Assembly (NCBI GenBank): GCA_014859085.1 | Contig: JACUUY010000002.1 | Location: 1-51,771 of the forward strand | Length of the DNA stretch: 51,771 bases | Reading direction: 5' to 3' | Source: a candidate division WOR-3 bacterium | Lineage (GTDB): Bacteria; Hydrothermota; Tepidihabitantia; SM23-42 | Program-made: the position numbers and the translations under genes | Notes under the pieces: generated by a model | The model's input: only the letters and a program-made list of their open reading frames with translations | The model's database searches: none | Told to the model about the DNA's origin: nothing | Shown here: one piece after another, positions 1 to 51,771 of the stretch | Layout of the letters: every line of letters begins with the position of its first letter | Position numbering within the stretch: the stretch's first letter is position 1

Positions 1-2148
1 GCGATCTGCGTGCGTGCCGCTGACTATTTGGCAAAGGCCGGTAAATATGACGAAGCCATTAACTACTACCTTCAGGCGAATGCGCACAAAAAGATGATCG
101 CAATAATCAACGAGGTCGGTGCGGAATACACCAGCCAGGGCCGATGCGGCGTGCTCTGCGGTTACATCGAGCAGATCCCGGCAGCCGTGCGCGAGCGCAA
201 CCAGGACCTGCTGATCACGTATGCCCGGGCGCTGAACATCCTGGGGCGGCTCAAAGATTCGCGGCAGAACCTGCTTAAGGCCCTCCGGATCCTGAAGGAG
301 AAACGTGGCGCACGCTGCGGCCAGGCCGAAGTGCTGTACGCGCTGGGCGGGATCAGCACGACCGAGGGTAAATTCGCCTCGGCCATGCGTTACTACCGGG
401 ATGCTTTGCGCATGTGTCCCCGCGGTTCGAACCTGACGCGGGCTTCGATACTCAACTCGCTCGGCTCCCTGCACACGGCGCGCGGCGGGAGAGATCTCGT
501 ACGTGCCGTTCGTTACTTCGAAGAGGCATTCAATATCGCGCAGCGCAAGGGATATGGCGGTATCGAGGCGAGCATCCTCAACAACTGGGCAATGAGCGAG
601 TGGAAAATGGGCAATCTGAACGCGGCCCACGCAAAGATTTCGAGGATAACCAGTGTGCTGGCACAGCATTTCACGCCCGGCTGCGGCGCCGGTTTTTACA
701 ATGCGGCAAAACTGAGTCTTCTCGTCGGGCGTGAGCAGGAGGCGAGCGCGATACTCGACTCGGGCGTGAAGACGTGCAGTCCTTACAATGATCTATGGTC
801 GCTCGTTGTGCTGTGGACCGGTTACGGTCTTCTCTATCTTGACCGCGGAGATCTGGAAAAAGCGAAACAGCATGTCGGCCACGCGCTAAAGGCTGCAGAA
901 GAACTCGGCGTCGAACGTTTGATCATCGTGGCCCTGACTGAATTGTGCAAGATCGAAACAGAGATGCAGAATCATGCCGAAGCCGACGGGGCGGTGTCCC
1001 GGATCTGGCTTCTCAAGAAAGCACGCGACGATGCCGAATCGATACCGGCTCACCTCGCCGAGGCGAAATTGAAACTCAGTCAGGGTAGATTCGAGCATGC
1101 CGAGCAAATACTGGTACACGCCGGGTCCCTTGCCGTAAGGTTTGGTGATGTTTTCCACCAATTCCTCATCAATATGGAATCGAGCAAGTTGTTCAACCTG
1201 ACCGGAGATGCAAAGAGGTGCTGCGAGGTACTGCGCGAGGCGGTCAGCCTCAGCCGCGAAAAGGGTTATGATCATCTTCTTGCCAGGGAACTGAAACGCC
1301 AACCCTGGACGGTCCAGGCTATCCGCGAGCATGACATCGAGCAAGACTACGTTAGGTCAATGATCAAGCAGTCAAAAACCGGCATGCATTGGATTGATGC
1401 GTATCTCTTCGGCGTGCCCCGGGTAAGTATCGACGGCCGGCCGATCGAAGATGACACCTGGCCGACAATAAAGACGAAAAAACTCTTTTTCTACCTTCTC
1501 CAGCACTATGACGAAAAGGTGAGCAGCGACCGCCTGGTCGATGTGCTCTGGCCTGGCGCGTCGGCAACAAAAGGCAGTGCCAGCTTGCGCAAAGCCATGC
1601 AGTATATCAGAGAGGTCACCGGGTCGGTGCTGGGAAACAATGAAGAACTGGTGTCCGCGGTCCGCGGTCTGTACGAGATCGCTCCGGCTATTTCGATCGA
1701 TCTCGACACGAGTGTGTTCGACACGTTGTATAAGAACGTGCGGGATTCGAAGGACGACACTGAGCGGGTCGAGTTGCTCCAGAAGGCGATTGCGATCGGC
1801 CGCAAGGATTTCGCGGCTGGTTGGTACGATGACTGGACAGAAGAGCTGCGCCGTTATTATCGCGGCAAGTGTGAGGAATGTCTGGTCATGATGGCCGAGC
1901 TGTACTGCCGCCGGAAAGAATACAGTGAGGCGGTGAAGGTCTGCGAGACGTTGACAACTATCAACCCCCTTGATGAAACATACCATCGCTTGTTGATGCG
2001 CGCGCTGGCGCGGCTCGGTGAGTACCGCGACGTGGAACAGGTTTATCAGAGACTCAGGAAAAATCTGAGAAGAGAGCTGGATGTCGAACCCGGCAAAGAG
2101 ACCGCCGAATTGTACGAGTCACTCATGAGGTCCGCGACCGGCAATTAG
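1..2148 (+). CDS. TPR-repeat transcriptional regulator with C-terminal winged-helix plus BTAD (SARP/AfsR-like) domains; 5' end runs off the window
   Basis: The frame is open from base 1. The N-terminal part has TPR-like helical repeats (e.g. AEVLYALGGISTTEGKFASAMRYYRDAL). The C-terminal part has YLFGVPRVSIDGRPI...KTKKLFFYLL...RLVDVLWP (OmpR-type wHTH), followed by WTEELRRYYRGK...YHRLLMRALARLGEYRDVEQVYQRLRKNLRRELDVEPGKET (BTAD signature). Confidence 0.8.
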   Translation, partial: AICVRAADYLAKAGKYDEAINYYLQANAHKKMIAIINEVGAEYTSQGRCGVLCGYIEQIPAAVRERNQDLLITYARALNILGRLKDSRQNLLKALRILKEKRGARCGQAEVLYALGGISTTEGKFASAMRYYRDALRMCPRGSNLTRASILNSLGSLHTARGGRDLVRAVRYFEEAFNIAQRKGYGGIEASILNNWAMSEWKMGNLNAAHAKISRITSVLAQHFTPGCGAGFYNAAKLSLLVGREQEASAILDSGVKTCSPYNDLWSLVVLWTGYGLLYLDRGDLEKAKQHVGHALKAAEELGVERLIIVALTELCKIETEMQNHAEADGAVSRIWLLKKARDDAESIPAHLAEAKLKLSQGRFEHAEQILVHAGSLAVRFGDVFHQFLINMESSKLFNLTGDAKRCCEVLREAVSLSREKGYDHLLARELKRQPWTVQAIREHDIEQDYVRSMIKQSKTGMHWIDAYLFGVPRVSIDGRPIEDDTWPTIKTKKLFFYLLQHYDEKVSSDRLVDVLWPGASATKGSASLRKAMQYIREVTGSVLGNNEELVSAVRGLYEIAPAISIDLDTSVFDTLYKNVRDSKDDTERVELLQKAIAIGRKDFAAGWYDDWTEELRRYYRGKCEECLVMMAELYCRRKEYSEAVKVCETLTTINPLDETYHRLLMRALARLGEYRDVEQVYQRLRKNLRRELDVEPGKETAELYESLMRSATGN

Positions 2149-2152
2149 CCCG

Positions 2153-2173
2153 GGAATTTCACGAATTTTTCAC
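2153..2173 (+). promoter_or_regulatory. Tandem direct repeat GGAATTTCAC / GAATTTTTCAC, candidate activator (wHTH/BTAD) binding site
   Basis: TTTCAC occurs at 2157-2162 and 2168-2173, giving 11-bp phasing. The repeat lies a few nt after the regulator stop codon (TAG 2146-2148) and about 180 nt upstream of the 2353 start. No consensus -35/-10 pair is visible in the 2149-2352 spacer. Confidence 0.25.
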
Positions 2174-2352
2174 AACTCAACATTAAAATAGAGCATGGGG
2201 CGGGATAAGAATATGGTGTTGAAAGAAGACCGCCAGGGGTTTGAATGATACGAAAAAAACGTTCTTGAGTGGCCCGATGAGGGTTATCGTATTGCCTGGC
2301 GGTCTTTGTTGCTCCATGCTCCGTATCTGATAACCAGTACAGCGGAGGGTGT

Positions 2353-5340
2353 ATGCCGAAGGCAATGTTGTTGTTCACTGCAATAGCGAGCCTCTTTGGT
2401 CGAACGACTCTGGACGCACCAGGTGGACGGGACTATCAGATCTTCTGCCATAACATCAACAACGTCGAACTGTGCGTGAGCAATTATGGTACATTCGGCC
2501 GGAGTGAGACCGGAGCCGGATGCTGGTGGCCGATCGGATCGGGCCATAACTACATCTTTGGCGCGGGGCCATGGGTCGGCGCACGGGATACTGTCATTGG
2601 CGATACCCTGGTCACGATCGGCTACGGCCCGCACGGCGGCGAGAGCGAGTTCGCGCCCGGGCTCTGCGGCATGCCGGTCACTCACCCGGATGCGATAATC
2701 TACGTGCATCCGCAACCGTGGCCGCCGCCCTCGGCGATTTTCCCCATGGCGCCGCAAGAACCCGTGTCGCACCAGGATTCCTGGTGTTGCTACAATGATT
2801 GCGATCCTGTTTATCATATTCCTGGAGATACCAGACCGCTCGGCATCGAGGTTTATCAATCGGTGTATGTCTGGAATTTGACACTGCTGTGTGATGTCGC
2901 CTATCTCGTCTACACAATAAGAAACAAGAGCGGGCAGAACATGCGAGATTTCTACTTCGGGATATGCGCGGATAATGACATCGGTAACGAGGCCGGCGCC
3001 CTGGCCAATGATTGCTTCGGCTACATTCGCGGGCAATACTACGTGATCGACGGAGATTCGCTGTGGATCGACGATCTCGTTTATCAATGGCAGGAGGGCG
3101 AGGAACCGGGCACGCCGCCGTGGGTTGCCGGGGTCATCGGCTACGATCTCATTCAGACTCCGTTCGACCTGGTAGCGGGAATGGACAAGGACGGCGACGG
3201 TATCCTCGATCAATACGAAAGGGATAGTGCTTACTACGTCAACAATCTGCCGGTTGATAAGTGGGATGTTGACCGCGACGGCGTGCCGGATTGGCGCGAT
3301 CCTTCTCAGATCCCACAATTGGGGATGACCGCTCTGCAGGTGTTCACGCTGGAGCTCGAGCCGAATCTTGACTTTGAACGCTATCTAAGCTTGGCCGGCT
3401 ACAATTTCCGGACGATGGTATATGAACCCTTCCCGACGGTGCCGATCCAGGATCCTGGTGACATACGCTACGTGCAGTGCAGCGGTCCGTTTGAACTCTT
3501 GGCTGATTCAACCGTCACGGTTGCGCTTGCCCTTGTCTTTGCAAACTGGGAGGGCATATACATGGCACCCGACACGGCAGTAGCACGCGTCGATCACTGG
3601 GCGCAATATGTATTTGACCGGAACTGGTTCGTGCCGGGTCCGCCGCCAGCGCCAGGATTGACGCTCGTTCCCGGCGATGCGAAAGTGACACTGGTTTGGG
3701 ATAACGTGCCCGAGCAGGTCGGGGATTCGTGGTTCGATCTTGTCGGCGTTGACCCCACCTCCCCCTTGTACGATCCTTATTATCTTCAGTATGATTTTGA
3801 GGGGTATCGGGTCTGGAAGAGTTTGACCGGGCGGGCTGGCAGCTGGGAGTTGCTGGCTTCGTATGATCTGGCCAACGGCATTGTCTTTGAGGATCTGGAC
3901 TTTCAGCCGGAGCCGTTGCGGGCGACCGATGCCGGGGTCGCGCATGTCTTCACCGACAACGATGTGCGTAATGGTTTCCTGTACTATTACGCGGTGACGA
4001 GTTTCGATTACAACATGGTGAAGACGGTGGTGGGTGACAGTGTCTTCCCGACGCCGGTCTGGTTCGAGAGCGGCAAGACCGCGTTAAGCGCCGTGCCCCG
4101 CCGCGACCCGGCGAATTACCTGGCGCCGGGTGAACCGGTCATCGAGTGGCTGTCTGGAAACCAGAACATCGCAGAACTGGTGAGCGCAGCCGTTGCCTTT
4201 CCCATGGCGATCGATCCGGCTTATCCGCTCTACATCGAGTATCTGGCCCAGGACACGGCGACCCTGTTCAGTGTTGATACGCTCGGCAATCCCGTGCCTT
4301 ATGACGGCGCGCAATACACCGCGCTCCTGAAGGATGGCCACGCGATCCTCGACACGATCCGTTATGCGGTGAAGATCGGGGCCGGTTATATACCGCACGA
4401 GATCGCGCCGCCGCGCAACGGGCTGCTCATCCGTCCGGATATCGGCACGCCCGAGCTGCCGGCCGGGTTCGCGGTTTTCGACACGGTTGAGATCGTTACC
4501 GGCAGCTATCCGGCGGGTTTCCTCGTTGCCGATATTGTCGCGCCCTTGCCCCAGGCCGCGGACAGCGCGGACACGCTCTATGACCGGGGCATATGGGCGT
4601 GGCGGGGCAATGACTATGAAGTCGTCTGGCGCCGCAAGGATCCGGGCGGGCCCGTGAACACGGTCGAGGTCAGGGACCTTGCGACCGGGATGGCGATACC
4701 CTATGCTACATTTCAGAACAATTCAGCAACGCGCCACCTCGGCGCGGGTTGGTGCTTTACCTGGCATGGCAGTCTGGGCCAGGTATGGACAAAGCAATCG
4801 CGCGATACGCTCCAGGCGCTCGGTTTGACCACGGAGCGGACGCGTTATCTCTATATCGACGGTGGTGTTGTGGGCTTGCGGAACAACCAGTATGTCCTTG
4901 ACACGATCCGGCCGGTCGAAGGTGAGACCTGGATCATCCGAGCCAATTCAGCATACCTCCCGGCTTCGGTCTACGGTTCGGTCAGGATCACGGCAACGCC
5001 GGCCGTTTTGACCGAAACGGCGGCGACACTCAACGTCAAGGTCGTGCCCAATCCCTACATCATTGCCAACGAATGGCAAACCCGGTCTGTTCAGCGCCGG
5101 GTGAGGTTCATCAACCTGCCCAATGAATGCACGATCAGGATATTCAATCTGAACGGTGAACTGGTGCGGACGCTCAAGCACCGGGAGACATCGGCGGGCG
5201 GTGTGCCCAATGATCTGGGCGGTGACGAGTGGTGGAATGTCCTGAACGATTTTGACCAGCTCGTCGCAAGCGGCGTCTACATATTCCACGTCCAGTCCGA
5301 CGTCGGCGAGCAGGTCGGTAAGTTCGTGATTGTCAACTGA
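2353..5340 (+). CDS. Large secreted protein of unknown function with TSP3-type Ca-binding repeats and a T9SS (Por) C-terminal sorting domain
   Basis: SD GGAGG precedes the ATG. The N-terminal signal peptide is MPKAMLLFTAIASLFG. Ca-binding motifs are DKDGDGILDQYE and DVDRDGVPDWRD. The C-terminal tail is VVPNPYII...CTIRIFNLNGELVRTL...ASGVYIFHVQ...GKFVIVN. The N-terminal ~430 aa are paralogous to the next gene. Confidence 0.85.
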   Translation: MPKAMLLFTAIASLFGRTTLDAPGGRDYQIFCHNINNVELCVSNYGTFGRSETGAGCWWPIGSGHNYIFGAGPWVGARDTVIGDTLVTIGYGPHGGESEFAPGLCGMPVTHPDAIIYVHPQPWPPPSAIFPMAPQEPVSHQDSWCCYNDCDPVYHIPGDTRPLGIEVYQSVYVWNLTLLCDVAYLVYTIRNKSGQNMRDFYFGICADNDIGNEAGALANDCFGYIRGQYYVIDGDSLWIDDLVYQWQEGEEPGTPPWVAGVIGYDLIQTPFDLVAGMDKDGDGILDQYERDSAYYVNNLPVDKWDVDRDGVPDWRDPSQIPQLGMTALQVFTLELEPNLDFERYLSLAGYNFRTMVYEPFPTVPIQDPGDIRYVQCSGPFELLADSTVTVALALVFANWEGIYMAPDTAVARVDHWAQYVFDRNWFVPGPPPAPGLTLVPGDAKVTLVWDNVPEQVGDSWFDLVGVDPTSPLYDPYYLQYDFEGYRVWKSLTGRAGSWELLASYDLANGIVFEDLDFQPEPLRATDAGVAHVFTDNDVRNGFLYYYAVTSFDYNMVKTVVGDSVFPTPVWFESGKTALSAVPRRDPANYLAPGEPVIEWLSGNQNIAELVSAAVAFPMAIDPAYPLYIEYLAQDTATLFSVDTLGNPVPYDGAQYTALLKDGHAILDTIRYAVKIGAGYIPHEIAPPRNGLLIRPDIGTPELPAGFAVFDTVEIVTGSYPAGFLVADIVAPLPQAADSADTLYDRGIWAWRGNDYEVVWRRKDPGGPVNTVEVRDLATGMAIPYATFQNNSATRHLGAGWCFTWHGSLGQVWTKQSRDTLQALGLTTERTRYLYIDGGVVGLRNNQYVLDTIRPVEGETWIIRANSAYLPASVYGSVRITATPAVLTETAATLNVKVVPNPYIIANEWQTRSVQRRVRFINLPNECTIRIFNLNGELVRTLKHRETSAGGVPNDLGGDEWWNVLNDFDQLVASGVYIFHVQSDVGEQVGKFVIVN

Positions 5341-5356
5341 TCGAGATAGACGGTAC

Positions 5357-5386
5357 TTGACACATCGCAGATTCTGGTGAGAATAT
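5357..5386 (+). promoter_or_regulatory. Candidate sigma70-type promoter for the second paralog
   Basis: TTGACA lies at 5357-5362, and TGaGAATAT (an extended -10-like box) ends at 5386. The spacer is 18 nt, which is weaker than the other promoters in the window. Confidence 0.3.
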
Positions 5387-5420
5387 TCAGTATAGTCTAG
5401 AGAGATTGGCTGGAGGGCAT

Positions 5421-6998
5421 ATGGAGAAATACGCGGTTGTTGCGTGTATTACCATTTCCCTGGCGACCGGGTCGGCAGAGTCTTCTCAACCGTCCAGGGC
5501 CTGGCAGATAGTAAGGCATGATACCAATCGGGTCGAGATGTGCATTTCCAACTACGGCAAATTCGGACAGAGTGAAGTCGGGGGCAGCGGCTGCTGGTGG
5601 CCTGCCGGATCGAACCATACCTACATTTATGGTGCAGGTTTATGGTTCGGCACGATCGATTCTCTGACCGGCGATACACTGGTGACGATCGGCTACGGAC
5701 CGCACGGCGGCGAGCATGAGTTCGCTCCCGGGCTTTGGAGTTGGCCGCCCGACCATCCCTGCGCGATCATATACATCCATCCGGAAAACTGGCCCCCACC
5801 GGGAGATACATTTCCCATGGCCCCTCAAGTCACGGTCTCCCACGAAGATTCATGGTGTTGTTTTAACGACTCCAATCCTGACTATCACGTTATCGGCGAC
5901 ACGCGGCCGATCGGCATCGAGGTCTATCAGACCGTGTACGCATGGGACGCTCCCGATATAGAAGACATAATTTTCTTCACGTACGAGGTGAAGAATGTCT
6001 CGGGGCACAGGCTCAACGACTGTATTATCGGCGTCGCGGCCGATTGCGACATCGGCAATGAAGCCGGAGCATATGCGAATGACCGATGCACGGGCATTGT
6101 ATGTCGTGAGTATGTCATTGACGGCGATACGATCGTCGTGGATGATGTTGCCTACCAGTGGCAGGAGACAGAGGAACCAGGCGCACCACCCTGGTTTCCG
6201 GGTGTTATCGGCTTCGATCTGCTCCAGACTCCGTTCGACCTTGTTGCGGGCATGGATAAGGATGGCGACGGGATCCCGGATGAGTATGAGCGGGACAGCG
6301 CATACTATGTGAATAACCTGCCTCTGTACATGTGGGACGTGGATAATGACGGTGTTCCGGACTGGCGCGACCCCTCGCAGTGGCCGCAGGTGGGCATGTC
6401 CGCGTTCAAGAAGTTCACGCTCAGCTCTGATCCGCTGATTGATGCAGAGCGGTATTCAGTCATGGCCGGGTATAATTTTGTGACGGGTCAATACGAACCT
6501 TACGATACGTTGATACCCGATCCGGAAGACCAGCGGTTTCTGCTTGCGAGCGGACCGTTCGATCTGGAACCCGATTCTGTTGTCACGCTCGTCTTTGCCG
6601 TGATGTTCGCCGACTGGCACGGCATATATCTGCGGCCGGACACGGCGCTGGCGCTGATCGATAAGTGGGCCGAGGATTACTACAACATGTACTGGTACCT
6701 GTACACGGGAGTGGAAGAGGATTTCGAATTGCGAATTTCGAATTGCGGATTGAGCATTACGCCAAATCCGGTTATGGGTTACGGTACTGTCCGATATGCA
6801 CTTCCCCGCACCGGGCATGTCACCCTGAGAATGTACAACTCCCTGGGTCAGGTAGTGGAGACGGTCTATGACGGCGTCAGGCCGGCGGGTGTTCACGAGC
6901 ACCATATTAACACGCGGGGACTGCCCCAGGGCGCGTATTTCCTCGTTCTGGAGACACCGGCGGCGAGAGAAAGACGGTCGCTTGTTGTTGTACGTTAG
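5421..6998 (+). CDS. Secreted paralog of the 2353-5340 protein (same N-terminal module, TSP3-type repeats, T9SS C-terminal tail)
   Basis: I prefer the ATG at 5421 (GGAGG 5412-5416) over the TTG at 5406. Shared blocks include CISNYGKFGQSE, GCWWPAGSNHTYIYGAGLWFG, TIGYGPHGGEHEFAPGL, SHEDSWCCFND, MDKDGDGIPDEYERDSAYYVNNLP and DVDNDGVPDWRDPSQ. The C-terminal tail is ITPNPVMGYGTVRYALPRTGHVTLRMYNSLGQVV...GAYFLVL. Confidence 0.85.
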   Translation: MEKYAVVACITISLATGSAESSQPSRAWQIVRHDTNRVEMCISNYGKFGQSEVGGSGCWWPAGSNHTYIYGAGLWFGTIDSLTGDTLVTIGYGPHGGEHEFAPGLWSWPPDHPCAIIYIHPENWPPPGDTFPMAPQVTVSHEDSWCCFNDSNPDYHVIGDTRPIGIEVYQTVYAWDAPDIEDIIFFTYEVKNVSGHRLNDCIIGVAADCDIGNEAGAYANDRCTGIVCREYVIDGDTIVVDDVAYQWQETEEPGAPPWFPGVIGFDLLQTPFDLVAGMDKDGDGIPDEYERDSAYYVNNLPLYMWDVDNDGVPDWRDPSQWPQVGMSAFKKFTLSSDPLIDAERYSVMAGYNFVTGQYEPYDTLIPDPEDQRFLLASGPFDLEPDSVVTLVFAVMFADWHGIYLRPDTALALIDKWAEDYYNMYWYLYTGVEEDFELRISNCGLSITPNPVMGYGTVRYALPRTGHVTLRMYNSLGQVVETVYDGVRPAGVHEHHINTRGLPQGAYFLVLETPAARERRSLVVVR

Positions 6999-7008
6999 GG
7001 GAGAGGTC

Positions 7009-8208
7009 TTACTTCCTGGCTACTCTGAGGAATTTGTGTTTGCCGGCGCGCAGCACGACCGGCTGTTTCAGGTCGACAACGTAGTTGATATCATCGATGC
7101 GCACGCCGTCGACATCGATCGCGCCTTCGCGGATCTTGCGCTTGGCTTCGCCCCTTGAACTCATCAGTTTACACTCGACCAGCAGGTCAACGATGCTCAT
7201 ACTTGCTTTCGCCACTTTGTGCTCATCGATCTTCTCGGGCAGTTCGCGCTGGGTGAACACGCGCTGAAAATCCTCGGCGGTTTTCTGAGCGGCTTGTGCC
7301 GAGTGGTACATGCGCACGAGCGTCTTTGCCAGGTCGAGCTTGGCGTCGCGCGGGTTCATCGAACCGTCCTCAAGGGCCATGTGGTATTCCTCGACGCGAT
7401 GAGGAAAGGCGTCGGTCGCCAGCCGGAAATATTTTACGATCAGTTCGTCAGGCAGAGACATGATCTTGCCGAGCATCTGCTTCGGCGTTTCGGTTATCCC
7501 GATGTAATTGTTGAAACTCTTGCTCATTTTCCGGATGCCGTCCAGACCCTCTAGGATCGGCATCATCAAGACCACCTGCGGCTCCATGCTGGATTCGCGC
7601 ATCAGTTCGCGACCCACGAGCAAATTGAATTTCTGGTCGGTGCCGCCGAGCTCGACATCGGACTTTATCGCCACCGAATCATAGCCCTGACAGAGCGGGT
7701 AGAGGATCTCGTGCATGTAAACGGGCAGGCCGTCCTTGAGCCGCTGCGAAAAATCGTCCCGCTCCAGGATGCGTGCGACCGTGTACTTCGATGCCAGTTC
7801 CACCAGGTCATACATTGACAGGGCGCCGAGCCATTTGCTGTTGAGGACGAACTCGGTCCGTTGCGGGTCGAGGATCCGGAATATCTGCTCCTTGTATTTC
7901 ACCATGTTCTTCTGGACCTGCTGCTTGGTCAGTTTGGGCCGCGTCTTGGATACACCGCTCGGGTCGCCGATCATACCGGTGAAGTCGCCCACGACCATGA
8001 CCGCGGTGTGGCCGAGGTCCTGGAATTGCCTCAGTTTGCGCAGGACAACGCTGAAACCGATGTGTATTTCCGGACCAGACGGGTCGATCCCGAGTTTGAC
8101 ACGCAACCGGCGTTTCGCCTTCAGTTTGTGCAGGAGTTCTTTTTCGGAGATCAGTTCGGCGATGCCGGCCTTGATGATCTCCAGCTGTTTATCGGCGTCG
8201 ATTGCCAT
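7009..8208 (-). CDS. tyrS: Tyrosine--tRNA ligase
   Basis: The HIGH-type motif is PSGPEIHIGF and the KMSKS motif is RKMSKS. The C-terminal S4-like RNA-binding domain reads SRGEAKRKIREGAIDVDGVRI. The gene overlaps the 3' end of the upstream radical SAM gene by 20 nt. Confidence 0.95.
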   Translation of the reverse strand: MAIDADKQLEIIKAGIAELISEKELLHKLKAKRRLRVKLGIDPSGPEIHIGFSVVLRKLRQFQDLGHTAVMVVGDFTGMIGDPSGVSKTRPKLTKQQVQKNMVKYKEQIFRILDPQRTEFVLNSKWLGALSMYDLVELASKYTVARILERDDFSQRLKDGLPVYMHEILYPLCQGYDSVAIKSDVELGGTDQKFNLLVGRELMRESSMEPQVVLMMPILEGLDGIRKMSKSFNNYIGITETPKQMLGKIMSLPDELIVKYFRLATDAFPHRVEEYHMALEDGSMNPRDAKLDLAKTLVRMYHSAQAAQKTAEDFQRVFTQRELPEKIDEHKVAKASMSIVDLLVECKLMSSRGEAKRKIREGAIDVDGVRIDDINYVVDLKQPVVLRAGKHKFLRVARK

Positions 8209-9610
8209 TCAGATAGATATCCTTCCAGATGGGCGTCGTCCTCTTGGCTAATTCCCGGTCATAGTCATCCATTTTTCTTTCATACTCGGCGTCTTTGATG
8301 ATCGCCGCGGTCACCTCGTCGGAGGGTGTGGCTTTTGTGTCGAGCACGAATTTCTTTGCCATCCGGTAATGGTCGCGGATCGGACAGGGCCGGAGCAGAT
8401 CGCCTTCTTTCCAGTACTTAAACTGCCAGTCCCGGATATGCGAGTAGAGAGGCAGGTCGACGAGGTCATTGAGGTTGCCGCCCCTGGCGTATATCTCGTC
8501 CATGTTCGCCGCCGCGTAGGGGAAGAACACGCAGGGATAGACTTTTGCCTGCCAGTCAATATAGAAATACCCACCTGGCCTGCCGGCCGATATGCAGCCG
8601 TCAGTGACCGGCCCGTGGTTCCAGAAATCGACGAACATGATCTTGCGTTTCTTAACTATTTCCCAGGATTTTTCCCACAGCATGACGCGCTGGTCCGGGG
8701 TCGGGATCAGGTCCGGGTCCACATCGCGGCCGATCGGCATGTAATGAAAGACCCATGCATAAGCCGCGCCCAGTTCGTTAAAGTAGTAATCAATGAATTT
8801 ATCCGAGACGATCTCCTCGGCATTGTGCCGGGTTGCCGTGACCGATATGCCGTACAGCACGCGGTGCTTCTTCAGTATCTGCATGGCGCGCGTGATCTTC
8901 TCGAAAACACCTTTACCGCGGCGCTGTTCAGTGACTTCCTGCATTCCTTCCACGGATATCGCCGGGGTGATATTGCCCAGGTCGTATAACTCGCCGGCGA
9001 CCCGGTCGCTTATCAGCGTGCCGTTCGTGTACATCAGGAACAGAGAGTCCGGGTGTTCGCGGTAGATATCCAGCACGCCTTTGCCGTGCCACTTGTACAT
9101 CAATGGCTCGCCGCCCGAGACAGTGACGAACCGCGCGCCCCAGAGCTCACGCATTTCCTCGATGATCCTGGTGAACGTTCCGTAGTCGAGCTGGTCCTTC
9201 TCCGACGCGGAGTTCGCATAACACCCGCGGCAGCGCAGGTTGCATCGCTTTGCCGGCGAGATGACCATGAAGCCGGGCGGATCAAAGCCGAATTTGCCCC
9301 GGAATTCTATTTCTTTTTTCATGCGCAGATCGCTGAGCATCGCTTTGCTGATGACCGTGCTCGCAAACTTCGAGGATGCGCCGATCTTCATGCTGGAATA
9401 TGCCATTGAACGAAACATGTAGTATTTGTCTTCCATCACGCCGGGCCACGTGACCGGACCTGGCACGCGGTTGAGCGCGCTCTTGATGCCCTTTTCTATT
9501 ACCGGGAACACGACGTGGTCGAAAAGAAGTGTATGTGATGTGTTAAATGCGATCTTCAGCATGTTGGTCACGAGCATATTATTCAATTTGATCTTCGATT
9601 CATTCTTCAT
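8189..9610 (-). CDS. Radical SAM protein (473 aa) with N-terminal ~110-aa extension and a 3-Cys twitch-like C-terminal region; substrate unknown
   Basis: The CX3CX2C motif is AKRCNLRCRGCYANS, followed by FVTVSGGEPLM. Only three further Cys are present (DGCISAG, KVYPCVFF, LRPCPIRD). The N-terminus is amphipathic or hydrophobic. Confidence 0.85.
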   Translation of the reverse strand: MKNESKIKLNNMLVTNMLKIAFNTSHTLLFDHVVFPVIEKGIKSALNRVPGPVTWPGVMEDKYYMFRSMAYSSMKIGASSKFASTVISKAMLSDLRMKKEIEFRGKFGFDPPGFMVISPAKRCNLRCRGCYANSASEKDQLDYGTFTRIIEEMRELWGARFVTVSGGEPLMYKWHGKGVLDIYREHPDSLFLMYTNGTLISDRVAGELYDLGNITPAISVEGMQEVTEQRRGKGVFEKITRAMQILKKHRVLYGISVTATRHNAEEIVSDKFIDYYFNELGAAYAWVFHYMPIGRDVDPDLIPTPDQRVMLWEKSWEIVKKRKIMFVDFWNHGPVTDGCISAGRPGGYFYIDWQAKVYPCVFFPYAAANMDEIYARGGNLNDLVDLPLYSHIRDWQFKYWKEGDLLRPCPIRDHYRMAKKFVLDTKATPSDEVTAAIIKDAEYERKMDDYDRELAKRTTPIWKDIYLNGNRRR

Positions 9611-9621
9611 GTCTACCTATT

Positions 9622-9649
9622 ATTATATACATAGAAACCTTCAAGTCAA
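9622..9649 (-). promoter_or_regulatory. Sigma70-type promoter TTGACT-16-TATAAT in front of the 473-aa radical SAM gene
   Basis: The minus strand reads TTGACT tgaaggtttctatgta TATAAT. Only 11 nt separate the -10 box from the ATG at 9610, and there is no clear SD. Confidence 0.5.
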
Positions 9650-9663
9650 CGACCGGCCGGTTC

Positions 9664-10371
9664 TTAGTTACCGCTCCGGCCGCGCCACTTTGCGTTAACG
9701 GCGTAGCGCCGGGCGATATCGACGAATGTCCTTGCCTCGCCCGCGGTGACTGCGGTCAACTGCCGGTATTTTTCATCGTATGCATTTTCAGGAACGTATT
9801 GCTGCAGCACCCACGTTCGTGCGCCGCGTATCCGTTCGCCTATTTCGCCAAGCGTCCCTTCATTGATCATACCGGGGACGCAGGTCGTGCGGAATTCGTA
9901 ATTGACCCGGCCTTCCATTAGCAGCCGCACCGACCGCTCTATCTTCTTTATATCAATATTCCTGCCGGCCGCTTCATTGTACCGTTCATCCAGAGGTGCC
10001 TTGATATCCATTGCCACGTAATCAACCAGGTCTTTGCTGATCAGTTCCTGCAGAGCATCAGGGTACGAACCATTGGTATCGATCTTCAGGAGGAATCCCA
10101 TCGCTTTCACGCCCCGGCTGACGGATAGGACTTCTTCGCCATACACGAACGGTTCGCCGCCGGTGAGTACTACACCATCGATCCATTTCTTCCTGGCAAG
10201 CAGTTTTCTTTCGATATCGCGCCATTCGATAAGCGGGAATTTCTCGCTGTTCAGCATCAGATCCCAGTTCTGGCAGAAGGGACACATGAAATTGCACTTG
10301 TCAAAGAAGAGGACGGTTGTCAGCTTGCCGTCCCAGTCGATCAATGAGGTCTCGATCATCGCTCGTATCAT
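9664..10371 (-). CDS. Radical SAM activating-enzyme family protein (NrdG/PflA-like)
   Basis: The motif FDKCNFMCPFCQNWDL (CX3CX2C followed by QNW) and VVLTGGEPF fit the family. At 235 aa the size is typical of anaerobic RNR activase-like proteins. No glycyl-radical enzyme gene is present in the window. Confidence 0.8.
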   Translation of the reverse strand: MIRAMIETSLIDWDGKLTTVLFFDKCNFMCPFCQNWDLMLNSEKFPLIEWRDIERKLLARKKWIDGVVLTGGEPFVYGEEVLSVSRGVKAMGFLLKIDTNGSYPDALQELISKDLVDYVAMDIKAPLDERYNEAAGRNIDIKKIERSVRLLMEGRVNYEFRTTCVPGMINEGTLGEIGERIRGARTWVLQQYVPENAYDEKYRQLTAVTAGEARTFVDIARRYAVNAKWRGRSGN

Positions 10372-10380
10372 GACGCCTAC

Positions 10381-10434
10381 CTAACTACCGTACTTTTTTC
10401 CAAAAATGCGGGAAAGTACCTCAACTGCCATCAT
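10381..10434 (-). CDS. Candidate mini-ORF (MMAVEVLSRIFGKKYGS) at the 3' end of repeat element copy A
   Basis: GGAGG lies 3-6 nt upstream of the tandem ATG ATG. The TAG stop is 9 nt before the ATG of the radical SAM activase, which itself lacks a good SD. The start position aligns with the mini-ORF start in copy B. Confidence 0.2.
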   Translation of the reverse strand: MMAVEVLSRIFGKKYGS

Positions 10435-10523
10435 CTGCCTCCACGAATTTTGCCCAGATCTTCGGTCTGGCTGTAAAATTCAGCGTCCAGCACTTTCGTC
10501 AGAGAGTGCGGGAGAATTGCCTC
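10429..10523 (-). repeat. Conserved structured intercistronic element, copy A (two hairpins plus SD plus start codon)
   Basis: The core 10444-10488 matches 18441-18485 at 42 of 45 positions, although the flanking genes are unrelated. Hairpin 1 is CCAGCACT...AGTGCGGG. Hairpin 2 has an outer stem GAATTTT/AAAATTC and an inner stem CCAGA/TCTGG. In copy B the inner stem is CCATA/TATGG, a G:C to U:A compensatory change. Confidence 0.6.
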
Positions 10524-10989
10524 AAGTGCCCTGAATTGCCCCGATCTCTTGTATTATCGCGTCCACTACTCTCGGTATGCTTTCTTTGACTTTCTGTGTG
10601 CATTCTTCGCTGAATGAATCATTATCCTCTATTTCGATTCCGTAGATCTCTGTCTTTTCGGGAATTGCCAGATTGAATTTCCTCCCGAGTTCCAGTGCGG
10701 TCGTAAAATTTATGCCATGCGAAGAAAATGAATGAACGTTTGTGAATGATGCGCTATCGATTTTATGGATGTCGCCCGGTCTTCCGTTTTCGGTCTTGAC
10801 CGAATCGATGAAGAACACTCGATCATAGTCAACGATTTCATCGAGAATAGCCAGACCGTCAATACTTCCCCACTTGACATCAACAGTGCTGTGTTTCAGT
10901 TTTCGGGCCAGTAGCTCAGCGACTTTGATACCCGCGCTATCGTCGCATCGGTAAGGATTGCCAATGCCATAGATCAGTATTCTCTTCAT
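10522..10989 (-). CDS. [NiFe] hydrogenase maturation endopeptidase
   Basis: The sequence MKRILIYGIGNPYRCDDSAGIKVAELL...FIDSV is typical of the HyaD/HybD/FrhD protease family. The gene lies directly downstream of the large subunit gene. Confidence 0.9.
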   Translation of the reverse strand: MKRILIYGIGNPYRCDDSAGIKVAELLARKLKHSTVDVKWGSIDGLAILDEIVDYDRVFFIDSVKTENGRPGDIHKIDSASFTNVHSFSSHGINFTTALELGRKFNLAIPEKTEIYGIEIEDNDSFSEECTQKVKESIPRVVDAIIQEIGAIQGT

Positions 10990-11097
10990 TAGTGAAAAAA
11001 GTTCCGTGAAGCACGCCAGGGCGCCAGACCACAGCCCAGACGCCTCTCAACAAAGATGATATGCACGCCCGGTCAATCTCAGGGCTAATAGACTATT

Positions 11098-12561
11098 CTA
11101 ATACGTTTTTATTGACCTCAACAACTTCTGGCCATGATCGTAGATGCTGACTTCGAGCGGCGTCCGGCCGTTAACCGTATGGGTTGCGCATGCCAGACAG
11201 GGATCATAGGCACGAAAGGCCATTTCCACCATGTTCAATAATCCATCGTCAACCTTGTTGCCTTTTATGAGGCCTTTGGCTGCCTTGGCTACTGACATGT
11301 TGATCGCCGCCGAGTTATTGACCGTTGCCACGATAAGATTGGCTTTGGTCAGGCGGCCATGTTCATCCGTTTCATAGTGATGGAAGAGCGTTCCCCTGGG
11401 TGCCTCGATCACACCGATGCCTTTCTTGGGCGTCTGGAAATCCATGTTTCGAATGTTAGGATCGAGTATTTGCGCGTCATTGATCAGTTCAACCATTCTT
11501 TCGGCGGACTGCAATGCCTCAATAAGTCTTGCCCAGTGTGTTGCCAGGGTTTTGTGTACGGGTTTGCCACCCAGAGTATCGTAGAATTTCTCGTAATGTT
11601 CCTGCGCCAGAGGTGTCGCCATGCCGTCGGATGCATTCAGTCTGGCCAGAGGCGCTACCCGGTAAACACCGCTTTCCTTACCGTCCGAAAAACCCTTCCA
11701 GCCGACGTTCTTCAGATACGGGAACTTGATATACGTCCAGGTCTCGATGCCCTCGGCTATGTGATCCAGGTATTCCTGGGCCTTGAATTTGGCGAATTCC
11801 TTGCCTTCGGGATCGACCACGCGGATCCAACCGTCGTAGAAATTAACCTTGTTATTGTCGTCGACCAACCCCATGTAGTAAGTTTGGTGCGTATAGATGT
11901 CGTTCAGTACGAGGTCGACGTATGCTTTATTCTTGAGGACGATATCGTCAAATGCTTGGAGAGAGAATTTGGCAAACTCGACCGCATCCTCAGCGGTTTT
12001 CTTGAAATCCGGCACCAGGTCCTTGGTCAGGGGTCTGGAAACGCCGCCCGGCAGGCAGTGCACGGGATGCACGACCCTGCCGCCCATGGTCTGGATGATG
12101 TTCCTTGTCCGTTTTCGTATGTCGATTACTTTCTTGCCTATTTCCAGACCGACCTTGCCGATAACGCCTACGATGTTACGCTCGGCCTTGGGCGCTGAAG
12201 GTCCAACGATGAAATCAGGACCGCCAAGAAAGTAGAAATGCAGATTGTGGTCCTCAAACATGAATGCGTTATATACGAATTCACGTATCCTTTGCGCAGC
12301 AGGAGGAGGTTGTACGCCGTAGAGGTCATCGAGTGTCTTACCCGAACAGGTGTGATGCGCTGTCGGGCACACTCCGCAAATTGTTTCAGTGATACGCGGC
12401 ATTTCTTCGGCGAGACGGCCGACTGCAAAACGTTCATATCCTCTTAGTTCGGGGACTTGTAGGCAAGCATGTGCTACATCCCCTTTTTCGTCAAGGAAGA
12501 TATCTATCTTGCCATGCCCTTCCAAACGCGTAATCGGGTCGATTGTGATTTCTTTGTACAT
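11098..12561 (-). CDS. mvhA: [NiFe] hydrogenase large subunit, Mvh/Vhu type (group 3c by context)
   Basis: The N-terminal motifs are RLEGHGKI and the Ni-binding ICGVCPTAHH. The C-terminal motif DPCLACATH precedes the cleavage extension. The gene is adjacent to mvhG and hdrA-mvhD. Confidence 0.95.
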   Translation of the reverse strand: MYKEITIDPITRLEGHGKIDIFLDEKGDVAHACLQVPELRGYERFAVGRLAEEMPRITETICGVCPTAHHTCSGKTLDDLYGVQPPPAAQRIREFVYNAFMFEDHNLHFYFLGGPDFIVGPSAPKAERNIVGVIGKVGLEIGKKVIDIRKRTRNIIQTMGGRVVHPVHCLPGGVSRPLTKDLVPDFKKTAEDAVEFAKFSLQAFDDIVLKNKAYVDLVLNDIYTHQTYYMGLVDDNNKVNFYDGWIRVVDPEGKEFAKFKAQEYLDHIAEGIETWTYIKFPYLKNVGWKGFSDGKESGVYRVAPLARLNASDGMATPLAQEHYEKFYDTLGGKPVHKTLATHWARLIEALQSAERMVELINDAQILDPNIRNMDFQTPKKGIGVIEAPRGTLFHHYETDEHGRLTKANLIVATVNNSAAINMSVAKAAKGLIKGNKVDDGLLNMVEMAFRAYDPCLACATHTVNGRTPLEVSIYDHGQKLLRSIKTY

Positions 12562-12562
12562 T

Positions 12563-13528
12563 TTACTCCCCCTGCTTTCGGTTGATTAGTGAACTGGGCA
12601 AAGTGTACATGTAGAACAGGCCGATCGGATCAATGATCGACTCGGCAATCTTCTTCACTTCCGCTTCATCATCGACATCAATGATCGAGGCGAGCCCGGA
12701 CATGAACCTCGCTCCCATGTCTTTTACTTCCCGGGTCGGTCCGAAGCACCCGCGGCATGGCATATTGGCATTGATGCACCGTTCGCCGCAGCCGCCCCGG
12801 GTCGCTGGACCAAGGCAAATGATACCTTCGGCCAGAAAGCATTTCTCCGGGTCGGCGATGACTTGTGAGATCCTCTTTATGTCTTTAATGGCCAGCTTCT
12901 CCGGTTTTGTCTTGTTCCTTGCGCAGGTCTCGCACAGCGCCTTTTCTGACGTGAGCACCGAGCCCTTAGCCGGCAGTTTGCCTTCGAGGATCGCCAGTAT
13001 GGCCTTCATGACGAGATCCGGAGGGGGGGCACAACCAGGCAGGTAGTAATCGACTTCTATCGTCTGGTCAAGGGTGTGCACCGTGTCAAATATCTCGGGC
13101 AGGGTCAATTTCCCGAATTCGGTTTCGGTCACGGTTTGCGGATAGATGCCCTTGGGGTTGGCGGTCGATGGCGTAGTCTTGTAGGCGGTTTCGAAGATCT
13201 CTCTGCGATTCGCGACATTGGCAAGACCGGGAATACCTCCGAGGTGGGCGCATGCGCCGTACGCGACGACGAGCTGGGATTTCCTGCGCAGAAGTTCTGC
13301 CAGGTGTTTCTGCTCGCTGGTGCGGATTGCACCGTTGATAAAACTGACGGCAAGCGCTTTGTCCGGCAGTGCCTCGACATCGGAATATTTGAAATCCATG
13401 GCAACCGGGAAGAGCTTGAACTCAACGGCATCGACGACCTTCAGGATATCTTCGGCAAGGTCAACGATCGATTCTTCACAGCCACCGCAGGAGGCACACC
13501 AGTAAAATGCGACTAATGGCTTGGCCAT
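12563..13528 (-). CDS. mvhG: [NiFe] hydrogenase small subunit, MvhG type
   Basis: The protein shows YWCASCGGCEESIVDL, GACAHLGGIPG, and distal FeS Cys clusters (CETCARN, GPATRGGCGERCINANMPCRGCFGP). Its stop lies 1 nt from the mvhA start. Confidence 0.9.
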   Translation of the reverse strand: MAKPLVAFYWCASCGGCEESIVDLAEDILKVVDAVEFKLFPVAMDFKYSDVEALPDKALAVSFINGAIRTSEQKHLAELLRRKSQLVVAYGACAHLGGIPGLANVANRREIFETAYKTTPSTANPKGIYPQTVTETEFGKLTLPEIFDTVHTLDQTIEVDYYLPGCAPPPDLVMKAILAILEGKLPAKGSVLTSEKALCETCARNKTKPEKLAIKDIKRISQVIADPEKCFLAEGIICLGPATRGGCGERCINANMPCRGCFGPTREVKDMGARFMSGLASIIDVDDEAEVKKIAESIIDPIGLFYMYTLPSSLINRKQGE

Positions 13529-13572
13529 TTATTTCCTCCTTTCTGCAAAACGAAAAACTTGATGATTATGTG

Positions 13573-13600
13573 ATTATATAGATTCCCGTGAATATTTCAA
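13573..13600 (-). promoter_or_regulatory. Sigma70-type promoter TTGAAA-16-TATAAT in front of mvhG
   Basis: The minus strand reads TTGAAA tattcacgggaatcta TATAAT. This is followed by a ~40-nt leader and the SD AAAGGAGGAAATAA before the ATG at 13528. Confidence 0.5.
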
Positions 13601-13658
13601 CATTCTCGTTGAGATTCTTTCCGGTATCCGGGTATTATCGTATTATGACTGTTCCCCC

Positions 13659-15767
13659 TTATTTATTCATTTCCTGCACAATTTCCACGAACTTATGGGC
13701 TTCATCCTTGCCGATCCACTCCAGCCGAACTTGGTTGCCTGCCATTCCAAGCGACTCCAGATTGAGTTTCAGGATCTGCTCGCGGGCCTTTGCCCGGAAA
13801 TTGCCCCGCGCATAGTGGCAGGCGTGGGGGTAACAGCCGCCGATGAGCACGCCTTTGGCGCCGTTGTTCAGGGCAAGCATGATATGGGATGGATCCACGG
13901 CACCGGTGCATGGAACACGGATGATCTTGACATTGCCAGGATAGCCCAGTTTGTCCTGCGCGGCCCTTTCGGTGGCGTTGTAGGCTGACCAGCGGCACAG
14001 AATGGCGACGATGTCTCCTTGTTGGGCCAGCTCTCGGATCTGCTCGCGCAGTCCTTCATGGTTCCACCCTTCCAGCTGGCTTGCGTAAGCCGGGCAGGTG
14101 ACCGAGCAGATACCGCAACCCATGCACAATTCCTCATTGATCTTGATCTTGTCCTCGACGACCGATATCGCACCGTAGGGACAGGTTCCGATGCACATGC
14201 GGCAGACGCTGCACAGGTCCTCATCGACGACGGCCTGGTTGATCTTCGTTTCAATCTCTTTCTGGGCCAGAAGACTCAGTGCCGAGTGCGATGCTTTGCG
14301 CGCGTCGATGAGGGTTTCGGCGACACCGCCCGGGAAAGTGGCCGCACCAGCCGTGAAAATGCCCCTGGGAAGTTCGGTATTGCTCAGTCCCGCATTTTCA
14401 TAGAGTACTGGAAAATCCACGGTCAAATTGATCTTCAATTTACTGAACGTCTCGACGTCGGGGACAAAACCGGAGCTCAGGACGACATTGTCGACCTCGA
14501 TCTCCATCAGCTCATTGGTGAACAGGTCTTCGGTCCTGACCGCCAGTTTCCCGTTCCATCTGAATACTTCAGACGGCTTACCCTTGATGAACGATACGCC
14601 CTTCTCGCGGAGCGTGTTATAGAGGTATTCAAACGTACCGTAACTCCTCATGTCCATGGCGGCCACGTAGACCTGGACGTCCGGATAACGGTCGATGATC
14701 AATTTTGCCTCCTTCAGTCCGAGCAGGCAGCAGATCTTTGAGCAGTATGGCAGGTGCTTTGAATCACGCGAACCGGCGCAGTAGATGATCGCGACTTTCT
14801 TCGGGCGCAGGGTTCCGGCCGCCACCGCACGCTCGAATTCGAGCGTCTTCATGACGCCGTCCAGACGGCCATAGCCGTATTCTTCGACCCGGCTCACGTC
14901 GTACCAAAGCAGGCCCGTGGCTACGATCACGGCCCCGGCTGCGATCTCGCTTACCTTTTCTTGTTCATTGAGATCGATCCTGCCGGGACAGACCTTAACG
15001 CATTCGCCGCAGCGCGTGCACGCCGCAAAATCGATCGCGTACATGTCAGGATAAGTGGGCACGTAATAGATCGCCTTTCTGCTCTTGCCCGCGTCGTCGA
15101 TTTCAACCGGACAAACATCAATGCACTTGCCGCAGTTGATGCATTCCTGAACGCCGCGCGGTCTGGTCACTAATTCTATTTTGTAGTCGCCAACCCGGCC
15201 GCTGACCTTAGTTATTTCGGTATTGCAGAGCGATACCGCATTTTTCTGCGACTGCATCGTGTTGATCAGGGGCATTAGCGTGTGGCTGTAAGGTGTTCCC
15301 TCAGGATACAGGCGGTCCAGCTTGGCCACGGTTCCGCCCAGGAACGGGGTCTTTTCGATCAGCGTCGTTTCGATTCCATTCTTGCTCAGCTGCGCCGTGA
15401 CTTCAATACCGGCGATCCCGCCGCCGATGACGAGTGCTTTCCGGCTGCTGATCTGGAAGAACTTTGTCTTGACCGGCCTGGTTTTCTCCATCTTCGCGAC
15501 CGCCGCGTTGATCATTTGTTCTGCTTTTTCAGGCCGGTGGCCGATCAGGAAGACATGTTCAAGGATATTCACGAATTCGGCATTGGTACCCGGGAACAAT
15601 CCCTCAAGCAGGTTCGGACTGCAGGCGGCGATCACTACTTTCTCATCGGGCGCGATCTCAGGTTTGGTTTTGCACAGGTCATCGAACTCCTCGACCTTGA
15701 CATCCGGGCCGAGCTTGAGTTTCGGCAGTTTGAGCGAGTTGTGGCAATTACACATCAATACTCTCAT
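13659..15767 (-). CDS. hdrA: HdrA-like flavoprotein fused to a C-terminal MvhD domain
   Basis: FAD motif: LVIGGGIAGIEVTAQL. Ferredoxin motifs: CINCGKCIDVCP, CTRCGECVKVCP, CSVCRMCIGTCP and CMGCGICSVTCP. HdrA signature: YCAGSRD...YCSKICC. The MvhD-type C-terminus reads ILCRWSAYN...RVPCTGAVD...GVLIGGCYPHACHY. I prefer the ATG at 15767 (GGGAGG 6 nt upstream) over 15773. Confidence 0.9.
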   Translation of the reverse strand: MRVLMCNCHNSLKLPKLKLGPDVKVEEFDDLCKTKPEIAPDEKVVIAACSPNLLEGLFPGTNAEFVNILEHVFLIGHRPEKAEQMINAAVAKMEKTRPVKTKFFQISSRKALVIGGGIAGIEVTAQLSKNGIETTLIEKTPFLGGTVAKLDRLYPEGTPYSHTLMPLINTMQSQKNAVSLCNTEITKVSGRVGDYKIELVTRPRGVQECINCGKCIDVCPVEIDDAGKSRKAIYYVPTYPDMYAIDFAACTRCGECVKVCPGRIDLNEQEKVSEIAAGAVIVATGLLWYDVSRVEEYGYGRLDGVMKTLEFERAVAAGTLRPKKVAIIYCAGSRDSKHLPYCSKICCLLGLKEAKLIIDRYPDVQVYVAAMDMRSYGTFEYLYNTLREKGVSFIKGKPSEVFRWNGKLAVRTEDLFTNELMEIEVDNVVLSSGFVPDVETFSKLKINLTVDFPVLYENAGLSNTELPRGIFTAGAATFPGGVAETLIDARKASHSALSLLAQKEIETKINQAVVDEDLCSVCRMCIGTCPYGAISVVEDKIKINEELCMGCGICSVTCPAYASQLEGWNHEGLREQIRELAQQGDIVAILCRWSAYNATERAAQDKLGYPGNVKIIRVPCTGAVDPSHIMLALNNGAKGVLIGGCYPHACHYARGNFRAKAREQILKLNLESLGMAGNQVRLEWIGKDEAHKFVEIVQEMNK

Positions 15768-15783
15768 GGTCATCCTCCCGGTC

Positions 15784-16644
15784 TCAGGTCGCTATCTTAT
15801 CGAGTATGGCGTCGGGTTTGATACGGTTGAACTTGAGACCGACCCCGTTGCCGTCGATACCCAGGCTCAAACCGAGGAGCTGGGGATAGTACAGAACTGG
15901 AATACCGTAATGGCGGCCGAACCTGGCTTCGGCCTTGCGCTGATTATCTTCATACATGACGGTGCAGAAAGGACATATCGATACCAGTCCGTCCGCTCCA
16001 TTTTCGTGCGCGATGTTCAGTTTGTGGTTGGCCATGGTTATTGCCGTTTCTTCGTCAATACCCAGGACTGAGCCGCCGCAGCACATCTTCTTGTCCGCAT
16101 ATTCGAGCGATTCGGCGCCGGTCGCGCGGACCAGTTCGTCGAGCGTGTGCGGCATCTCTGCATTGTCAAAACCGTAGAGATTGGATGGCCGCATGTAATG
16201 GCATCCGTAATGAGCCATGATCTTGAGCCGGGCGAGCGGCTTCTTGACGGCCTTGCGTATGTTCTCAATGCCGATATCTTCGTACAACATTCTGACGAAA
16301 TGGCGCACCTTGACTTCCCTGGGGTACGACATGCCCAATTTCTTGAACTTACTGCGGAATTCCTTCACGTTGAGCTGGACCTGGGCGTCAGACAGCATTG
16401 CCGTGCAGGAGTTGCAGAGCGTGACCACATCGAGGTCCATCTGGCTGGCAAGAGCGATATTACGCGCGGCGATCAGCAGGGCGGTTTCAGCATCAACCGC
16501 CTTCATGGGGAAGCCGCAACATGAGGCACCGGGTATATCGACGAGTTCCACACCCAATGCCCGGGCAACGTTACGCGCGCTGAGTTCGTAGTGTTGTGCC
16601 CGGACCGGAACAGTACATCCTAAGAAAATGGCGTATCTGTTCAT
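15784..16644 (-). CDS. hdrB: HdrB-like subunit (two CCG domains)
   Basis: The sequence is FLGCTVPVRAQHYE...ASCCGFP and AHYGCHYMRP...KKMCCGGS. There is a 4-nt start/stop overlap with hdrC. Confidence 0.9.
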   Translation of the reverse strand: MNRYAIFLGCTVPVRAQHYELSARNVARALGVELVDIPGASCCGFPMKAVDAETALLIAARNIALASQMDLDVVTLCNSCTAMLSDAQVQLNVKEFRSKFKKLGMSYPREVKVRHFVRMLYEDIGIENIRKAVKKPLARLKIMAHYGCHYMRPSNLYGFDNAEMPHTLDELVRATGAESLEYADKKMCCGGSVLGIDEETAITMANHKLNIAHENGADGLVSICPFCTVMYEDNQRKAEARFGRHYGIPVLYYPQLLGLSLGIDGNGVGLKFNRIKPDAILDKIAT

Positions 16645-17132
16645 TTCTGTAGCACCTTTAGAATGCCGGTATATTCAAGGATTCGAGCAACATCGGGTAT
16701 CGTCTTGTCGATCGCCGGGAGCCCCAGGCGTTGGCGCTTTTTCAGGTCGAAATCTTCTACCTCATAGAGCCGGCCCATTTTCAAGAGCAGATCGAGCTGC
16801 ATCTTGTAGCCTTCCGGGCAATAGCCCTGGTCCACGGCGTAGTTCTTGATCGCGTTGATCAGTTCTGCGACCCTGATGCCCTGGGGGCAACGCTCGGTGC
16901 AGGCATGGCAATGCGCGCAGAACCAGAGAAACGGCGAAGTGAGGACCCGGTCTTTCAGGCCGAGCAAGGTGAGGCGGATTATCTTTCTGGGATTGTAGTT
17001 CTCGTTGAAATACCGGACCGGACAGCTGGCAGCGCAATCACTGCATCCGAAACACTTGAGCAGTCCTTCGCCGCCTTCTTTCTTGACGATCTCCCATTTA
17101 AACTGCGGGTCGCTTTCCTTCAAGTCAATCAT
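16641..17132 (-). CDS. hdrC: HdrC-like 2x[4Fe-4S] subunit
   Basis: The cluster motifs are CFGCSDCAASCPV and CAHCHACTERCPQGI. I prefer the ATG at 17132 (AGGAG 10 nt upstream) over the TTG at 17138. Confidence 0.85.
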   Translation of the reverse strand: MIDLKESDPQFKWEIVKKEGGEGLLKCFGCSDCAASCPVRYFNENYNPRKIIRLTLLGLKDRVLTSPFLWFCAHCHACTERCPQGIRVAELINAIKNYAVDQGYCPEGYKMQLDLLLKMGRLYEVEDFDLKKRQRLGLPAIDKTIPDVARILEYTGILKVLQK

Positions 17133-17191
17133 AAGCAAACATCTCCTGTGATCGCATGTAAATATAATTCCCTGTCAATTTTATTATTGTT

Positions 17192-17236
17192 AAGAATGAA
17201 GGGGGTGCGAATGGGCGTTCCGTGCTATTTCGCCCC
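17192..17236 (-). terminator. Terminator-like hairpin plus U-rich tract inside the predicted hdrC leader (candidate attenuator)
   Basis: The minus-strand RNA reads GGGGCGAA-auagcacggaacgccca-UUCGCaCCCC, followed by CUUCAUUCUU. An alternative pairing GGGCG/CGCCC competes for the same bases. The hairpin lies downstream of the promoter at 17281-17308, so it sits in a 5' leader rather than at the end of lplA. Confidence 0.35.
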
Positions 17237-17280
17237 TGCATTATTCTGATAGTCCCGGCTCATTCAGATCCAACAGCGTT

Positions 17281-17308
17281 ATTATATGCATATTAGTCAT
17301 TCTGTCAA
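17281..17308 (-). promoter_or_regulatory. Sigma70-type promoter TTGACA-16-TATAAT for hdrCBA
   Basis: The minus strand reads TTGACA gaatgactaatatgca TATAAT. The promoter lies about 40 nt after the lplA-like stop codon and implies a ~140-nt leader before hdrC. Confidence 0.55.
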
Positions 17309-17346
17309 TCAGTGCCGATCAATCGCGGGACTCGACAAAACCGGTC

Positions 17347-18399
17347 CTATTTCGCTTCAACGATGGTTTTGGCGATATCTTCGGGCAGGACGCCGGGTGA
17401 TTCGATCTTCTTTTCGGCATAGGTCTTGGTCAGCTCTTCTTCGATCACATCGCGGTCAAAGTTTTTGTTTTTGAGGGCATTTTCCACATCATTGAGCGCC
17501 GCCTTTGGAAAGAGGTTAAAATCGCCGGAGACGACGATATCTTTGATCCGCGTTTTGTTCTCGATCTCCTCGGCGCTTCTTATCAGACCGCCTTTTGCCT
17601 TGTAGAGACCATAGAGGATCTCGATGCCTTCCTTTATTTTTACGCCCTGAGGAATACGCGGTGTCTTCTTATGGAGGAATTCATCAGACATGAACCACTG
17701 TTCGATCTCTTTAATCTTCCTGATCGTGGCATCATCGAGGGTGACCGGTTCCAGCCGTCCCAGGATACGCTCGAAGTTCTCGACCAGGATGCGTTTGATC
17801 TCGTTCCTGGCAGGGATCTCGCCCAGCTCGCGTTTCATGGTCGTGAGGTTCTCTTCCATGCTTTTGTATATTTTGTCGCGGAATTTCTCGTCGGGCACTT
17901 TGAGCACCCGGCTCATGGTCTCATAATCAAAATCCATCAATATACCGCCGACAAAGACCATGGAATCGCCGATGTCACCGCCGCCCTCACCGGCGATCTT
18001 CTTACCTTTATCGGTAATGATGTCATTCTCGGCGCGGAACGAGGCGTTGATGCCGAACGCGCGATAGGTTTCGCACGCCGGCACTGAGAGATACTGGAAG
18101 ATCTCTTTGATGTTGCGGGGAAGCTTTGGATTCCTGGAGTTCCAGATCACTTGATAAAATATCTGGTTCTCGTCAAGATAGGTCGCGCCGCCGCCGACTT
18201 CCCGGCGCATGACCGAGATATTATGCTGCGCGCAGTATTCCAGGTCGATCTCCTTTTCCGCGTCCTGGAAATAACCGACGCTGGCCAGCGGTTGCGCCGG
18301 TGACACGATAATGAGTCCTTCGTAGCCGAGCCGCGCCAGGGCGTGGAATATGAGCATCGAATCCTGCCCCGGCATTTTGTCCAGATTCAGAACGTTCAC
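17347..18399 (-). CDS. lplA: Lipoate--protein ligase family protein (LplA-like)
   Basis: The BPL/LplA/LipB catalytic domain is recognisable: SVGYFQDAEKEIDLEYCAQHNISVMRREVGGGATYLDENQ and the conserved-Lys region DKGKKIAGEGG. The start is GTG, preceded by AAAGGAG. Confidence 0.85.
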   Translation of the reverse strand: MNVLNLDKMPGQDSMLIFHALARLGYEGLIIVSPAQPLASVGYFQDAEKEIDLEYCAQHNISVMRREVGGGATYLDENQIFYQVIWNSRNPKLPRNIKEIFQYLSVPACETYRAFGINASFRAENDIITDKGKKIAGEGGGDIGDSMVFVGGILMDFDYETMSRVLKVPDEKFRDKIYKSMEENLTTMKRELGEIPARNEIKRILVENFERILGRLEPVTLDDATIRKIKEIEQWFMSDEFLHKKTPRIPQGVKIKEGIEILYGLYKAKGGLIRSAEEIENKTRIKDIVVSGDFNLFPKAALNDVENALKNKNFDRDVIEEELTKTYAEKKIESPGVLPEDIAKTIVEAK

Positions 18400-18428
18400 T
18401 ATTTTTCTCCTTTCTCAATAATGGTCAT
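18399..18428 (-). CDS. Candidate mini-ORF (MTIIEKGEK) at the 3' end of repeat element copy B
   Basis: GAAGG lies 6 nt upstream of the ATG. The TAG stop (18401-18399) overlaps the GTG start of lplA (18399-18397) by one nucleotide (TAGTG). Confidence 0.2.
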   Translation of the reverse strand: MTIIEKGEK

Positions 18429-18512
18429 ATTGTGCCTTCGCGAATTTTGCCCATATCTTCGATATGGCTGTAAAATTCAGCGTCCCGCACTGGAGTGCGG
18501 GGGTATTGCCTT
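18426..18512 (-). repeat. Conserved structured intercistronic element, copy B
   Basis: It has the same architecture as copy A. Hairpin 1 is CCCGCAC-uCCa-GUGCGGG (18484-18501). Hairpin 2 spans 18442-18478, with the outer stem GAATTTT/AAAATTC and the inner stem CCATATC-GAA-GATATGG. The glcD-like reading frame terminates at a TGA inside the conserved core. Confidence 0.6.
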
Positions 18513-19922
18513 GTCCGCCTTGCCAACCGGCAGTACCTTCCCCGGATTGAGGACATTCTTCGGGTCGAACGCCTGCTTTATCTTCTTCATCAACGCGATC
18601 TGCTTTTCATCCAGCGCCATTGCCAGGTAAGGTATTTTCGAAAGGCCGACGCCGTGTTCGGCTGTTATCGCGCCGCCCAGCGAGAGAGTGATCTCGTATA
18701 TCTCACGGCGCATCCGATCGATGTGCGCGGCGTCCATGTTCCTTGTCTTATCGATGCTCACATCGGCATGGATGTTTCCGTCGCCGAGGTGGCCGAAGGT
18801 GTAGACCGTAGCGTCATACTTGCCGACGCATTCCTTCAACCGGCTGATGAGTTGAGGGATCTGTTTTTTGGGAACGACGAGATCTTCGCGCGCCACGTTC
18901 TTGGTCAGTTCTTTCAATGTGTCGCCGACCTTCTTGCGGGGCTCCCACATTCTTTCTTTATCCCTGGTTCCCTCGGCCACGAGTATGTCGAGCGCGCCGT
19001 GTTTCAGCGCTATCTCGCCGATACGGTCATAGGTTTTCCTTACCGTTTTCTTGTCATCGCCGTCAATCTCGACGATCGTGTGGGCGTTCGCATCCATGTA
19101 GGGTATTTGTCGCGCAAGGTACTTTGATACCATGTGCACCACATCGCCCTCCATGAATTCGATTGAGGCCGGCATGAGGCCGGTCTGCATGACCTCCACG
19201 GCAAAATCCGTTGCTTCTTCGACGCAGGCAAAGGGGACGAGAAGGTCAACGATGACCTTGGGCAGGGGTAGGACCCGGATCGTCGCTTCGGTCACGATGG
19301 CGAGGGTTCCTTCTGAGCCGGTGATCAGGTTAATGAGGTCGTATCCAGTGGCGTTCTTCAGTAATTTGCCGCCCATCTTCAGCACCGTGCCGTCGGCAAG
19401 AACAGCGGTGATGCCGGTTACATAGTTTCTTGTCACTCCGTATTTCATTGCCCGCGGTCCGCCCGCGCACTCGGCAATATTGCCGCCGATCGTGCATGAA
19501 TCGAGGCTGACCGGGTCGGGCGGGAAGAAAAGGCCATGTTTTGCCAGCTCTTTGCCCAGTTGTTCGGTGACGATGCCGGGTTGGGTCGTGACCATCATGT
19601 TGTCCTCGTCGATCTCGACTATCTTGTTCATTCTCTCGAGCGAGAGGACGATGCCGCCGTGAATGGGCACGGCGCCGGCCGACAGGCACGTGCCGCCGCC
19701 CCGAGGCGTGACCGGGATGTTGTTTTCGTGGGCAAGAAGCATGATCCGGGCCACCTGGTCCGTGGTATCAGGCCGAACGACTGCTTCGGGCATTGCCTTG
19801 TACAACGGTGTTTCGTCATGCGCGTAGTTCTCCAGGGTCTCCGGGTCGGTAATGACATTCGCCGCCCCGGCGATCTCTATCAACTCGTGGAGTATCCGGT
19901 CATCGACCTTGGCATAGGGCAT
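18477..19922 (-). CDS. glcD: FAD-linked oxidase, GlcD / D-2-hydroxyacid dehydrogenase family
   Basis: The FAD_binding_4 region is IPVTPRGGGTCLSAGAVP and the C-terminal oxidase domain shows FGHLGDGNIH and ITAEHGVGL. The usual family ending NPGKVLP is followed by 16 extra residues encoded by repeat copy B. Confidence 0.9.
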   Translation of the reverse strand: MPYAKVDDRILHELIEIAGAANVITDPETLENYAHDETPLYKAMPEAVVRPDTTDQVARIMLLAHENNIPVTPRGGGTCLSAGAVPIHGGIVLSLERMNKIVEIDEDNMMVTTQPGIVTEQLGKELAKHGLFFPPDPVSLDSCTIGGNIAECAGGPRAMKYGVTRNYVTGITAVLADGTVLKMGGKLLKNATGYDLINLITGSEGTLAIVTEATIRVLPLPKVIVDLLVPFACVEEATDFAVEVMQTGLMPASIEFMEGDVVHMVSKYLARQIPYMDANAHTIVEIDGDDKKTVRKTYDRIGEIALKHGALDILVAEGTRDKERMWEPRKKVGDTLKELTKNVAREDLVVPKKQIPQLISRLKECVGKYDATVYTFGHLGDGNIHADVSIDKTRNMDAAHIDRMRREIYEITLSLGGAITAEHGVGLSKIPYLAMALDEKQIALMKKIKQAFDPKNVLNPGKVLPVGKADKAIPPHSSAGR

Positions 19923-19930
19923 ATGTGTCT

Positions 19931-19958
19931 ATTATACACAATTTCAACGGTATTTCAA
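19931..19958 (-). promoter_or_regulatory. Sigma70-type promoter TTGAAA-16-TATAAT; glcD-like mRNA would be leaderless
   Basis: The minus strand reads TTGAAA taccgttgaaattgtg TATAAT agacacat ATG. Only 8 nt separate the -10 box from the start codon, and there is no SD. Confidence 0.55.
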
Positions 19959-19976
19959 GAAAGTGTGTAGAATCGT

Positions 19977-20150
19977 CTACTTACCGGGCCGTATTTTGTA
20001 TTTGTTCGTCTTATACCGCAGCACGCGTTCGGAAATGCCGAGTTCGGCCGCGGCTTTTGATTGATTACCGTCGGTTCTCGCCAGGGCCTCTCGGATCATC
20101 TCCATTTCGATCCGGGCGACGGCCTCGTTGAGCAGGCCAGACGGTATCGT
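19977..20150 (-). pseudogene. Orphan Fis-type (HTH_8) DNA-binding domain; remnant of a sigma54 enhancer-binding protein, or a very small standalone HTH
   Basis: The C-terminal sequence LLNEAVARIEMEMIREALARTDGNQSKAAAELGISERVLRYKTNKYKI is a clear HTH_8. No AAA+ or receiver domain lies upstream. The only in-frame ATGs (20105 and 20099, the two Met of MEMIREAL) lack an SD. The rest of the 145-aa ORF is low-complexity and overlaps a plus-strand promoter and gene. Confidence 0.4.
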
Positions 20151-20189
20151 GTGTGGAGTTCTCTGGCACGCTAAAGAAAAAGGTCCGTG

Positions 20190-20218
20190 CTTGACATCGT
20201 CCTTCGGCGTGCCTACAA
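20190..20218 (+). promoter_or_regulatory. Sigma70-type promoter TTGACA-17-TACAAT for the 20319 lipoprotein gene
   Basis: The sequence is TTGACA tcgtccttcggcgtgcc TACAAT. SD GGAGG lies 5 nt before the ATG at 20319. Confidence 0.55.
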
Positions 20219-20318
20219 TCTGCCGCGAGTGGTGCGTACAGCATTGCTTCGTGATCAACGATTCGGACGGCTGATTTGCTTCATAATGAGGTCGAGATCG
20301 TGGAAATAGGGAGGAACA

Positions 20319-21125
20319 ATGGGTAGCAGAGTAATGGTTTTCGTGTGTATGGCCGCGATCTCTGTTGTTATGATCGGCGGCGGTTGTGGGGGCGATAAGG
20401 TATTGGTCGTCCAATGCTTTCCGACGGATATTGGCAACTGGTGGGAATATGAGTTCCTATCTCTCATCGTCGTGTACGACACGGTAAGCAACGATACGAG
20501 CGAATATCTGTATGTTAACAGTTTGCGCGATGAGATCGACGGTATGGATCAATTGTCCGGCTGGCAGTGCTACAGATTCAACCAGACTTGGGTTCCTCAT
20601 ATTCGCTGGTTCGCTCATCCCGATACGGCTTTTCTCTTCATCGCCCAGATAGTATCGACAGATTCATCCACGAGCAGTCAGCCGCTCGGTGGCCTGTGTT
20701 TCATCGTGAATGGCATAACCTTTCATTCGCCCGGCGAACTGGCTTCTTACTTCAGATATCTTCTCGCCGGAATTCCCTGGGATACCGATCTCGATACTCT
20801 CTACATTACGCCACCACATAAATGGTATGTATACCCATTAAGCGTTGGACGATCCTGGGTGAAAATGACCGATCCCTGGTATGAGGAACGGGAGGTTGTG
20901 GCCGAGGATTCAGTTACCGTGAGCGCCGGTGACTTCCATGCGCTGAAAGTGCGGGTGACGTCCGATATCACGATTGACTTATATTGGTCCTTATGGATTG
21001 CGGAGCAGGGGATGATAAGAGACAGCATGTATGCACCGGGAATCGCCACGAATGCGGTGGGCGATACGATCGGCTATTTTGATTCCTACACAATTCGCGA
21101 ATTGATTTCATATCATATTGAATGA
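20319..21125 (+). CDS. Lipoprotein of unknown function
   Basis: The signal peptide with a lipobox-like Cys is MGSRVMVFVCMAAISVVMIGGGCGG. The SD is strong. I recognise no family. Confidence 0.75.
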   Translation: MGSRVMVFVCMAAISVVMIGGGCGGDKVLVVQCFPTDIGNWWEYEFLSLIVVYDTVSNDTSEYLYVNSLRDEIDGMDQLSGWQCYRFNQTWVPHIRWFAHPDTAFLFIAQIVSTDSSTSSQPLGGLCFIVNGITFHSPGELASYFRYLLAGIPWDTDLDTLYITPPHKWYVYPLSVGRSWVKMTDPWYEEREVVAEDSVTVSAGDFHALKVRVTSDITIDLYWSLWIAEQGMIRDSMYAPGIATNAVGDTIGYFDSYTIRELISYHIE

Positions 21126-21164
21126 AGGTGCTCGAAACATAGAGCGATCGCGCGCACTTCAAGG

Positions 21165-21192
21165 TTGAAATCAATATGGTTCTGTCTATACT
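21165..21192 (+). promoter_or_regulatory. Sigma70-type promoter TTGAAA-16-TATACT; downstream mRNA would be leaderless
   Basis: The sequence is TTGAAA tcaatatggttctgtc TATACT. The first ATG (21193) abuts the -10 box, and the in-frame ATG at 21199 is 6 nt downstream. Confidence 0.5.
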
Positions 21193-21198
21193 ATGGTC

Positions 21199-22302
21199 AT
21201 GTCCAGGTTATTGCAGGCAACAAAGAGCACGAAGAATTATGCTTTCCGTGATTGGTTATGCGACAACAGCGGTCCGATCGTCCGATACCTTGTTGCACGA
21301 GATCTTGCCAGGTCTGCGAAGTATGACCTGAAGCGCCTGCAAGGAGTCGTGCTGGAATCGAGTATTGTCCGTTATTGGCTGGGATGCTTGACCGGCCGCA
21401 CCGGTTTCAATGACATCTACGGCTGCCGCGACACGTGTTTTGAAAACGCAATGGGCAAATTGACCTTGTTTGGCCTGCGCAAGGGCGTGAGCGATCTTGA
21501 CCGGTGTTGTGTTCCTTACCTTGCCTGGCTGGAACAGAACACGCGTTCCAGAAGGAAGGATGTGCTGTTCGATCTGAGTCGTGCAATTGTCGCTTCGTTC
21601 CTCGCCATGGCTGGGTATCTCTCTGAGAGATGTGTGCGCGATTCCGTTCTCCAACGGCTCGCTGCGATCTACTATTTCGTGAAAAGCAACGATTTCACGA
21701 TCTACGCAGAAAAGTCAGGGTTCCGAGGCATTCCTGTGGCATTTCGCAGGCATCCCCTGGTCAACCCCGAGCTCTACTCGAACCATGGTTTCCCGCTGCC
21801 ATGGATCTACGATATCCTGGCGTTCCGAGCCCTACGAACACACCTGGGGGATGGCGCAATCGACAGTCGCGTGGAGCGAGTTATATCGTATGTCCTGGAT
21901 CCACGCTACCAGCAGTTTTACGAAGGGTATGGCATTGTGCGCGCAAGGAATAACCGGTATTATGCGATGGGCTGGAATGTATGGTTGCCTCGCTATCGCG
22001 GTCTGCATGCTGACTCCCCAGAGATGGGATGCCTCGTTCAGAGGCTTGAGCTGCTGTCCCGGTTCCATATTGCCCGGTCCAGCAGATGGTTCAAGGAAAA
22101 TCTGGAGATGCTCGAGGGTCACAGAAATCAGTCTGGCAGGTATGCATTCCCAAAGAACTACATCCAAGAAAGACAGAATTCATATTATGTTACAGGCGGC
22201 CATATGGGGCTCGGTGAAAATCGCCGTCAGCGTCTAACCCGTGAGATCGAATCAACATATTGGATGGTGCGGATCCATAATAACGTCGGTACTGCGTCGT
22301 AG
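21199..22302 (+). CDS. Hypothetical alpha-helical protein (about 367 aa)
   Basis: This is a long ORF with sense-like composition. I chose the start at 21199 because of the promoter geometry; 21193 is also possible. I recognise no motif. Confidence 0.65.
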   Translation: MSRLLQATKSTKNYAFRDWLCDNSGPIVRYLVARDLARSAKYDLKRLQGVVLESSIVRYWLGCLTGRTGFNDIYGCRDTCFENAMGKLTLFGLRKGVSDLDRCCVPYLAWLEQNTRSRRKDVLFDLSRAIVASFLAMAGYLSERCVRDSVLQRLAAIYYFVKSNDFTIYAEKSGFRGIPVAFRRHPLVNPELYSNHGFPLPWIYDILAFRALRTHLGDGAIDSRVERVISYVLDPRYQQFYEGYGIVRARNNRYYAMGWNVWLPRYRGLHADSPEMGCLVQRLELLSRFHIARSSRWFKENLEMLEGHRNQSGRYAFPKNYIQERQNSYYVTGGHMGLGENRRQRLTREIESTYWMVRIHNNVGTAS

Positions 22303-22322
22303 TCATCTGAAGGAGGGAATGT

Positions 22323-22757
22323 GTGGCAAGGATGAAACTGGAAATGCCCGCGAAGTTCGCATTCGCGACGGACATACCCGTGTGCATAAGCAATATCAAT
22401 TACGGCGGGCATCTGGGCAACGATTCATTGCTTTCGCTGATACACGAAGCGCGCATGCGATTCCTGAAGCATCACGGGTTCAGCGAATCCGATATCGGTG
22501 GGGCCGGAATAATTATGGTCGATACGGCGATCCTCTACAAGTCAGAGAGTTTTCACGGCGATGTTCTGACCTTCGAGGTTGCCGTGGACAACGTCGGCCG
22601 GTCCGGCTGCGATTTCTTCTTCCGCGTGACGAACAAGGCGACGAAGAAAGAGGTTGCTTGTGCCAAAACGGGTGTTGTTTTTTTTGACTACGCGGCCCGG
22701 AAGGTGGTCAGTACACCGCCCGCGTTCATAGAATTATTCGGCCGGGCCGGTCGTTGA
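22323..22757 (+). CDS. Hotdog-fold acyl-CoA thioesterase (4HBT/YbgC-like)
   Basis: The sequence NINYGGHLGNDSLLSLIHEARMRFL...IIMVDTAILYKSESFHGDVLTFEV...FFFRV fits the family. AGGAGG lies 5 nt before the GTG at 22323. Confidence 0.85.
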   Translation: MARMKLEMPAKFAFATDIPVCISNINYGGHLGNDSLLSLIHEARMRFLKHHGFSESDIGGAGIIMVDTAILYKSESFHGDVLTFEVAVDNVGRSGCDFFFRVTNKATKKEVACAKTGVVFFDYAARKVVSTPPAFIELFGRAGR

Positions 22758-22792
22758 CATGGTCATAGTCATCTGTTCAACTGGAGGTGCAG

Positions 22793-23479
22793 GTGAAGAT
22801 AGTGCAGGCAAATAGTCTGGCCGCGACATTAGACCGTCTTAATGAAGTCTTCTTCACGGGCCGGCCCTTGCCCGCGAATGAACGGAAAAGGGTGGCGTCC
22901 TGGATCGCATCGCGCCAGGGAGCGGAGGGTTCTTACCGCGGCATGTTCGCGCCGACCCCGCTCGATTACCGAAGAGGTATCACACTCTTCACCGGCGAGC
23001 GCGTGGTTTCCGGCGCAGCGATCGGCCACATACTGGGCGAAGAGGCGAGCCGGGCATTGATCCTGCTGAATGGCAGTTCTGAAATCGCGCAGGAAGCATT
23101 GAAAAAGTCGAACAAAGGCATAATCAAAGCATTGATGAACTGCGAGATGCCTGGACGGCCGCGTGGCTTCTATTGCTGCGGCACGTGCACTGCGGCGATG
23201 TGGCGGCATTTGGCCGCGGGCGGGTTAAACAAGTCTCGAAAGCGTCTCAGTCATGGACTGAAGGGACTTCGAAAATACCGGGACGGCGTGGGCAAGTGGC
23301 GCCGGTTTCCTTTCTATTACACATTGCTGGCGCTGAGCGAGATCGAAGACAAACAGGCATTGGATGAAATGCGCTACGCGGCTATGGTGTGCGAAAGATA
23401 TCTAAAGCGCGGCAGGGTAAAAAGCAAGGTCATCACGCGCCGGCGTGCGCTGATAGAACGCGTGCTGGCAAAGTGTTAG
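22793..23479 (+). CDS. Hypothetical protein with a weak prenyltransferase/terpene-cyclase-like repeat
   Basis: VASWIASRQGAEGSYRG resembles the Q-x-x-D/E-G-x-W/Y alpha/alpha-toroid repeat. I prefer the GTG at 22793 because the one at 22787 overlaps the SD GGAGG. Confidence 0.6.
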   Translation: MKIVQANSLAATLDRLNEVFFTGRPLPANERKRVASWIASRQGAEGSYRGMFAPTPLDYRRGITLFTGERVVSGAAIGHILGEEASRALILLNGSSEIAQEALKKSNKGIIKALMNCEMPGRPRGFYCCGTCTAAMWRHLAAGGLNKSRKRLSHGLKGLRKYRDGVGKWRRFPFYYTLLALSEIEDKQALDEMRYAAMVCERYLKRGRVKSKVITRRRALIERVLAKC

Positions 23480-23505
23480 ACCGGATTATGAGAGGAGGTG
23501 TAACA

Positions 23506-24987
23506 ATGAAAAGCATTAGCAGGGTATTATCATCGATGAGCAGTCTTTCGATCTTCCTGACTCTCGTGATGGTGGCGCCATTCGTGCGGGCGCAGTGGCA
23601 AAATCCCGTGATCGACACGATAACGAACACGCAGGTCCAGAAGGCGACGACATTGCAGTCGCTCTGCCTTGATGACTCGGGGATGGTGCATATCGTCTGG
23701 CAGGAGCAGGTGGGCGGCAGCTGGCGCGTATACTATTGCACGAACCGCCCGGCCGGCACCTGGGGTGTGCCGCAGGCGGTCGGCGACACAACGCAGGCCG
23801 CGTCGGATCCGGCGGTCGCCTGGGGGTCGGACGGCGGGGTACCATTTGTCGTCTACGAGCAGAATTCAGATATCTATGCTGCGCCCTTGCCCGGCGGACC
23901 GTGGGAGCCCATCACCACCAACACGCAACTCGACTGCTCACCGACGATCGCGGTCGACGGTACGGGGTACCCCCACGCGGCCTGGATAACCGATGATCCG
24001 GGGAGCGGTCAGTACAAGATAGCGTATGCGGTTGGCCTCTTAGTAGTCGGTTCCAGCATTGTCTGGGATATCCAGACGCTGGCCGGCAGCAACCTCGGAC
24101 CCTATGGCACCGGTGCATCGCCTTTCATTGCCGTCACATCAGACGGCGTCGCGCACATCGTATACCGGGGCGGCGATTACGGGAGTTATCATATTCACCA
24201 TGCGTGGAATGATACCCTGGGCGGCACTGACTGGAACTACGAAATACTCTACAGCGGGAACGCGAATGATTTCACGGCGTCGATGGTCATTGAAGGCGAT
24301 GGCGATCTTCACCTGGCAGTGAGCGGGAACGACGGTTGGGGCTTCCCGGGCCGGGTCTATTACTTGTATAAGCCCTTTGGCCAGTCTTGGCAGCAGCACG
24401 CGCTGGCATCACTGGGCTACAGCGCAAGCCAGCCTTCACTTAGCGTTGACGGCAATGGCGAACCTCATATCGTGTGGATGGAAACGAGCGGTAACTTCTA
24501 TACCGGCAACATCTATTATTCGCACAAGCAGTCCGGCAACTGGCAAGTGACTTCTGTCATTGGCACCGACCACTTCGTGCCATCGTTCGGGATCGACGGA
24601 CCTGGCTACGGGCACATTGCGTGTCATACCGGCGGAAACACGAATCTGTATGATATTTATCATATTAGGAGCGGCAGCGTTCTCACGGGCATAGAAGAAT
24701 TAGAGGTTCCAGCGGGAGAAAACGGGCCGGGTAAAATATTGCACAACTATCCCAATCCGGCGAAAAGCTACTCACAGATAACTTATGGCAATGCAGTGTC
24801 AGGTTCGGTGACGCTCAAGGTATACAGCAGTGCCGGCCAGGAGATTGCAACTCTGCTCGATGAATTCAGACCGGCCGGCACGTACACGGTCAGCTGGCGG
24901 CCGCGGGATTTGAGCGCGGGCATATATTTCATTCGCCTCGGGACCGGTGGTTCGGTGCAAACCATGAAATGCGTTCTTGTTGAATGA
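23506..24987 (+). CDS. Secreted six-repeat (beta-propeller-like) protein with T9SS C-terminal sorting domain
   Basis: SD GAGGAGG precedes the ATG at 23506, and the signal peptide is MKSISRVLSSMSSLSIFLTLVMVAPFVRAQ. Six repeats share a D-x-G-x-x-H-(I/A/L)-(V/A)-(W/Y/V/C) pattern: GMVHIVW, GYPHAAW, GVAHIVY, GDLHLAV, GEPHIVW, GYGHIAC. The C-terminal tail is NYPNPAKSYSQITY...VTLKVYSSAGQEIATL...GIYFIRL. Confidence 0.85.
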   Translation: MKSISRVLSSMSSLSIFLTLVMVAPFVRAQWQNPVIDTITNTQVQKATTLQSLCLDDSGMVHIVWQEQVGGSWRVYYCTNRPAGTWGVPQAVGDTTQAASDPAVAWGSDGGVPFVVYEQNSDIYAAPLPGGPWEPITTNTQLDCSPTIAVDGTGYPHAAWITDDPGSGQYKIAYAVGLLVVGSSIVWDIQTLAGSNLGPYGTGASPFIAVTSDGVAHIVYRGGDYGSYHIHHAWNDTLGGTDWNYEILYSGNANDFTASMVIEGDGDLHLAVSGNDGWGFPGRVYYLYKPFGQSWQQHALASLGYSASQPSLSVDGNGEPHIVWMETSGNFYTGNIYYSHKQSGNWQVTSVIGTDHFVPSFGIDGPGYGHIACHTGGNTNLYDIYHIRSGSVLTGIEELEVPAGENGPGKILHNYPNPAKSYSQITYGNAVSGSVTLKVYSSAGQEIATLLDEFRPAGTYTVSWRPRDLSAGIYFIRLGTGGSVQTMKCVLVE

Positions 24988-25029
24988 ACATTGGATAGAT
25001 TCGGCAGGTGCAGGAGAAGGAGGTAAGGG

Positions 25030-25683
25030 ATGATGCAATCGGGGCGTTTCGGCGCGGCTCTGTGGTTGTATCTGTTACTGCTGTGCGGTTCGAAATATGC
25101 GGGTGGATTGATGGATATTGATCTTCCTCAGCCCAGAACGACCGGCGGACGGCCCTTGATGGAAGTGCTGCGCGACCGGCAGTCTTCGCGTCGGTTCAGT
25201 CCTGAAGATATTCCGGCGCAGACCCTGTCCAACCTGTTGTGGGCGGCCTGGGGTGTGAACCGTCCTGAATCGGGCAAGCGCACCGCGCCATCGGCAGTCA
25301 ACTGGCAGGAGATCGATATCTACGTGGCGACCGCGAGCGGACTCTATCTCTATGACGCAGTGAAGAACAGCTTGACACACGTGCTCGACGAGGACATAAG
25401 AGGTCTGACTGGCAGGCAGGACTTTGTCCGGGATGCGCCGGTCAACCTCATTTTCGTAGCCGACTATGTGCGCATGGGCCGGGCATCAATGCAGGACAAA
25501 GATTTCTACGCGGCCGCAGATGCCGGTTTCATCAGCCAGAATGTATATCTGTTCTGTGCTTCAGAAGGACTGGCAACCGTTGTGCGCGGCGCTCTGGACC
25601 GCGATAAACTGGCCGGGAGAATGAAGTTGACCGCCAGTCAGAAGATAGTACTTGCACAGACGGTCGGATATCCGGCTGATTAG
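25030..25683 (+). CDS. Nitroreductase-family (SagB-type) protein with N-terminal signal/anchor
   Basis: The sequence is RQSSRRFSPEDIPAQTLSNLLWAAWGVNR...SAVNWQEIDIYV...AGFISQNVYLFCASEGLATVVRG. SD AGGAGG precedes the start. Confidence 0.85.
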   Translation: MMQSGRFGAALWLYLLLLCGSKYAGGLMDIDLPQPRTTGGRPLMEVLRDRQSSRRFSPEDIPAQTLSNLLWAAWGVNRPESGKRTAPSAVNWQEIDIYVATASGLYLYDAVKNSLTHVLDEDIRGLTGRQDFVRDAPVNLIFVADYVRMGRASMQDKDFYAAADAGFISQNVYLFCASEGLATVVRGALDRDKLAGRMKLTASQKIVLAQTVGYPAD

Positions 25684-25764
25684 AGTGTCGCATGCTGCAG
25701 CGATAGCTCATTGACAAGGTGCTGCAGAGCCACTCTCCCTACCAGTTACTCGCAATCAATGCTC

Positions 25765-25792
25765 TTGACATTCAACTGAATAGAGGTAGAAT
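25765..25792 (+). promoter_or_regulatory. Sigma70-type promoter TTGACA-16-TAGAAT
   Basis: The sequence TTGACA ttcaactgaatagagg TAGAAT lies upstream of the 25840 methyltransferase gene. Confidence 0.5.
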
Positions 25793-25839
25793 GTCGCACT
25801 TCCGACGTCACGCCACGCGCGTGGCATCTGAGAAAAAAA

Positions 25840-26397
25840 ATGATAAGAGAATTGGCGATGAGGTTGCATGTCAGGCAGATCCGTGAGTACTATCGTGCGC
25901 GCAAAGAGGACAGCGTGCTCGAAGTAGGCTGTAACAGGGGTCTTTTGCTTGACCTGCTCGGCAGGCTTGGCGGTCCAACGTATGGCGTCGATGTCGATCA
26001 CACTGTTGTCGACCGTGCTGGACAAAAGGGGCATACCGTGTGCGTCTGCAATGCCGAGAATCTCGCCTTCCCCGACCGTAGCTTCGATGCTTTGTTCTCG
26101 ATACACACTATCGAGCATGTCGGTGATCTCTCAAAGGCCATGGGCGAGTTCTCCAGGGTCCTGAAGCCCGGAGGAACACTCGTGCTCGTTTATCCCTATG
26201 AGCCGGTCGTGGGTATTACCTGCGTCCCCTTTTGGTCATTGAGCAAGAACGGCAACGTGCACTTGAGAGCTTTGAAACCGAGGGACGTGGTCGGGATAAT
26301 TAGAGAGCGCCGGCTGGACCTGGCGCCCGTTCATTCGAGGATGTATCCTGTGTTGACCCCGAATTACGTCTCTGTTTTCCGGAAACGTTCGGGATGA
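25840..26397 (+). CDS. Class I SAM-dependent methyltransferase
   Basis: Motif I is VLEVGCNRGLLL, followed by FDALFSIHTIEHV and LKPGGTLVLVYP. Confidence 0.85.
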   Translation: MIRELAMRLHVRQIREYYRARKEDSVLEVGCNRGLLLDLLGRLGGPTYGVDVDHTVVDRAGQKGHTVCVCNAENLAFPDRSFDALFSIHTIEHVGDLSKAMGEFSRVLKPGGTLVLVYPYEPVVGITCVPFWSLSKNGNVHLRALKPRDVVGIIRERRLDLAPVHSRMYPVLTPNYVSVFRKRSG

Positions 26398-26467
26398 TCC
26401 GATTGCCGCAGTTGCACAACTTTGAAATGCAGCATGTGTTCAAGATTAGGATAACGGGAGGAGAAAT

Positions 26468-26899
26468 ATGTCTGGCAGTGGAGATTTGAAGCAGGAAGTA
26501 CGGGCTCATTTCAATGGCTTACAGATTATTCATCTGGCGACCATGGACGGCAGCATTCCAAGGGTCAGACCTGTTACCTTGATCCATTTTGACAAGAAAA
26601 TGTGGGTCATGACCGGCTCGCGTGATGCCAAGATAAGGCAGATCAAGAAAAATCAGAACGTCGAATTCTGCCTGCTGCTGAAGGCCGGCGAACACAGCGG
26701 GTATGTCAGATGCGCGGGTCAGGCCGAGATCGTCAAAGACGCGGCAACCCGCAAGTCGCTCGCGGACAGTACTCCGTTCTTCAAGGAATTCTGGAAGACG
26801 GCGGACGATCCCGGTTACACGCTGCTCCGGATGCATGCCAGAGAGATCGAGTATGTCAAACCCGGTACATTGAAGGCTGAACGGTTCTCTTTGGCCTGA
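26468..26899 (+). CDS. Pyridoxamine 5'-phosphate oxidase-like FMN-binding split-barrel protein
   Basis: The sequence is IHLATMDGSIPRVRPVTLIHFDKKMWVMTG...NVEFCLL. SD GGAGG precedes the start. Confidence 0.8.
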   Translation: MSGSGDLKQEVRAHFNGLQIIHLATMDGSIPRVRPVTLIHFDKKMWVMTGSRDAKIRQIKKNQNVEFCLLLKAGEHSGYVRCAGQAEIVKDAATRKSLADSTPFFKEFWKTADDPGYTLLRMHAREIEYVKPGTLKAERFSLA

Positions 26900-27011
26900 A
26901 TGTACTGCACTGCTGAAGCCGATATGAGTGCTATATTGTGAAACTGGTGCTTCTGTTTCATTGGGATCCGGTCGAAGCGGAACTGAGGGTGCGCGAACAG
27001 GTGGGGTCTAT

Positions 27012-27785
27012 ATGAGGCATTGGACTGAAAAATTCTTCTTGAAAAAACCAGAATTGTGGCAGCATTTTCTGGATCGGAGTTGGAGGCAATCCGGGATAAC
27101 AGTACAGGCGATATTGAAGATCCTGAAAAAACACGGTATAACAAAAGGACGTTTTCTCGAAGTCGCTTGTGGCAACGGCCGCATATGCATACCAATTGCC
27201 GTACGCGGATTTGACGTGACCGGCATCGATATCGGTGCATCATACATTGAGGATGCCAAGAAACGAGCGATCAAGCGAGGAGCCAAGGTCAATTTCATCT
27301 GCGGCGATATGAGAAGGCTCGACCGGCTGGTGCAAGGCAGATACGATGCGGTCCTGAGCATCTGGACATCGATCGGGTATTACGACAAGAAAATAGACCA
27401 AAGGATTTTCAGAATGGTGGCAAAGCGTGTGCGTAAGAACGGCTTGTTCTTGATATTGAAAACAATGTCCCAGGAATATCTCTTGAATCACTACTGTCAC
27501 GGTCTTTATGACGAGACAGATAGGTATCTCGTGCTACACAAAGGCAACAAGTTCGACCGTTTTCACTCGATAAACACGGAAAAGTGGGTGTTCTATGAAA
27601 AAAGGGGCATGGAACTAAGGTATGTTGATGATTTGGAGATCAGCTTACGAGTTTACTCATTGGCCGAAATAGTGGAGATGGCGGAAGATGCTGGATTCAC
27701 CTTTGTTGGAGCATACGATTCTTTGAGCGACCTGCGTCCGGCGCGACCGGACAGCATGATCAATACTGTATTTCGCAAGCGTTAG
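27012..27785 (+). CDS. Class I SAM-dependent methyltransferase
   Basis: The sequence is FLEVACGNGRICIPIAVRGFDVTGIDI and YDAVLSIWTSIGY. I prefer the ATG at 27012 over the upstream 26928 extension, which has no homology-like content. Confidence 0.85.
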   Translation: MRHWTEKFFLKKPELWQHFLDRSWRQSGITVQAILKILKKHGITKGRFLEVACGNGRICIPIAVRGFDVTGIDIGASYIEDAKKRAIKRGAKVNFICGDMRRLDRLVQGRYDAVLSIWTSIGYYDKKIDQRIFRMVAKRVRKNGLFLILKTMSQEYLLNHYCHGLYDETDRYLVLHKGNKFDRFHSINTEKWVFYEKRGMELRYVDDLEISLRVYSLAEIVEMAEDAGFTFVGAYDSLSDLRPARPDSMINTVFRKR

Positions 27786-27817
27786 AACAGCGGCGGCCAA
27801 AAAAAGGAGGATGGTTG

Positions 27818-27868
27818 ATGCACAAATACACGAACGTCGTTACCGAAACAAAGCGAGGTAATATATGA
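27818..27868 (+). CDS. Candidate upstream mini-ORF (MHKYTNVVTETKRGNI) coupled to the DUF2721 gene
   Basis: A strong SD, AAAGGAGG, lies 7 nt before the ATG. Its TGA stop overlaps the ATG of the next gene (ATGA at 27865-27868). Confidence 0.25.
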   Translation: MHKYTNVVTETKRGNI

Positions 27869-28365
27869 CTCTGGACCCGAGGATATTCAATGTGATCCAG
27901 GCGATGCTCTCGCCGGCGGTCATGATCTCATGTTCGGCGCTCTTGCTTCTTTCTCTGGTCCCGAGGCTCAGCCGGGTGATCGACCGGATACGGCTATTGA
28001 ATCAGGAGAAGACGATTATCGCGAAGAAGCCGAGCCGGGAAGATATTGACCAGGAGCGCATTGACAGTATTGAGCATCAGTGCGGGATGCTCGTGTACCG
28101 CGCGAAACTATTGAAACGTTCAAGCGGCGCCACACTCCTGGCGATCTTTTTGTTCGTGATCACGTCGGTGCTGATCGGCATGTCTTTCGCACTAAAGATA
28201 AACATAGTCACATTGACCCTTGGCGCGTTTCTGGTAGGCATGGTTATTGTTCTGGTGGGCGTCGGTTTCGCCTACTGGGAGATCCGTATTTCCCATAACA
28301 CAATAAGGGAAGAGATCGAAGTTTCACAGGCGATTGCGGATCGACTTCTTAAAAAATCAAGATAA
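27865..28365 (+). CDS. DUF2721-like membrane protein
   Basis: The sequence AMLSPAVMISCSALLLLSLVPRLSRVIDRIRLL is followed by two C-terminal TM helices, which is typical DUF2721 organisation. Confidence 0.7.
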   Translation: MTLDPRIFNVIQAMLSPAVMISCSALLLLSLVPRLSRVIDRIRLLNQEKTIIAKKPSREDIDQERIDSIEHQCGMLVYRAKLLKRSSGATLLAIFLFVITSVLIGMSFALKINIVTLTLGAFLVGMVIVLVGVGFAYWEIRISHNTIREEIEVSQAIADRLLKKSR

Positions 28366-28401
28366 TCGTTACCAAAATGTAGTCAGGAATTGAGGTGTTT
28401 T

Positions 28402-28590
28402 TCAGCCGCCGAGGATCCGTGCCGGCATCATTATGACGGCTTTAAAAACCGCCAGCACTCCATTCACTGCAATACCGAGGATCCGGAAAGGAAGCAGGAT
28501 AAGCCAGATCAGCGGGTAGAGCAACAAGGCGAGTATTGCCAGCGGCCAGCATAGTGCAAAAAGTATCAGCCAGAGCATGAATTTAAGCAA
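28402..28590 (-). CDS. Small hydrophobic membrane protein (62 aa)
   Basis: It has two predicted TM helices (LWLILFALCWPLAILALLLYPLIWLILL). AGGAGG lies 6 nt before the TTG start, and the gene has its own consensus promoter. Confidence 0.6.
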   Translation of the reverse strand: MLKFMLWLILFALCWPLAILALLLYPLIWLILLPFRILGIAVNGVLAVFKAVIMMPARILGG

Positions 28591-28608
28591 GTTATGCCTC
28601 CTCGTGGA

Positions 28609-28636
28609 ATTGTAGCCAGTTTTGCTTGGTTGTCAA
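28609..28636 (-). promoter_or_regulatory. Sigma70-type promoter TTGACA-16-TACAAT for the small membrane protein
   Basis: The minus strand reads TTGACA accaagcaaaactggc TACAAT. Confidence 0.5.
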
Positions 28637-28662
28637 GATTCACTAACGGCTGAGCAGCTGCC

Positions 28663-28690
28663 TTGACTCATTCGCGGTAGTGACTACAAT
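28663..28690 (+). promoter_or_regulatory. Sigma70-type promoter TTGACT-16-TACAAT for maf (divergent from the previous one)
   Basis: The sequence is TTGACT cattcgcggtagtgac TACAAT. Confidence 0.5.
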
Positions 28691-28781
28691 CCAATGGTGC
28701 AGAGAACAGAGAGCGACGGAGCCGATGTTTCACTCCGTGGCGTGTGTTGTATGCCGGGTATAAGCCGCATACCGCCGGACT

Positions 28782-29387
28782 ATGGTAAATAACATGAACG
28801 CAGGGAAGATCATATTGGCTTCGAGGTCGCCGCGCCGGCTCGAGCTTCTGTCCACGTTCGTGCCCGCGGCGCGGATCATGGTTATTGCGAGCAATGTCGA
28901 CGAGACGATCAAGCCAGGAGAGCGTGTCGAAGACTATTGCCAGAGGATCGCCCGGGAAAAGGCGATGGGTGTCTGGAAAGAATATTCGGGTATGTGTGAA
29001 ACCGTTGTCGCGGTCATTGGTGCGGATACCGTCGTTGTGCTGGGCAGAGAGATCATCGGACAGCCGCGTGATCCGGATGATGCCGTGCGCATCCTCAGAA
29101 ATTTGAGCGGACGGCGACATGTGGTCGTGACCGGCATTGCCCTGCTGTTTCCGCCGTCGGCGCGGCTGAATACTTTTGCCGTGAAGAGCAGGATCTGGAT
29201 GCGCAGGAACGACGATCAGACGATCGAAGATTACGTGGCAACCGGTGAGCCGCTGGACAAAGCCGGTGCCTATGCACTCCAGGGCCAGGGCGGCAGATTA
29301 GTGGCAAGGTACGCAGGCAGTTATTCGAACATCGTCGGACTGCCGGTCGACGAGTTGAGACGCGCCCTGTCCGGAGTCCTGCCATGA
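28782..29387 (+). CDS. maf: Maf-like nucleoside triphosphate pyrophosphatase
   Basis: The sequence is KIILASRSPRRLELL...IGADTVVVLG...IGQPRD...GAYALQG...NIVGLP. The start could instead be the ATG at 28794. Confidence 0.9.
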   Translation: MVNNMNAGKIILASRSPRRLELLSTFVPAARIMVIASNVDETIKPGERVEDYCQRIAREKAMGVWKEYSGMCETVVAVIGADTVVVLGREIIGQPRDPDDAVRILRNLSGRRHVVVTGIALLFPPSARLNTFAVKSRIWMRRNDDQTIEDYVATGEPLDKAGAYALQGQGGRLVARYAGSYSNIVGLPVDELRRALSGVLP

Positions 29388-30634
29388 GTAAGGCCCGGAT
29401 AATTGTCATAGGCGCCGGTCCTTCCGGCATGATGGCCGCCGGCCGGGCCGCCGAGCACGGCTGCCGCGTATTGCTCCTCGAGAAGATGGAGCGCCTCGGC
29501 TCAAAACTGGCGATTACCGGTAAGGGCCGGTGCAACATAACCAACATGGAGGAAATGGAGTCGTTCCTTGAGCATTACGGCACGAAGGGCAAGTTCCTGC
29601 GTAATTGTTTTGCGCGTTTTTTCAGCGGTGATCTGATAGATTTTTTCGAAACGAGGGGCATTGCTACCGTGGTCGAAAGGGGCAGGCGTGTCTTTCCTTC
29701 ATCGAACGATGCCGAAGAGATAGTCAATTGCCTGCACCGGTATCTCCTGGCGCATCGTGTGGAGATCCGGACCGGCTGCCCGGCCGATGCCATTCTGGTG
29801 AAGGACTCAAGGATCTGCGGCGTACAGGTGGATGGCGAGGACATCCGTTGCGACGGTGTGATCCTTGCGACCGGCGGTCTTTCATATCCGCTCACCGGTT
29901 CGACCGGCGACGGCTACCGGTTTGCGCAAGACCTGGGACACCGCGTGCGAAAACCCGGACCGGGCCTCGTGCCCATTGAGATCGAAGAGGATTTTATCAA
30001 GTCAATGAAAGGTTTGAGTCTGAAGAATGTTGAATTGAGCGCCCTTGCCAATGGCAAGGTATTTTGCCGTCGTTTCGGTGAAATGCTGTTCACGCATTTT
30101 GGCATATCGGGCCCGATCGTTCTGACCATGAGCCGCGAGATCGTGGAGCGGCTGAGGAAGGGTAAGGTGATCGTTTCGGTCAATTTCAAGCCGGCGCTCG
30201 CGAGGGAAATCCTGGAAAAGAGACTCCTCCGTGAGTTAGAGCAATATGGCCGGATGAAATGGAAGAATGTTCTCAAACACCTGCTGCCCGCGGCCGCAAT
30301 CGATGTCTTCGTATTGCGGTCGGGCATCCCGGCTGCCAAGAAGGCATCTGAGGTCAGCCGCGAAGAGCGCCACCAGCTGCTCCAATCCCTCACCGCCTTT
30401 ACCATGACCGTCAAGGGGCCGCGGCCGATCGATGAAGCCATAATCACCGACGGCGGCGTTGCGCTCGATGAGATCGATCCCTACTCAATGCAGTCACGAT
30501 TGGTCAAGGGCTTGTTCTTCTGCGGGGAAGTGATCGATATCGCAGGTGATACGGGCGGCTACAATCTGCAGGCCGCTTTTTCCACGGGGTACCTTGCCGG
30601 TGAAAGCGCCGGTCGTCTGTGTGGTTCACTATGA
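29384..30634 (+). CDS. HI0933/BaiN-family NAD(P)/FAD-dependent oxidoreductase
   Basis: The sequence is IIVIGAGPSGMMAAGRAAEHGCRVLLLEK...GSKLAITGKGRCNITN, and the C-terminal part is FFCGEVIDIAGDTGGYNLQAAFSTG. It has an ATGA overlap with maf. Confidence 0.9.
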   Translation: MSKARIIVIGAGPSGMMAAGRAAEHGCRVLLLEKMERLGSKLAITGKGRCNITNMEEMESFLEHYGTKGKFLRNCFARFFSGDLIDFFETRGIATVVERGRRVFPSSNDAEEIVNCLHRYLLAHRVEIRTGCPADAILVKDSRICGVQVDGEDIRCDGVILATGGLSYPLTGSTGDGYRFAQDLGHRVRKPGPGLVPIEIEEDFIKSMKGLSLKNVELSALANGKVFCRRFGEMLFTHFGISGPIVLTMSREIVERLRKGKVIVSVNFKPALAREILEKRLLRELEQYGRMKWKNVLKHLLPAAAIDVFVLRSGIPAAKKASEVSREERHQLLQSLTAFTMTVKGPRPIDEAIITDGGVALDEIDPYSMQSRLVKGLFFCGEVIDIAGDTGGYNLQAAFSTGYLAGESAGRLCGSL

Positions 30635-30715
30635 AACTCTATTCTCGCATTTTCCGGTTGAATAGGCAGCGCGCATCAGTTCTTTGTGGTCTACGGGGTT
30701 TTTTAGGAGGCATCA

Positions 30716-31777
30716 ATGCAAGATGACGTCTATGAGCGACTTGCCGGTGCGCTGGGCCGCATGCCCAACGGGTTCCCTCGGACACCTTCCAACGTGGAGA
30801 TCCGCATCCTGAAGAAGATCTTCACGGATGAAGAGGCCATGCTGGCGAGTAACCTTTCTCATGTCCGCGAACCGGTCGGCGAGATCGCATTGCGTCTCGG
30901 CGTGCCAGAGCAGGAGTTGAAGACGCGTCTCGTTGAAATGGTGAAGCGCGGGCTTGTATGGATGTCGCGCAAAGAAGGGCAGATGAGTTTCCGCTTGGCG
31001 CCTTTCATTGTCGGCATCTATGAATCGCAGATCGAACTGATGGACCATGAATATGCCCACCTGATCGAGGAGTATCTTGTGGCCGGCGGCGCTGCGGGTA
31101 TCATGCGGCCTCAACCCGCGCTCCACCGGGTCGTGCCGGGCCGGCATGCGGTAAAATCAGAGTACATTCTGCCTTATGACGACATCAAGGCGATGTTCGA
31201 GAACGCGAAGTCGTTCCGGGCCGAGGACTGTATCTGCCGCGTCCAGCAGGAGACGCTGGGCCGCAGAAAGTGCGATTTCCCGGTAAGGTTGTGCTTGAAC
31301 TTCTCGCCGGTTGCGCGGCCCAGCAGCCCGCATGACGTATCGAAGGAGGAGGCGCTCGCGCTGCTCGATCAGGCCGAGGAGATCGGTCTGGTTCATTGCG
31401 TGAGCAATGTCATCAAAGGCCTGTTCTACGTCTGCAATTGCTGCGGCTGTTGTTGCGGCATTCTGCGCGGTATCACTGATTGGGGTATTGAAGAGTCGGT
31501 CGCGCGCGCCAACTACTATTCGGTCATCGACCCTGACCTGTGCAACGCGTGCGGCACTTGCGTTGACCGCTGCCAGGTCCACGCGATCATCGAAGAGGGT
31601 GGCGTAATGAGCGTGCAGCGTGAGAAGTGCATCGGCTGCGGGCTTTGTGTCACGGGCTGCTCGAGCGGGGCCGCGGCGCTCAAACGCAAAACTGATGCCG
31701 AACTGGTCGATCCGCCCGAGGATTTCAGCGCCTGGGAAAGAGCGCGCTTACAGAGGCGCGGCGTAGAATCTGCTTGA
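30716..31777 (+). CDS. 4Fe-4S dicluster domain protein with Cys-rich middle region
   Basis: The ferredoxin motifs are CNACGTCVDRCQ and CIGCGLCVTGCS. An extra Cys-rich segment is CNCCGCCCGIL. SD AGGAGG precedes the start. Confidence 0.8.
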   Translation: MQDDVYERLAGALGRMPNGFPRTPSNVEIRILKKIFTDEEAMLASNLSHVREPVGEIALRLGVPEQELKTRLVEMVKRGLVWMSRKEGQMSFRLAPFIVGIYESQIELMDHEYAHLIEEYLVAGGAAGIMRPQPALHRVVPGRHAVKSEYILPYDDIKAMFENAKSFRAEDCICRVQQETLGRRKCDFPVRLCLNFSPVARPSSPHDVSKEEALALLDQAEEIGLVHCVSNVIKGLFYVCNCCGCCCGILRGITDWGIEESVARANYYSVIDPDLCNACGTCVDRCQVHAIIEEGGVMSVQREKCIGCGLCVTGCSSGAAALKRKTDAELVDPPEDFSAWERARLQRRGVESA

Positions 31778-31901
31778 GGCGTGCACGGACATAGGTTGTG
31801 ATTGAACACCGATGCGCGGAAACTTGCACTTGTCTCGGACTCGAAAATGTGTAATATTGTAATATGCACGTAACATGCTGGCGAAGTAACGGGTTTGATT
31901 C

Positions 31902-33734
31902 ATGGAATTGAAGAGGGCGCTCAACCTTTTTGATATCTTCTGTATTGCATCCGGCGCCATGATCAGTTCCGGCTTGTTCATACTGCCCGGTCTCGCATTC
32001 GCCCGGGCCGGGCCGGCCGTGATCATTTCGTATTTTCTGGCCGGGATACTTTCGCTTGCCGGCATGCTGAGCATCGCGGAGATGACAACCGCCATGCCCA
32101 GGGCGGGCGGCGATTGTTTCGCGATCATGCGCAGCATGGGTCCAGCCGTGGGCACGGTTGCCGGGCTGTTGAGCTGGTTCTCCCTGGCCATGAAGAGCGC
32201 CTTTGCGCTCATCGGCATGTCGCTGTTCGTCATCCTGCTCGTTGATATCGACATCCATATCGTCGCAATGGCATTCTGTTTATTTTTCGTCGCAGTCAAC
32301 TATGTGGGCATCAAGGAGGCAGGCAAGACCCAGGTGGCACTGGTCGTGGGTCTCTTTGCTTTGATGTGTTTATACGTAGTGGCTGGATTCCCCCATGTCC
32401 AGGCTCAGCGTTTTGTTCCTTTTGCACCAAAAGGATTCGGAGCAGTGCTTTCGAACACCGGTTTTGTGTTCGTCTCCTATGCCGGTTTGTTGAAGATCGC
32501 CAGCATCGCCGAAGAGATCCAGAACCCGAAGCGCAACATACCCCTGGGTATGATCGTGTCGCTGTTCGTGGTCAGTATTTTCTACGCAGCGATGGTTTTT
32601 GTGACGGCCGGTGTGCTTGATCCGGACGTGCTGAGCAAATCAGTTACGCCCATTTCAGACGGGGCATCCGTGATCATGGGACAGTTTGGTTTTGTCGCGC
32701 TCGGCATCGCGGCGATCCTGGCGTTTTTGTCCACGGCCAATGCCGGCATCATGACGGCGGCGCGCTCACTCGTTCCTCTGAGCCGTGACGGTCTGCTTCC
32801 CGTGTTTCTCGGGAGCATTAACCGGCGTTTTCACACTCCCCACTATGCCCTGATCGTAACCGGCATTTTTGTGATCATATCTTTTTTTCTGAGACTCGAG
32901 GTGCTGGTCGAAGCCGCTTCGGTCGTGCTCATTATGACCAATATCCTCGCCTGCATTTCAGTAATCATTTTGAGGGAGAGCCGCCTTCAGAATTATCAAC
33001 CCAGTTTCCGTGTGCCGCTCTATCCATGGGTTCAGATCATAGGTATGGTTTGTCTGGGTCTGTTGATCTTCGAAATGGGATACGAAGCCCTGATCATAAG
33101 CGCCGTACTGATCCTGAGCGGATTGTTCATGTATTGGTTCTTCACGCGCATCCGCGCGAATCGTGAGTACGCGCTATTGCATGTGATCGAGCGGATAACG
33201 GCTCGCGAACTGACCGACTACTCGCTTGAAACGGAACTCAAGGAGATCATCCGGGAACGGGACGAAATTGTCAAAGACCGGTTTGACCATATTATCGAGC
33301 AGGCGCCTATTCTGGATATCGACCGGAGGATTACGGTTGAGGAACTATTTGAGTTGGCGGTCAATGAGTTGTCAGGAAGGTTGAAGGTTGAAAGATCATA
33401 TTTGCTGAATAAACTCATGCTCCGCGAGAAGGAGAGCAGCACGGCCTTGATGCCTGGTATTGCGATACCGCACGTAATCACCGAAGGCAGCCACGCGTTT
33501 GAGATACTGCTGGTACGCTGTGGACCAGGCATCGTGTTCGCTCCTGACAAAAAGGACGTCCATGCGGTTTTCATCCTGGTCGGCACAAGGGACGAGCGCC
33601 ACTTTCATTTGCAGGCGCTTTCGGCATTCGCGCAGGTCGTCCAGGATCCTGATTTTGAACGGAAATGGCTTGGCGCGAAGAGCAAGGAGTCGCTGCGGGA
33701 TCTCGTTCTGTTGGGCAAGAGAGTTCGTCACTGA
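31902..33734 (+). CDS. APC-family amino acid/polyamine permease fused to a C-terminal PTS EIIA(Ntr/Fru)-type domain
   Basis: The core has about 12 TM segments (FCIASGAMISSGLFILPG...). The C-terminal part, LMPGIAIPHVITEGSHAFEILLVRC...VHAVFILVGTRDERHFHLQALS, includes the IAIPH phospho-His motif. Confidence 0.85.
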   Translation: MELKRALNLFDIFCIASGAMISSGLFILPGLAFARAGPAVIISYFLAGILSLAGMLSIAEMTTAMPRAGGDCFAIMRSMGPAVGTVAGLLSWFSLAMKSAFALIGMSLFVILLVDIDIHIVAMAFCLFFVAVNYVGIKEAGKTQVALVVGLFALMCLYVVAGFPHVQAQRFVPFAPKGFGAVLSNTGFVFVSYAGLLKIASIAEEIQNPKRNIPLGMIVSLFVVSIFYAAMVFVTAGVLDPDVLSKSVTPISDGASVIMGQFGFVALGIAAILAFLSTANAGIMTAARSLVPLSRDGLLPVFLGSINRRFHTPHYALIVTGIFVIISFFLRLEVLVEAASVVLIMTNILACISVIILRESRLQNYQPSFRVPLYPWVQIIGMVCLGLLIFEMGYEALIISAVLILSGLFMYWFFTRIRANREYALLHVIERITARELTDYSLETELKEIIRERDEIVKDRFDHIIEQAPILDIDRRITVEELFELAVNELSGRLKVERSYLLNKLMLREKESSTALMPGIAIPHVITEGSHAFEILLVRCGPGIVFAPDKKDVHAVFILVGTRDERHFHLQALSAFAQVVQDPDFERKWLGAKSKESLRDLVLLGKRVRH

Positions 33735-33788
33735 AAGATTTTGAGCGGTCTTTGTGTTAGATGCATTATTAGTACCGGGAGGTGAAAC

Positions 33789-34244
33789 ATGCTGAAGGAA
33801 TTCAAGGAATTCGCCATGCGCGGCAATGTCGTCGACATGGCAGTGGGCATTATCATTGGCGCGGCTTTTGGCACGATCGTCAAGTCGCTCGTGGCCGACG
33901 TCATCATGCCGCCGATCGGGTTGCTCTTAGGTAATGTCGATTTCACCAATCTCTTTGTCGTGCTCAAGCAGGGCGCAACCGCGGGCCCTTATGCTTCGCT
34001 CGCTGATGCCCAGGCAGCGGGTGCCGTGTCGATAAACTACGGCGCTTTCATCAATACGATCATCAGTTTCATCATTGTCGCTTTCGCGGTATTCCTCTTG
34101 ATCCGCAGTATCAACAAGATGAAGAAGCAGAAGGAAGAACCGGCTGCCGAACCAACGACCAAGATCTGCCCATTCTGCCAGTCGGCGATCCCGCTCAAGG
34201 CAGGCAGATGTCCGTTTTGCACTTCCCAGCTCAAAGCGGCATGA
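33789..34244 (+). CDS. mscL: Large-conductance mechanosensitive channel with a C-terminal double-CxxC (zinc-ribbon-like) tail
   Basis: The sequence [44 protein letters not shown] is the canonical MscL N-terminus. The tail is [18 protein letters not shown]. Confidence 0.9.
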
Positions 34245-34284
34245 GGCGACCGTTCAGTTCTCTGAAATTTTCGGTCAATAGAAG

Positions 34285-35010
34285 ATGGTTAGCAGAATCC
34301 GGCGCATGAAAGACATTCACGCGGCAGTCGTGCGCGAACTGAAGAAGCACGTGGAAACGGAGTACCGTATTGGAGCTGAGAGATACTTCAAAGAGGGCAT
34401 AGTGTTGCACGGCGTGCGGGCGTGCACGGTGCGCAGGATCGCTGCGGAGTCGTACCGGTTGATAAGAAGCGAACCCAAGCCGAGGATTTACCGCCTCTGC
34501 GAGTCGTTGCTGCGTTGCGGGTACAGTGAAGAAAAGACGATCGCCTTTGAATGGACTTACCGCCTGCAGAGAAAGTACGAGCCGGCGGATTTTATGGTGT
34601 TTGAATCGTGGCTTGAGAAATATGTGTCAACGTGGGGTGATTGTGATGATCTGTGCCGGCATGCGTTCGGCCCGTTCGTATACAGGTTTCCGGAGTGTTT
34701 GCCCAATGTTGTCCGCTGGACCACATCAGGTAACCGATGGTTGAGAAGGGGTGCGGCCGTGGTCATGATATACTCCTTGCGCAAGGGTGAAAATCTGGAT
34801 GCCGCATTGCAGATCGCCGATGCATTGCTGCGCGACGAGGATTATCTCGTGCAGAATGGTTATGGCTGGATGCTGAAGGATGCAAGCATTGTCTTCCCCG
34901 AACAGGTTCTTGACTACGTGCTCGCTCACCGGCGCGAAATGCCGAGAAGGGCACTGCGTTATGCAATAGAAAGATTCAACGCCCGCGAGAGGCGTGAGGC
35001 AATGAACTAA
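34285..35010 (+). CDS. DNA alkylation repair (AlkD-like HEAT repeat) protein
   Basis: The sequence shows YFKEGIVLHGVR, EEKTIAFEW, WGDCDDLC, NRWLRRGAAV and QNGYGWMLKD. Confidence 0.85.
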   Translation: MVSRIRRMKDIHAAVVRELKKHVETEYRIGAERYFKEGIVLHGVRACTVRRIAAESYRLIRSEPKPRIYRLCESLLRCGYSEEKTIAFEWTYRLQRKYEPADFMVFESWLEKYVSTWGDCDDLCRHAFGPFVYRFPECLPNVVRWTTSGNRWLRRGAAVVMIYSLRKGENLDAALQIADALLRDEDYLVQNGYGWMLKDASIVFPEQVLDYVLAHRREMPRRALRYAIERFNARERREAMN

Positions 35011-35011
35011 A

Positions 35012-36925
35012 ATGGAAAGCGATAGCCGGATAACCGGTCATGATATCTACCTCTTCAAAGAGGGAAATCACTTCCGTATCTACGATAAGTTGGGCGCCCA
35101 TATCGTAGAAAGGGGTAAGGAAAAAGGCACGTACTTTGCAGTCTGGGCGCCCGGAGCAGAGTCGGTGTCGGTGATCGGTGATATCAACGGCTGGAAACGC
35201 GGAGTTAACCCGCTCGCCGTGAGGTGGGACGGTTCTGGCATCTGGGAGGGTTTTATCCGGGGCATTGGCCACGGGGCGATGTACAAATACCACATCGTTT
35301 CAAAGTACTACAACCATGAGGCCGATAAGGGGGATCCGCTTGCATTCTACTGGGAGCAGCCGCCGAGAACGGCGAGTGTTGTGTGGGATCTGGAATATTC
35401 ATGGGGCGACAATGATTGGATGCGCAATAGACACCGGAGCAACGCGCTCGATGCAGCGATATCGATATATGAAGTCCATCTTGGTTCATGGTTGCGCGAT
35501 GGTGGGAGCGGCGGGTTCTTGAACTACCGGGAACTGGCCAAAAAACTCGTCGTCTACGTGAGGGAAACGGGTTTCACCCACGTTGAGTTCCTGCCCGTCA
35601 TGGAACATCCGTTCTACGGTTCGTGGGGATATCAGGTGCTGGGGTATTTCGCGCCGACGAGTCGTTATGGCACACCGCAGGATTTCATGTATCTCATCGA
35701 TCATCTCCACCAGAACGGTATCGGCGTGATCCTGGATTGGGTTCCGTCCCATTTCCCGGCCGATGAATACGGTCTGGCATATTTTGATGGGACACATCTC
35801 TACGAGCATGCTGATCCGAGGCAGGGATTTCATCCGGATTGGAAGAGTTTTATCTTCAACTATGGCCGGAATGAAGTGCGCAACTTTCTCATGAGTAGTG
35901 CGTTGTTCTGGCTCGACAAATATCACGCGGATGGACTCAGGGTTGATGGTGTGGCTTCCATGCTTTATCTGGACTATTCGCGCAAAGAAGGGGAATGGAT
36001 CCCGAACAAGTTCGGCGGCCGGGAGAATCTGGACGCGGTTGATTTTGTGAAACGTCTGAATGAAATTGTCTACGCCGAATATCCGGATGTGCAGACCATC
36101 GCCGAGGAATCGGCTGCATGGCCCATGGTTTCGCGGCCCGCCCACTCGGGCGGTCTTGGTTTCGGCATGAAGTGGAACATGGGGTGGATGCATGATACGC
36201 TGAACTATTTTTCCAGGGATTCGGTGCACCGCAAGTACCACCACCAGCAGCTGACGTTCAGCATCTGGTATGCCTTCTACGAGAACTTCGTGCTGTCGCT
36301 TTCGCATGATGAGACGACGCATGGGAAGGGCTCGTTGCTTTCGAAGATGCCCGGCGATGACTGGCAGAAATTCGCCAATCTGCGGCTCCTGTTCGGGTAC
36401 ATGTACGCGCATCCCGGCAAGAAACTCTTGTTCATGGGGGGTGAGTTCGGCCAGCGGAACGAGTGGAACCATGACCGGGTCCTGGATTGGCATTTGCTCG
36501 AACACCTCCCGCACCGGGGCGTCCGGCAGTGGATTCGCGAACTGAACCGTGTCTACCAGAAGGAACCATCCCTGCACGGACTGGATTTTGACAGCCGGGG
36601 TTTTGCCTGGATCGATCCCGGTAATTGGGAAGAGAGTATCATCGCATTCCTGCGCCGCGCCGAGCAGCCGGCCGCGAACATGGTCATCGCCGCTAATTTC
36701 ACGCCGGTGCCGAGAAACGGCTACCGGGTCGGTGTTCCGGCGCCGGGATTCTGGCGCGAGTTGTTGAACAGCGACGCGCAGGATTATGGCGGCAGCGGGT
36801 ACGGCAATCTCGGCGGGGTAGAAGCAACGGCGCAGCCCAGCCACGGGCAGCCGTGGTCGATGACCGTTACATTGCCTCCCCTGGCCATCGTTTTTTTCAA
36901 GAGAATGCAGGATGGAGAGAAATAG
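35012..36925 (+). CDS. glgB: 1,4-alpha-glucan branching enzyme
   Basis: The GH13 motifs are GIGVILDWVPSHF, ADGLRVDGVASMLY, TIAEESAAWP and LSLSHDE. The N-terminal CBM48-like region is YFAVWAPGAESVSVIGDINGW. Confidence 0.95.
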   Translation: MESDSRITGHDIYLFKEGNHFRIYDKLGAHIVERGKEKGTYFAVWAPGAESVSVIGDINGWKRGVNPLAVRWDGSGIWEGFIRGIGHGAMYKYHIVSKYYNHEADKGDPLAFYWEQPPRTASVVWDLEYSWGDNDWMRNRHRSNALDAAISIYEVHLGSWLRDGGSGGFLNYRELAKKLVVYVRETGFTHVEFLPVMEHPFYGSWGYQVLGYFAPTSRYGTPQDFMYLIDHLHQNGIGVILDWVPSHFPADEYGLAYFDGTHLYEHADPRQGFHPDWKSFIFNYGRNEVRNFLMSSALFWLDKYHADGLRVDGVASMLYLDYSRKEGEWIPNKFGGRENLDAVDFVKRLNEIVYAEYPDVQTIAEESAAWPMVSRPAHSGGLGFGMKWNMGWMHDTLNYFSRDSVHRKYHHQQLTFSIWYAFYENFVLSLSHDETTHGKGSLLSKMPGDDWQKFANLRLLFGYMYAHPGKKLLFMGGEFGQRNEWNHDRVLDWHLLEHLPHRGVRQWIRELNRVYQKEPSLHGLDFDSRGFAWIDPGNWEESIIAFLRRAEQPAANMVIAANFTPVPRNGYRVGVPAPGFWRELLNSDAQDYGGSGYGNLGGVEATAQPSHGQPWSMTVTLPPLAIVFFKRMQDGEK

Positions 36926-38447
36926 AGCGTGTCCGTGCCCGGTCTTTGAAAAGAGGGGCAGCGGCATATTGATGCATGTTACATCTCTACCTTCGCCGTA
37001 CGGCATTGGAGATCTGGGCCCGGAAGCGTACAATTTCGTTGATTTTCTCGTCCGGGCCAGACAACGTTACTGGCAGGTCCTGCCGTTGATCCAGGCGAAC
37101 TACCGCGGTGAATATTCGCCTTATAACTGCATGTCGGCATTTGCCGACAACAAATACCTGATTAGCCCCGATATGTTGCTGCGGACTGGCCTCTTGAAGA
37201 AAAGCGAACTCGGCCGCGCGCCCGGTTTCCCGCGGCGGAGAGTCAACTTCGGCAAGGCGATCCGCTTCAAAGAAGGAATTTTCCGGATAGCCCATGAACG
37301 GTTCGGCAGGACCGGCCATACCTCTGAATCGTACATGCGATTCTGTGCGGAAAACAGCGTCTGGCTCGATGATTTTGCGCTCTTCACCGTTTTGAACGAT
37401 CAAGATCCGGTTCACACCTGGCTTGCGTGGCCGGCGGCGGTCAGGCGGCGGGACCGGCGCATTCTGCAGTCATTGCGAAATGCATTGAGAAAGGATATCG
37501 AACGCGAGAGATTCCTTCAGTACATTTTTTTCAGCCAATGGCAAGCCCTCAGGAATTACTGCAACGAACGGCATGTGGGAGTGATCGGTGATCTGCCGAT
37601 CTATGTGGATCACAACAGTGCCGATGTCTGGTCGCATCCCGAGTTATTCAAACTGGACCGGGGCCTGAGGCCTTTGTATCTGTCCGGCGTGCCGCCCGAC
37701 TACTTCAGCCGCGATGGTCAATTGTGGGGCAATCCGGTTTACGACTGGCGCGAAATGCGGCGCACCGGCTTCCGATGGTGGCGGCAGCGTTTCGCCTCGG
37801 CCATGGAATTATATGACTACGTCCGGCTGGATCACTTCCGGGGGTTTGTCGCCTACTGGCAGGTGCGCGCCGGCGCGCGCACGGCGCGGCGCGGCAAGTG
37901 GGTCAAGGCGCCGGCCGCGGATTTACTGACGATGCTGCGTCGGCAGTCGCGTCGGCTGCCGCTCATCGCCGAAGACCTCGGTACGATCACACCCGACGTG
38001 CGCGAGGTCATGGCCCGTTTCGGCCTACCTGGAATGAAGGTGCTTTTGTTTGCATTCGGCGACGGCGATCCCGACAATCCGTATCTGCCGCACAATCACG
38101 TGGAGAATTGCGTTGTGTATACCGGAACCCATGATAACAACACAGTGCGCGGCTGGTATGAAGAGGAGGCGACTGACGCAGAGAAACATAGACTGCACGC
38201 ATATCTTGGCAGGAGAGTAAGTACCCGACGCGTCCACGAGGAGTTCGTCCGCCTGGCAATGTCCTCGGTCGCGGAGACCGTGATCATCCCGATGCAAGAC
38301 ATTCTGGGCTTGGGCGGCCGCGCGCGCATGAACCGTCCGGCGACCACCACGCGCAACTGGCAGTGGCGGCTGATGCACGGATCCATCACGCCGTCGGTCA
38401 TTGGCTGGCTGCGCTCAATGACCGAGAGCTACGGCCGCTGCGGGTAG
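36912..38447 (+). CDS. malQ: 4-alpha-glucanotransferase (amylomaltase)
   Basis: The GH77 motifs are GILMHVTSLPSPYGIGDLG, GDLPIYVDHNSADVW, VRLDHFRGF, IAEDLGTITPDV and YTGTHDNNT. It overlaps glgB by 14 nt. Confidence 0.93.
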   Translation: MERNRACPCPVFEKRGSGILMHVTSLPSPYGIGDLGPEAYNFVDFLVRARQRYWQVLPLIQANYRGEYSPYNCMSAFADNKYLISPDMLLRTGLLKKSELGRAPGFPRRRVNFGKAIRFKEGIFRIAHERFGRTGHTSESYMRFCAENSVWLDDFALFTVLNDQDPVHTWLAWPAAVRRRDRRILQSLRNALRKDIERERFLQYIFFSQWQALRNYCNERHVGVIGDLPIYVDHNSADVWSHPELFKLDRGLRPLYLSGVPPDYFSRDGQLWGNPVYDWREMRRTGFRWWRQRFASAMELYDYVRLDHFRGFVAYWQVRAGARTARRGKWVKAPAADLLTMLRRQSRRLPLIAEDLGTITPDVREVMARFGLPGMKVLLFAFGDGDPDNPYLPHNHVENCVVYTGTHDNNTVRGWYEEEATDAEKHRLHAYLGRRVSTRRVHEEFVRLAMSSVAETVIIPMQDILGLGGRARMNRPATTTRNWQWRLMHGSITPSVIGWLRSMTESYGRCG

Positions 38448-38473
38448 GATCGGTCTCGTTACTGAAGAATCAC

Positions 38474-38501
38474 TTGACAGCTGGAGATATTTTCCTATAA
38501 T
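38474..38501 (+). promoter_or_regulatory. Sigma70-type promoter TTGACA-16-TATAAT
   Basis: The sequence is TTGACA gctggagatattttcc TATAAT. SD GAAGGAGG lies before the ATG at 38535. Confidence 0.55.
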
Positions 38502-38534
38502 TCCACTATTCAGTCACCACGCGAAGGAGGCGGT

Positions 38535-40370
38535 ATGAAAGCGCGAAGTAGAATCTTGGTCAGGGGGATGACGTTCTATGCTCATGTCTGCTGTCTCTTG
38601 GTACTATTCTCGATTGTTCCAGGTGCCCTGGACTCTGCTACCTACGTCGTTAATAGAACCGTGCCGGACGACAATAATCCAGGCAGCCTCAGATGGTGCA
38701 TGAACGGTGCCAACGCCAACCCCGGGCCGGACACGATCTTGTTCAATATTGCCGGGGCCGGTCCCTTTGTCATTCCTGTTGTCGCGCAGCTACCGGTGCT
38801 TACAGACCAGGCAGGTGTGCTCATTGACGGGTTTTCACAGCCCGGAACCTGGGCGGGAGCGAATCCGCCGTCGACCGCCAATCTGCTGATAGTGATCGAC
38901 GGGACCAATGCCGGTGCGTCCCACGGTATTCACGTATTCTCCTCAAACAACACGGTCCAGGGCCTCGTCGTGCAGAATTTCCAGCAGGACGGAATAAGGG
39001 TCCAGGCTAGGCCGGATGTATCACAGAACAACATGATCTACAGCAACTTCGTGGGCACGGACCAGACCGGGACACTTGATCTGGGGAACGGAACGAACAT
39101 GCAGGGTCTCTGGGCCGGGATATATGTTATCTGCACGCCAGGGACTCTGGGCGTTGCCATCAATAATGTGGTGCACGGCAATCTGTCGTCGGGTAATTAT
39201 GCCGAGGGCATCGGCGTCGCAAGCTGCCCGCCGGGCGACGTTGCTTTCAACAGCGTACTGAACAATTACGTGGGCACGGACGTGGCGGGTGCGATCGACC
39301 TGGGCAATGATCACGACGGCGTATATATCGGCGAGGGCGCGCACGACAATGTCGTCGACGGGAATCTCATATCAGGGAACGACTATGAAGGCGTCTGTAT
39401 TGTCGGTTACGCTGAGGCCATGCCGCCGGTCGTGACGTACGCTAATGCCGTGACGAATAACATCATCGGCCTCGACGTCGCCCTTGCGCCGCTGCCGAAC
39501 ACGCGCGATGGTGTCAGCATCGGGATCTACGGTACCTACCTGGGTGGCTATGCGACCGACAACATCATAGCCACGAACACGATCGCCCATAATGGACGCA
39601 ACGGCGTGCTCGTGTGGGAACATTGGTCGAGCAATATCAATGCCGATCAGAACCGGATAACGCAGAATTCGATCTATAACAACAGCCTGCTTGGCATTGA
39701 CCTGGGAGATAACGGTATCACGTACAACGATGCCGGAGACTTTGACACGGGTGCCAACGAAGAGGTCAACTACCCGGTGATAACGTCCGCGGTCCACAGC
39801 GCAGGTCAGGCCACGATCTCCGGAAGTCTTGACATCGATACCGACCCGACTCAGGCTAATGTCGAGGTCTTCAGAGCGAGTCCGGATCCGTCCGGCTATG
39901 GCGAGGGCCGGTTCTATCTCGGTCTGGCGACTCCCAATGCGGCCGGCAACTGGAGCGTCGTGGTTCCTGGAGTGGTGGCCGGTGACACCATCACCGCAAC
40001 GACGACCGACATGAACTCCAACACATCGGAATTCTCCCAGAATTTCGTCGTGGTGACCGGTATCGAAGAGCACAGTGTTGGGCAGTCTCCGCAACGATAC
40101 GAACTCGCTCAAAACCGTCCGAATCCGTTCACCGGCGGGACCTTGATCAGTTATACACTTGTTGAATTCGCGCGCCTGGATCTCGGTATCTATGACGTCT
40201 CGGGCCGTTTGGTAAGAACGTTATTCAGCGGCCATCGCGCGCCGGGCACGCACACAGCGCACTGGGATGGTATTGATAACGAAGGCCGGCTCGCGTCTCC
40301 TGGCGTCTACATGTGTGTTCTCGATGCCGGTGGATTCATGGCAATGAGAAAGATGGTGTTTGCACAATAG
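38535..40370 (+). CDS. Secreted right-handed parallel beta-helix repeat protein with T9SS C-terminal sorting domain
   Basis: After a signal peptide come repetitive G-x-x-I/V...N-x-I/V-x-G-N rungs (NNVVHGNLSSGN, NVVDGNLISGND, NIIATNTIAHNG, RITQNSIYNN). The C-terminal tail is NRPNPFTGGTLISYTL...LGIYDVSGRLVRTL...HWDGIDNEGRLASPGVYMCVL. Confidence 0.85.
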   Translation: MKARSRILVRGMTFYAHVCCLLVLFSIVPGALDSATYVVNRTVPDDNNPGSLRWCMNGANANPGPDTILFNIAGAGPFVIPVVAQLPVLTDQAGVLIDGFSQPGTWAGANPPSTANLLIVIDGTNAGASHGIHVFSSNNTVQGLVVQNFQQDGIRVQARPDVSQNNMIYSNFVGTDQTGTLDLGNGTNMQGLWAGIYVICTPGTLGVAINNVVHGNLSSGNYAEGIGVASCPPGDVAFNSVLNNYVGTDVAGAIDLGNDHDGVYIGEGAHDNVVDGNLISGNDYEGVCIVGYAEAMPPVVTYANAVTNNIIGLDVALAPLPNTRDGVSIGIYGTYLGGYATDNIIATNTIAHNGRNGVLVWEHWSSNINADQNRITQNSIYNNSLLGIDLGDNGITYNDAGDFDTGANEEVNYPVITSAVHSAGQATISGSLDIDTDPTQANVEVFRASPDPSGYGEGRFYLGLATPNAAGNWSVVVPGVVAGDTITATTTDMNSNTSEFSQNFVVVTGIEEHSVGQSPQRYELAQNRPNPFTGGTLISYTLVEFARLDLGIYDVSGRLVRTLFSGHRAPGTHTAHWDGIDNEGRLASPGVYMCVLDAGGFMAMRKMVFAQ

Positions 40371-40386
40371 CGAATTCGTTAGGCAA

Positions 40387-40412
40387 TTCTGGTATTCTGG
40401 TAATTACCAGAA
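40387..40412. promoter_or_regulatory. TTCTGGTA direct repeat x2 merging into a perfect 18-bp palindrome TTCTGGTAATTACCAGAA (operator-like)
   Basis: The palindrome spans 40395-40412, and an extra direct copy of TTCTGGTA lies at 40387-40394. It sits between the stop at 40370 and the start at 40486. No T-tract follows, so it is not a typical intrinsic terminator. Confidence 0.5.
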
Positions 40413-40485
40413 CGCCGGTAGTATCTATGTTGCGCGCGCAGACCATGTGCCGCACTTGGTCGGTCAATGAGCAAGGAGCTAAGAT

Positions 40486-40755
40486 ATGGAAAAACATCAA
40501 ACAGAAGTACCGCTTTGTCAAAGTTGCGCAATGCCGCTGGAAAGAGTGGAGGATTTCGGCACGGACGCCGATGGCCACAGGAGCAGCGAGTACTGTCAGT
40601 ACTGCTTCCAGAGCGGCAAGTTCACGGAACCGGAAATAACAATGAAACAGATGATCGACAAATGTTCCTGTATCATGAAACAGATGCACATTCGCGCGGC
40701 GCAGATCAGAGCGACCCGCGAATTGATACCGACACTGAAGCGCTGGAAGAAGTGA
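40486..40755 (+). CDS. Zinc-ribbon domain protein (Zn_ribbon_2-like)
   Basis: The sequence is LCQSCAMPLE...GTDADGHRSSEYCQYCFQSGKFTEPEITMKQMIDKC. SD AAGGAG precedes the start. Confidence 0.75.
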   Translation: MEKHQTEVPLCQSCAMPLERVEDFGTDADGHRSSEYCQYCFQSGKFTEPEITMKQMIDKCSCIMKQMHIRAAQIRATRELIPTLKRWKK

Positions 40756-40854
40756 CACACAGCGTTCGGCCCCTTCGGCGGCCGACGCCGGATCCAGGAA
40801 GCGCCATGTGACCGGCCGGCGCGCCGCAATATACTACAACAAGGAGCGTGGACC

Positions 40855-41301
40855 ATGAACGACGTGTACAGACATACCCAGATCGGGTACCTGATTATCA
40901 TCACGCTGTTCATCGCCGGGGTGCTGACCGGAGTTCTGGCGTCAATACAGGGCGTGCGCGCTTTCGCCTTCGCGTTCTGGATCGTCCTGGTAATATGCCT
41001 GGTGCTGTTTTCCGCGCTCACCGTTGTGATCGACCGGGAGTATCTTGAGGTGCGGTTCGGGCCCGGGTTCATCCGCAAGCGGTTCCCGCTGAAGGACATA
41101 GTGTCATGCCGGACCGTTAAGAACCCGTGGTATTACGGCTGGGGGATCCATCTGACCCCTCACGGCTGGCTCTATAACGTATCGGGCTTTGATGCGGTTG
41201 AGATCAGGCTGAAGAGCGACCGATCGTACCGCGTCGGCACCGATGTTCCGCAGGAGCTCGAGAGGGCGATCCGGCAGGCGCTCGAAATTACGGCGCGGTG
41301 A
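40855..41301 (+). CDS. Membrane protein with bacterial PH-like C-terminal domain
   Basis: Two N-terminal TM helices are followed by YLEVRFGPGFIRKRFPLKDIVSCRTV...GFDAVEIRLKSDRSYRVGTD. SD AAGGAG precedes the start. Confidence 0.65.
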   Translation: MNDVYRHTQIGYLIIITLFIAGVLTGVLASIQGVRAFAFAFWIVLVICLVLFSALTVVIDREYLEVRFGPGFIRKRFPLKDIVSCRTVKNPWYYGWGIHLTPHGWLYNVSGFDAVEIRLKSDRSYRVGTDVPQELERAIRQALEITAR

Positions 41302-41368
41302 GACGTGTGCCTAAACTGCGGAGTCGGTCGGTTGTCAAAACGACATGAACTGGAACCTGTGAGGTGAC

Positions 41369-42178
41369 ATGGTGAAGAATAAGGATGCAAAGCGGTTTGT
41401 GAAGGATGCCTATGGCAAGATCGCGCAGGGTGAGAAGGGTTGCGGGTGCGACAGTTGCTGCGGCGGCCAGGACACAAAAGGGTTTGCCCGGTCCATTGGT
41501 TATTCTGAAGAGGAACTGCGGGTCATACCGGACGAGGCCAATCTTGCCCTCGGTTGCGGGAATCCAACGGCTCTGGCCGGTATCAAAGAGGGCGAGGCCG
41601 TGCTCGACCTCGGTGCGGGTGCCGGTTTCGATGCTTTCCTTGCGGCCGCCAGAGTCGGCCCGCAGGGCAAGGTGATCGGGGTGGACATGACGCCGGAGAT
41701 GATCAATAAAGCAAGGGAGAACGCGGCGAAGACGAGCGCTGATAACGTCGAATTCAGGCTGGGCGAGATCGAGCGTCTGCCAGTTGCGGACAGTTCAGTC
41801 GACGTTGTCATCAGCAACTGCGTCATCAATCTTTCGAGTGACAAGCCAGGCGTCTTCCGCGAGATCTGCCGGGTTTTGAAACCGGGCGGCCGGATCGCGA
41901 TCTCCGATATCGCTCTTATCAAAGAACTGCCGGCAAAGATCCGCGAGAGTATTGATGCTTACGTGGGATGCGTCGGCGGCGCGATACTCGTTGACGAATA
42001 TGCATGTATCGTCAGGCAGGCTGGTTTGAAGGACGTGCGCGTGACCGTCAAGGGGTCGTCGGCGTGCATAGATCCTAAGACAAAAGATCCGATAGGCCGG
42101 GCGATCCTGGACGGCCTGCCGCGTGGTGCATCTCTGCAGGACTACGTAACGAGCGTCTACGTCGAGGCGCGGAAGTAG
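41369..42178 (+). CDS. arsM: Arsenite S-adenosylmethionine methyltransferase
   Basis: The N-terminal Cys cluster is GCGCDSCCGG. Other matching blocks are LALGCGNPTALAGIKEGEAVLDLGAGAGFD, SNCVINLS and LKPGGRIAISD. Confidence 0.88.
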   Translation: MVKNKDAKRFVKDAYGKIAQGEKGCGCDSCCGGQDTKGFARSIGYSEEELRVIPDEANLALGCGNPTALAGIKEGEAVLDLGAGAGFDAFLAAARVGPQGKVIGVDMTPEMINKARENAAKTSADNVEFRLGEIERLPVADSSVDVVISNCVINLSSDKPGVFREICRVLKPGGRIAISDIALIKELPAKIRESIDAYVGCVGGAILVDEYACIVRQAGLKDVRVTVKGSSACIDPKTKDPIGRAILDGLPRGASLQDYVTSVYVEARK

Positions 42179-42197
42179 CAAATAATCAGTTTTCCCT

Positions 42198-42995
42198 GTG
42201 ATAATAGACTGCCATGTTCACATATCCAATCCGGACGAAACGGACAGAGCTTTGTGTGACGCGGCAGGAGGATTATTGTCGTCGATGGAGGAGCACGGCA
42301 TCACTCATTCGATCGCCATTCCCGATAACGTGCCAAATACCGGATGTGCTGATTTACGGACTCTTCTGGGGATCATTGAAGGCGACCGCCGATTCTCTGC
42401 AATGGGCACCATGAATCTCTTCGGTGACCTGGACCGGCAGATCAGCGAACTTGACGGATTGGCGGCGCGTGGAAGAATATGCGCCGTCAAATTGTACCCC
42501 GGGCATGATCCAATCTACCCTACGGATGACGTATGTCATGCCGTTTACGAGCTATGTATCAGGTGCAGCATGCCGGTCGTGGTACACACCGGAATCAATC
42601 CTGGCGACGCCGATTGCGCAAAGTACAATGACCCAAAATATTTGGTGAATATTGCAGAGAGGTGGCGGGAATTGAAGATCGTTATCGCCCACTATTTTTG
42701 GCCGAAGATGGAATACTGCTATGAGATCACAAAAGACATTCCCGGCATCTATTACGACACTTCAGCGATGGCTGACCCGGAAGTCGTTGCGGCGACCGGC
42801 GGCTGGAATGCCGTGCTCGCTGTGCTGGAAAAGACCGTCTCGAAAAAACCCTATTCGGTCGTGTTCGGCACTGACTGGCCGATGTGTTCGATTGACAATC
42901 ACCTGCGACTCGTGAGGGAATTGAAGCTGGATCTTGCTACCGAGGAAAAAGTATTCTATAGAAACGCAGTCGATCTGTACAGGTTAGCGATATAG
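42198..42995 (+). CDS. Amidohydrolase-family (TIM-barrel metal-dependent hydrolase) protein
   Basis: The sequence shows IIDCHVHI, AVKLYPGH, PVVVHTG, IVIAHYFWP and VFGTDWP. The start is GTG. Confidence 0.85.
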   Translation: MIIDCHVHISNPDETDRALCDAAGGLLSSMEEHGITHSIAIPDNVPNTGCADLRTLLGIIEGDRRFSAMGTMNLFGDLDRQISELDGLAARGRICAVKLYPGHDPIYPTDDVCHAVYELCIRCSMPVVVHTGINPGDADCAKYNDPKYLVNIAERWRELKIVIAHYFWPKMEYCYEITKDIPGIYYDTSAMADPEVVAATGGWNAVLAVLEKTVSKKPYSVVFGTDWPMCSIDNHLRLVRELKLDLATEEKVFYRNAVDLYRLAI

Positions 42996-43036
42996 CGTAT
43001 GTCAGGGAATACGTGTGTACCGGCAGGAGGTGACGC

Positions 43037-43921
43037 ATGAAGCATCGAACAGCCATCGGTATCCTCGCGTTCTGCGTCGTGGCAATGGCGGCGATAGCGG
43101 CTGCGACGGGCATAGTTTCCAAGGAGGGTCCGGGACCATACGAATACGAATCGATCCGCGGCCAGACCGTCGTCATCTACGGCCATGGGATCTACCAACA
43201 CATGTCGGCAGACGTGGCAATTCAAGGTATTGCGCAGGATTACGTCACGCTGTTCGTTGGTATTCCGTTGTTGCTGATAGCGCTGTATCTTGCGCGGCAG
43301 GGATCGCTGAGGGCACGGTTCCTCCTTACCGGAACGCTGGGGTATTTTCTCGTTACGTATCTATTTTACACGGCCATGGGGATGTACAACTACTTGTTCC
43401 TCGCCTATGTGTTCCTGCTGGGCGCGTCGTTCTTCGCTTTTGCGCTAGCGTTGCACGGCCTCCCGGTTCAAACGCTGCCGGAACGAATGCGCGCGCCGCA
43501 GCTCGTGCCGATCGTCGGCGTGTTCCTTTTGGTCGACGCGGTTCTGGTCGCGCTGATGTGGCTGAGCACAGTGGTCCCGCCGTTGCTCGACGGTACGATC
43601 ATCCCAGTTGCGGTCCAGCACTACACGACGTTGATCGTTCAGGGTTTTGACCTTGGGTTGCTGCTGCCGATGGCGTTTGTCGCCGGTCTGCTGGCGGTAC
43701 GCAAACGGCCTGCGGGCTATCTTATGTGCACAGTTTACGTCGTTTTTCTGTCGATCATGATGACGGCGCTGACCTCGAAGCTCGTTTTCATGGCCCGCGC
43801 GGGCGAGAATATCATACCGGCGATATTCATCATACCGGTCATCGGCGCGATCTCGGTCGTCTTCTCGATACTGCTGCTGGCAAGTGTCGGAAGCAGCCTC
43901 AGAGAAGGACGTTTGAAATGA
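43037..43921 (+). CDS. Polytopic membrane protein of unknown function
   Basis: It has about 7-8 hydrophobic segments. SD AGGAGG precedes the start, and the stop overlaps the flavodoxin start (ATGA). Confidence 0.7.
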   Translation: MKHRTAIGILAFCVVAMAAIAAATGIVSKEGPGPYEYESIRGQTVVIYGHGIYQHMSADVAIQGIAQDYVTLFVGIPLLLIALYLARQGSLRARFLLTGTLGYFLVTYLFYTAMGMYNYLFLAYVFLLGASFFAFALALHGLPVQTLPERMRAPQLVPIVGVFLLVDAVLVALMWLSTVVPPLLDGTIIPVAVQHYTTLIVQGFDLGLLLPMAFVAGLLAVRKRPAGYLMCTVYVVFLSIMMTALTSKLVFMARAGENIIPAIFIIPVIGAISVVFSILLLASVGSSLREGRLK

Positions 43922-44403
43922 CCGCACGGGCGAAAATACTGATCGTATATGATTCGTTCTTCGGCAACACGGAGAAGGTCGCGCGCGCCATGCGCGATGG
44001 ACTTGCAACAGAGGGGGATGCATCGGTCTGCCGCGTGAATGACGTGAAACCTGAGCAACTCGCTGGATTGGACGTGCTGCTCGTTGGCTCGCCGACGCGG
44101 GCCTTCAGGCCGACCAAGGCGACAATGGATCTCTTGAATGCCCTCCCGGGGAGTGGCCTCAAGGGTGTCAGAGTGGCGGCCTTCGATACCAGGATCGCGC
44201 CGGAAGATGTGAAACCGCGTTTGCTGAGGTGGATGGTGAAACTCTTCGGCTACGCGTCAGAACCCATCTCGAAGCGGCTCGTGAAGAAGGGTGGCGAACT
44301 TGCCCTGACACCCGAGGGATTCTGCGTGATGGATTCAGAAGGTCCGCTCAAGGATGGCGAACTCGAGCGGGCCGCGGCGTGGGCCCGGTCTGCGATGAAA
44401 TGA
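43918..44403 (+). CDS. Flavodoxin-family protein
   Basis: The sequence is KILIVYDSFFGNTEKVARAM...VLLVGSPT...AAFDT. I chose the ATG at 43918; the 43726 extension is out of character for the family. Confidence 0.85.
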   Translation: MTARAKILIVYDSFFGNTEKVARAMRDGLATEGDASVCRVNDVKPEQLAGLDVLLVGSPTRAFRPTKATMDLLNALPGSGLKGVRVAAFDTRIAPEDVKPRLLRWMVKLFGYASEPISKRLVKKGGELALTPEGFCVMDSEGPLKDGELERAAAWARSAMK

Positions 44404-44442
44404 ACGCGACCGCCGAATGTATTTAGACGGCGCGGATTTGTG

Positions 44443-44479
44443 AAAAAAGGGGACGGATGTACCGTCCCCTTCCTTTGTT
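44443..44479. terminator. Bidirectional intrinsic terminator between convergent genes
   Basis: The sequence is AAAAAA-GGGGACGG-atgta-CCGTCCCC-TTCCTTTGTT. The stem is 8 bp and GC-rich, with a 5-nt loop, an A-tract on one side and a T-rich tract on the other. Confidence 0.6.
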
Positions 44480-44499
44480 AGATTACCCTGTTCCTCAGG

Positions 44500-46998
44500 T
44501 TAAGCCAGCGCCTTCCAGATCATCTGCTGCAAGCCCATGACATTGATCTTGCCGCCGCCGTTGTCGGCGGCAGCGGTTGCCGCGTTCTTAAGCACCTGCT
44601 CGCAGGTAGCGCAGGCCGTCACGATCGTATCGACTTTCGTCTTCAGCGCTTCCTGGACGCGATTGGCCGCGATGCGGTTCGAGAGCTGATTGTCCGAGAC
44701 GAGGATACCGCCGCCGCCGCCGCAGCAGCGCGACGTGTTGTTCTTGTACTTCATCTCGACAAGCTCGAGGCCGATCTGCTTTATGATCTCCCTCGGTTCT
44801 TTCGTGATCTTGGCGCCCCGTGACAGGTCGCATGGATCGTGGTAGGTCACCTTGCCGGTCAGTTTCTTTATCTTGGCCGCCGGTAGTTTCTCGGCGATCA
44901 CCTGCATCGCGTGCTTTGCCTTTATTTTGTACGCTTCATTCAGGTAGACGGTACACGTCGGGCAGAGCGTGATCGCGGTGTCGTACGGGAAGAGTTCCTT
45001 GAATTTCCTCTTGTGTTCTTCAAAATCCTTGACAAAGCCGAGCGCTTCCATTGGATAGCCGCAGCACACTTCCTTAACGACCTTGGGCTTGATACCGATC
45101 TTCTCGAACAGCTTCAAGTACATCTTGGTCTGGTTGGGCCGGGCGAGGAACTGACAGCCGACAAAGACCGGTGTCTCTCCTTCCTGCAGCGGCGCCATCA
45201 CTTCGGTGTCGGCGAAAATATTGCCGGTTTTCTTGATATTGTCGATGAATGCCTTATGGCTGTCGTAGGCGAATCCGGCCTCAACAAGATCGGCGCGGGC
45301 AGCACGTACGATGTCCGGCACCTTGACCTTCGAAGGACAGCGGCGGTTGCAGTCGCGGCAAAGCGTGCACTGGTAGAGGGCACTGACGACCGAATCATCG
45401 ATCTCGAGTTCTTTTTCGAGCATACCGTAGGACAGAACGACGCGTCCCCGGCTCGAGGGAGGATCCCAGAGCAGATCGGTGAAAGTGGGGCAGACGTTCT
45501 TGCAGTAACCGCACATCGTGCAGGTCATCATTTCGTTTTCCCACTTTGCCAGGTGGCCTTCGAGTTTCCGTTTCGGATCGGTCGGATACCGCAATTCATG
45601 GACAAAATCGTCTTCCCACTGCCATAGTTTGTGCGGGTTCATGATATTGTTCGGGTCGAGCGCTTCCTTGATCACTTTCATCATCGGGATCGCGGTCTTC
45701 CTTTCGCGTATGAAATCGGGCGCCTTGGTCATGCCGATGCCGTGTTCGCCCGTTGTCGTGCCGCCCAGGGCATGTATCAGCTCGTAGATCTCCTTGACCG
45801 CGCTCTTTGCCTGTTTCCAGTGTTCGGGATTAGCTGCGTTCATCAAAACCTTCGTGTGCAAATTGCCGTCACCGACGTGTCCGTAGGGCGGTATTATTAG
45901 ATCGTACTTCTCGGATATCGCCCAGATACCGGCGACCGCTTTGGGGATCTTGGAAATAGGCACGGCCATATCGTCCGCGAGCATCGTTGTCGTGTATTCT
46001 TCCTTGAGCAGGCTCAAGGAGGGCAGCATCTGTTTCCGCGCCTTCCACAATTCGGTTATGCGTTTCTCGTCTTCCGTGAAATCGACTTTGATCGCGCCGG
46101 TCTGTCTGCAGATTTCGCCGACGATCTCGATATCCCTCTTCACGACTTCGGGCGCACCGTCCAGTTCGATCAACAGCATGCCGGCAACCTCAGGTAGGCC
46201 CATGTTGGTCGCTTTGTTGACCGCTCTGATGCACGGTTCGGACATTATCTCGAGTTCGGATGGGATCAGCGGTTTCGCAATGATATTGGCGACGCATTGT
46301 CCGGCTTTTTCCAGGTCGTCGAACGCCGCAACGCAAGCCGCGATCTTTGCCGGTTTGGGGGCGATACGGATATTCGCTTCGGTAATGATGCCGAGCGTGC
46401 CTTCAGACCCGACCAGCAACCTTTCAAGCTGGTAGCCGCTCGAATGCTTGATCGTATTGGTGCCGGTCCTTACTATCTCGCCGGTCGGCGTGACGACCTC
46501 AAGTCCCATCACGTAATCGCGTGTTGCGCCGTATTTCACAGCTTTGCCGCCTGACGCGTTGAGCGCGACCATGCCGCCGACGGTCGCGACTTCACTCGAA
46601 GCCGGTCCGGGAAAAAAGAACTTATAAGGTGCGAGTGCGGCATTGAAGTCATCGCACACGACACCCGGCTCAACGACACAGTAGAGATCGCTAACGCGGA
46701 CATCTCTTATCTTATTCATCCGCTGCATGTCGACAACAACGCCGCTGTCAATGGGCACCGCCGCGCCGCAGAGTCCTGAACCGGCACCGCGCGGCACGAG
46801 CGGTATTTTGTGCCTGTTTGCGAGCTGCACGATCTGCTGGACTTGTTTTGTATTCTGAGGTTGGACCACAACGTCCGGCTTCTTGCGATGGATGCCGCCA
46901 TCGAACGCATAGACATACAGTTCGGCATTGTTCGTCCCGCAATATTCATTACCAACGATATCACGCAATTGCTCGATTATTTCTTTCTTGACTGGCAT
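44500..46998 (-). CDS. Fusion protein: GlcD-like FAD-linked 2-hydroxyacid dehydrogenase + 2x[4Fe-4S] + two CCG domains (GlcF/HdrD-like)
   Basis: The FAD domain shows IPLVPRGAGSGLCGAAVP and the oxidase C-domain shows YGHVGDGNLH and TTGEHGIGM. The ferredoxin motifs are CTMCGYCKNVCP and CTLCRDCNRRCP. The CCG motifs are FVGCQF...EVCCGYP and YHDPCDL...SRCCGGGGG. Confidence 0.92.
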   Translation of the reverse strand: MPVKKEIIEQLRDIVGNEYCGTNNAELYVYAFDGGIHRKKPDVVVQPQNTKQVQQIVQLANRHKIPLVPRGAGSGLCGAAVPIDSGVVVDMQRMNKIRDVRVSDLYCVVEPGVVCDDFNAALAPYKFFFPGPASSEVATVGGMVALNASGGKAVKYGATRDYVMGLEVVTPTGEIVRTGTNTIKHSSGYQLERLLVGSEGTLGIITEANIRIAPKPAKIAACVAAFDDLEKAGQCVANIIAKPLIPSELEIMSEPCIRAVNKATNMGLPEVAGMLLIELDGAPEVVKRDIEIVGEICRQTGAIKVDFTEDEKRITELWKARKQMLPSLSLLKEEYTTTMLADDMAVPISKIPKAVAGIWAISEKYDLIIPPYGHVGDGNLHTKVLMNAANPEHWKQAKSAVKEIYELIHALGGTTTGEHGIGMTKAPDFIRERKTAIPMMKVIKEALDPNNIMNPHKLWQWEDDFVHELRYPTDPKRKLEGHLAKWENEMMTCTMCGYCKNVCPTFTDLLWDPPSSRGRVVLSYGMLEKELEIDDSVVSALYQCTLCRDCNRRCPSKVKVPDIVRAARADLVEAGFAYDSHKAFIDNIKKTGNIFADTEVMAPLQEGETPVFVGCQFLARPNQTKMYLKLFEKIGIKPKVVKEVCCGYPMEALGFVKDFEEHKRKFKELFPYDTAITLCPTCTVYLNEAYKIKAKHAMQVIAEKLPAAKIKKLTGKVTYHDPCDLSRGAKITKEPREIIKQIGLELVEMKYKNNTSRCCGGGGGILVSDNQLSNRIAANRVQEALKTKVDTIVTACATCEQVLKNAATAAADNGGGKINVMGLQQMIWKALA

Positions 46999-47158
46999 TT
47001 AACCCCCTTGATCTGTAACCCTCATGTCGCCCGTTCGTCCGCTCCTGCGCGGTGCCGGGATCTGTTCAGAAAAACAGTCTTGCTTGATCGTTCTTTCTTG
47101 GTACATTAACTTGACTGAAATTACCTGCCCGGGTGGGCAGCAGATGTTACTCCTGCTG

Positions 47159-47593
47159 TCAACCGCCTTTCTTCGCTTTGTCAACGTGGTCCTGAATAAA
47201 TTTCTGCAGCGCATCCGGACCGTGCGCAAGATTTTTCGACTCTTCATCGAGATTCGAAGGCTTGACTTTCATTATCCACCCGCCGCCGTAGGGGTCGCTG
47301 TTGATCAACCGGCAGTCATTCTCGAGTTCGCCGTTCACTTCGATGATCTCTCCCGAGATCGGAGAGACGAATTTGCCGACCCATTTCGAGGATTGGATCT
47401 TACCGCAGGTTTCACCCTGGCTCACCGAGTCGCCTTCGAACGGCAGGTCGACATATGTCGTATCGCCGGCCTGTTTCTGGTAGAAATCGTCCATGCCAAC
47501 ACGCACCGTGCCATCGTCTTCGACCTTAAGCCATGTGTTCTCATCGTGATAATATAGATCTTCGGGCATATTGTATCCCTGGATTTCCATCAT
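47159..47593 (-). CDS. GcvH-like lipoyl-carrier protein (no other glycine-cleavage genes nearby)
   Basis: By-eye alignment to GcvH matches VDLPFEGDSVSQGETCGKIQSSKWVGKFVSPISGEIIEVN to VDLPEVG...[25 protein letters not shown], with the lipoyl-Lys position conserved, and also PYGGGWIMKVK. I prefer the ATG at 47593 (AAAGGAGG 1 nt upstream; 4 nt to the adjacent in-frame ATG at 47590) over the GTG at 47608. Confidence 0.85.
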   Translation of the reverse strand: MMEIQGYNMPEDLYYHDENTWLKVEDDGTVRVGMDDFYQKQAGDTTYVDLPFEGDSVSQGETCGKIQSSKWVGKFVSPISGEIIEVNGELENDCRLINSDPYGGGWIMKVKPSNLDEESKNLAHGPDALQKFIQDHVDKAKKGG

Positions 47594-47700
47594 GCCTCCT
47601 TTCAGCACGTCAACGCGCGCACTGCACGTATCCGGATCATAAAAATGTTATCTAAGAAAAATTTCCATTTAAATCAATGCCTTGTACTTTTAACTTCAAT

Positions 47701-47728
47701 AGTATACTTATCCCGCGCGCAAAGTCAA
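47701..47728 (-). promoter_or_regulatory. Sigma70-type promoter TTGACT-16-TATACT for the gcvH-like gene
   Basis: The minus strand reads TTGACT ttgcgcgcgggataag TATACT. This implies a ~100-nt AT-rich leader. Confidence 0.55.
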
Positions 47729-47780
47729 TAGACGCCCATGCACGCCGATCTACGGGTGGTTGGTAGTATGCGCATGCCGG

Positions 47781-49163
47781 CTATTGCTCGGTATATATGT
47801 ATGCCAGCGGGTTCTCGATCTCCTCGCCGGTTTCCGTTCTCCTCAATTGCGTGACCGGCGTCAATCTTCCCCAGCGGCTGGAGTAAACGAATTTCCTCGG
47901 CCGGTAAACGAGCGTTTTCCTCAGTTTGGGCACAGTCAGCGCGGCATTCATGAGGAAGAGGATCTTTTCTTCGCCTTTTTCGGCAATGGCGGCATCGAGG
48001 GCTTCCTGCAATCGGTTGAAGGGCCGGATGAAAATGCTCTCCATGAGCGGGTGGTCGAGGCTGGTTACCGCCCACATTTTCGCCCACCGCGCGATCTCGG
48101 CCATTTTGGCTGCTTTGTGATAGCCGAGCTTGAATTCCTTGTCGATCTTGTCGAGCGTTTCCTGGGGTGTGCGGCAGCTGCTCAGGAGTTTGACAAAGGT
48201 ATCACTGCCCACGCCCATCCGGCATTTAGAGACGAGGATTATTATCCCGTTTTCATTGAGGGCGAGTTTGCCATTATCCAGCGCTTTCTGCGATTGATAG
48301 AGATCTATATCCATCGGGTACGGAGTAACCGCCACCACGATATCCGCCTTTTCTTTGATTTCCACAGAGAACACGCGGTGCGCCCGGCTGATCGCCGATT
48401 TGAGGGATTCAGTTATGTCGCCGGCCGTTGCCGCGTAGATCCGGTCGTGGCGGTCGAGTACGGTCATGATCGCGAAGATCTCCTTGTCTTTGATGGTCGT
48501 GATCGCGTCTTCCATGTCTTCGTGAACTGGATTGCCTTCAAGACTCAGCGCCCGGGCGCTGGATTGCAATGCCAGCTTGTGATTCTGCTCTATCGTCCTA
48601 TAGGCAGCCACGCCCGGCAGAAAAGATTTTCTGCCGCCGGTATATCCGGCAAAATAGTGCGGTTCCACCGAGCCGATGATGACAATCTTATGCGCCTCGA
48701 CCGCCATTTTGTTGACATACATCTCGGTCCCGTTCTTCGATGTTCCGAGGTAGACCATGTCCTCGTCTTTCGTGGAATCATGGGCGAATATCCTGTCTTT
48801 CAATTCAACGTAGAGGCCGCCGAAGATCTCCGCGTACTCCTCGGCCGTCGGTGCCCGGTGCATGCCCGTGGCAATGAGAAATTTGACATCCTTGTCTGCG
48901 ATTTGGGGATGGAGCATCTGCAGAACTTTGGCCGTCGGCGTCGGACGCGTGGCGTCATTTATCAGGAAAAGGAGGTTCTTTGCATCGCCGATGAATTGCT
49001 CGAACGTCTTGGACTCGATCGGGTTCTGCAGGGCTTGCCGCAGCGTGATTTCTTCATCACCGGTTGCGACGTCATTAGGATGGATGATCTCGCCGACATT
49101 ACGTTCATCCAGATAGACGAATACGTTCTCACGCCCGTACGGTATGGCAATCCTCAGCTTCAT
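47781..49163 (-). CDS. LarA-like nickel-pincer-dependent 2-hydroxyacid racemase/epimerase family protein (DUF2088)
   Basis: The sequence shows LFLINDATRPTP and IIGSVEPHYFAGYTGGRKSFLPGVAAYRTIEQNH (the GGRK Lys and the NH His positions of LarA). The size is 460 aa. Confidence 0.85.
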   Translation of the reverse strand: MKLRIAIPYGRENVFVYLDERNVGEIIHPNDVATGDEEITLRQALQNPIESKTFEQFIGDAKNLLFLINDATRPTPTAKVLQMLHPQIADKDVKFLIATGMHRAPTAEEYAEIFGGLYVELKDRIFAHDSTKDEDMVYLGTSKNGTEMYVNKMAVEAHKIVIIGSVEPHYFAGYTGGRKSFLPGVAAYRTIEQNHKLALQSSARALSLEGNPVHEDMEDAITTIKDKEIFAIMTVLDRHDRIYAATAGDITESLKSAISRAHRVFSVEIKEKADIVVAVTPYPMDIDLYQSQKALDNGKLALNENGIIILVSKCRMGVGSDTFVKLLSSCRTPQETLDKIDKEFKLGYHKAAKMAEIARWAKMWAVTSLDHPLMESIFIRPFNRLQEALDAAIAEKGEEKILFLMNAALTVPKLRKTLVYRPRKFVYSSRWGRLTPVTQLRRTETGEEIENPLAYIYTEQ

Positions 49164-49214
49164 GTTATCTCAAAGCATCAAATCGATCGCGTCCCTTCGT
49201 CGCTGGCCGGGCAG

Positions 49215-50150
49215 CTAGATCACTCCGGCACTCTCCAGCTGCTCGATGACGGTCTTCACGGCCGCCGCGGAGGTGTGCAGTGCTTCCAATTCCTCCGGAA
49301 TGAGCTCGAGTTCGATTATTTTCTCGACGCCGTTCTTACCGAGCAAAACCGGCACGCCGACGAATATCCCATCGATGCCGTATTCGCCTCTCAGATAAGT
49401 AGAGCAGGGGAGGATCCGCCTTTTGTCGCGGATGATGCATTCGACCATCTTGGCTACCGAGGCGGCCGGCGCATAGTAAGCACTGCCGGTCTTGAGGTAG
49501 GAAACGATCTCGGCGCCGCCCTTTCGGGTTCTTTCGATTATCTTGTCGATATCGTCTCTGGTCATCAACTCGGTGATCGGGATGCCGGCGACGGTCGAAT
49601 ACCTCGGCAGCGGGACCATGGAATCGCCGTGCCCGCCCAGCACCATGGCCGTTGTGTCGATGACCGAGACGCCCAACTTCTGCGCAACAAAATAGCGGAA
49701 TCTTATCGAATCAAGGACGCCGGCCATGCCGATCACCTTCTTGATCGCGAAGCCGGTCGTTTTCAGCGCCAGGTAGGTCATGACGTCAAGCGGATTCGTC
49801 ACCATGATAATTATCGAGTTGGGTGCATATTCGGCAGTCTTCTCCGAGACCGATTTTATTACCTTTGCGTTAGTGCTCAGGAGGTCGTCACGCGACATTC
49901 CGGGCTGCCGGGCAATACCGGCGGTAATGACGACGATCTCCGAATCAGCGAGGCACGAAAAATCGGTCGTGCCACGCAGTTCGACGTCGTAGCGCCTGAT
50001 CGGCGCTCCTTCTTCTGCATCAAGCGCCTTGCCCTCTGGAAGTCCTTGCACAACATCGATCAGATAGACATCCGCGATTTTGTGTTCGGCCAGGTATAGC
50101 GCAACAGTACTGCCGACATTACCGGCACCGATGATACTGACCTTTTTCAT
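49215..50150 (-). CDS. mdh: Malate dehydrogenase (LDH-like MDH family)
   Basis: The sequence shows KKVSIIGAGNVG, GIARQPGMSRDDL (Arg at the LDH Gln102 position), VTNPLD, GVLDSIRFR and LGGHGDSMVPL. Confidence 0.9.
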   Translation of the reverse strand: MKKVSIIGAGNVGSTVALYLAEHKIADVYLIDVVQGLPEGKALDAEEGAPIRRYDVELRGTTDFSCLADSEIVVITAGIARQPGMSRDDLLSTNAKVIKSVSEKTAEYAPNSIIIMVTNPLDVMTYLALKTTGFAIKKVIGMAGVLDSIRFRYFVAQKLGVSVIDTTAMVLGGHGDSMVPLPRYSTVAGIPITELMTRDDIDKIIERTRKGGAEIVSYLKTGSAYYAPAASVAKMVECIIRDKRRILPCSTYLRGEYGIDGIFVGVPVLLGKNGVEKIIELELIPEELEALHTSAAAVKTVIEQLESAGVI

Positions 50151-50164
50151 ATGTGATCCTCCTC

Positions 50165-51088
50165 TTAGAGTTCTAAAGTGTCCACGGCGTTCTTGATGAC
50201 GGTAATTGATTCCTCGAATTCGTGTCGCTCTTCGATCGTCAATGTCAATTCTATTATCTTCTCCACGCCGCCGGCACCGATGATCGCCGGTACGCCCAGG
50301 CAGAGATCTCTCACGTCATACTCACCCTGGAGGCAGGCTGAGACGCACAACACCCGCTTTGCATCCTTGATGATCGCCTCCGCAATCTCGGCGATCGCCG
50401 CGGCCGGTGCATAATGGGCAGTTGCGGTCTTGAGGTGTGAAAGGATCTCCGTCCCTGCGGTCCTGGTTCGCTTGATCAATTTGTCGATCCTTTCCGGAGG
50501 CAGCAATTGAGTAATGGGTATCCCTTCGACGCTGGCATACCGTGGGATCACGACCATGAAATCATGATGCCCGCCAATGACGACCGCGGTCGTATTCGCA
50601 GTCGAGACCTGCAGTTCCTTGGAGATGAATTCACGCAGCCTCGACGTGTCCAGGACGCCGGTCATGCCGATGATCTTCTTCGGGTCGAATTCACCCTTCT
50701 TCCAGAGGTAGCAGGTCAGGGCATCAACCGGCTCAGTTACGTTTATGATTATCGCTTCGGGCGCGTATTGTTTGATCTGGAGAATGAGCGGGTCCATTAC
50801 CCTGGCATTTGTTTCCAGGAGGTCGAGCCGGGACATCTGTGGCTTCCTTACGTGGCCGGCAGTTATGATCACTACTTCTGACCCGGCGATATCCTCCATG
50901 TTGTCTGAACCGTCGATCTTTGCGTCGTAGTACCTGACCGGTGCAGCTTCCATCAGGTCGAGGGCATTGCCTTTGGCCCTGCCTTCCACGACATCGACGA
51001 GCATAACATCGGCAAAGTTCTTTTCTCCGATGTAGAAGGCAGCGTTCGCACCAACATTGCCCGCGCCGATAATGCTTACCTTTTTCAT
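50165..51088 (-). CDS. Divergent MDH/LDH-family 2-hydroxyacid dehydrogenase (tandem paralog)
   Basis: It has the same fold signature (KKVSIIGAGNVG, HVRKPQMSRLDL, GVLDTSRLR) but altered conserved blocks: VTEPVD instead of NPxD, and IGGHHDFMVVI instead of GGHGDxMVP. SD GAGGAGG precedes the start. Confidence 0.85.
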   Translation of the reverse strand: MKKVSIIGAGNVGANAAFYIGEKNFADVMLVDVVEGRAKGNALDLMEAAPVRYYDAKIDGSDNMEDIAGSEVVIITAGHVRKPQMSRLDLLETNARVMDPLILQIKQYAPEAIIINVTEPVDALTCYLWKKGEFDPKKIIGMTGVLDTSRLREFISKELQVSTANTTAVVIGGHHDFMVVIPRYASVEGIPITQLLPPERIDKLIKRTRTAGTEILSHLKTATAHYAPAAAIAEIAEAIIKDAKRVLCVSACLQGEYDVRDLCLGVPAIIGAGGVEKIIELTLTIEERHEFEESITVIKNAVDTLEL

Positions 51089-51262
51089 AGACTGTGCCTC
51101 CCCTTTTTTGTCAGCCCTCGCTTTGAGTCAATTCGAGGAATGCTTGATAGTTTGGATTTTCTCGTCACGCAGCAGAATCCGTCACGCCCATGGATCGAGG
51201 GAGAGAATTCATCCCCGAGATCAGGATTTCCTTCAAATTTGTTTCCTAACATTGCCTGTTTT

Positions 51263-51290
51263 ATTGTATTTATTTGCAGTCAAAAGTCAA
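51263..51290 (-). promoter_or_regulatory. Sigma70-type promoter TTGACT-16-TACAAT for the dehydrogenase operon (long leader)
   Basis: The minus strand reads TTGACT tttgactgcaaataaa TACAAT. It lies about 170 nt upstream of the ATG at 51088. Confidence 0.45.
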
Positions 51291-51327
51291 TATGGGCTTG
51301 GGTATTCTTGCCGGCCGCAGCGCTTGC

Positions 51328-51355
51328 TTGACAAATACGATTGAATGACTATAAT
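51328..51355 (+). promoter_or_regulatory. Perfect-consensus promoter TTGACA-16-TATAAT; downstream mRNA would be leaderless
   Basis: The sequence is TTGACA aatacgattgaatgac TATAAT aatatgg ATG. The -10 box is 7 nt from the ATG at 51363, and there is no SD. Confidence 0.55.
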
Positions 51356-51362
51356 AATATGG

Positions 51363-51771
51363 ATGGTTTTGTTTCTTCTCGCATTGATGGCCTACAACCC
51401 ACAAACACTGACCGTGCCGCCCTTTAAGCACACCCTTGGTTTCTATCGGGCGTCGAGATACTACCTGCAGCTCTTTCTGGGCCCTGATTATGACTACAGC
51501 GACCCCCAGGGTGTTGCTGCGGTCAAACTGCGTGAACTCGATGACCCCAAGACGCGCCGGGATGACGATGAACTGACCCTGTTTGCCGTGAATTCTGTCC
51601 CGGGGCACATTCTATACAACACAGGTTTGGCCGGGGTGAGGTTGTACGGCGGGCCGGATCTGCTATCTTCGCCCAAAGGTATTGCAGCAAACGCGGACGG
51701 GCTTATTGCGGTAGCCGATTTCGGCAACCGAAGGGTGGTGAAACTCCAGTATCAAGCCGGCAACCTTATCG
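51363..51771 (+). CDS. NHL-repeat protein, 3' end runs off the window (not in the supplied ORF track)
   Basis: My own translation from the ATG at 51363 gives MVLFLLALMAYNPQTLTVPPFKH...LYGGPDLLSSPKGIAANADGLIAVADFGNRRVVKLQYQAGNLI. The frame is open to the window end. GIA.....G.I.VAD..N.R.V is an NHL-repeat signature. Confidence 0.7.
   Translation, partial: MVLFLLALMAYNPQTLTVPPFKHTLGFYRASRYYLQLFLGPDYDYSDPQGVAAVKLRELDDPKTRRDDDELTLFAVNSVPGHILYNTGLAGVRLYGGPDLLSSPKGIAANADGLIAVADFGNRRVVKLQYQAGNLI

Follow-up and report, generated by a model that had tools for sequence, protein, structure and literature searches.

In methanogens, Hdr acts on the CoM-CoB disulfide (CoM-S-S-CoB). DsrC has been described as the protein dithiol partner of Flx-Hdr (PMC10920352) and LbpA as the protein partner of sHdr (PMC6067878), and GcvH was suggested speculatively in 2022 as an Hdr partner in Culexarchaeia (PMC9723716); these cases are precedents for a protein dithiol as the partner of Hdr. 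Besides, the sHdr/LbpA sulfur oxidizers possess an sLpl(AB)-LipS1/S2 lipoate assembly machinery (PMC10332631). In WOR-3 MAGs, mvhADG-hdrABC genes have been reported with the lipoate link unmentioned (PMC12542636), and we found no description in the literature of the lipoate-linked Hdr-hydrogenase-hydroxyacid dehydrogenase module presented here.

The window, i.e., the whole stretch of DNA analyzed, comprises 51,771 nucleotides from a candidate division WOR-3 bacterium (GCA_014859085.1, contig JACUUY010000002.1, positions 1 to 51,771 of the forward strand). Gene identities were taken from Pfam and NCBIfam matches of its open reading frames (ORFs). We confirmed the order and coordinates of the eleven genes given in the initial annotation, all on the minus strand: glcD-like, lplA-like, hdrC, hdrB, hdrA::mvhD, mvhG, mvhA, protease, NrdG-type radical SAM, 473-aa radical SAM, and tyrS (Table 1). 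As had also been stated there, no methanogenesis or CoM/CoB genes were present among the scanned ORFs of the window.

Table 1. Features of the two gene clusters in the window
Feature	Position	Strand	Description
Sigma70-like promoter, glcD	19931-19958	minus	TTGAAA-16-TATAAT, ends 8 nt upstream of ATG; consensus match only
GlcD-like (LctD-like)	18477-19922	minus	481 aa; FAD-dependent D-2-hydroxyacid dehydrogenase; FAD_binding_4, FAD-oxidase_C (Pfam)
LplA-like lipoate-protein ligase homolog	17347-18399	minus	350 aa; LplA-B_cat (PF21948, 121 bits), Lip_prot_lig_C (PF10437)
Promoter of hdrC	17281-17308	minus	Perfect TTGACA-16-TATAAT consensus match
HdrC	16641-17132	minus	Two-[4Fe-4S] ferredoxin-like subunit; di-cluster ferredoxin (Pfam/NCBIfam)
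HdrB	15784-16644	minus	Two CCG domains (PF02754 twice)
HdrA::MvhD	13659-15773	minus	704 aa; bifurcating-type flavoprotein HdrA, C-terminal FlpD/MvhD domain (Pfam)
MvhG	12563-13528	minus	[NiFe] hydrogenase small subunit, MvhG/VhuG-like; PF01058
MvhA	11098-12561	minus	Large subunit, group 3c-like [NiFe] hydrogenase
Hydrogenase maturation endopeptidase	10522-10989	minus	HycI/FrhD-like; TIGR00072, 100 bits, over cutoff
NrdG2 radical SAM	9664-10371	minus	177 bits, cutoff 131
Generic radical SAM	8189-9610	minus	473 aa; SPASM/twitch-like
TyrS	7009-8208	minus	Domain/family match
Second cluster	44.5-51.1 kb	minus	MDH, MDH, LarA-like, GcvH-like, GlcD::HdrD
MDH paralogs	49215-51088 (49215-50150, 50165-51088)	minus	Two tandem NAD-dependent malate dehydrogenases; TIGR01763
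LarA-like	47781-49163	minus	LarA-family nickel-pincer 2-hydroxyacid racemase; Lar_N, LarA_C
GcvH-like lipoyl carrier protein	47159-47608	minus	PF01597
GlcD::HdrD fusion	44500-46998	minus	832 aa; FAD 2-hydroxyacid dehydrogenase, di-cluster ferredoxin, two CCG domains

A complete HdrA(MvhD)BC plus MvhAG [NiFe] hydrogenase of the methanogen type is encoded in the window. HdrB aligned with methanogen HdrB (244 bits to 9sfi_C and 241 bits to 5odc_B), including both CC...C..C motifs, which serve the noncubane [4Fe-4S] clusters of the disulfide-reducing site. HdrA scored 301 bits against methanogen HdrA (5odc_A) versus 102 bits against sHdrA (6tjr), and residues 587 to 702 of HdrA::MvhD aligned with MvhD chains. 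Judged by these bit scores, HdrA and HdrB belong to the methanogen rather than the sHdr type, a placement that the initial annotation had raised as a question. MvhA matched 5odc_F (382 bits) with N-terminal (CGVC..H) and C-terminal (DPCLACATH) nickel-binding motifs, and MvhG scored 202 bits with the VhuG model, under the model cutoff. The endopeptidase gene comes after mvhA in WOR-3 and Thermoplasmatota loci. The hdrC reading frame was originally given as 16641-17138; a start at the ATG at 17132, downstream of AGGAG, appears more likely and gives 163 aa as in homologs. The hdrC stop overlaps the hdrB start. Neither radical SAM protein could be retained as LipS1 or LipS2, the lipoyl synthases first supposed: one is an NrdG2 activase and the other a generic SPASM/twitch-like enzyme, and these genes and tyrS accompany the cluster only in WOR-3.

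The glcD gene has no Shine-Dalgarno sequence, and a leaderless or nearly leaderless transcript is plausible. Both hexamers of the hdrC promoter were invariant in nine WOR-3 loci, with a mean column identity of about 52% in the remaining spacer; the 5' untranslated region of about 140 nt contains a conserved long-range stem, in which we found no covariation. Promoter-like sites precede hdrC, mvhG, and the 473-aa radical SAM gene, and the main run probably comprises several transcription units.

The LplA-like protein, whose gene marks the conserved module, carries a fused LplB-like C-terminal domain and keeps the catalytic Lys (GKKIAG) and the RRxxGGGAxYLD motif in comparison with 6jom and 1vqz; its TIGR00545 score (138 bits) is below the cutoff of 280. 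At 53 to 85% identity, its family spans at least 559 genome stretches, which belong to WOR-3, TA06, Zixibacteria, Hydrothermota, Acidobacteriota, Clostridia, Desulfobacterota, and archaeal Thermoplasmatota. The members make up one compact clade, well separated from LplAB paralogs, and their conservation equals that of MvhA and exceeds that of HdrB/C. This high conservation and the additional conventional LplAB ligase held by archaeal loci imply that the LplA-like protein may have a function beyond, or different from, maturation.

We counted linkage outward from the LplA-like gene in 47 loci flanked on both sides by 3 kb or more, seeking partners within 8 kb. Of these, 37 encoded at least one of GlcD, a CCG protein (HdrB or HdrD), and a GcvH-like protein (GlcD in 34, CCG protein in 33, HdrC in 23, HdrA in 21, MvhA in 15, and GcvH in 14), and unbiased ORF clustering around the gene yielded the same partners. 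About one-fifth of the well-flanked loci had no Hdr, GlcD, or GcvH neighbor. In several of the latter (L060, L065, and L066), the gene lies amid thioredoxin (WCGPC motif), Fur-like, and other genes, as named from sequence reading rather than a family scan. In most loci, the gene immediately upstream of LplA-like encodes GlcD or GlcD::HdrD, GlcD being upstream in most WOR-3 loci and GlcD::HdrD directly upstream in Thermoplasmatota loci and in one WOR-3 locus (L021). GcvH directly adjoins the LplA-like gene in L035, L037, L038, L045, L052, L068, and L079. Furthermore, complete WOR-3 genomes show the same order of the eleven genes, and the linkage of LplA-like, Hdr, GlcD, and GcvH genes is found again in other phyla and in both domains; thus, the arrangement, whose conservation in relatives the initial annotation had left to be checked, goes far beyond chance.

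The GcvH-like carrier that had been noted at 47159 is a real ORF, which probably starts at 47590 or 47593 (143 to 144 aa) and keeps the lipoyl Lys (QSSKW aligned to ESTKS of GcvH). Its homologs are 75 to 92% identical across WOR-3 and 68 to 69% in Thermoplasmatales. It also passes canonical GcvH models, so it may serve in glycine cleavage. The LarA-like protein scored 383 bits with the LarAH6 malate racemase model (cutoff 500) versus 286 bits for lactate racemase, the malate subfamily being the best match, and the two MDH paralogs scored 446 and 367 bits with TIGR01763 (cutoff 351.85), both with the specificity Arg kept. The GcvH/LarA-like/GlcD::HdrD trio is kept in other WOR-3 genomes. In L021, one run reads LarA-GcvH-MDH-MDH-LarA-GlcD::HdrD-LplA-HdrC-HdrB, with the same MDH pair, which implies that the two loci of the window form one system.

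Other operons vary this theme: HdrD-LplA-HdrC-HdrB-OsmC-HdrA-MvhD-GcvH in L085 and L086, MvhGA-HycI-MvhD-GlcD-HdrD-LplA-HdrCB-giant HdrA-MvhD-Flx-like in L032 (Thermoplasmatota), and LarA-GlcD-HdrD-GcvH-HdrD'-NarI/DsrM-like membrane protein-LplA in L063 (Desulfobacteraceae). Output modules, as L032 and L063 suggest, may differ around one common carrier. Genes for an LplAB-type ligase, a GG-reductase/LipT-like protein, and LipS1 lie at the cluster end in two Thermoplasmatota loci (L027 and L067). LipT reportedly belongs to the lipoate assembly gene set of the sHdr/LbpA sulfur oxidizers.

Hdr/Mvh genes are thus linked genetically with genes for an LplA-like ligase, a GcvH-like protein, and D-2-hydroxyacid dehydrogenases of the GlcD type, of which one carries a fused CCG module of the HdrD type. 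This linkage suggests that the CoM-CoB disulfide of methanogens is here replaced by a lipoylated protein. On the basis of gene neighborhood and intact motifs (the GcvH lipoyl Lys, the LplA-like catalytic Lys and motifs, the HdrB CCG motifs, and the MvhA NiFe motifs), we propose a two-locus electron-bifurcating or -confurcating system in which lipoyl-GcvH shuttles between hydroxyacid dehydrogenases and Hdr-Mvh, and consider the chances of this being correct about evenly balanced. The GcvH-like protein would be lipoylated by the LplA-like enzyme, and its lipoyl disulfide/dithiol would take the role of CoM-S-S-CoB. At the CCG site of GlcD::HdrD, the lipoyl group would exchange two electrons with D-malate/oxaloacetate or D-lactate/pyruvate, supplied by the LarA-like racemase and the malate dehydrogenases. 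At the HdrB CCG site, it would form the high-potential branch of the HdrA flavin, the remaining branches leading to ferredoxin and, via MvhD, to the hydrogenase (net: 2 H2 + Fd(ox) + 2-oxoacid <-> Fd(red) + D-2-hydroxyacid). The stand-alone GlcD might dock on HdrC/HdrB or act via the carrier.

Several observations were counted against this proposal: the stand-alone GlcD lacks both a CCG and a thiol module, GcvH lies 27 kb away from the Hdr cluster in the window, and the main cluster has several promoter-like sites. The lipoyl couple lies at about -290 to -325 mV, 150 to 185 mV more negative than CoM-S-S-CoB, and would alone provide little drive for H2-dependent ferredoxin reduction, and electron transfer from hydroxyacid to lipoyl is uphill at standard conditions.

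The initial annotation had offered two alternatives, a lipoyl protein as the Hdr substrate of an sHdr-like system with radical SAM lipoyl synthases, or GlcD plus HdrBC as an equivalent of GlcDF. The core of the first is supported by the bacterial and archaeal linkage of LplA-like and GcvH-like genes to HdrCB/HdrD genes and by the lipoate genes ending two archaeal clusters; the lipoyl synthases fell away, as did the likeness to sHdr, given the HdrA scores and the finding that no TusA-, DsrE-, or rhodanese-sized family was recurrent in 80 LplA-like neighborhoods. From the second, the 2-hydroxyacid link stands, through the genes upstream of LplA-like and the resemblance of GlcD to LctD, whereas the strict equivalence lies outside that support; GlcF-like model scores were weak. 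They look less like alternatives than like two parts of a single system linked by a carrier.

The closest solved relative of GlcD is LctD (7qh2_C; 362 bits, full length), the lactate dehydrogenase subunit of the known confurcating complex Ldh-EtfAB of A. woodii. This resemblance, which we also count in favor of the carrier-linked system, would fit direct hydroxyacid:H2 confurcation, which we regard as unlikely: GlcD would dock on HdrABC/MvhD as LctD does on EtfAB, passing electrons into the high-potential branch via HdrC/HdrB with no thiol carrier (lactate + Fd(red) -> pyruvate + 2 H2), and the LplA-like and GcvH-like proteins would serve other ends, e.g., glycine cleavage and lipoate salvage. 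The conservation of GlcD beside the cluster in WOR-3 and the location of GcvH outside the main cluster agree with it, and CCG proteins such as GlcF and LutA pair with hydroxyacid dehydrogenases and are not known to involve a thiol. However, it leaves unexplained the position of the LplA-like gene, flanked by GlcD/HdrD and HdrC in compact operons of two domains with frequent overlaps, the presence of GcvH in hdr operons, and the lipoate synthesis genes ending archaeal clusters, and HdrB retains the disulfide-reductase motifs in full.

Group 3 hydrogenases are capable of sulfhydrogenase activity, and lipoyl-GcvH might instead bring sulfane sulfur (persulfide) to a hydrogenase-coupled Hdr site, possibly for sulfur or polysulfide reduction with H2. 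Such delivery, modeled on the LbpA proposal, accords with the Hdr, GcvH-like, dedicated ligase, and archaeal LipS1/LipT genes, which largely mirror those of sHdr-LbpA (PMC6067878, PMC10332631). We nevertheless judge it quite improbable, as HdrA in the window is of the full bifurcating type with MvhD, there is one HdrCB set rather than hdrC1B1/hdrC2B2, sulfurtransferase-sized families did not recur, and the recurrent partners (GlcD, LarA, and MDH) are carbon rather than sulfur enzymes.

Very doubtful, too, is a role in thiol stress defense, with H2 or hydroxyacids keeping lipoyl-GcvH reduced for OsmC/Ohr peroxidases and repair enzymes rather than for energy conservation. Lipoyl proteins are said, from work of Cussiol in 2010, to be the reductant of Ohr/OsmC. 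In L085 and L086, an OsmC gene separates HdrB from HdrA, MsrA/B adjoins the GcvH trio in L083, and thioredoxin (WCGPC) and disulfide-reductase-like ORFs, read from sequence, occur near LplA-like in Hdr-less delta loci; GcvH-L shields Staphylococcus aureus against oxidative stress, according to one report (PMC12440151). On the other hand, OsmC was seen in just one lineage, a bifurcating HdrA with a hydrogenase is elaborate equipment for supplying a housekeeping reductant, and dehydrogenases of catabolism are the partners conserved most strongly. Finally, a housekeeping lipoate ligase merely syntenic with a standard nonmethanogen Mvh-Hdr acting on a DsrC-like or unknown substrate would suit the WOR-3 report (PMC12542636), the separate promoter-like sites, and the unrelated syntenic tyrS and nrdG-like genes, but is most improbable given linkage in at least eight phylum-level groups of both domains with varied gene orders, the confinement of tyrS and the radical SAM genes, unlike that linkage, to WOR-3, and the distinct, unusually conserved LplA-like clade.

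We return to lipoyl-GcvH as the carrier. With the lipoyl couple at the potential given above, the Hdr step would be near equilibrium, so the system should be reversible. If this is true, it would take up H2 when a 2-oxoacid is at hand and evolve H2 from hydroxyacid and reduced ferredoxin at low H2.

The gene order proposed in the initial annotation, eleven genes on one minus strand from a glcD-like gene to tyrS, was borne out by ORF listing and family scans.

Genes of the main locus, as found by ORF listing and family scans, and extent of the second locus
Feature	Position	Strand
GlcD-family flavoprotein	18477-19922	-
LplA-like protein	17347-18399	-
HdrC	16641-17132/17138	-
HdrB, two CCG domains	15784-16644	-
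HdrA fused to MvhD	13659-15773	-
MvhG	12563-13528	-
MvhA	11098-12561	-
Maturation protease	10522-10989	-
NrdG2-type radical SAM	9664-10371	-
473-aa radical SAM	8189-9610	-
TyrS	7009-8208	-
Second locus: two malate dehydrogenases, LarA-family racemase, GcvH-like protein, GlcD::HdrD fusion	44.5-51.1 kb	-

All six functional units of the methanogen MvhADG-HdrABC complex (5ODC; Kaster 2011 and Wagner 2017, as reviewed in PMC5861303) are present with intact motifs. HdrB contains PF02754 twice, and both cysteine-rich CCG motifs (CX31-39CCX35-36CXXC, for non-cubane clusters) aligned to 9sfi_C at 244 bits. HdrA is a flavoprotein with inserted and C-terminal ferredoxin domains. Its residues 44 to 572 matched methanogen 5odc_A at 301 bits, whereas sHdrA of sulfur oxidizers (6tjr) gave 102 bits; the C-terminal residues 587 to 702 matched MvhD chains, MvhD not being a separate gene. 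MvhA matched 5odc_F at 382 bits and kept both Ni-binding motifs (CGVC and DPCLACATH), and MvhG matched PF01058 and the VhuG model; judged from these matches and motifs, the two are group 3c-like [NiFe] hydrogenase subunits. The best matches of HdrB, HdrA, and MvhA among solved chains were methanogen chains. Every NCBIfam methanogen equivalog score of the Hdr and Mvh proteins was below its cutoff (HdrB, 266 against 345; HdrC, 101 against 160; HdrA2, 497 against 1100; VhuA, 399 against 800; VhuG, 202 against 450). Unlike its methanogen counterpart, the complex is encoded by a bacterium (WOR-3), HdrA and MvhD form one polypeptide, and no CoM/CoB context is visible; indeed, neither CoM/CoB biosynthesis genes nor Mcr were seen in the ORFs scanned across the 51.8-kb window. 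Furthermore, methanogen clusters are without LplA-like, GcvH-like, and GlcD genes, whereas the cluster here is linked to all three, and its proposed substrate, a protein-bound lipoyl disulfide, would have a much lower potential.

At the second locus, the GcvH-like protein, which the initial annotation had already pointed out, has an intact lipoyl lysine and still passed canonical GcvH models, marginally so for TIGR00527 (117.9 bits; cutoff, 115.85). GcvT and GcvP were seen neither in the window nor as recurrent neighbors in the loci of relatives. Assignment to NCBIfam NF045810 ("GcvH-related protein" of sulfate reducers) was rejected, the GcvH proteins of the module scoring 37 to 49 bits against a cutoff of 150. 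The 832-aa fusion joins a GlcD dehydrogenase to an HdrD-type module consisting of a di-cluster ferredoxin and two CCG domains. Both malate dehydrogenases scored above the TIGR01763 cutoff, and the LarA-family racemase was nearest to the malate racemase subfamily. The malate dehydrogenases are tandem paralogs (49215-51088) that both keep the oxaloacetate-specifying Arg, and the second has PQM instead of the usual PGM in its substrate loop; the same pair occurs in another WOR-3 genome (L021, below). Facing the GlcD::HdrD gene at its 3' end is a convergent plus-strand ORF (43726-44403) with a weak flavodoxin-like match of 35 bits.

The LplA-like protein matched PF21948 (catalytic; 121 bits) and PF10437 (accessory, LplB-like; 25.8 bits), with 53 bits against the LplB model (cutoff, 65) and 138 bits against the TIGR00545 equivalog (cutoff, 280). 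In an alignment of 20 family members, the adenylate-binding Lys (K134) and the RRxxGGG residues R65-R66/G69-G71 were invariant and aligned to 6jom and 1vqz; Cys56 was also invariant, and Cys109 nearly so. The family can be recognized by the motifs VPDEKFRD and G[KQ]KIAGEGG. Cross-domain identity was 54 to 63% for this family, 60 to 63% for MvhA, and 47 to 52% for HdrB/C. Conservation equal to that of MvhA and above that of HdrB/C, together with the two cysteines, would be odd for a mere maturation enzyme. In archaeal loci, moreover, the LplA-like protein coexists with a conventional LplAB ligase. A role beyond maturation is therefore conceivable. In a neighbor-joining tree, the family formed a tight clade far from LplAB paralogs, with the Hdr/GlcD/GcvH context spread over the whole tree, and the placement of Thermoplasmatota at two positions points to horizontal spread of the module. 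In the complete WOR-3 genome CP070664.1, the LplA-like gene is split between two sites: residues 1 to 292 lie with GlcD and residues 87 to 350 with HdrCBA-MvhGA-HycI-NrdG2-rSAM-TyrS (L023, ~560-581 kb; L064, ~879-899 kb), which reflects either a rearrangement with its breakpoint in the gene or a misassembly.

Conservation of the neighborhood had been proposed earlier as a check; the order was kept in complete WOR-3 genomes, where a histidine kinase and a sigma54 regulator lie upstream of glcD, and the linkage reached far beyond WOR-3. With the LplA-like family alignment as the query, scanning a single genome for each GTDB species gave at least 559 matching stretches. The best 80 of these (53 to 85% identical) came from bacteria (WOR-3/Stahlbacteria, TA06, Zixibacteria, Hydrothermota, Acidobacteriota, Clostridia, and several Desulfobacterota lineages) and from archaea (Thermoplasmatota). 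Neighbors were searched by tblastn of the window proteins, and counts were made on the 47 loci flanked on each side by 3 kb or more. GlcD, a CCG protein, or GcvH lay within 8 kb of the LplA-like gene in 37 of the 47 loci (GlcD in 34, CCG proteins in 33, HdrC in 23, HdrA in 21, MvhA in 15, and GcvH in 14). Reference-free clustering of all neighboring ORFs returned the same partners and none other of comparable frequency. The LplA-like and GcvH-like genes appear to share a contig in several assemblies, including CP070664.1.

Several architectures of relatives are informative. In WOR-3 RBG_13_43_14 (L021), a single run, LarA-GcvH-MDH-MDH-LarA-GlcD::HdrD-LplA-HdrC-HdrB (MDH, malate dehydrogenase), joins both loci of the window. 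The HdrD half of its fusion is broken into ORFs of 536 and 158 aa (7826-9928), fusion residues ~495 to 716 being mostly absent; the HdrD part may decay once HdrCB adjoins. Other WOR-3 genomes kept a GcvH/LarA-like/GlcD::HdrD trio with differing flanks; the radical SAM gene beside the GcvH trio in L084 encodes an AmmeMemoRadiSam enzyme and was rejected as unrelated to the module. Thermoplasmatota loci run HdrA-HdrC'-HdrB'-MvhG-MvhA-HycI-MvhD-GlcD-HdrD-LplA-HdrC-HdrB and continue into a giant HdrA/GltD fusion, MvhD, and Flx-like genes, with gene boundaries that abut or overlap. The giant proteins (1477 to 1884 aa; L032, 12415-17367, and also L027, L067, and L085) combine HdrA-like and GltD/NAD(P)H-oxidoreductase-like domains; their genes lie downstream of the LplA-adjacent HdrCB, followed in L032 by MvhD and Flx-like genes. 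Two further loci (L085 and L086) read HdrD-LplA-HdrC-HdrB-OsmC-giant HdrA-MvhD-GcvH, the OsmC-family gene (2636-3098) falling within the operon, after HdrB and ahead of the giant HdrA. Two Thermoplasmatota loci, L027 and L067, alone among the relatives have LipS1 and a LipT-like gene; their clusters close with an LplAB-type ligase of the conventional kind, the LipT-like protein (geranylgeranyl reductase family), and LipS1. The reductase-family LipT is reportedly part of the sHdr lipoate-assembly gene set. Sulfur oxidizers with sHdr carry an sLpl(AB)-LipS1/S2 lipoate assembly machinery (PMC10332631). Syntrophobacterales loci have GcvH-LplA followed, after a gap, by GlcD::HdrD. In a Desulfobacteraceae locus (L063, 3531-11053), the order is LarA-GlcD-HdrD-GcvH-HdrD'(DsrK-like)-NarI/DsrM-like membrane protein-LplA, a variant in which the same carrier would be linked to the quinone pool; a divergent pyruvate phosphate dikinase is also present.

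In one of its readings, the initial annotation had likened the two radical SAM genes to the lipoyl synthases of sHdr-LbpA, and this part proved wrong. The 235-aa protein was assigned to NrdG2 (177 bits; cutoff, 131), and the 473-aa protein, whose N- and C-terminal regions are unassigned, matched only generic SPASM/twitch maturase models; no LipS model was among the matches listed for either, a true LipS1 (L067) scoring 223 bits. Both genes and tyrS were neighbors of the module only within WOR-3, and one complete genome is without the 473-aa gene. In the window, these three genes follow the hydrogenase protease (7009-10371, minus strand), tyrS overlaps the radical SAM gene by 20 nt, and nrdD is absent from the window. 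Several promoter-like sites occur in the main cluster; ahead of hdrC, the TTGACA and TATAAT hexamers are unchanged across nine WOR-3 loci, whose lplA-hdrC spacer (17133-17346, minus strand) has a mean column identity of ~52% outside the hexamers. Thus, the main cluster is probably not a single obligatory operon. The hdrC 5' untranslated region of the five closest relatives holds an invariant long-range stem (GAAUGAG..GGGA/UCCC.CUCAUUC) with a variable loop of ~25 to 50 nt, for which we found neither covariation nor an Rfam match, and it may be a regulatory leader. A sigma54 promoter before glcD was rejected, the matches being not above chance. A 145-aa ORF (19977-20414, minus strand) is a truncated sigma54 response regulator with only the C-terminal HTH_8 part; in CP070686.1 and CP070834.1 that regulator and a histidine kinase precede glcD. 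In the window, unrelated plus-strand ORFs follow the truncated ORF. Rfam and tRNA scans of the window gave no match. Secreted proteins flanking the cluster (5406-6998 and 23389-24987, plus strand) bear T9SS C-terminal sorting domains, which fit an FCB-group or WOR-3 host.

What stays constant across these loci is a GcvH-like lipoyl carrier, an enzyme of the LplA family, and two or more proteins with CCG domains. The donor and acceptor modules vary, with a GlcD-type dehydrogenase on one side and HdrA plus hydrogenase, modules for NAD(P)H, or a quinone module in the membrane on the other. CCG domains of the kind found in HdrB, HdrD, and DsrK serve as thiol:disulfide sites (Wagner 2017, as reviewed in PMC5861303), and therefore the lipoyl disulfide/dithiol of the GcvH-like protein may be their shared substrate, which is the simplest reading of genomic context and intact catalytic motifs. 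Of the two interpretations offered earlier, a lipoyl protein as the Hdr substrate and GlcD plus HdrBC coupling 2-hydroxyacid oxidation to H2 and ferredoxin, both are partly supported and are best merged. The LplA-like protein would attach the lipoyl cofactor, which would then serve as a two-electron shuttle linking the Hdr complex with the hydroxyacid dehydrogenase. Ferredoxin in cell conditions lies at about -500 mV and lipoyl at about -290 mV, with pyruvate/lactate at -190 mV and oxaloacetate/malate at -172 mV. Published potentials are -414 mV for H2, -420 mV for ferredoxin, and -140 mV for CoM-S-S-CoB (PMC5861303) and -325 mV for lipoyl (a value cited in PMC8760232). From these potentials, the step from H2 to ferredoxin plus lipoyl would be near equilibrium. 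When H2 is taken up, the actual electron acceptor would be the 2-oxoacid; in reverse, H2 could form from hydroxyacid and reduced ferredoxin as long as the H2 pressure is low. The hydroxyacid may be malate, to which the malate dehydrogenase pair and the malate-racemase-like LarA point, or lactate, the stand-alone GlcD beside lplA being most similar to LctD, the lactate dehydrogenase of Ldh-EtfAB. That GlcD shares just 33% identity with its counterpart in the fusion and, as a difficulty for the shared-carrier reading, has no thiol module.

Other explanations rank below a lipoylated GcvH-like protein as the shared substrate. GlcD could dock directly on HdrABC with no carrier. A sulfur function like that of sHdr-LbpA (PMC6067878, PMC10332631) is lower ranked as well. 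The two systems share CCG proteins genetically tied to a lipoate-binding protein resembling GcvH and to a dedicated ligase of the LplA family, and the archaeal relatives add LplAB, LipT-like, and LipS1 genes; likewise, relatives have GcvH within or beside hdr operons, as does the merged L021 cluster. In the window, GcvH is 27 kb from the hdr genes. In contrast to sHdr-LbpA, HdrA here belongs to the bifurcating type of methanogens and comes with MvhD and a [NiFe] hydrogenase, HdrC and HdrB are single rather than hdrC1B1/hdrC2B2, LipS1/S2 are absent from the window, and the partners are 2-hydroxyacid dehydrogenases, racemase, and malate dehydrogenase in anaerobic hosts. There are no recurrent sulfurtransferases; no TusA-, DsrE-, or rhodanese-sized family recurred in the 80 neighborhoods or occurred in the window cluster. 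Membership in sHdr was rejected, as three defining features (sHdrA type, duplicated HdrCB, and sulfurtransferases) are lacking. The module might instead supply reductant to lipoyl-dependent stress enzymes, an explanation also ranked lower; lipoyl proteins are the reductant of Ohr/OsmC peroxidases. Mere synteny ranks below the shared lipoyl substrate too; the linkage recurs in both domains. A difficulty for the shared-substrate reading is that about one-fifth of well-flanked LplA-like family members have no Hdr, GlcD, or GcvH neighbors (several such loci, L060, L065, and L066, have thioredoxin with a WCGPC motif, Fur-like, and other genes nearby, named by sequence reading).

Three further systems resemble the module in part. 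FlxABCD-HdrABC with DsrC of sulfate reducers (Ramos 2015 and Ferreira 2023, as cited in PMC10920352) is likewise a bacterial HdrABC proposed to act reversibly on a protein dithiol/disulfide, and DsrC there is a precedent for a protein dithiol as a bacterial Hdr substrate. Flx-like modules also stand beside archaeal versions of the module. Here, in contrast, the carrier would be lipoyl-GcvH rather than DsrC, H2 via Mvh would be the donor or acceptor rather than NADH via Flx, and the window has no dsr genes. DsrMK/HdrDE membrane thiol:quinone modules resemble L063, where GcvH occurs together with an HdrD/DsrK-like protein and a membrane protein similar to NarI/DsrM; the arrangement is absent from the window, and its substrate would be lipoyl-GcvH rather than DsrC or CoM-S-S-CoB.

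In the lct operon, LctF is a LarA-family racemase. Ldh-EtfAB (LctBCD) of Acetobacterium woodii (7QH2) resembles the module in its LctD, which matched the stand-alone GlcD over its full length (7qh2_C; 362 bits; E = 4e-107), and a LarA-family racemase occurs in the window. Both systems address the energetic problem of hydroxyacid oxidation near -190 mV. Unlike Ldh-EtfAB, the window has no EtfAB, ETF domains being absent from every scanned ORF; HdrA would be the bifurcating flavoprotein, with H2 rather than NADH as the output. Glycolate oxidase GlcDEF was rejected: there is no separate GlcE gene, GlcD scored 418 bits with the GlcD equivalog model (cutoff, 568), and HdrB and HdrC scored 21 and 22 bits with GlcF.

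Lipoate-dependent Hdr-like systems have been reported from sulfur oxidizers only (PMC6067878, PMC10332631). The closest prior statement concerns the Ehe-HdrBC-HdrA2B2C2-GcvH cluster of Culexarchaeia (PMC9723716), a nonmethanogen cluster with GcvH among hydrogenase and Hdr genes, whose authors suggested that GcvH might carry the unidentified disulfide. The hydrogenase there, in contrast, is membrane-bound group 4, linkage to LplA-like, GlcD/HdrD, or lipoate synthesis genes is unreported, and the case is one lineage and speculative. A GcvH/MTHFR idea was judged highly unlikely by its own authors (PMC8760232). WOR-3 Mvh-Hdr has been listed earlier and read as a CoM-CoB-type hydrogenotrophic complex, with lipoate and hydroxyacids unmentioned (PMC12542636). 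A full-text literature search, with subscription literature outside its scope, found no description of a module of LplA/GcvH, Mvh-Hdr, and GlcD.

Taken together, we tentatively suggest, with somewhat less than even confidence, that a widespread and horizontally transferred family of methanogen-type HdrABC complexes, found in nonmethanogens such as WOR-3, Thermoplasmatota, and Desulfobacterota, has a lipoylated GcvH-like protein as its physiological "heterodisulfide." This protein would swing as a dithiol/disulfide arm from one CCG-domain enzyme to another, with GlcD::HdrD for D-2-hydroxyacids on one side and, as outputs, the HdrABC-Mvh hydrogenase, NAD(P)H modules of the Flx/GltD type, or quinone modules resembling DsrMK. 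In WOR-3, the trio of malate dehydrogenase, malate racemase, and D-malate dehydrogenase would form an NADH-to-lipoyl shuttle, the whole being a [NiFe] counterpart of confurcating hydrogenases that depend on NADH and ferredoxin. The LplA-like protein, which is unusually conserved, may serve as a scaffold subunit or a stoichiometric loader instead of just a maturation factor.

Bacteria and archaea that synthesize neither CoM nor CoB commonly have HdrABC-MvhADG genes. To our knowledge, the question of what nonmethanogen HdrABC reduces is more than a decade old, and DsrC is the one candidate with partial testing. The module is a lipoate-linked Hdr system built on bifurcating methanogen-type Hdr-Mvh and hydroxyacid dehydrogenases, not previously described in the literature searched. 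Its cross-domain linkage names a purifiable candidate, lipoyl-GcvH, along with enzymes to load, reduce, and oxidize it, and makes the substrate question directly testable in vitro. If the proposal is true, "hydrogenotrophic" Mvh-Hdr annotations in surveys of metagenome-assembled genomes, such as those of 34 WOR-3 genomes (PMC12542636), would read differently, and the coupling of lactate or malate oxidation to H2 by sediment fermenters and syntrophs would be explained. The noncanonical role of lipoate, so far reported only for sHdr sulfur oxidation, would then extend to anaerobic H2 and hydroxyacid energy metabolism.

Follow-up and report, generated by a model that had tools for sequence, protein, structure and literature searches.

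The window analysed here, a 51,771-nucleotide stretch of a contig from a candidate division WOR-3 bacterium, carries on its minus strand a gene array encoding, in this order, a GlcD-like FAD oxidase, an LplA-like lipoate ligase, HdrC, HdrB, HdrA-MvhD, MvhG, MvhA, a hydrogenase maturation protease, a NrdG2-type radical SAM activase, a radical SAM/SPASM protein and TyrRS. Two copies of a structured repeat lie in the spacers of this array: copy 2 separates the oxidase and ligase genes, and copy 1 separates the protease and activase genes. The four genes flanking them are the following.

19922-18477, minus strand: GlcD-like FAD oxidase gene, which ends, with its final codons and stop, inside copy 2
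18399-17347, minus strand: LplA-like ligase gene, with a GTG start, downstream of copy 2
10989-10522, minus strand: hydrogenase maturation protease gene (hycI), upstream of copy 1
10371-9664, minus strand: NrdG2-like radical SAM gene, downstream of copy 1

The genes downstream of the two copies are indeed those named in the initial annotation, a lipoate ligase and a radical SAM activase: the lplA product matches TIGR00545/PF21948, as an LplA-like ligase, and the nrdG2-like product matches TIGR02495 with 177 bits, over the cut-off, as an NrdG2-type radical SAM activase. The glcD reading frame runs through the first hairpin of copy 2 and ends at a UGA (18479-18477) within the second. Strong, near-consensus TTGACA-16-TATAAT promoters were located by a promoter scan 5' of glcD, hdrC, mvhG and the SPASM radical SAM gene; the same scan found none in the window 5' of lplA or of the nrdG2-like gene, and no sigma-70-like promoter lies on the gene strand of the element, which was described from the start as intercistronic and as not fitting this promoter rule. 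Since neither downstream gene has its own promoter, each copy is intercistronic and would be transcribed inside a polycistronic mRNA, its place being just 5' of the unit's final gene.

A repeat search of the window aligned 10429-10494 with 18426-18491, ungapped, at 86% identity over 66 nt; once a single 8-nt indel, falling in the loop of the first hairpin, is allowed, the homology extends over about 10531-10425 and 18520-18422. The alignment of the two copies runs from an AGGCAAT box at one end to a purine-rich tail at the other. The core pattern has 2 matches in the window and none in 100 shuffles, which excludes chance as the origin of the pair. Both copies were recognized by covariance models of the full element (R1) and of its core (R2).

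10425..10531, minus strand: copy 1, full match to R1, 121 bits, E 1e-35
10437-10490, minus strand: core of copy 1, match to R2, 73 bits
18422..18520, minus strand: copy 2, full match to R1, 107.6 bits, E 2e-31
18434-18487, minus strand: core of copy 2, match to R2, 82 bits

No third copy was found in the 51.8-kb window by covariance search, either at default settings or exhaustively with the filters off. The homology first noticed between 10429-10523 and 18426-18512 is thus borne out by repeat search, by comparison of the pattern with shuffles and by covariance scores. Reading out the 45-nt core (10444-10488 against 18441-18485) gives exactly the three differences originally counted, two of which form the compensatory change reported with them, a G-C pair turned into U-A in a stem. 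A comparison with Rfam 15, proposed together with these claims, returned no match at the gathering score over the entire window and, at E<=10, only chance matches in the two 351-nt regions, none of them over the hairpins; the element corresponds to no family already described there.

In the repeated unit, a short linker, ACRCU, joins P1, a GC-rich hairpin with a variable loop, to P2, a hairpin that is long and bulged. Its core measures about 66-70 nt and the full element about 100 nt, the usual flanks being RGGCA-type direct repeats of about 10 nt.

10487..10512, minus strand: P1 of copy 1, CCCGCAC (10512-10506), a 12-nt loop and GUGCUGG (10493-10487)
10442..10485, minus strand: P2 of copy 1, CGC-U-GAAUUUUAC / AG bulge / CCAGACC-GAA-GAUCUGG / GCAAAAUUC-GUG
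18484..18501, minus strand: P1 of copy 2, CCCGCAC-UCCA-GUGCGGG, of the short-loop type (8-nt deletion)
18439..18482, minus strand: P2 of copy 2, CGC-U-GAAUUUUAC / AG / CCAUAUC-GAA-GAUAUGG / GCAAAAUUC-GCG
10518..10540, minus strand: three GGCA(A/C)(T)-type direct repeats of about 10 nt, GGGCAATTCA GGGCACTTGA GGCAATTCTC

Some details of the hairpins depart from their first description. A CCCGCAC/GUGCGGG pairing had been assigned to the first hairpin of each copy; this is correct for copy 2, but copy 1 reads GUGCUGG and has one C.U mismatch in the window, a perfect stem being present only in the sister-strain contigs L005 and L007, as judged from the strain alignment. The second hairpin, initially drawn with a 7-bp outer and a 5-7-bp inner stem, is real but better represented as 3+9+7 bp with a 2-nt bulge; the inner stem of copy 1 contains a C.A mismatch. 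Neither hairpin is followed by a U-tract, as already observed: ACGCUGAAUUUU comes after P1 and the purine-rich tail after P2, and a terminator scan detected no Rho-independent terminator at the elements.

The triple repeat forms the 5' edge of copy 1 and overlaps the 3' end of the protease gene; the RGGCA motif occurs again just 3' of P2 in the same copy (GGAGGCAGA, 10441-10433). Three GGCA arrays were observed in the window versus 0.34 in shuffles, with a phasing of about 10-11 nt. A sigma-54 promoter within these repeats was considered and rejected, as the spacing, evaluated by eye, is off that of TGGCAC-N5-TTGC.

A covariance-model scan, which the initial annotation had suggested, was run on the window and on related WOR-3 loci, anchored on LplA homologues and covering about 1.4 Mb. 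It identified seven further loci in related WOR-3 contigs, one each in L011, L014, L090, L091 and L099 and two in L098, for 12 units in all.

L011: copy at the protease/nrdG2 junction
L014, L090 and L091: copies at the glcD/lplA junction
L098: copies at both junctions (glcD/lplA and protease/nrdG2)
L099: copy in the lplA/hdrC spacer, on the opposite strand, between lplA and the hdrC promoter

All nine loci fall within three spacers of one gene array, eight of them in gene orientation, and no copy was found outside these spacers in the lplA-anchored loci. For a generic dispersed repeat, such a placement would be unusual.

Of the close relatives that share this gene order, about half have no copy at one junction or at both. 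About ten relatives, equally close, are devoid of it wherever their junctions could be inspected; absence was recorded in L009, L010, L013, L088, L092, L096, L100 and L101, both junctions being empty in L088, L092 and L100; the glcD-lplA spacer of L099 is also empty (AAGGCAATT^GAGGAG), at the site where L090 and L098 are filled. Most relatives that do not carry the element have a different hairpin over the glcD stop, CCAAACTCATGAGTTTGG. In L017, L027 and L012, the same two junctions contain an unrelated long-hairpin repeat, which we refer to as element B.

On the LplA tree, all genomes carrying the element fall in a single sub-clade of WOR-3. The 8-nt deletion in the P1 loop is common only to the monophyletic group formed by the window, L090 and L091, which indicates vertical inheritance. 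Genomes that carry the element share 72-92% identity in its core, but only 31-56% at the four-fold sites of lplA, which are near saturation. These comparisons argue for an element that is probably inherited vertically, at least in part, and kept under constraint. Within a genome, copies also appear to influence each other: P2 of copy 1 is 90% identical to that of copy 2 versus 74% to its positional counterpart in L011, while P1 and the left flank of copy 1, unlike its P2, match their positional counterparts. This distribution suggests intragenomic conversion, by which the copies of one genome may have been partly homogenised.

Searches beyond these loci used simpler queries. The exact pattern GAATTTTACAGCCN{8,24}GGCAAAATTC, too strict for diverged copies, had no match in GTDB genomes and two chance matches, within unrelated CDSs, in JGI metagenomes (L001 and L002). 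A relaxed 25-base pattern had no match in viral contigs, and nothing similar was found in plasmid and phage collections.

An alignment of the 12 units from the window and its relatives (A5, nine loci in all) was used to evaluate pairing. For P2, 91.6% of the cells of its 19 pairs are paired, versus 20-48% when the partners are slid; 7 of the 19 pairs have changed on both sides, and the covariation score exceeds that of all 500 shuffles. Pairing in P1 is kept in spite of differing inner sequences (CAC/GUG, GAG/CUC, CUUUUU/AAAAGG) and lengths. The unpaired parts vary instead, including the terminal loop (GAA, ACA, AAA or AGA), the bulge and the loop of P1, whose length is 4-12 nt, the stems being the most conserved portions. 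Stems conserved or compensated, together with drifting loops, point to selection on the structure alone and not to an aptamer. The proposal that structure is under selection, put forward from the two copies of the window, is therefore strengthened by the covariation that the additional sequences contribute.

The strand on which the structure acts is less easily assigned. As sense RNA, copy 1 folds no better than shuffled sequences (z = +0.10), copy 2 has a z of -4.0, and the complements of both copies have z values of about -3 to -4. Departures from Watson-Crick pairing are about equally distributed between G.U (6 cells) and A.C (10 cells), with no strand bias, and the complement of the gene strand folds better by 3-10 kcal/mol in five of eight units. 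A role at the DNA level or in antisense thus fits these pair counts and fold energies as well as a sense-strand RNA does.

Both copies in the window are followed by a mini-ORF.

10381..10434, minus strand: 17-codon mini-ORF after copy 1 (MMAVEVLSRIFGKKYGS and a stop), specific to the window
18399..18428, minus strand: 9-codon mini-ORF, MTIIEKGEK and a stop that overlaps the lplA GTG by 1 nt

The stops of these mini-ORFs had been described as abutting or overlapping the downstream start. The description applies to copy 2, with its 1-nt overlap, but not to copy 1, whose mini-ORF stops 9 nt short of the ATG of the nrdG2-like gene and has no equivalent in the copies that L011 and L098 carry at this junction. 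The stretch occupied by the second mini-ORF corresponds to the conserved native leader of lplA and its Shine-Dalgarno region, outside the repeat. It is homologous to GTGACCATTCTTGCGAAAGGAGACGAATG in L091, where the leader reads GACCATTCTTGCGAAAGGAG, and to TTGACTATCCTTTTGGAAGGAGAAGAATG in L011, and is kept in genomes whose element sits 60-190 nt further upstream. Variable columns of the element are evenly spread by codon position (11/10/11) in every frame; this lack of codon periodicity indicates that the element is not coding. Six-frame peptides had no match at E<=10 among 5.8 billion proteins, in a query of low power that missed the known case P0006 as well. The hypothesis of a small peptide or RiPP precursor 5' of the two radical SAM genes was discarded on the basis of the codon-position counts and of non-conservative changes.

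Several known classes of intergenic repeats resemble the element in part. REPs are single imperfect palindromes of about 20-40 nt, with a conserved 5' GTAG, present in hundreds of copies and associated with a cognate RAYT transposase; in enterobacteria and pseudomonads, REP/BIME sequences stabilise the upstream mRNA against 3' exonucleases, as in malE-malF, in either orientation. The WOR-3 units share with them the nature of short imperfect palindromes lying in intercistronic spacers, within operons, and polymorphic for presence or absence, but differ in containing two different hairpins (66-105 nt) and in occurring in one or two copies per sampled locus. The hallmarks of the class are also missing, no GTAG being found beside either hairpin and no transposase-like sequence among the Pfam matches of the window.

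The S. pneumoniae BOX and the ERIC/IRU repeats are dispersed genome-wide in more than 100 copies, and how they affect neighbouring genes is understood only in part. Like them, the element is a modular, lineage-restricted intergenic repeat made of sub-units, predicted to form stable RNA stem-loops near or between genes; unlike them, it is confined to one gene array in the loci searched, and there is no sequence relationship. Correia elements (CREE) of Neisseria are non-autonomous sequences of about 100-150 bp, defined by terminal inverted repeats of 26 bp and by a duplicated TA, whose RNA hairpins are cut by RNase III, altering mRNA stability. Filled and empty sites between strains and insertion between co-transcribed genes are features that the element has in common with these and other bacterial MITEs. 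In contrast to Correia elements, it displays terminal inverted repeats at the L099 copy alone, imperfect RGGCA flanks and nested units without duplication.

Two further systems are comparable in specific respects. RNase III sites of the R1.1 type in the phage T7 early mRNA are intercistronic, and once they are cut a protective hairpin remains at the 3' end of the upstream message. P2, with its 3+9+7 bp and 2-nt bulge, is predicted to be compatible with the bulged helix of about 20 bp typical of RNase III-type sites. The likeness concerns architecture only (a lower and an upper stem, a small asymmetric bulge, structure outweighing loop sequence) and involves a bacterial host and a second hairpin, P1, both of which set the element apart. 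Mycobacterial MIRUs are tandem direct repeats of 40-100 nt, intercistronic, with small ORFs overlapping the flanking genes and no strong hairpins. They resemble the element in being intercistronic repeats with small ORFs that touch the neighbours, as first seen in the window, and differ from it because here hairpins are strong, mini-ORFs are not conserved and a coding signal is missing.

Taken together, the element is real and structured, has no Rfam family, and is of a known kind, a small palindromic intergenic repeat, not a new class of riboswitch. The reading that we favour, with moderate confidence and largely by analogy, is that of a REP/BOX/MITE-like structured repeat, which probably works as orientation-independent hairpin punctuation before the last gene of the glcD-lplA and mvhGA-hycI-nrdG2 mRNAs. 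Units occupy intercistronic spacers of the glcD-lplA / hdrCBA / mvhGA-hycI-nrdG2-like / rSAM-tyrS array, and selection maintains their hairpins, conserving or compensating the stems and letting the loops drift. Copies are inherited vertically, apparently partly homogenised in each genome, sometimes lost and sometimes duplicated, whether to another spacer, with the orientation inverted, or into the P2 of an existing copy. These structural and evolutionary points are borne out by the data; the function is proposed. In the window, each element would be transcribed within a polycistronic mRNA whose final gene it precedes, and its stable hairpins may serve as punctuation by protecting the 3' end of the upstream message, by partial termination or as a site for a double-strand-specific RNase. 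By any of these routes, expression of the distal accessory gene would be lowered or uncoupled. This role at the RNA level is suggested by the parallels with REP in malEFG, Correia elements and T7 RNase III sites, and the option of a processing or stability element, listed in the initial annotation among others, still seems the most plausible one for an RNA function. Points that count against the reading are the missing U-tracts and terminator sites, the better folding of the complementary strand in many units, the restriction of all nine loci to one array and the lack of a transposase among the Pfam matches of the window.

A possible, though doubtful, alternative is that the element is purely selfish, non-autonomous hairpin DNA of the MITE or REP/RAYT type, and that any effect on RNA is incidental. 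Such DNA might move as a single strand, targeting GGCA repeats and the loop of its own P2, and would retain its hairpins for transposition. Signs of copying and mobility, on which the favoured reading draws as well, were observed. Close relatives feature empty and filled sites, a MITE trait. The L099 copy, inverted and in a third spacer, is enclosed by a perfect 27-bp inverted repeat and is the only one with terminal inverted repeats, the remaining copies having internal hairpins alone. In L098, at both junctions, a second P1'-P2' unit is nested at the identical point of the outer P2, and the inner units are more alike (94% identical to each other) than the outer ones (about 80%, estimated by eye and not computed). 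The scatter of copies by strand that the initial annotation associated with a generic REP/MITE is therefore seen in part, in the inverted L099 and the nested L098 copies.

Imperfect RGGCA(A/N) direct repeats surround eight of the nine non-nested units, the flanks of the L099 copy reading GGGCTCAGAG / TGACTGAGAG. GGCAAT arrays without a unit are present in L068, L097 and L016; these, the second, unrelated repeat family in the same spacers of other genomes and the absence of strand bias between G.U and A.C also favour selfish DNA. Against this view, there are only two copies in 51.8 kb and none beyond the three spacers in the approximately 1.4 Mb of lplA-anchored loci, the shared-derived 8-nt deletion denotes long vertical inheritance, and the sequence is conserved far better than synonymous sites are, which is unexpected for a dead selfish insert. 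Moreover, no transposase, integrase, recombinase or RAYT was found among the Pfam matches of the window, plasmid and phage collections are devoid of matches, and the nested units of L098 exhibit no clear target-site duplication.

A more speculative proposal, which we regard as rather unlikely, is the following. The junctions may be actively kept punctuated by two unrelated hairpin families, the present element and element B, recruited there in different WOR-3 lineages, and the P1-P2 unit of about 66 nt may be an undescribed hairpin-targeting mobile unit, which would insert, without target duplication, at one precise point of the P2 loop of existing copies and next to GGCA decamer arrays, by a single-strand-DNA mechanism of the HUH/RAYT type not yet described in the phylum.

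The idea of a dedicated cis-regulatory RNA, a riboswitch or protein-binding leader coordinating lplA and the radical SAM genes, was raised in the initial annotation and now looks improbable. It is favoured by the strong conservation and covariation, by the position of eight of the nine loci, gene-oriented and directly 5' of lplA or of the nrdG2-like gene, and by the purine-rich 3' tail, which in the window and in L090 adjoins the Shine-Dalgarno region. However, conserved stems with variable unpaired nucleotides are the reverse of what a ligand-sensing aptamer displays. A specific tie to cofactor-maturation genes is similarly difficult to sustain: the element is missing from roughly one in two close relatives whose synteny is identical, the L099 copy is inverted and 3' of lplA, in the lplA/hdrC spacer, and 60-190 nt, including a conserved CCAGCATCC box, intervene before the lplA start in L014, L091 and L098. 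A constant 5' position and orientation by one gene family was not observed, the element preceding two unrelated genes; as for an expression platform, there is no terminator-like site, and the distance between element and start codon ranges from 0 to about 190 nt. The nested insertions of L098 break P2, and Rfam offers no match. A link to the LipS1/LipS2 lipoyl-synthase pathway was also rejected. These synthases are BioB-like (PMC9585515); the radical SAM proteins of the window match NrdG2 and SPASM-type models and are not BioB-like, so that the shared "lipoate" theme is weak.

We consider very unlikely an action at the DNA level, as a cruciform or protein-binding palindrome with phased GGCA repeats, recognized by a regulator, a nucleoid protein or a recombinase, or as att-like repeats bracketing the lplA-hdr-mvh block. 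The two copies are, it is true, direct repeats around an 8-kb lplA-hdrCBA-mvhDGA-hycI block, GGCA repeats are phased and G.U and A.C are tolerated symmetrically. Nonetheless, the two copies of one genome differ in the base pair they have at a given stem position, which argues for intrastrand pairing, not for half-site recognition. The order glcD-lplA-hdrCBA-mvhGA-hycI-nrdG2-rSAM-tyrS is ancestral across WOR-3 and exists both with and without the element, thus rejecting the insertion of the hdr-mvh block as a cassette between direct repeats. An integron attC site was likewise rejected, as the R''(RYYYAAC)...R'(GTTRRRY) consensus is absent on both strands, there is no integrase or recombinase nearby, and gene order is independent of the element.

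Finally, a small protein-coding or translational-coupling cassette, similar to MIRU, is extremely improbable: its frame, DAEFYSQTEDLGKIR..., stays open across the core in each of the six full copies that were inspected first (the whole comparison covered 12 units), L011 contains a 43-codon ATG ORF overlapping the protease stop and the nrdG2 start, and ATGA overlaps occur at copy 1, copy 2, L011 and L098B, but variation is flat by codon position, the palindromic sequence leaves three other frames just as open, an apparently conserved Tyr is replaced by C, H, R or S, stops interrupt three units (L099 and the inner units of L098), neither the start codon nor the mini-ORFs are conserved in other copies, that of copy 2 being the lplA leader, and the low-power peptide query found no protein.

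A small palindromic repeat, probably acting as hairpin punctuation, is the reading that we retain. To our knowledge, no non-coding elements have been described in WOR-3, an uncultured phylum, which now gains a family of structured repeats supported by covariation, together with models for scanning complete MAGs. The tempting candidate of a "lipoate riboswitch" is at the same time removed as unsupported. The nested and inverted copies, along with the other repeat family that occupies the two junctions, provide small leads on the spread of intergenic repeats in WOR-3. If it is true that the hairpins set the level of lipoate ligase and radical SAM activase relative to the abundant hdr/mvh and glcD cistrons, the element would represent a simple case of operon punctuation outside the model phyla.

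The P1-P2 unit, the two-hairpin intercistronic repeat, occurs in nested and inverted forms among the loci compared with the window (denoted by L-numbers). L098 carries it at both the protease|nrdG2-like and the glcD|lplA junction, and in both copies a complete second unit, P1'-P2', lies inside the outer P2 hairpin at an identical point, the inner units being 94% identical to one another. In L099 the element is inverted between lplA and the hdrC promoter, and together with a perfect 27-bp inverted repeat forms a 188-bp MITE-like module, found in no other locus.

L098 6194-6260 and 14397-14462, nested P1'-P2' units
L099 1470-1496 and 1631-1657, perfect 27-bp inverted repeat, either side of the inverted element copy

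The same two junctions are occupied, in other WOR-3 genomes, by a second repeat family of about 130 nt, element B, which is unrelated to the P1-P2 unit and takes the form of a long imperfect hairpin, GGCGGTTTTCGGTTGC...GCAACCGACAAACGAAAAC.

L017 11795-11930, element B, protease|nrdG2 junction
L027 9815-9960, element B, glcD|lplA junction
L012 335-425, element B, glcD|lplA junction

Depending on the genome, these spacers are also filled by other short tandem motifs (L010, L014, L022, L024, L068; L018, L025), namely ACGAAT-type repeats (TACGAATACGATCTACGAATCACGAT), TTAGGTATT repeats and GTCAAATGACAAATGA repeats. GGCAAT-type motifs, in tandem arrays with a spacing of about 10-11 nt, are likewise found in WOR-3 intergenic spacers; some arrays adjoin a P1-P2 unit and others lie without any unit, the L016 array being located in an unrelated spacer. 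Both in the window and in L011, such an array constitutes the final codons of the protease gene.

Window 10518-10540, minus strand, GGCAAT-type array
L068 17827-17880, GGCAAT-type array
L097 17-60, GGCAAT-type array
L014 1575-1610, GGCAAT-type array
L016 8628-8651, minus strand, GGCAAT-type array

About 40-50 nt 5' of the lplA start, many WOR-3 genomes conserve a CCAGCATCC-AACCC-AACCC box (L009, L010, L011, L014, L088, L091, e.g. 9955-9975, and L098), present in duplicate in L098 and L014. The window and L090 have lost this box by deletion, and in both the element adjoins the Shine-Dalgarno region.

The window GlcD bears a C-terminal extension of roughly 15 residues, reading through hairpin 1 of the element copy at the glcD|lplA junction (18477-18525, minus strand), and the usual hairpin spanning the glcD stop codon is missing. 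GlcD is just 90% identical in L003 and L005, of the same species as the window, against 99-100% for all neighbour proteins, which hints at a recombination tract. In relatives, genes for a histidine kinase and a sigma-54-dependent response regulator precede glcD, either directly or with a few genes in between; the pair is absent from this position in the window.

L088 3819-6619, histidine kinase and sigma-54-dependent response regulator
L090 5628-8431, same pair
L091 1691-4500, same pair
L093 and L100, same pair

A second window enzyme of lactate/glycolate-oxidase type is an 832-aa fusion, whose gene adjoins an L-lactate/malate dehydrogenase gene. Elsewhere, two 300-nt direct repeats (2517-3339 vs 5588-6410; 71% identity) with an identical 3071-nt spacing indicate that two large ORFs, neither with a Pfam match, are paralogous genes in a tandem pair.

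Window 44500-46998, minus strand, fusion of GlcD-like FAD oxidase with 4Fe-4S and CCG (HdrD-like) domains
Window 50165-51088, L-lactate/malate dehydrogenase gene
Window 2353-5340 and 5406-6998, large ORFs

Archaeal MAGs, those of Thermoplasmatota included, also have hdrC-hdrB directly after lplA, and Syntrophales contain lplA homologues of 59-64% identity (loci L029-L038, L058, L062, L072, L076); the lplA-hdr linkage thus extends far beyond WOR-3.

Follow-up and report, generated by a model that had tools for sequence, protein, structure and literature searches.

We have identified, in a candidate division WOR-3 bacterium, a gene neighbourhood with a conserved core of three: a LarA-superfamily racemase homolog, a paralog of the lipoyl carrier GcvH, and a GlcD-type dehydrogenase joined to HdrD-like domains, either fused or split. 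Based on gene content and residues, we propose that it encodes a soluble, racemase-fed dehydrogenase of a D-2-hydroxyacid (probably malate), whose CCG site would exchange electrons with lipoyl-GcvH and be linked to HdrABC-Mvh. We give this proposal as a whole an even chance of being right. The window, that is, the whole stretch of 51,771 nucleotides analysed, carries the genes on its minus strand in the order MDHa, MDHb, LarA, GcvH and GlcD::2x[4Fe-4S]::2xCCG fusion. The open reading frames and their Pfam and NCBIfam families agree with the five gene calls and the order given in the earlier note:

50165-51088, minus strand: MDHa, divergent LDH-like malate dehydrogenase paralog, 307 aa (Pfam, NCBIfam)
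49215-50150, minus strand: MDHb, canonical LDH-like NAD malate dehydrogenase, 311 aa (Pfam, NCBIfam, 4plh)
47781-49163, minus strand: LarA-superfamily nickel-pincer (NPN) 2-hydroxyacid racemase homolog, 460 aa (Pfam, NCBIfam, residues)
47159-47608, minus strand: GcvH paralog from GTG (149 aa), or 47159-47590 from ATG (143 aa, gene caller)
44500-46998, minus strand: GlcD/FeS/CCG fusion, 832 aa (Pfam, NCBIfam)
51263-51290, minus strand: sigma-70-like promoter match 5' of MDHa, TTGACT-16-TACAAT (consensus match only)
47701-47746, minus strand: short hairpin past the LarA stop, then the promoter match before the GcvH gene
47728-47701, minus strand: sigma-70-like site TTGACT-16-TATACT upstream of the GcvH gene (sequence match)
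44447-44471, unstranded: palindromic, GC-rich hairpin in the gap separating the fusion gene from the convergent flavodoxin gene, terminator-like for both

The GcvH gene had been credited with a promoter of its own, and the site at 47728-47701 is the predicted candidate. The sequencing runs that hold the region are DNA runs only.

The fusion combines FAD_binding_4, FAD-oxidase_C, Fer4_8 and two CCG domains (Pfam) in three parts:

45619-46998, minus strand: residues 1-460, GlcD-type FAD-dependent D-2-hydroxyacid dehydrogenase domain
45319-45543, minus strand: residues ~486-560, HdrC-like ferredoxin segment with two CxxCxxCxxxCP motifs, two [4Fe-4S]
44590-45165, minus strand: residues ~612-803, two HdrB-type CCG domains, the proposed disulfide/dithiol site

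The ten CCG cysteines (C615, CC645/646, C679xxC682; C723, CC758/759, C796xxC799) and the eight ferredoxin cysteines are invariant among 66 fusion homologs. The ferredoxin segment matches HdrC 8rvv_C (1e-11), and profile searches with the CCG part returned TfrB, LdhH, GlpC, DsrK and HdrB. In Foldseek searches, with an AF2 model of pLDDT 88 and pTM 0.89, the top matches of the FAD domain were mouse LDHD, D-LDH and LctD (TM 0.89-0.93), compared with 0.86-0.87 for D2HGDH. In both sequence and fold, D-lactate dehydrogenases resemble this domain more than D-2-hydroxyglutarate/D-malate dehydrogenases do.

The racemase homolog points to a different substrate. It has Lar_N and LarA_C domains (Pfam), its top NCBIfam match is the malate racemase LarAH6 (383 bits, below the cutoff of 500), and it matches the structure of the malate racemase Mar2, 6d6z, at 1e-66. 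The NPN-binding and catalytic residues D72, R75, H108, H174, K184, H200 and K298 are all present, as they are in 55/55 LarA homologs linked to GlcD/CCG genes, including the Lys/His nickel-pincer ligands that the earlier note had marked for checking. The window protein (loop YF, QSQK, GYHK) shares the one signature common to these linked homologs (loop Y-F, Q-S-Q-K, G-[YWF]-H-K), which is close to that of Mar2 (Y-K, QAQK, GAHK) and unlike that of lactate racemase (F-F, QAVK, DQWT). The role of the signature residues has been described, and in malate racemases the second carboxylate is presumably bound by the Lys of H-K (PMC7583248). The signature would therefore favour malate or another dicarboxylate over lactate. 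The sole tested member of the probable group of the window LarA, LarAH4 (refolded), was inactive (PMC7583248). The nearest cultured relative, with 53% identity, is encoded on the L. plantarum plasmid pLP12-1 in a larA-larB(frameshifted)-larC-larE operon adjoining a DASS dicarboxylate-type permease gene. As had been remarked before, LarB, LarC and LarE homologs are missing from the window (phmmer, E<=10), and larBCE were not found in any of the flanks fetched around related loci.

The same mechanism could instead serve lactate, through L/D-lactate racemisation and D-lactate oxidation, with the MDH genes as mere neighbours. The closeness of the FAD domain to D-lactate dehydrogenases and LctD speaks for lactate, as do the rarity of the MDH pair, which most loci lack, and the literature, where lactate dehydrogenase is the usual interpretation of HdrD/GlcD pairs (PMC6421429, PMC10667645). 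However, none of the 55 linked LarA homologs has the lactate-racemase signature (F-F, V297, W358), and all carry Q297 and the invariant H-K, as malate racemases do; the top family and structure matches, the neighbouring permease of the nearest cultured homolog and the MDH pair in the gene string of four related genomes likewise argue against it. We consider lactate possible, if rather unlikely. The LarA signature points to malate or another dicarboxylate, but the likeness of the FAD domain to D-lactate dehydrogenases pulls the other way, so malate is a probable rather than an established substrate.

Both malate dehydrogenases contain Ldh_1_N and Ldh_1_C (Pfam), share 50% identity and pass the bacterial MDH equivalog TIGR01763 (367 bits for MDHa and 446 for MDHb; cutoff 352); the closest solved structure to MDHb is the malate dehydrogenase 4plh (E=1e-113). 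The Arg previously read at the LDH Gln102 position stands in both (GIARQPGMSR, GHVRKPQMSR), and R109, D168, R171 and H195 are likewise kept. MDHa had rightly been called a divergent paralog, to which we add an altered active site (TEPVD, N140E; GGHHD; TATAHYAP) whose substitutions are kept in 5/5 MDHa sequences, from the window and four related genomes. In these four genomes the pair lies within the same gene string as the module. It is nevertheless an accessory of one WOR-3/Edwardsbacteria subclade, absent from most loci and outside the conserved core, and only the LarA of this MDH-linked subclade has a basic C-terminal extension (last ~45 residues). The earlier note had marked conservation in relatives for checking; the gene neighbourhood is indeed conserved there, with LarA, GcvH and GlcD-CCG as its core.

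The carrier protein has a GCV_H domain (Pfam), and its lipoyl lysine K69 (codon 47386-47384) aligns with that of solved GcvH. The subfamily motif K-W-V-G-K follows this lysine. Of 128 distinct GcvH-like ORFs, two were treated as artefacts; 124 of the remaining 126, taken as genuine, have K-W after the lipoyl Lys. A canonical gcvT-gcvH-gcvP operon lies separately in the related WOR-3 genome CP070664.1. Judged by its sequence and by this separate operon, the window GcvH is an extra paralog belonging to a distinct subfamily. In many Desulfobacterales, this GcvH subfamily is accompanied by nothing but LplA and a radical-SAM protein; therefore, the GcvH/LplA pair can also be a free-standing lipoylation unit.

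Two further readings were weighed. The fusion could be a glycolate oxidase, with GcvH nearby since glyoxylate would yield glycine for the glycine cleavage system; its JGI source name is indeed 'glycolate oxidase', and the top NCBIfam match of the FAD domain is glcD, though below the cutoff (426 against 568). However, glycolate has no chiral centre, which leaves a strictly co-occurring racemase without a purpose; moreover, the cluster lacks gcvT and gcvP, the canonical operon is elsewhere (CP070664.1), and the association with LplA, HdrABC and Mvh would go unexplained, making this very improbable. Alternatively, the paralog could be an LbpA-type carrier in sulfur oxidation of the sHdr kind, since a lipoate-binding protein with a dedicated ligase and Hdr-like genes recalls the sHdr-LbpA system (PMC6067878, PMC10332631). 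This identity is largely refuted, and we find it barely credible: the window GcvH has neither of the two Cys that define LbpA (near the N-terminus and near the C-terminus), TusA, DsrE and rhodanese genes and the hdrC1B1A-hyp-hdrC2B2 arrangement are not present, and the partners of the paralog are GlcD, LarA and hydrogenase. The two downstream radical-SAM genes are NrdG-like and SPASM-type with no lipoyl-synthase match, so they lend no support to a LipS1/S2 role.

Of 41 bacterial loci (WOR-3, Edwardsbacteria, Desulfarculaceae, Zixibacteria, Sumerlaeota and CSSED10-310), 37 have an adjacent LarA gene and 32 an adjacent GcvH gene, and 26 GlcD-only control loci have neither nearby. The clustering is not chance: dozens of genomes in several phyla share these neighbours. 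The GcvH/LarA order of the window is swapped relative to most relatives. Three MAGs without GcvH at the LarA-GlcD locus have the paralog on another contig, beside LplA in two and alone on a short contig in the third. The window also holds, at 10522-19922, the other association of GlcD, CCG and lipoate genes that the earlier note had pointed out:

18477-19922, minus strand: second GlcD-type FAD dehydrogenase, 481 aa, without FeS/CCG part, heading the cluster
17347-18399, minus strand: LplA-type lipoate-protein ligase with C-terminal LplB-like domain
16641-17138, minus strand: HdrC
15784-16644, minus strand: HdrB
13659-15773, minus strand: HdrA::MvhD fusion
12563-13528, minus strand: Mvh/Vhu-type [NiFe]-hydrogenase small subunit
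11098-12561, minus strand: Mvh/Vhu-type [NiFe]-hydrogenase large subunit
10522-10989, minus strand: HycI-type maturation protease

HdrC, HdrB and HdrA::MvhD (13659-17138) are genes of a heterodisulfide-reductase-type flavin/FeS/CCG complex. The second GlcD is 33% identical to the FAD domain of the fusion, and its orthologs adjoin LplA-HdrCBA-Mvh in WOR-3, Stahlbacteria and TA06. LplA is probably the lipoylating enzyme for the window's only GcvH. The two clusters are united in WOR-3 RBG_13_43_14 (LarA2-GcvH-MDHa-MDHb-LarA-fusion-LplA-HdrC-HdrB); two further loci (L017, L020) read MvhG-MvhA-GcvH-LarA-fusion, and HdrCBA is joined to the module in L057, L058 and L060-62. An LplA-anchored scan of 80 loci found GlcD-type genes in 45, HdrA in 39, HdrC in 30, HdrB in 29, GcvH in 21 and MvhA in 17; a GcvH-anchored scan of 79 loci found LplA in 40, CCG proteins in 31, GlcD in 28, LarA in 25, HdrA in 24 and MvhA in 12. 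The two scans repeatedly lead to LplA, HdrABC, Mvh [NiFe]-hydrogenase and GlcD, the gene set of 10522-19922. Together with the K-W subfamily, these LarA-, LplA- and GcvH-linked loci give strong comparative support to the lipoyl carrier as the probable outlet of the CCG domains, as earlier suggested.

Characterised bacterial GlcD/FeS-CCG enzymes are quinone-linked, and the CCG modules of GlcF, GlpC, LutA and SdhE are not known to use lipoyl proteins. The same racemase and dehydrogenase might therefore pass CCG electrons to quinone or another acceptor, after the models of GlcDEF, GlpC, Dld-II and YdiJ; GcvH and LplA would then be co-located by coincidence and serve only to relay lipoylation or as an all-purpose lipoyl carrier. 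The NCBIfam matches of the fusion to GlcF, GlpC, LdhH and YdiJ and the stand-alone GcvH-LplA-radical-SAM trios of Desulfobacterales are consistent with this. However, no membrane segment is predicted in any protein of the cluster, the fusion included; GcvH is adjacent in 32/41 bacterial loci of distant phyla and in 0/10 Methanosarcinales-type loci; this carrier and the ligase are found again next to HdrABC/Mvh, which handle disulfides and not quinones; and the canonical gcvTHP operon exists separately (CP070664.1). We hold a non-lipoyl acceptor to be unlikely.

In the lipoyl-linked mechanism that we prefer, the nickel-pincer-nucleotide racemase would bring the L and D enantiomers of a 2-hydroxyacid into equilibrium, with malate or a closely similar dicarboxylate as the likeliest substrate, and the FAD domain would interconvert the D form and the 2-oxoacid. 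Two ferredoxin-type [4Fe-4S] clusters would carry electrons to the HdrB-type double-CCG site, which may reduce or oxidise the lipoyl disulfide/dithiol of the adjoining GcvH paralog, rather than CoM-S-S-CoB or quinone. GcvH, lipoylated by LplA (17347-18399), would shuttle to the HdrB CCG site of the HdrABC-MvhAGD complex (11098-17138), where the hydroxyacid/oxoacid pair could be coupled to H2 and ferredoxin via flavin-based electron bifurcation or confurcation. In the WOR-3 subclade, the two upstream NAD-dependent L-malate dehydrogenases would connect the malate/oxaloacetate pool with NADH. The oxaloacetate/malate couple lies at about -170 mV and pyruvate/lactate at about -190 mV. The redox potential of lipoamide, about -290 mV (cited in PMC6067878), is lower, and therefore hydroxyacid oxidation with lipoyl reduction is uphill by ~100-120 mV under standard conditions. 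A lipoyl-linked chain needs low product levels, or else its flux would run in the reductive direction.

Methanosarcinales, Methanococcoides included, make and use CoM-S-S-CoB. Archaeal loci of the Methanosarcinales type, a natural control, have LarA, GlcD and HdrD-like genes with no GcvH (10/10, three from cultured Methanococcoides), in contrast to the bacterial loci with GcvH adjacent. Earlier work proposed that HdrD/GlcD pairs link the oxidation of lactate to heterodisulfide reduction, with an unknown disulfide in non-methanogens (PMC6421429, PMC10667645). GcvH was suggested in passing as an HdrB disulfide carrier in Culexarchaeia (PMC9723716), and lipoate-binding proteins are essential partners in sHdr (PMC6067878). 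Across many anaerobic phyla the trio recurs beside genes for Hdr, hydrogenase and a lipoate ligase, a pattern suggesting that the part of the methanogen heterodisulfide as electron shuttle is taken over by a lipoyl protein.

The five minus-strand open reading frames between 44500 and 51088 are those described in the earlier note, namely two malate dehydrogenases (MDHa and MDHb), a LarA homolog, a GcvH-like protein and an 832-aa fusion, as supported by Pfam and NCBIfam searches. A volcano metagenome yielded a 10.9-kb Logan contig with the identical stretch. The fusion's nearest source-named homologs (79-86% identity) carry the label candidate division WOR-3, several of them being from complete MAG chromosomes, and on this basis the window probably derives from a WOR-3 bacterium. 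RNA evidence of co-transcription was sought, and the sequencing runs holding the region, a volcano metagenome and a sediment metagenome, are DNA only. The locus is bordered by a short-chain flavodoxin gene (43918-44403, plus strand), which converges on the fusion gene and has in common with it a palindromic hairpin at 44447-44471, and by a divergent plus-strand gene that starts at 51363 upstream of MDHa. Elsewhere in the window, no Pfam match was found for a 995-aa ORF (2353-5340, plus strand) or for four consecutive ORFs of 268, 369, 148 and 230 aa (20319-23479, plus strand), and T9SS/FlgD-Ig C-terminal sorting tails occur on three proteins (5406-6998, 23389-24987 and 38535-40370).

The gene arrangement is conserved in relatives. 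Eighty genome loci around homologs of the fusion were scanned with the window's proteins, and 41 of them are bacterial, from WOR-3, Edwardsbacteria, Desulfarculaceae, Myxococcota, Zixibacteria, Sumerlaeota, CSSED10-310 and other MAGs. Of these 41 loci, 37 have a LarA homolog and 32 a GcvH-like gene at a distance of up to 6 kb and in the same orientation. Several misses fall where a contig ends, and three MAGs scored as misses carry the GcvH paralog on a different contig, where it adjoins LplA (Sumerlaeota and Zixibacteria SM23_81) or stands alone on a short contig (Edwardsbacteria MAG059). As an internal control, 26 loci matched via a plain GlcD only (Thermoplasmata, Methanomassiliicoccales) have neither a LarA nor a GcvH neighbour, and chance adjacency was rejected as an explanation of the module. 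The commonest order is GcvH-LarA-dehydrogenase; in the window and its closest relatives, CP070686.1 and CP070802.1, it is MDHa-MDHb, followed by LarA-GcvH-dehydrogenase.

Ten loci from Methanosarcinales-type archaea, including the cultured Methanococcoides sp. FTZ1, M. alaskense and M. seepicolus, carry LarA-GlcD-FeS/CCG, and neither the GcvH paralog nor LplA occurs within 10 kb in any of the ten. Split LarA-GlcD-FeS/CCG loci of this type without GcvH/LplA are L038-L043 and L047 (Methanococcoides spp.), L046, L051, L064 and L068. These archaea possess the CoM-S-S-CoB heterodisulfide; the bacteria with the GcvH paralog are not known to have it. A GcvH in the bacteria and none in the CoM-S-S-CoB archaea is the pattern expected if a lipoyl protein substitutes for the heterodisulfide.

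The fusion combines FAD_binding_4 and FAD-oxidase_C domains with a dicluster ferredoxin segment (Fer4_8) and two CCG domains (Pfam, NCBIfam). Its cysteines form two CxxCxxCxxxCP motifs and two HdrB-type CCG motifs (C...CC...CxxC), all 18 being invariant among 66 homologs, and the ferredoxin part has a structure match to HdrC. By these motifs the ferredoxin and CCG parts make up an HdrD-like module. In HdrDE, which reduces CoM-S-S-CoB, HdrE is the membrane partner; the fusion contains no hydrophobic segment, and no HdrE-like or membrane protein is encoded within the cluster. In Foldseek searches with an AF2 model (pLDDT 88, pTM 0.89), the FAD half matched mouse LDHD, an isopod D-LDH and LctD with TM scores of 0.89-0.93, and D2HGDH slightly lower; matches to the whole-fusion model were dominated by the FAD domain, and the CCG half gave nothing new. 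GlcD::FeS::CCG fusions are already known as YdiJ and Dld-II, in agreement with the NCBIfam names. The present fusion misses the equivalog cutoffs of glcD (426 versus 568 bits), PRK11230 (304 versus 897) and YdiJ (187 versus 1350).

A second association of GlcD, CCG and lipoate genes, to which the earlier note had also pointed, was confirmed in the window:

10522-19922, minus strand: partner cluster, with GlcD (481 aa), an LplA-type ligase, HdrC, HdrB, HdrA::MvhD, the small and large subunits of a Mvh-type [NiFe] hydrogenase, and HycI

The two clusters are joined in the WOR-3 genome RBG_13_43_14, in the order LarA2-GcvH-MDHa-MDHb-LarA-fusion-LplA-HdrC-HdrB. Other loci link their parts as MvhG-MvhA-GcvH-LarA-fusion (L017 and L020), as LarA-GlcD-FeS/CCG-LplA-HdrC-HdrB-HdrA (L057), as HdrC-HdrB-HdrA...LarA-GcvH-GlcD-FeS/CCG (L058 and L060-62) and, in Zixibacteria, as GcvH-LarA-fusion-LplA behind an HdrA-like/MvhD gene set. 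This set, at positions 1-8199 of the Zixibacteria locus L004, encodes a 1478-aa HdrA-like polyprotein, MvhD (FlpD), an FrhB-like protein, Fer4 proteins and an NAD_binding_1/DHODB_Fe-S protein, and contains no HdrB or HdrC, so that the CCG module of the fusion may be the cluster's only disulfide site. When 80 loci were anchored on LplA, drawn from WOR-3, Stahlbacteria, TA06, Syntrophaceae/Thermodesulfobacteriota, Aerophobetes, Thermoplasmatota and one Promethearchaeota chromosome, the neighbours were GlcD-type proteins in 45, HdrA in 39, HdrC in 30, HdrB in 29, GcvH in 21 and MvhA in 17. Anchoring on GcvH (79 loci) gave LplA in 40, CCG proteins in 31, GlcD in 28, LarA in 25, HdrA in 24 and MvhA in 12. 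In the Thermoplasmatota superclusters (L108, L111, L135, L144, L149, L158 and L164), two Hdr sets flank a GlcD/HdrD pair and a lipoate ligase, in the order HdrA-HdrC-HdrB-MvhG-MvhA-HycI-MvhD-GlcD-HdrD-like-LplA-HdrC-HdrB-HdrA. One Thermoplasmatales MAG with a GlcD-HdrD-LplA-Hdr-Mvh cluster also has larE-larB-larC (L325).

After HycI, the window has two radical-SAM genes (8189-10371), an NrdG-like one (235 aa) and a SPASM-type one (473 aa). Both keep this position after Hdr-Mvh in L088, L089 and L139 (WOR-3), and the NrdG-like gene alone is kept in several Stahlbacteria and other loci. A reading of the pair as the lipoyl synthases LipS1/LipS2 was dropped, since the NCBIfam assignments are NrdG-type (177 bits, above cutoff) and SPASM-type.

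The GcvH paralog matches PF01597 (6e-38) and passes TIGR00527 marginally (118 bits, cutoff 116), and its K69 (codon 47386-47384) aligns with the lipoyl lysine of solved GcvH. Across all fetched loci, 128 distinct GcvH-like ORFs were collected, two of which were treated as artefacts; in 124 of the remaining 126 a Trp directly follows the lipoyl lysine, mostly as K-W-[VLI]-G-[KR]. The only two ORFs from which K-W is missing have the ordinary motif VK[AT]V, and one of them is inside the gcvTHP operon of CP070664.1. The paralog represents a distinct GcvH subfamily. No other GcvH is encoded in the window, which leaves it as the sole visible client of LplA (17347-18399, minus strand).

Several familiar roles of lipoyl proteins were weighed against this subfamily. 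A glycolate oxidase working with glycine cleavage would bring GlcD and GcvH together, and was rejected because the cluster has no gcvT or gcvP, and because the related WOR-3 genome CP070664.1 keeps a canonical gcvT-gcvH-gcvP operon, with an ordinary GcvH (VKAVADL), separately and 7 kb away. A PDH-like acyl carrier role was rejected because E1/E2 genes are missing. In sHdr sulfur oxidation, lipoate-binding proteins with dedicated ligases are established, and LbpA is recognised by two conserved Cys near the N- and C-terminus together with shdr genes and sulfurtransferases (PMC6067878). The paralog has Cys only at ETCGK and ENDCRL, lacking the terminal Cys of LbpA, and the window holds no TusA, DsrE, rhodanese or sHdr arrangement; sHdr-type sulfur oxidation was rejected on both counts. 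A compact trio of GcvH, LplA and a radical-SAM protein (350 aa) is found in L232 (7992-10558) and about 25 other Desulfobacterales/Deltaproteobacteria loci (L217-L245), with a GcvH of the same K-W subfamily and no Hdr or GlcD nearby. This trio may be a self-contained lipoate assembly unit and, as only a radical-SAM gene accompanies GcvH-LplA there, the pair can also be a stand-alone lipoylation unit.

The LarA homolog has Lar_N (PF09861, 2e-56) and LarA_C (PF21113, 1.5e-14) domains, and its best structure match is the malate racemase Mar2 (6d6z, 1e-66). It scores 383 bits with the LarAH6 malate-racemase model NF052593, missing the cutoff of 500, and 292 versus 462 with NF052595. When the protein was aligned with L. 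plantarum LarA, Mar2 and 55 homologs from related loci, the NPN-binding residues K184, H200 and R75 and the catalytic residues D72, H108, H174 and K298 were present in it and in all 55 linked homologs; the possibility, raised in the earlier note, that nickel-pincer ligands are missing is thereby set aside. The roles of these residues in NPN tethering/binding and catalysis are those described by Desguin et al. (PMC7583248). With L. plantarum LarA and with Mar2/LarAH6 of Thermoanaerobacterium thermosaccharolyticum (6D6Z), the homolog thus shares fold, domains and NPN/catalytic residues, but it is only 30% identical to LarA and 35% to Mar2, and falls in a clade separate from both.

LarA proteins linked to GlcD/CCG have in common a substrate-region signature of Y-F after H174, Q-S-Q-K and G-[YWF]-H-K. 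The corresponding signatures are Y-K, QAQK and GAHK in Mar2, and F-F, QAVK and DQWT in lactate racemase (PMC7583248). Two of the three substrate-recognition regions match Mar2 (the Q before K298 and the G-x-H-K lysine), while the loop is Y-F rather than Y-K. The clade is probably Desguin's LarAH group 4, which has COG0247 (39%), COG0277 (17%) and COG1908 (17%) as neighbours and whose single tested member, a refolded protein, had no activity (PMC7583248). LarA-family racemases are often co-located with COG0277/COG0247 dehydrogenases, and the tables of LarA-group neighbours given there do not list COG0509 (GcvH) (PMC7583248); the present clade is associated with GlcD/FeS-CCG, with MvhD and, in this locus, with GcvH. 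A basic C-terminal extension of about 45 aa (KLRKxLVYRPxKFxYxSxWE..., residues ~416-460, 47781-47915) is found only in the MDH-linked subclade (window, L006, L007, L019 and L031), and in none of the other linked LarA proteins, Mar2 or LarA. Immediately upstream of MDHa, three related WOR-3 genomes have a second LarA paralog (L006 4415-5731, L007 4445-5728 and L031 4605-5933), ~40% identical, with the signature Q-[ST]-L-K and G-D-H-[NT] and all catalytic residues kept; in the window, the divergent gene starting at 51363 occupies this place. Searches by regex and by phmmer with L. plantarum LarB/C/E found larB, larC and larE absent from the window and every fetched flank. A degenerate LarC-motif scan of genome contigs gave at least 120 loci with no WOR-3 genome among the matches listed, and is uninformative for WOR-3. 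A cultured source for testing the clade is L. plantarum plasmid pLP12-1 (L085, NZ_CP018325.1, 4579-12138), which is mobilisable and encodes a LarA homolog that shares 53% identity and the YF/QSQK/GYHK signature with the window protein. Its larA neighbours are a DASS-family anion permease, a LysR regulator, larB (frameshifted), larC and larE.

Both MDHs exceed the TIGR01763 cutoff and keep R102, R109, D168, R171 and H195. MDHb is a standard LDH-like MDH (structure match 4plh, E=1e-113), to which MDHa is 50% identical. In MDHa, TEPVD replaces TNPLD (N140E, at a normally invariant Asn), Gly196 is His (GGHHD) and the GSAYYAP motif is TATAHYAP, and these substitutions are kept in all five MDHa sequences, from the window and four related genomes. 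Its substrate range may differ from that of an ordinary MDH and cover another 2-hydroxy/2-oxo dicarboxylate. The MDH pair is confined to a WOR-3/Edwardsbacteria subclade (four of 20 WOR-3-type loci).

Malate or a related dicarboxylate is, by a modest preference, our first choice of substrate. It is favoured by Q297 and the invariant H-K lysine of LarA, by the best family and structure matches, by the MDH pair, and by the neighbours of the pLP12-1 homolog, which are a DASS-type anion permease and larB(frameshifted)-larC-larE. For Mar2, the H-K lysine is presumed to be the residue that binds the second carboxylate (PMC7583248). Lactate, for which the FAD domain's closest relatives speak, these being D-lactate dehydrogenases, appears improbable, and a substrate of neither kind is only a little less so.

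From gene identity and neighbourhood we infer the following mechanism and coupling. The LarA homolog, as a racemase, would equilibrate L- and D-hydroxyacid; it would be needed because the flavoenzyme is D-specific and the L-hydroxyacid pool is otherwise out of reach. The FAD domain of the fusion would interconvert D-2-hydroxyacid and 2-oxoacid, and electrons would pass through the two [4Fe-4S] clusters to the double-CCG site, which is the disulfide-reducing site in HdrB, and on to the lipoyl disulfide/dithiol of the GcvH paralog. Lipoyl-GcvH would then communicate with HdrB of HdrABC-MvhAGD, and thus with H2 and ferredoxin, via flavin-based bifurcation/confurcation. In the MDH-linked subclade, NAD-linked L-MDHs, racemase and D-enzyme together could make malate/oxaloacetate an intermediary between NADH and the lipoyl pool.

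The potentials of the couples concerned are ~-0.17 V for oxaloacetate/malate, -0.19 V for pyruvate/lactate, -0.41 V for H+/H2 and ~-0.45 to -0.5 V for ferredoxin. Lipoamide is at -0.29 V (PMC6067878). The Hdr/Mvh half would thus be feasible both ways with a lipoyl couple, comparable to NADH-dependent confurcating hydrogenases. The step from hydroxyacid to lipoyl would be uphill by ~100-120 mV under standard conditions, and downhill toward oxoacid reduction, and the flux may therefore run in either of two ways. Either H2 would drive oxaloacetate or pyruvate reduction with ferredoxin co-reduced, or hydroxyacid would be oxidised with H2 evolution at low product and H2 levels.

We propose, tentatively and at rather less than even confidence, that in non-methanogenic bacteria and archaea the dedicated K-W GcvH paralog receives its lipoyl group from its own LplA and serves HdrB/HdrD-type CCG sites as their physiological dithiol/disulfide substrate, replacing CoM-S-S-CoB. 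It would thereby wire soluble D-2-hydroxyacid dehydrogenases, fed by a nickel-pincer racemase, to bifurcating HdrABC-Mvh. What serves as the "heterodisulfide" of HdrABC-MvhADG and HdrD/GlcD in anaerobes without CoM/CoB, among which these genes are common, is a long-standing question (PMC10667645, PMC9723716). For a GcvH in a Culexarchaeia hydrogenase/Hdr cluster, a role as disulfide holder for HdrB was suggested in passing (PMC9723716), and our literature search turned up no account of the LarA-GcvH-GlcD/CCG module or of its repeated association with LplA-HdrABC-Mvh. From the window locus and ~200 loci related to it emerges a specific candidate that can be tested, a lipoylated GcvH paralog accompanied by a ligase of its own; the window locus also gives physiological context to the largest uncharacterised malate-racemase-like LarA clade. 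If the proposal is true, a previously unrecognised lipoyl-protein-mediated bifurcation/confurcation pathway would link malate or lactate, H2 and ferredoxin, the roles of lipoate would extend beyond 2-oxoacid/glycine complexes and sulfur oxidation, and models of H2, lactate/malate and ferredoxin flux would change for WOR-3, Zixibacteria, Thermoplasmatota, Syntrophaceae and other sediment anaerobes.

Among known systems, E. coli YdiJ (D-2-hydroxyglutarate dehydrogenase), Shewanella Dld-II, D. vulgaris D-LDH (GlcD plus GlcF-like) and GlcDEF have the same architecture as the fusion, FAD_binding_4/FAD-oxidase_C followed by two [4Fe-4S] and two CCG, and all perform D-specific 2-hydroxyacid oxidation. 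The fusion is an ortholog of none of them; it is soluble, has no nearby membrane partner and, unlike all four, is strictly linked to a racemase and a lipoyl carrier. Archaeal HdrD/GlcD pairs have been proposed to be lactate:heterodisulfide oxidoreductases, with a puzzling role in non-methanogens (PMC6421429, PMC10667645). In those of Bathyarchaeia, Methanomethylicia, Korarchaeia and Archaeoglobus, as proposed for the fusion, GlcD would feed an HdrD-type disulfide-reducing site, and both raise the question of which disulfide is used in non-methanogens; the bacterial locus, by comparison, brings a racemase and a candidate disulfide, the lipoyl-GcvH paralog with LplA.

In the sHdr-LbpA system with sLpl(AB), too, genes for Hdr-like CCG proteins are accompanied by those for a GcvH-like lipoyl protein and its dedicated ligase, and lipoate is used outside the classical 2-oxoacid/glycine complexes, as it would be here. 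However, the partners in the window are 2-hydroxyacid enzymes and a [NiFe]-hydrogenase, with no sulfurtransferases and no LipS1/S2 identified there. Finally, MvhADG-HdrABC of methanogens and Ldh-EtfAB/LctBCD of Acetobacterium woodii, whose LctD is a close structural relative of the fusion's FAD domain, carry out flavin-based bifurcation/confurcation of the kind proposed here, in which H2 or ferredoxin is connected with an acceptor at about -150 to -200 mV. In contrast to both, the window system has neither the CoM/CoB heterodisulfide nor Etf, and its proposed mediator is a lipoyl protein.
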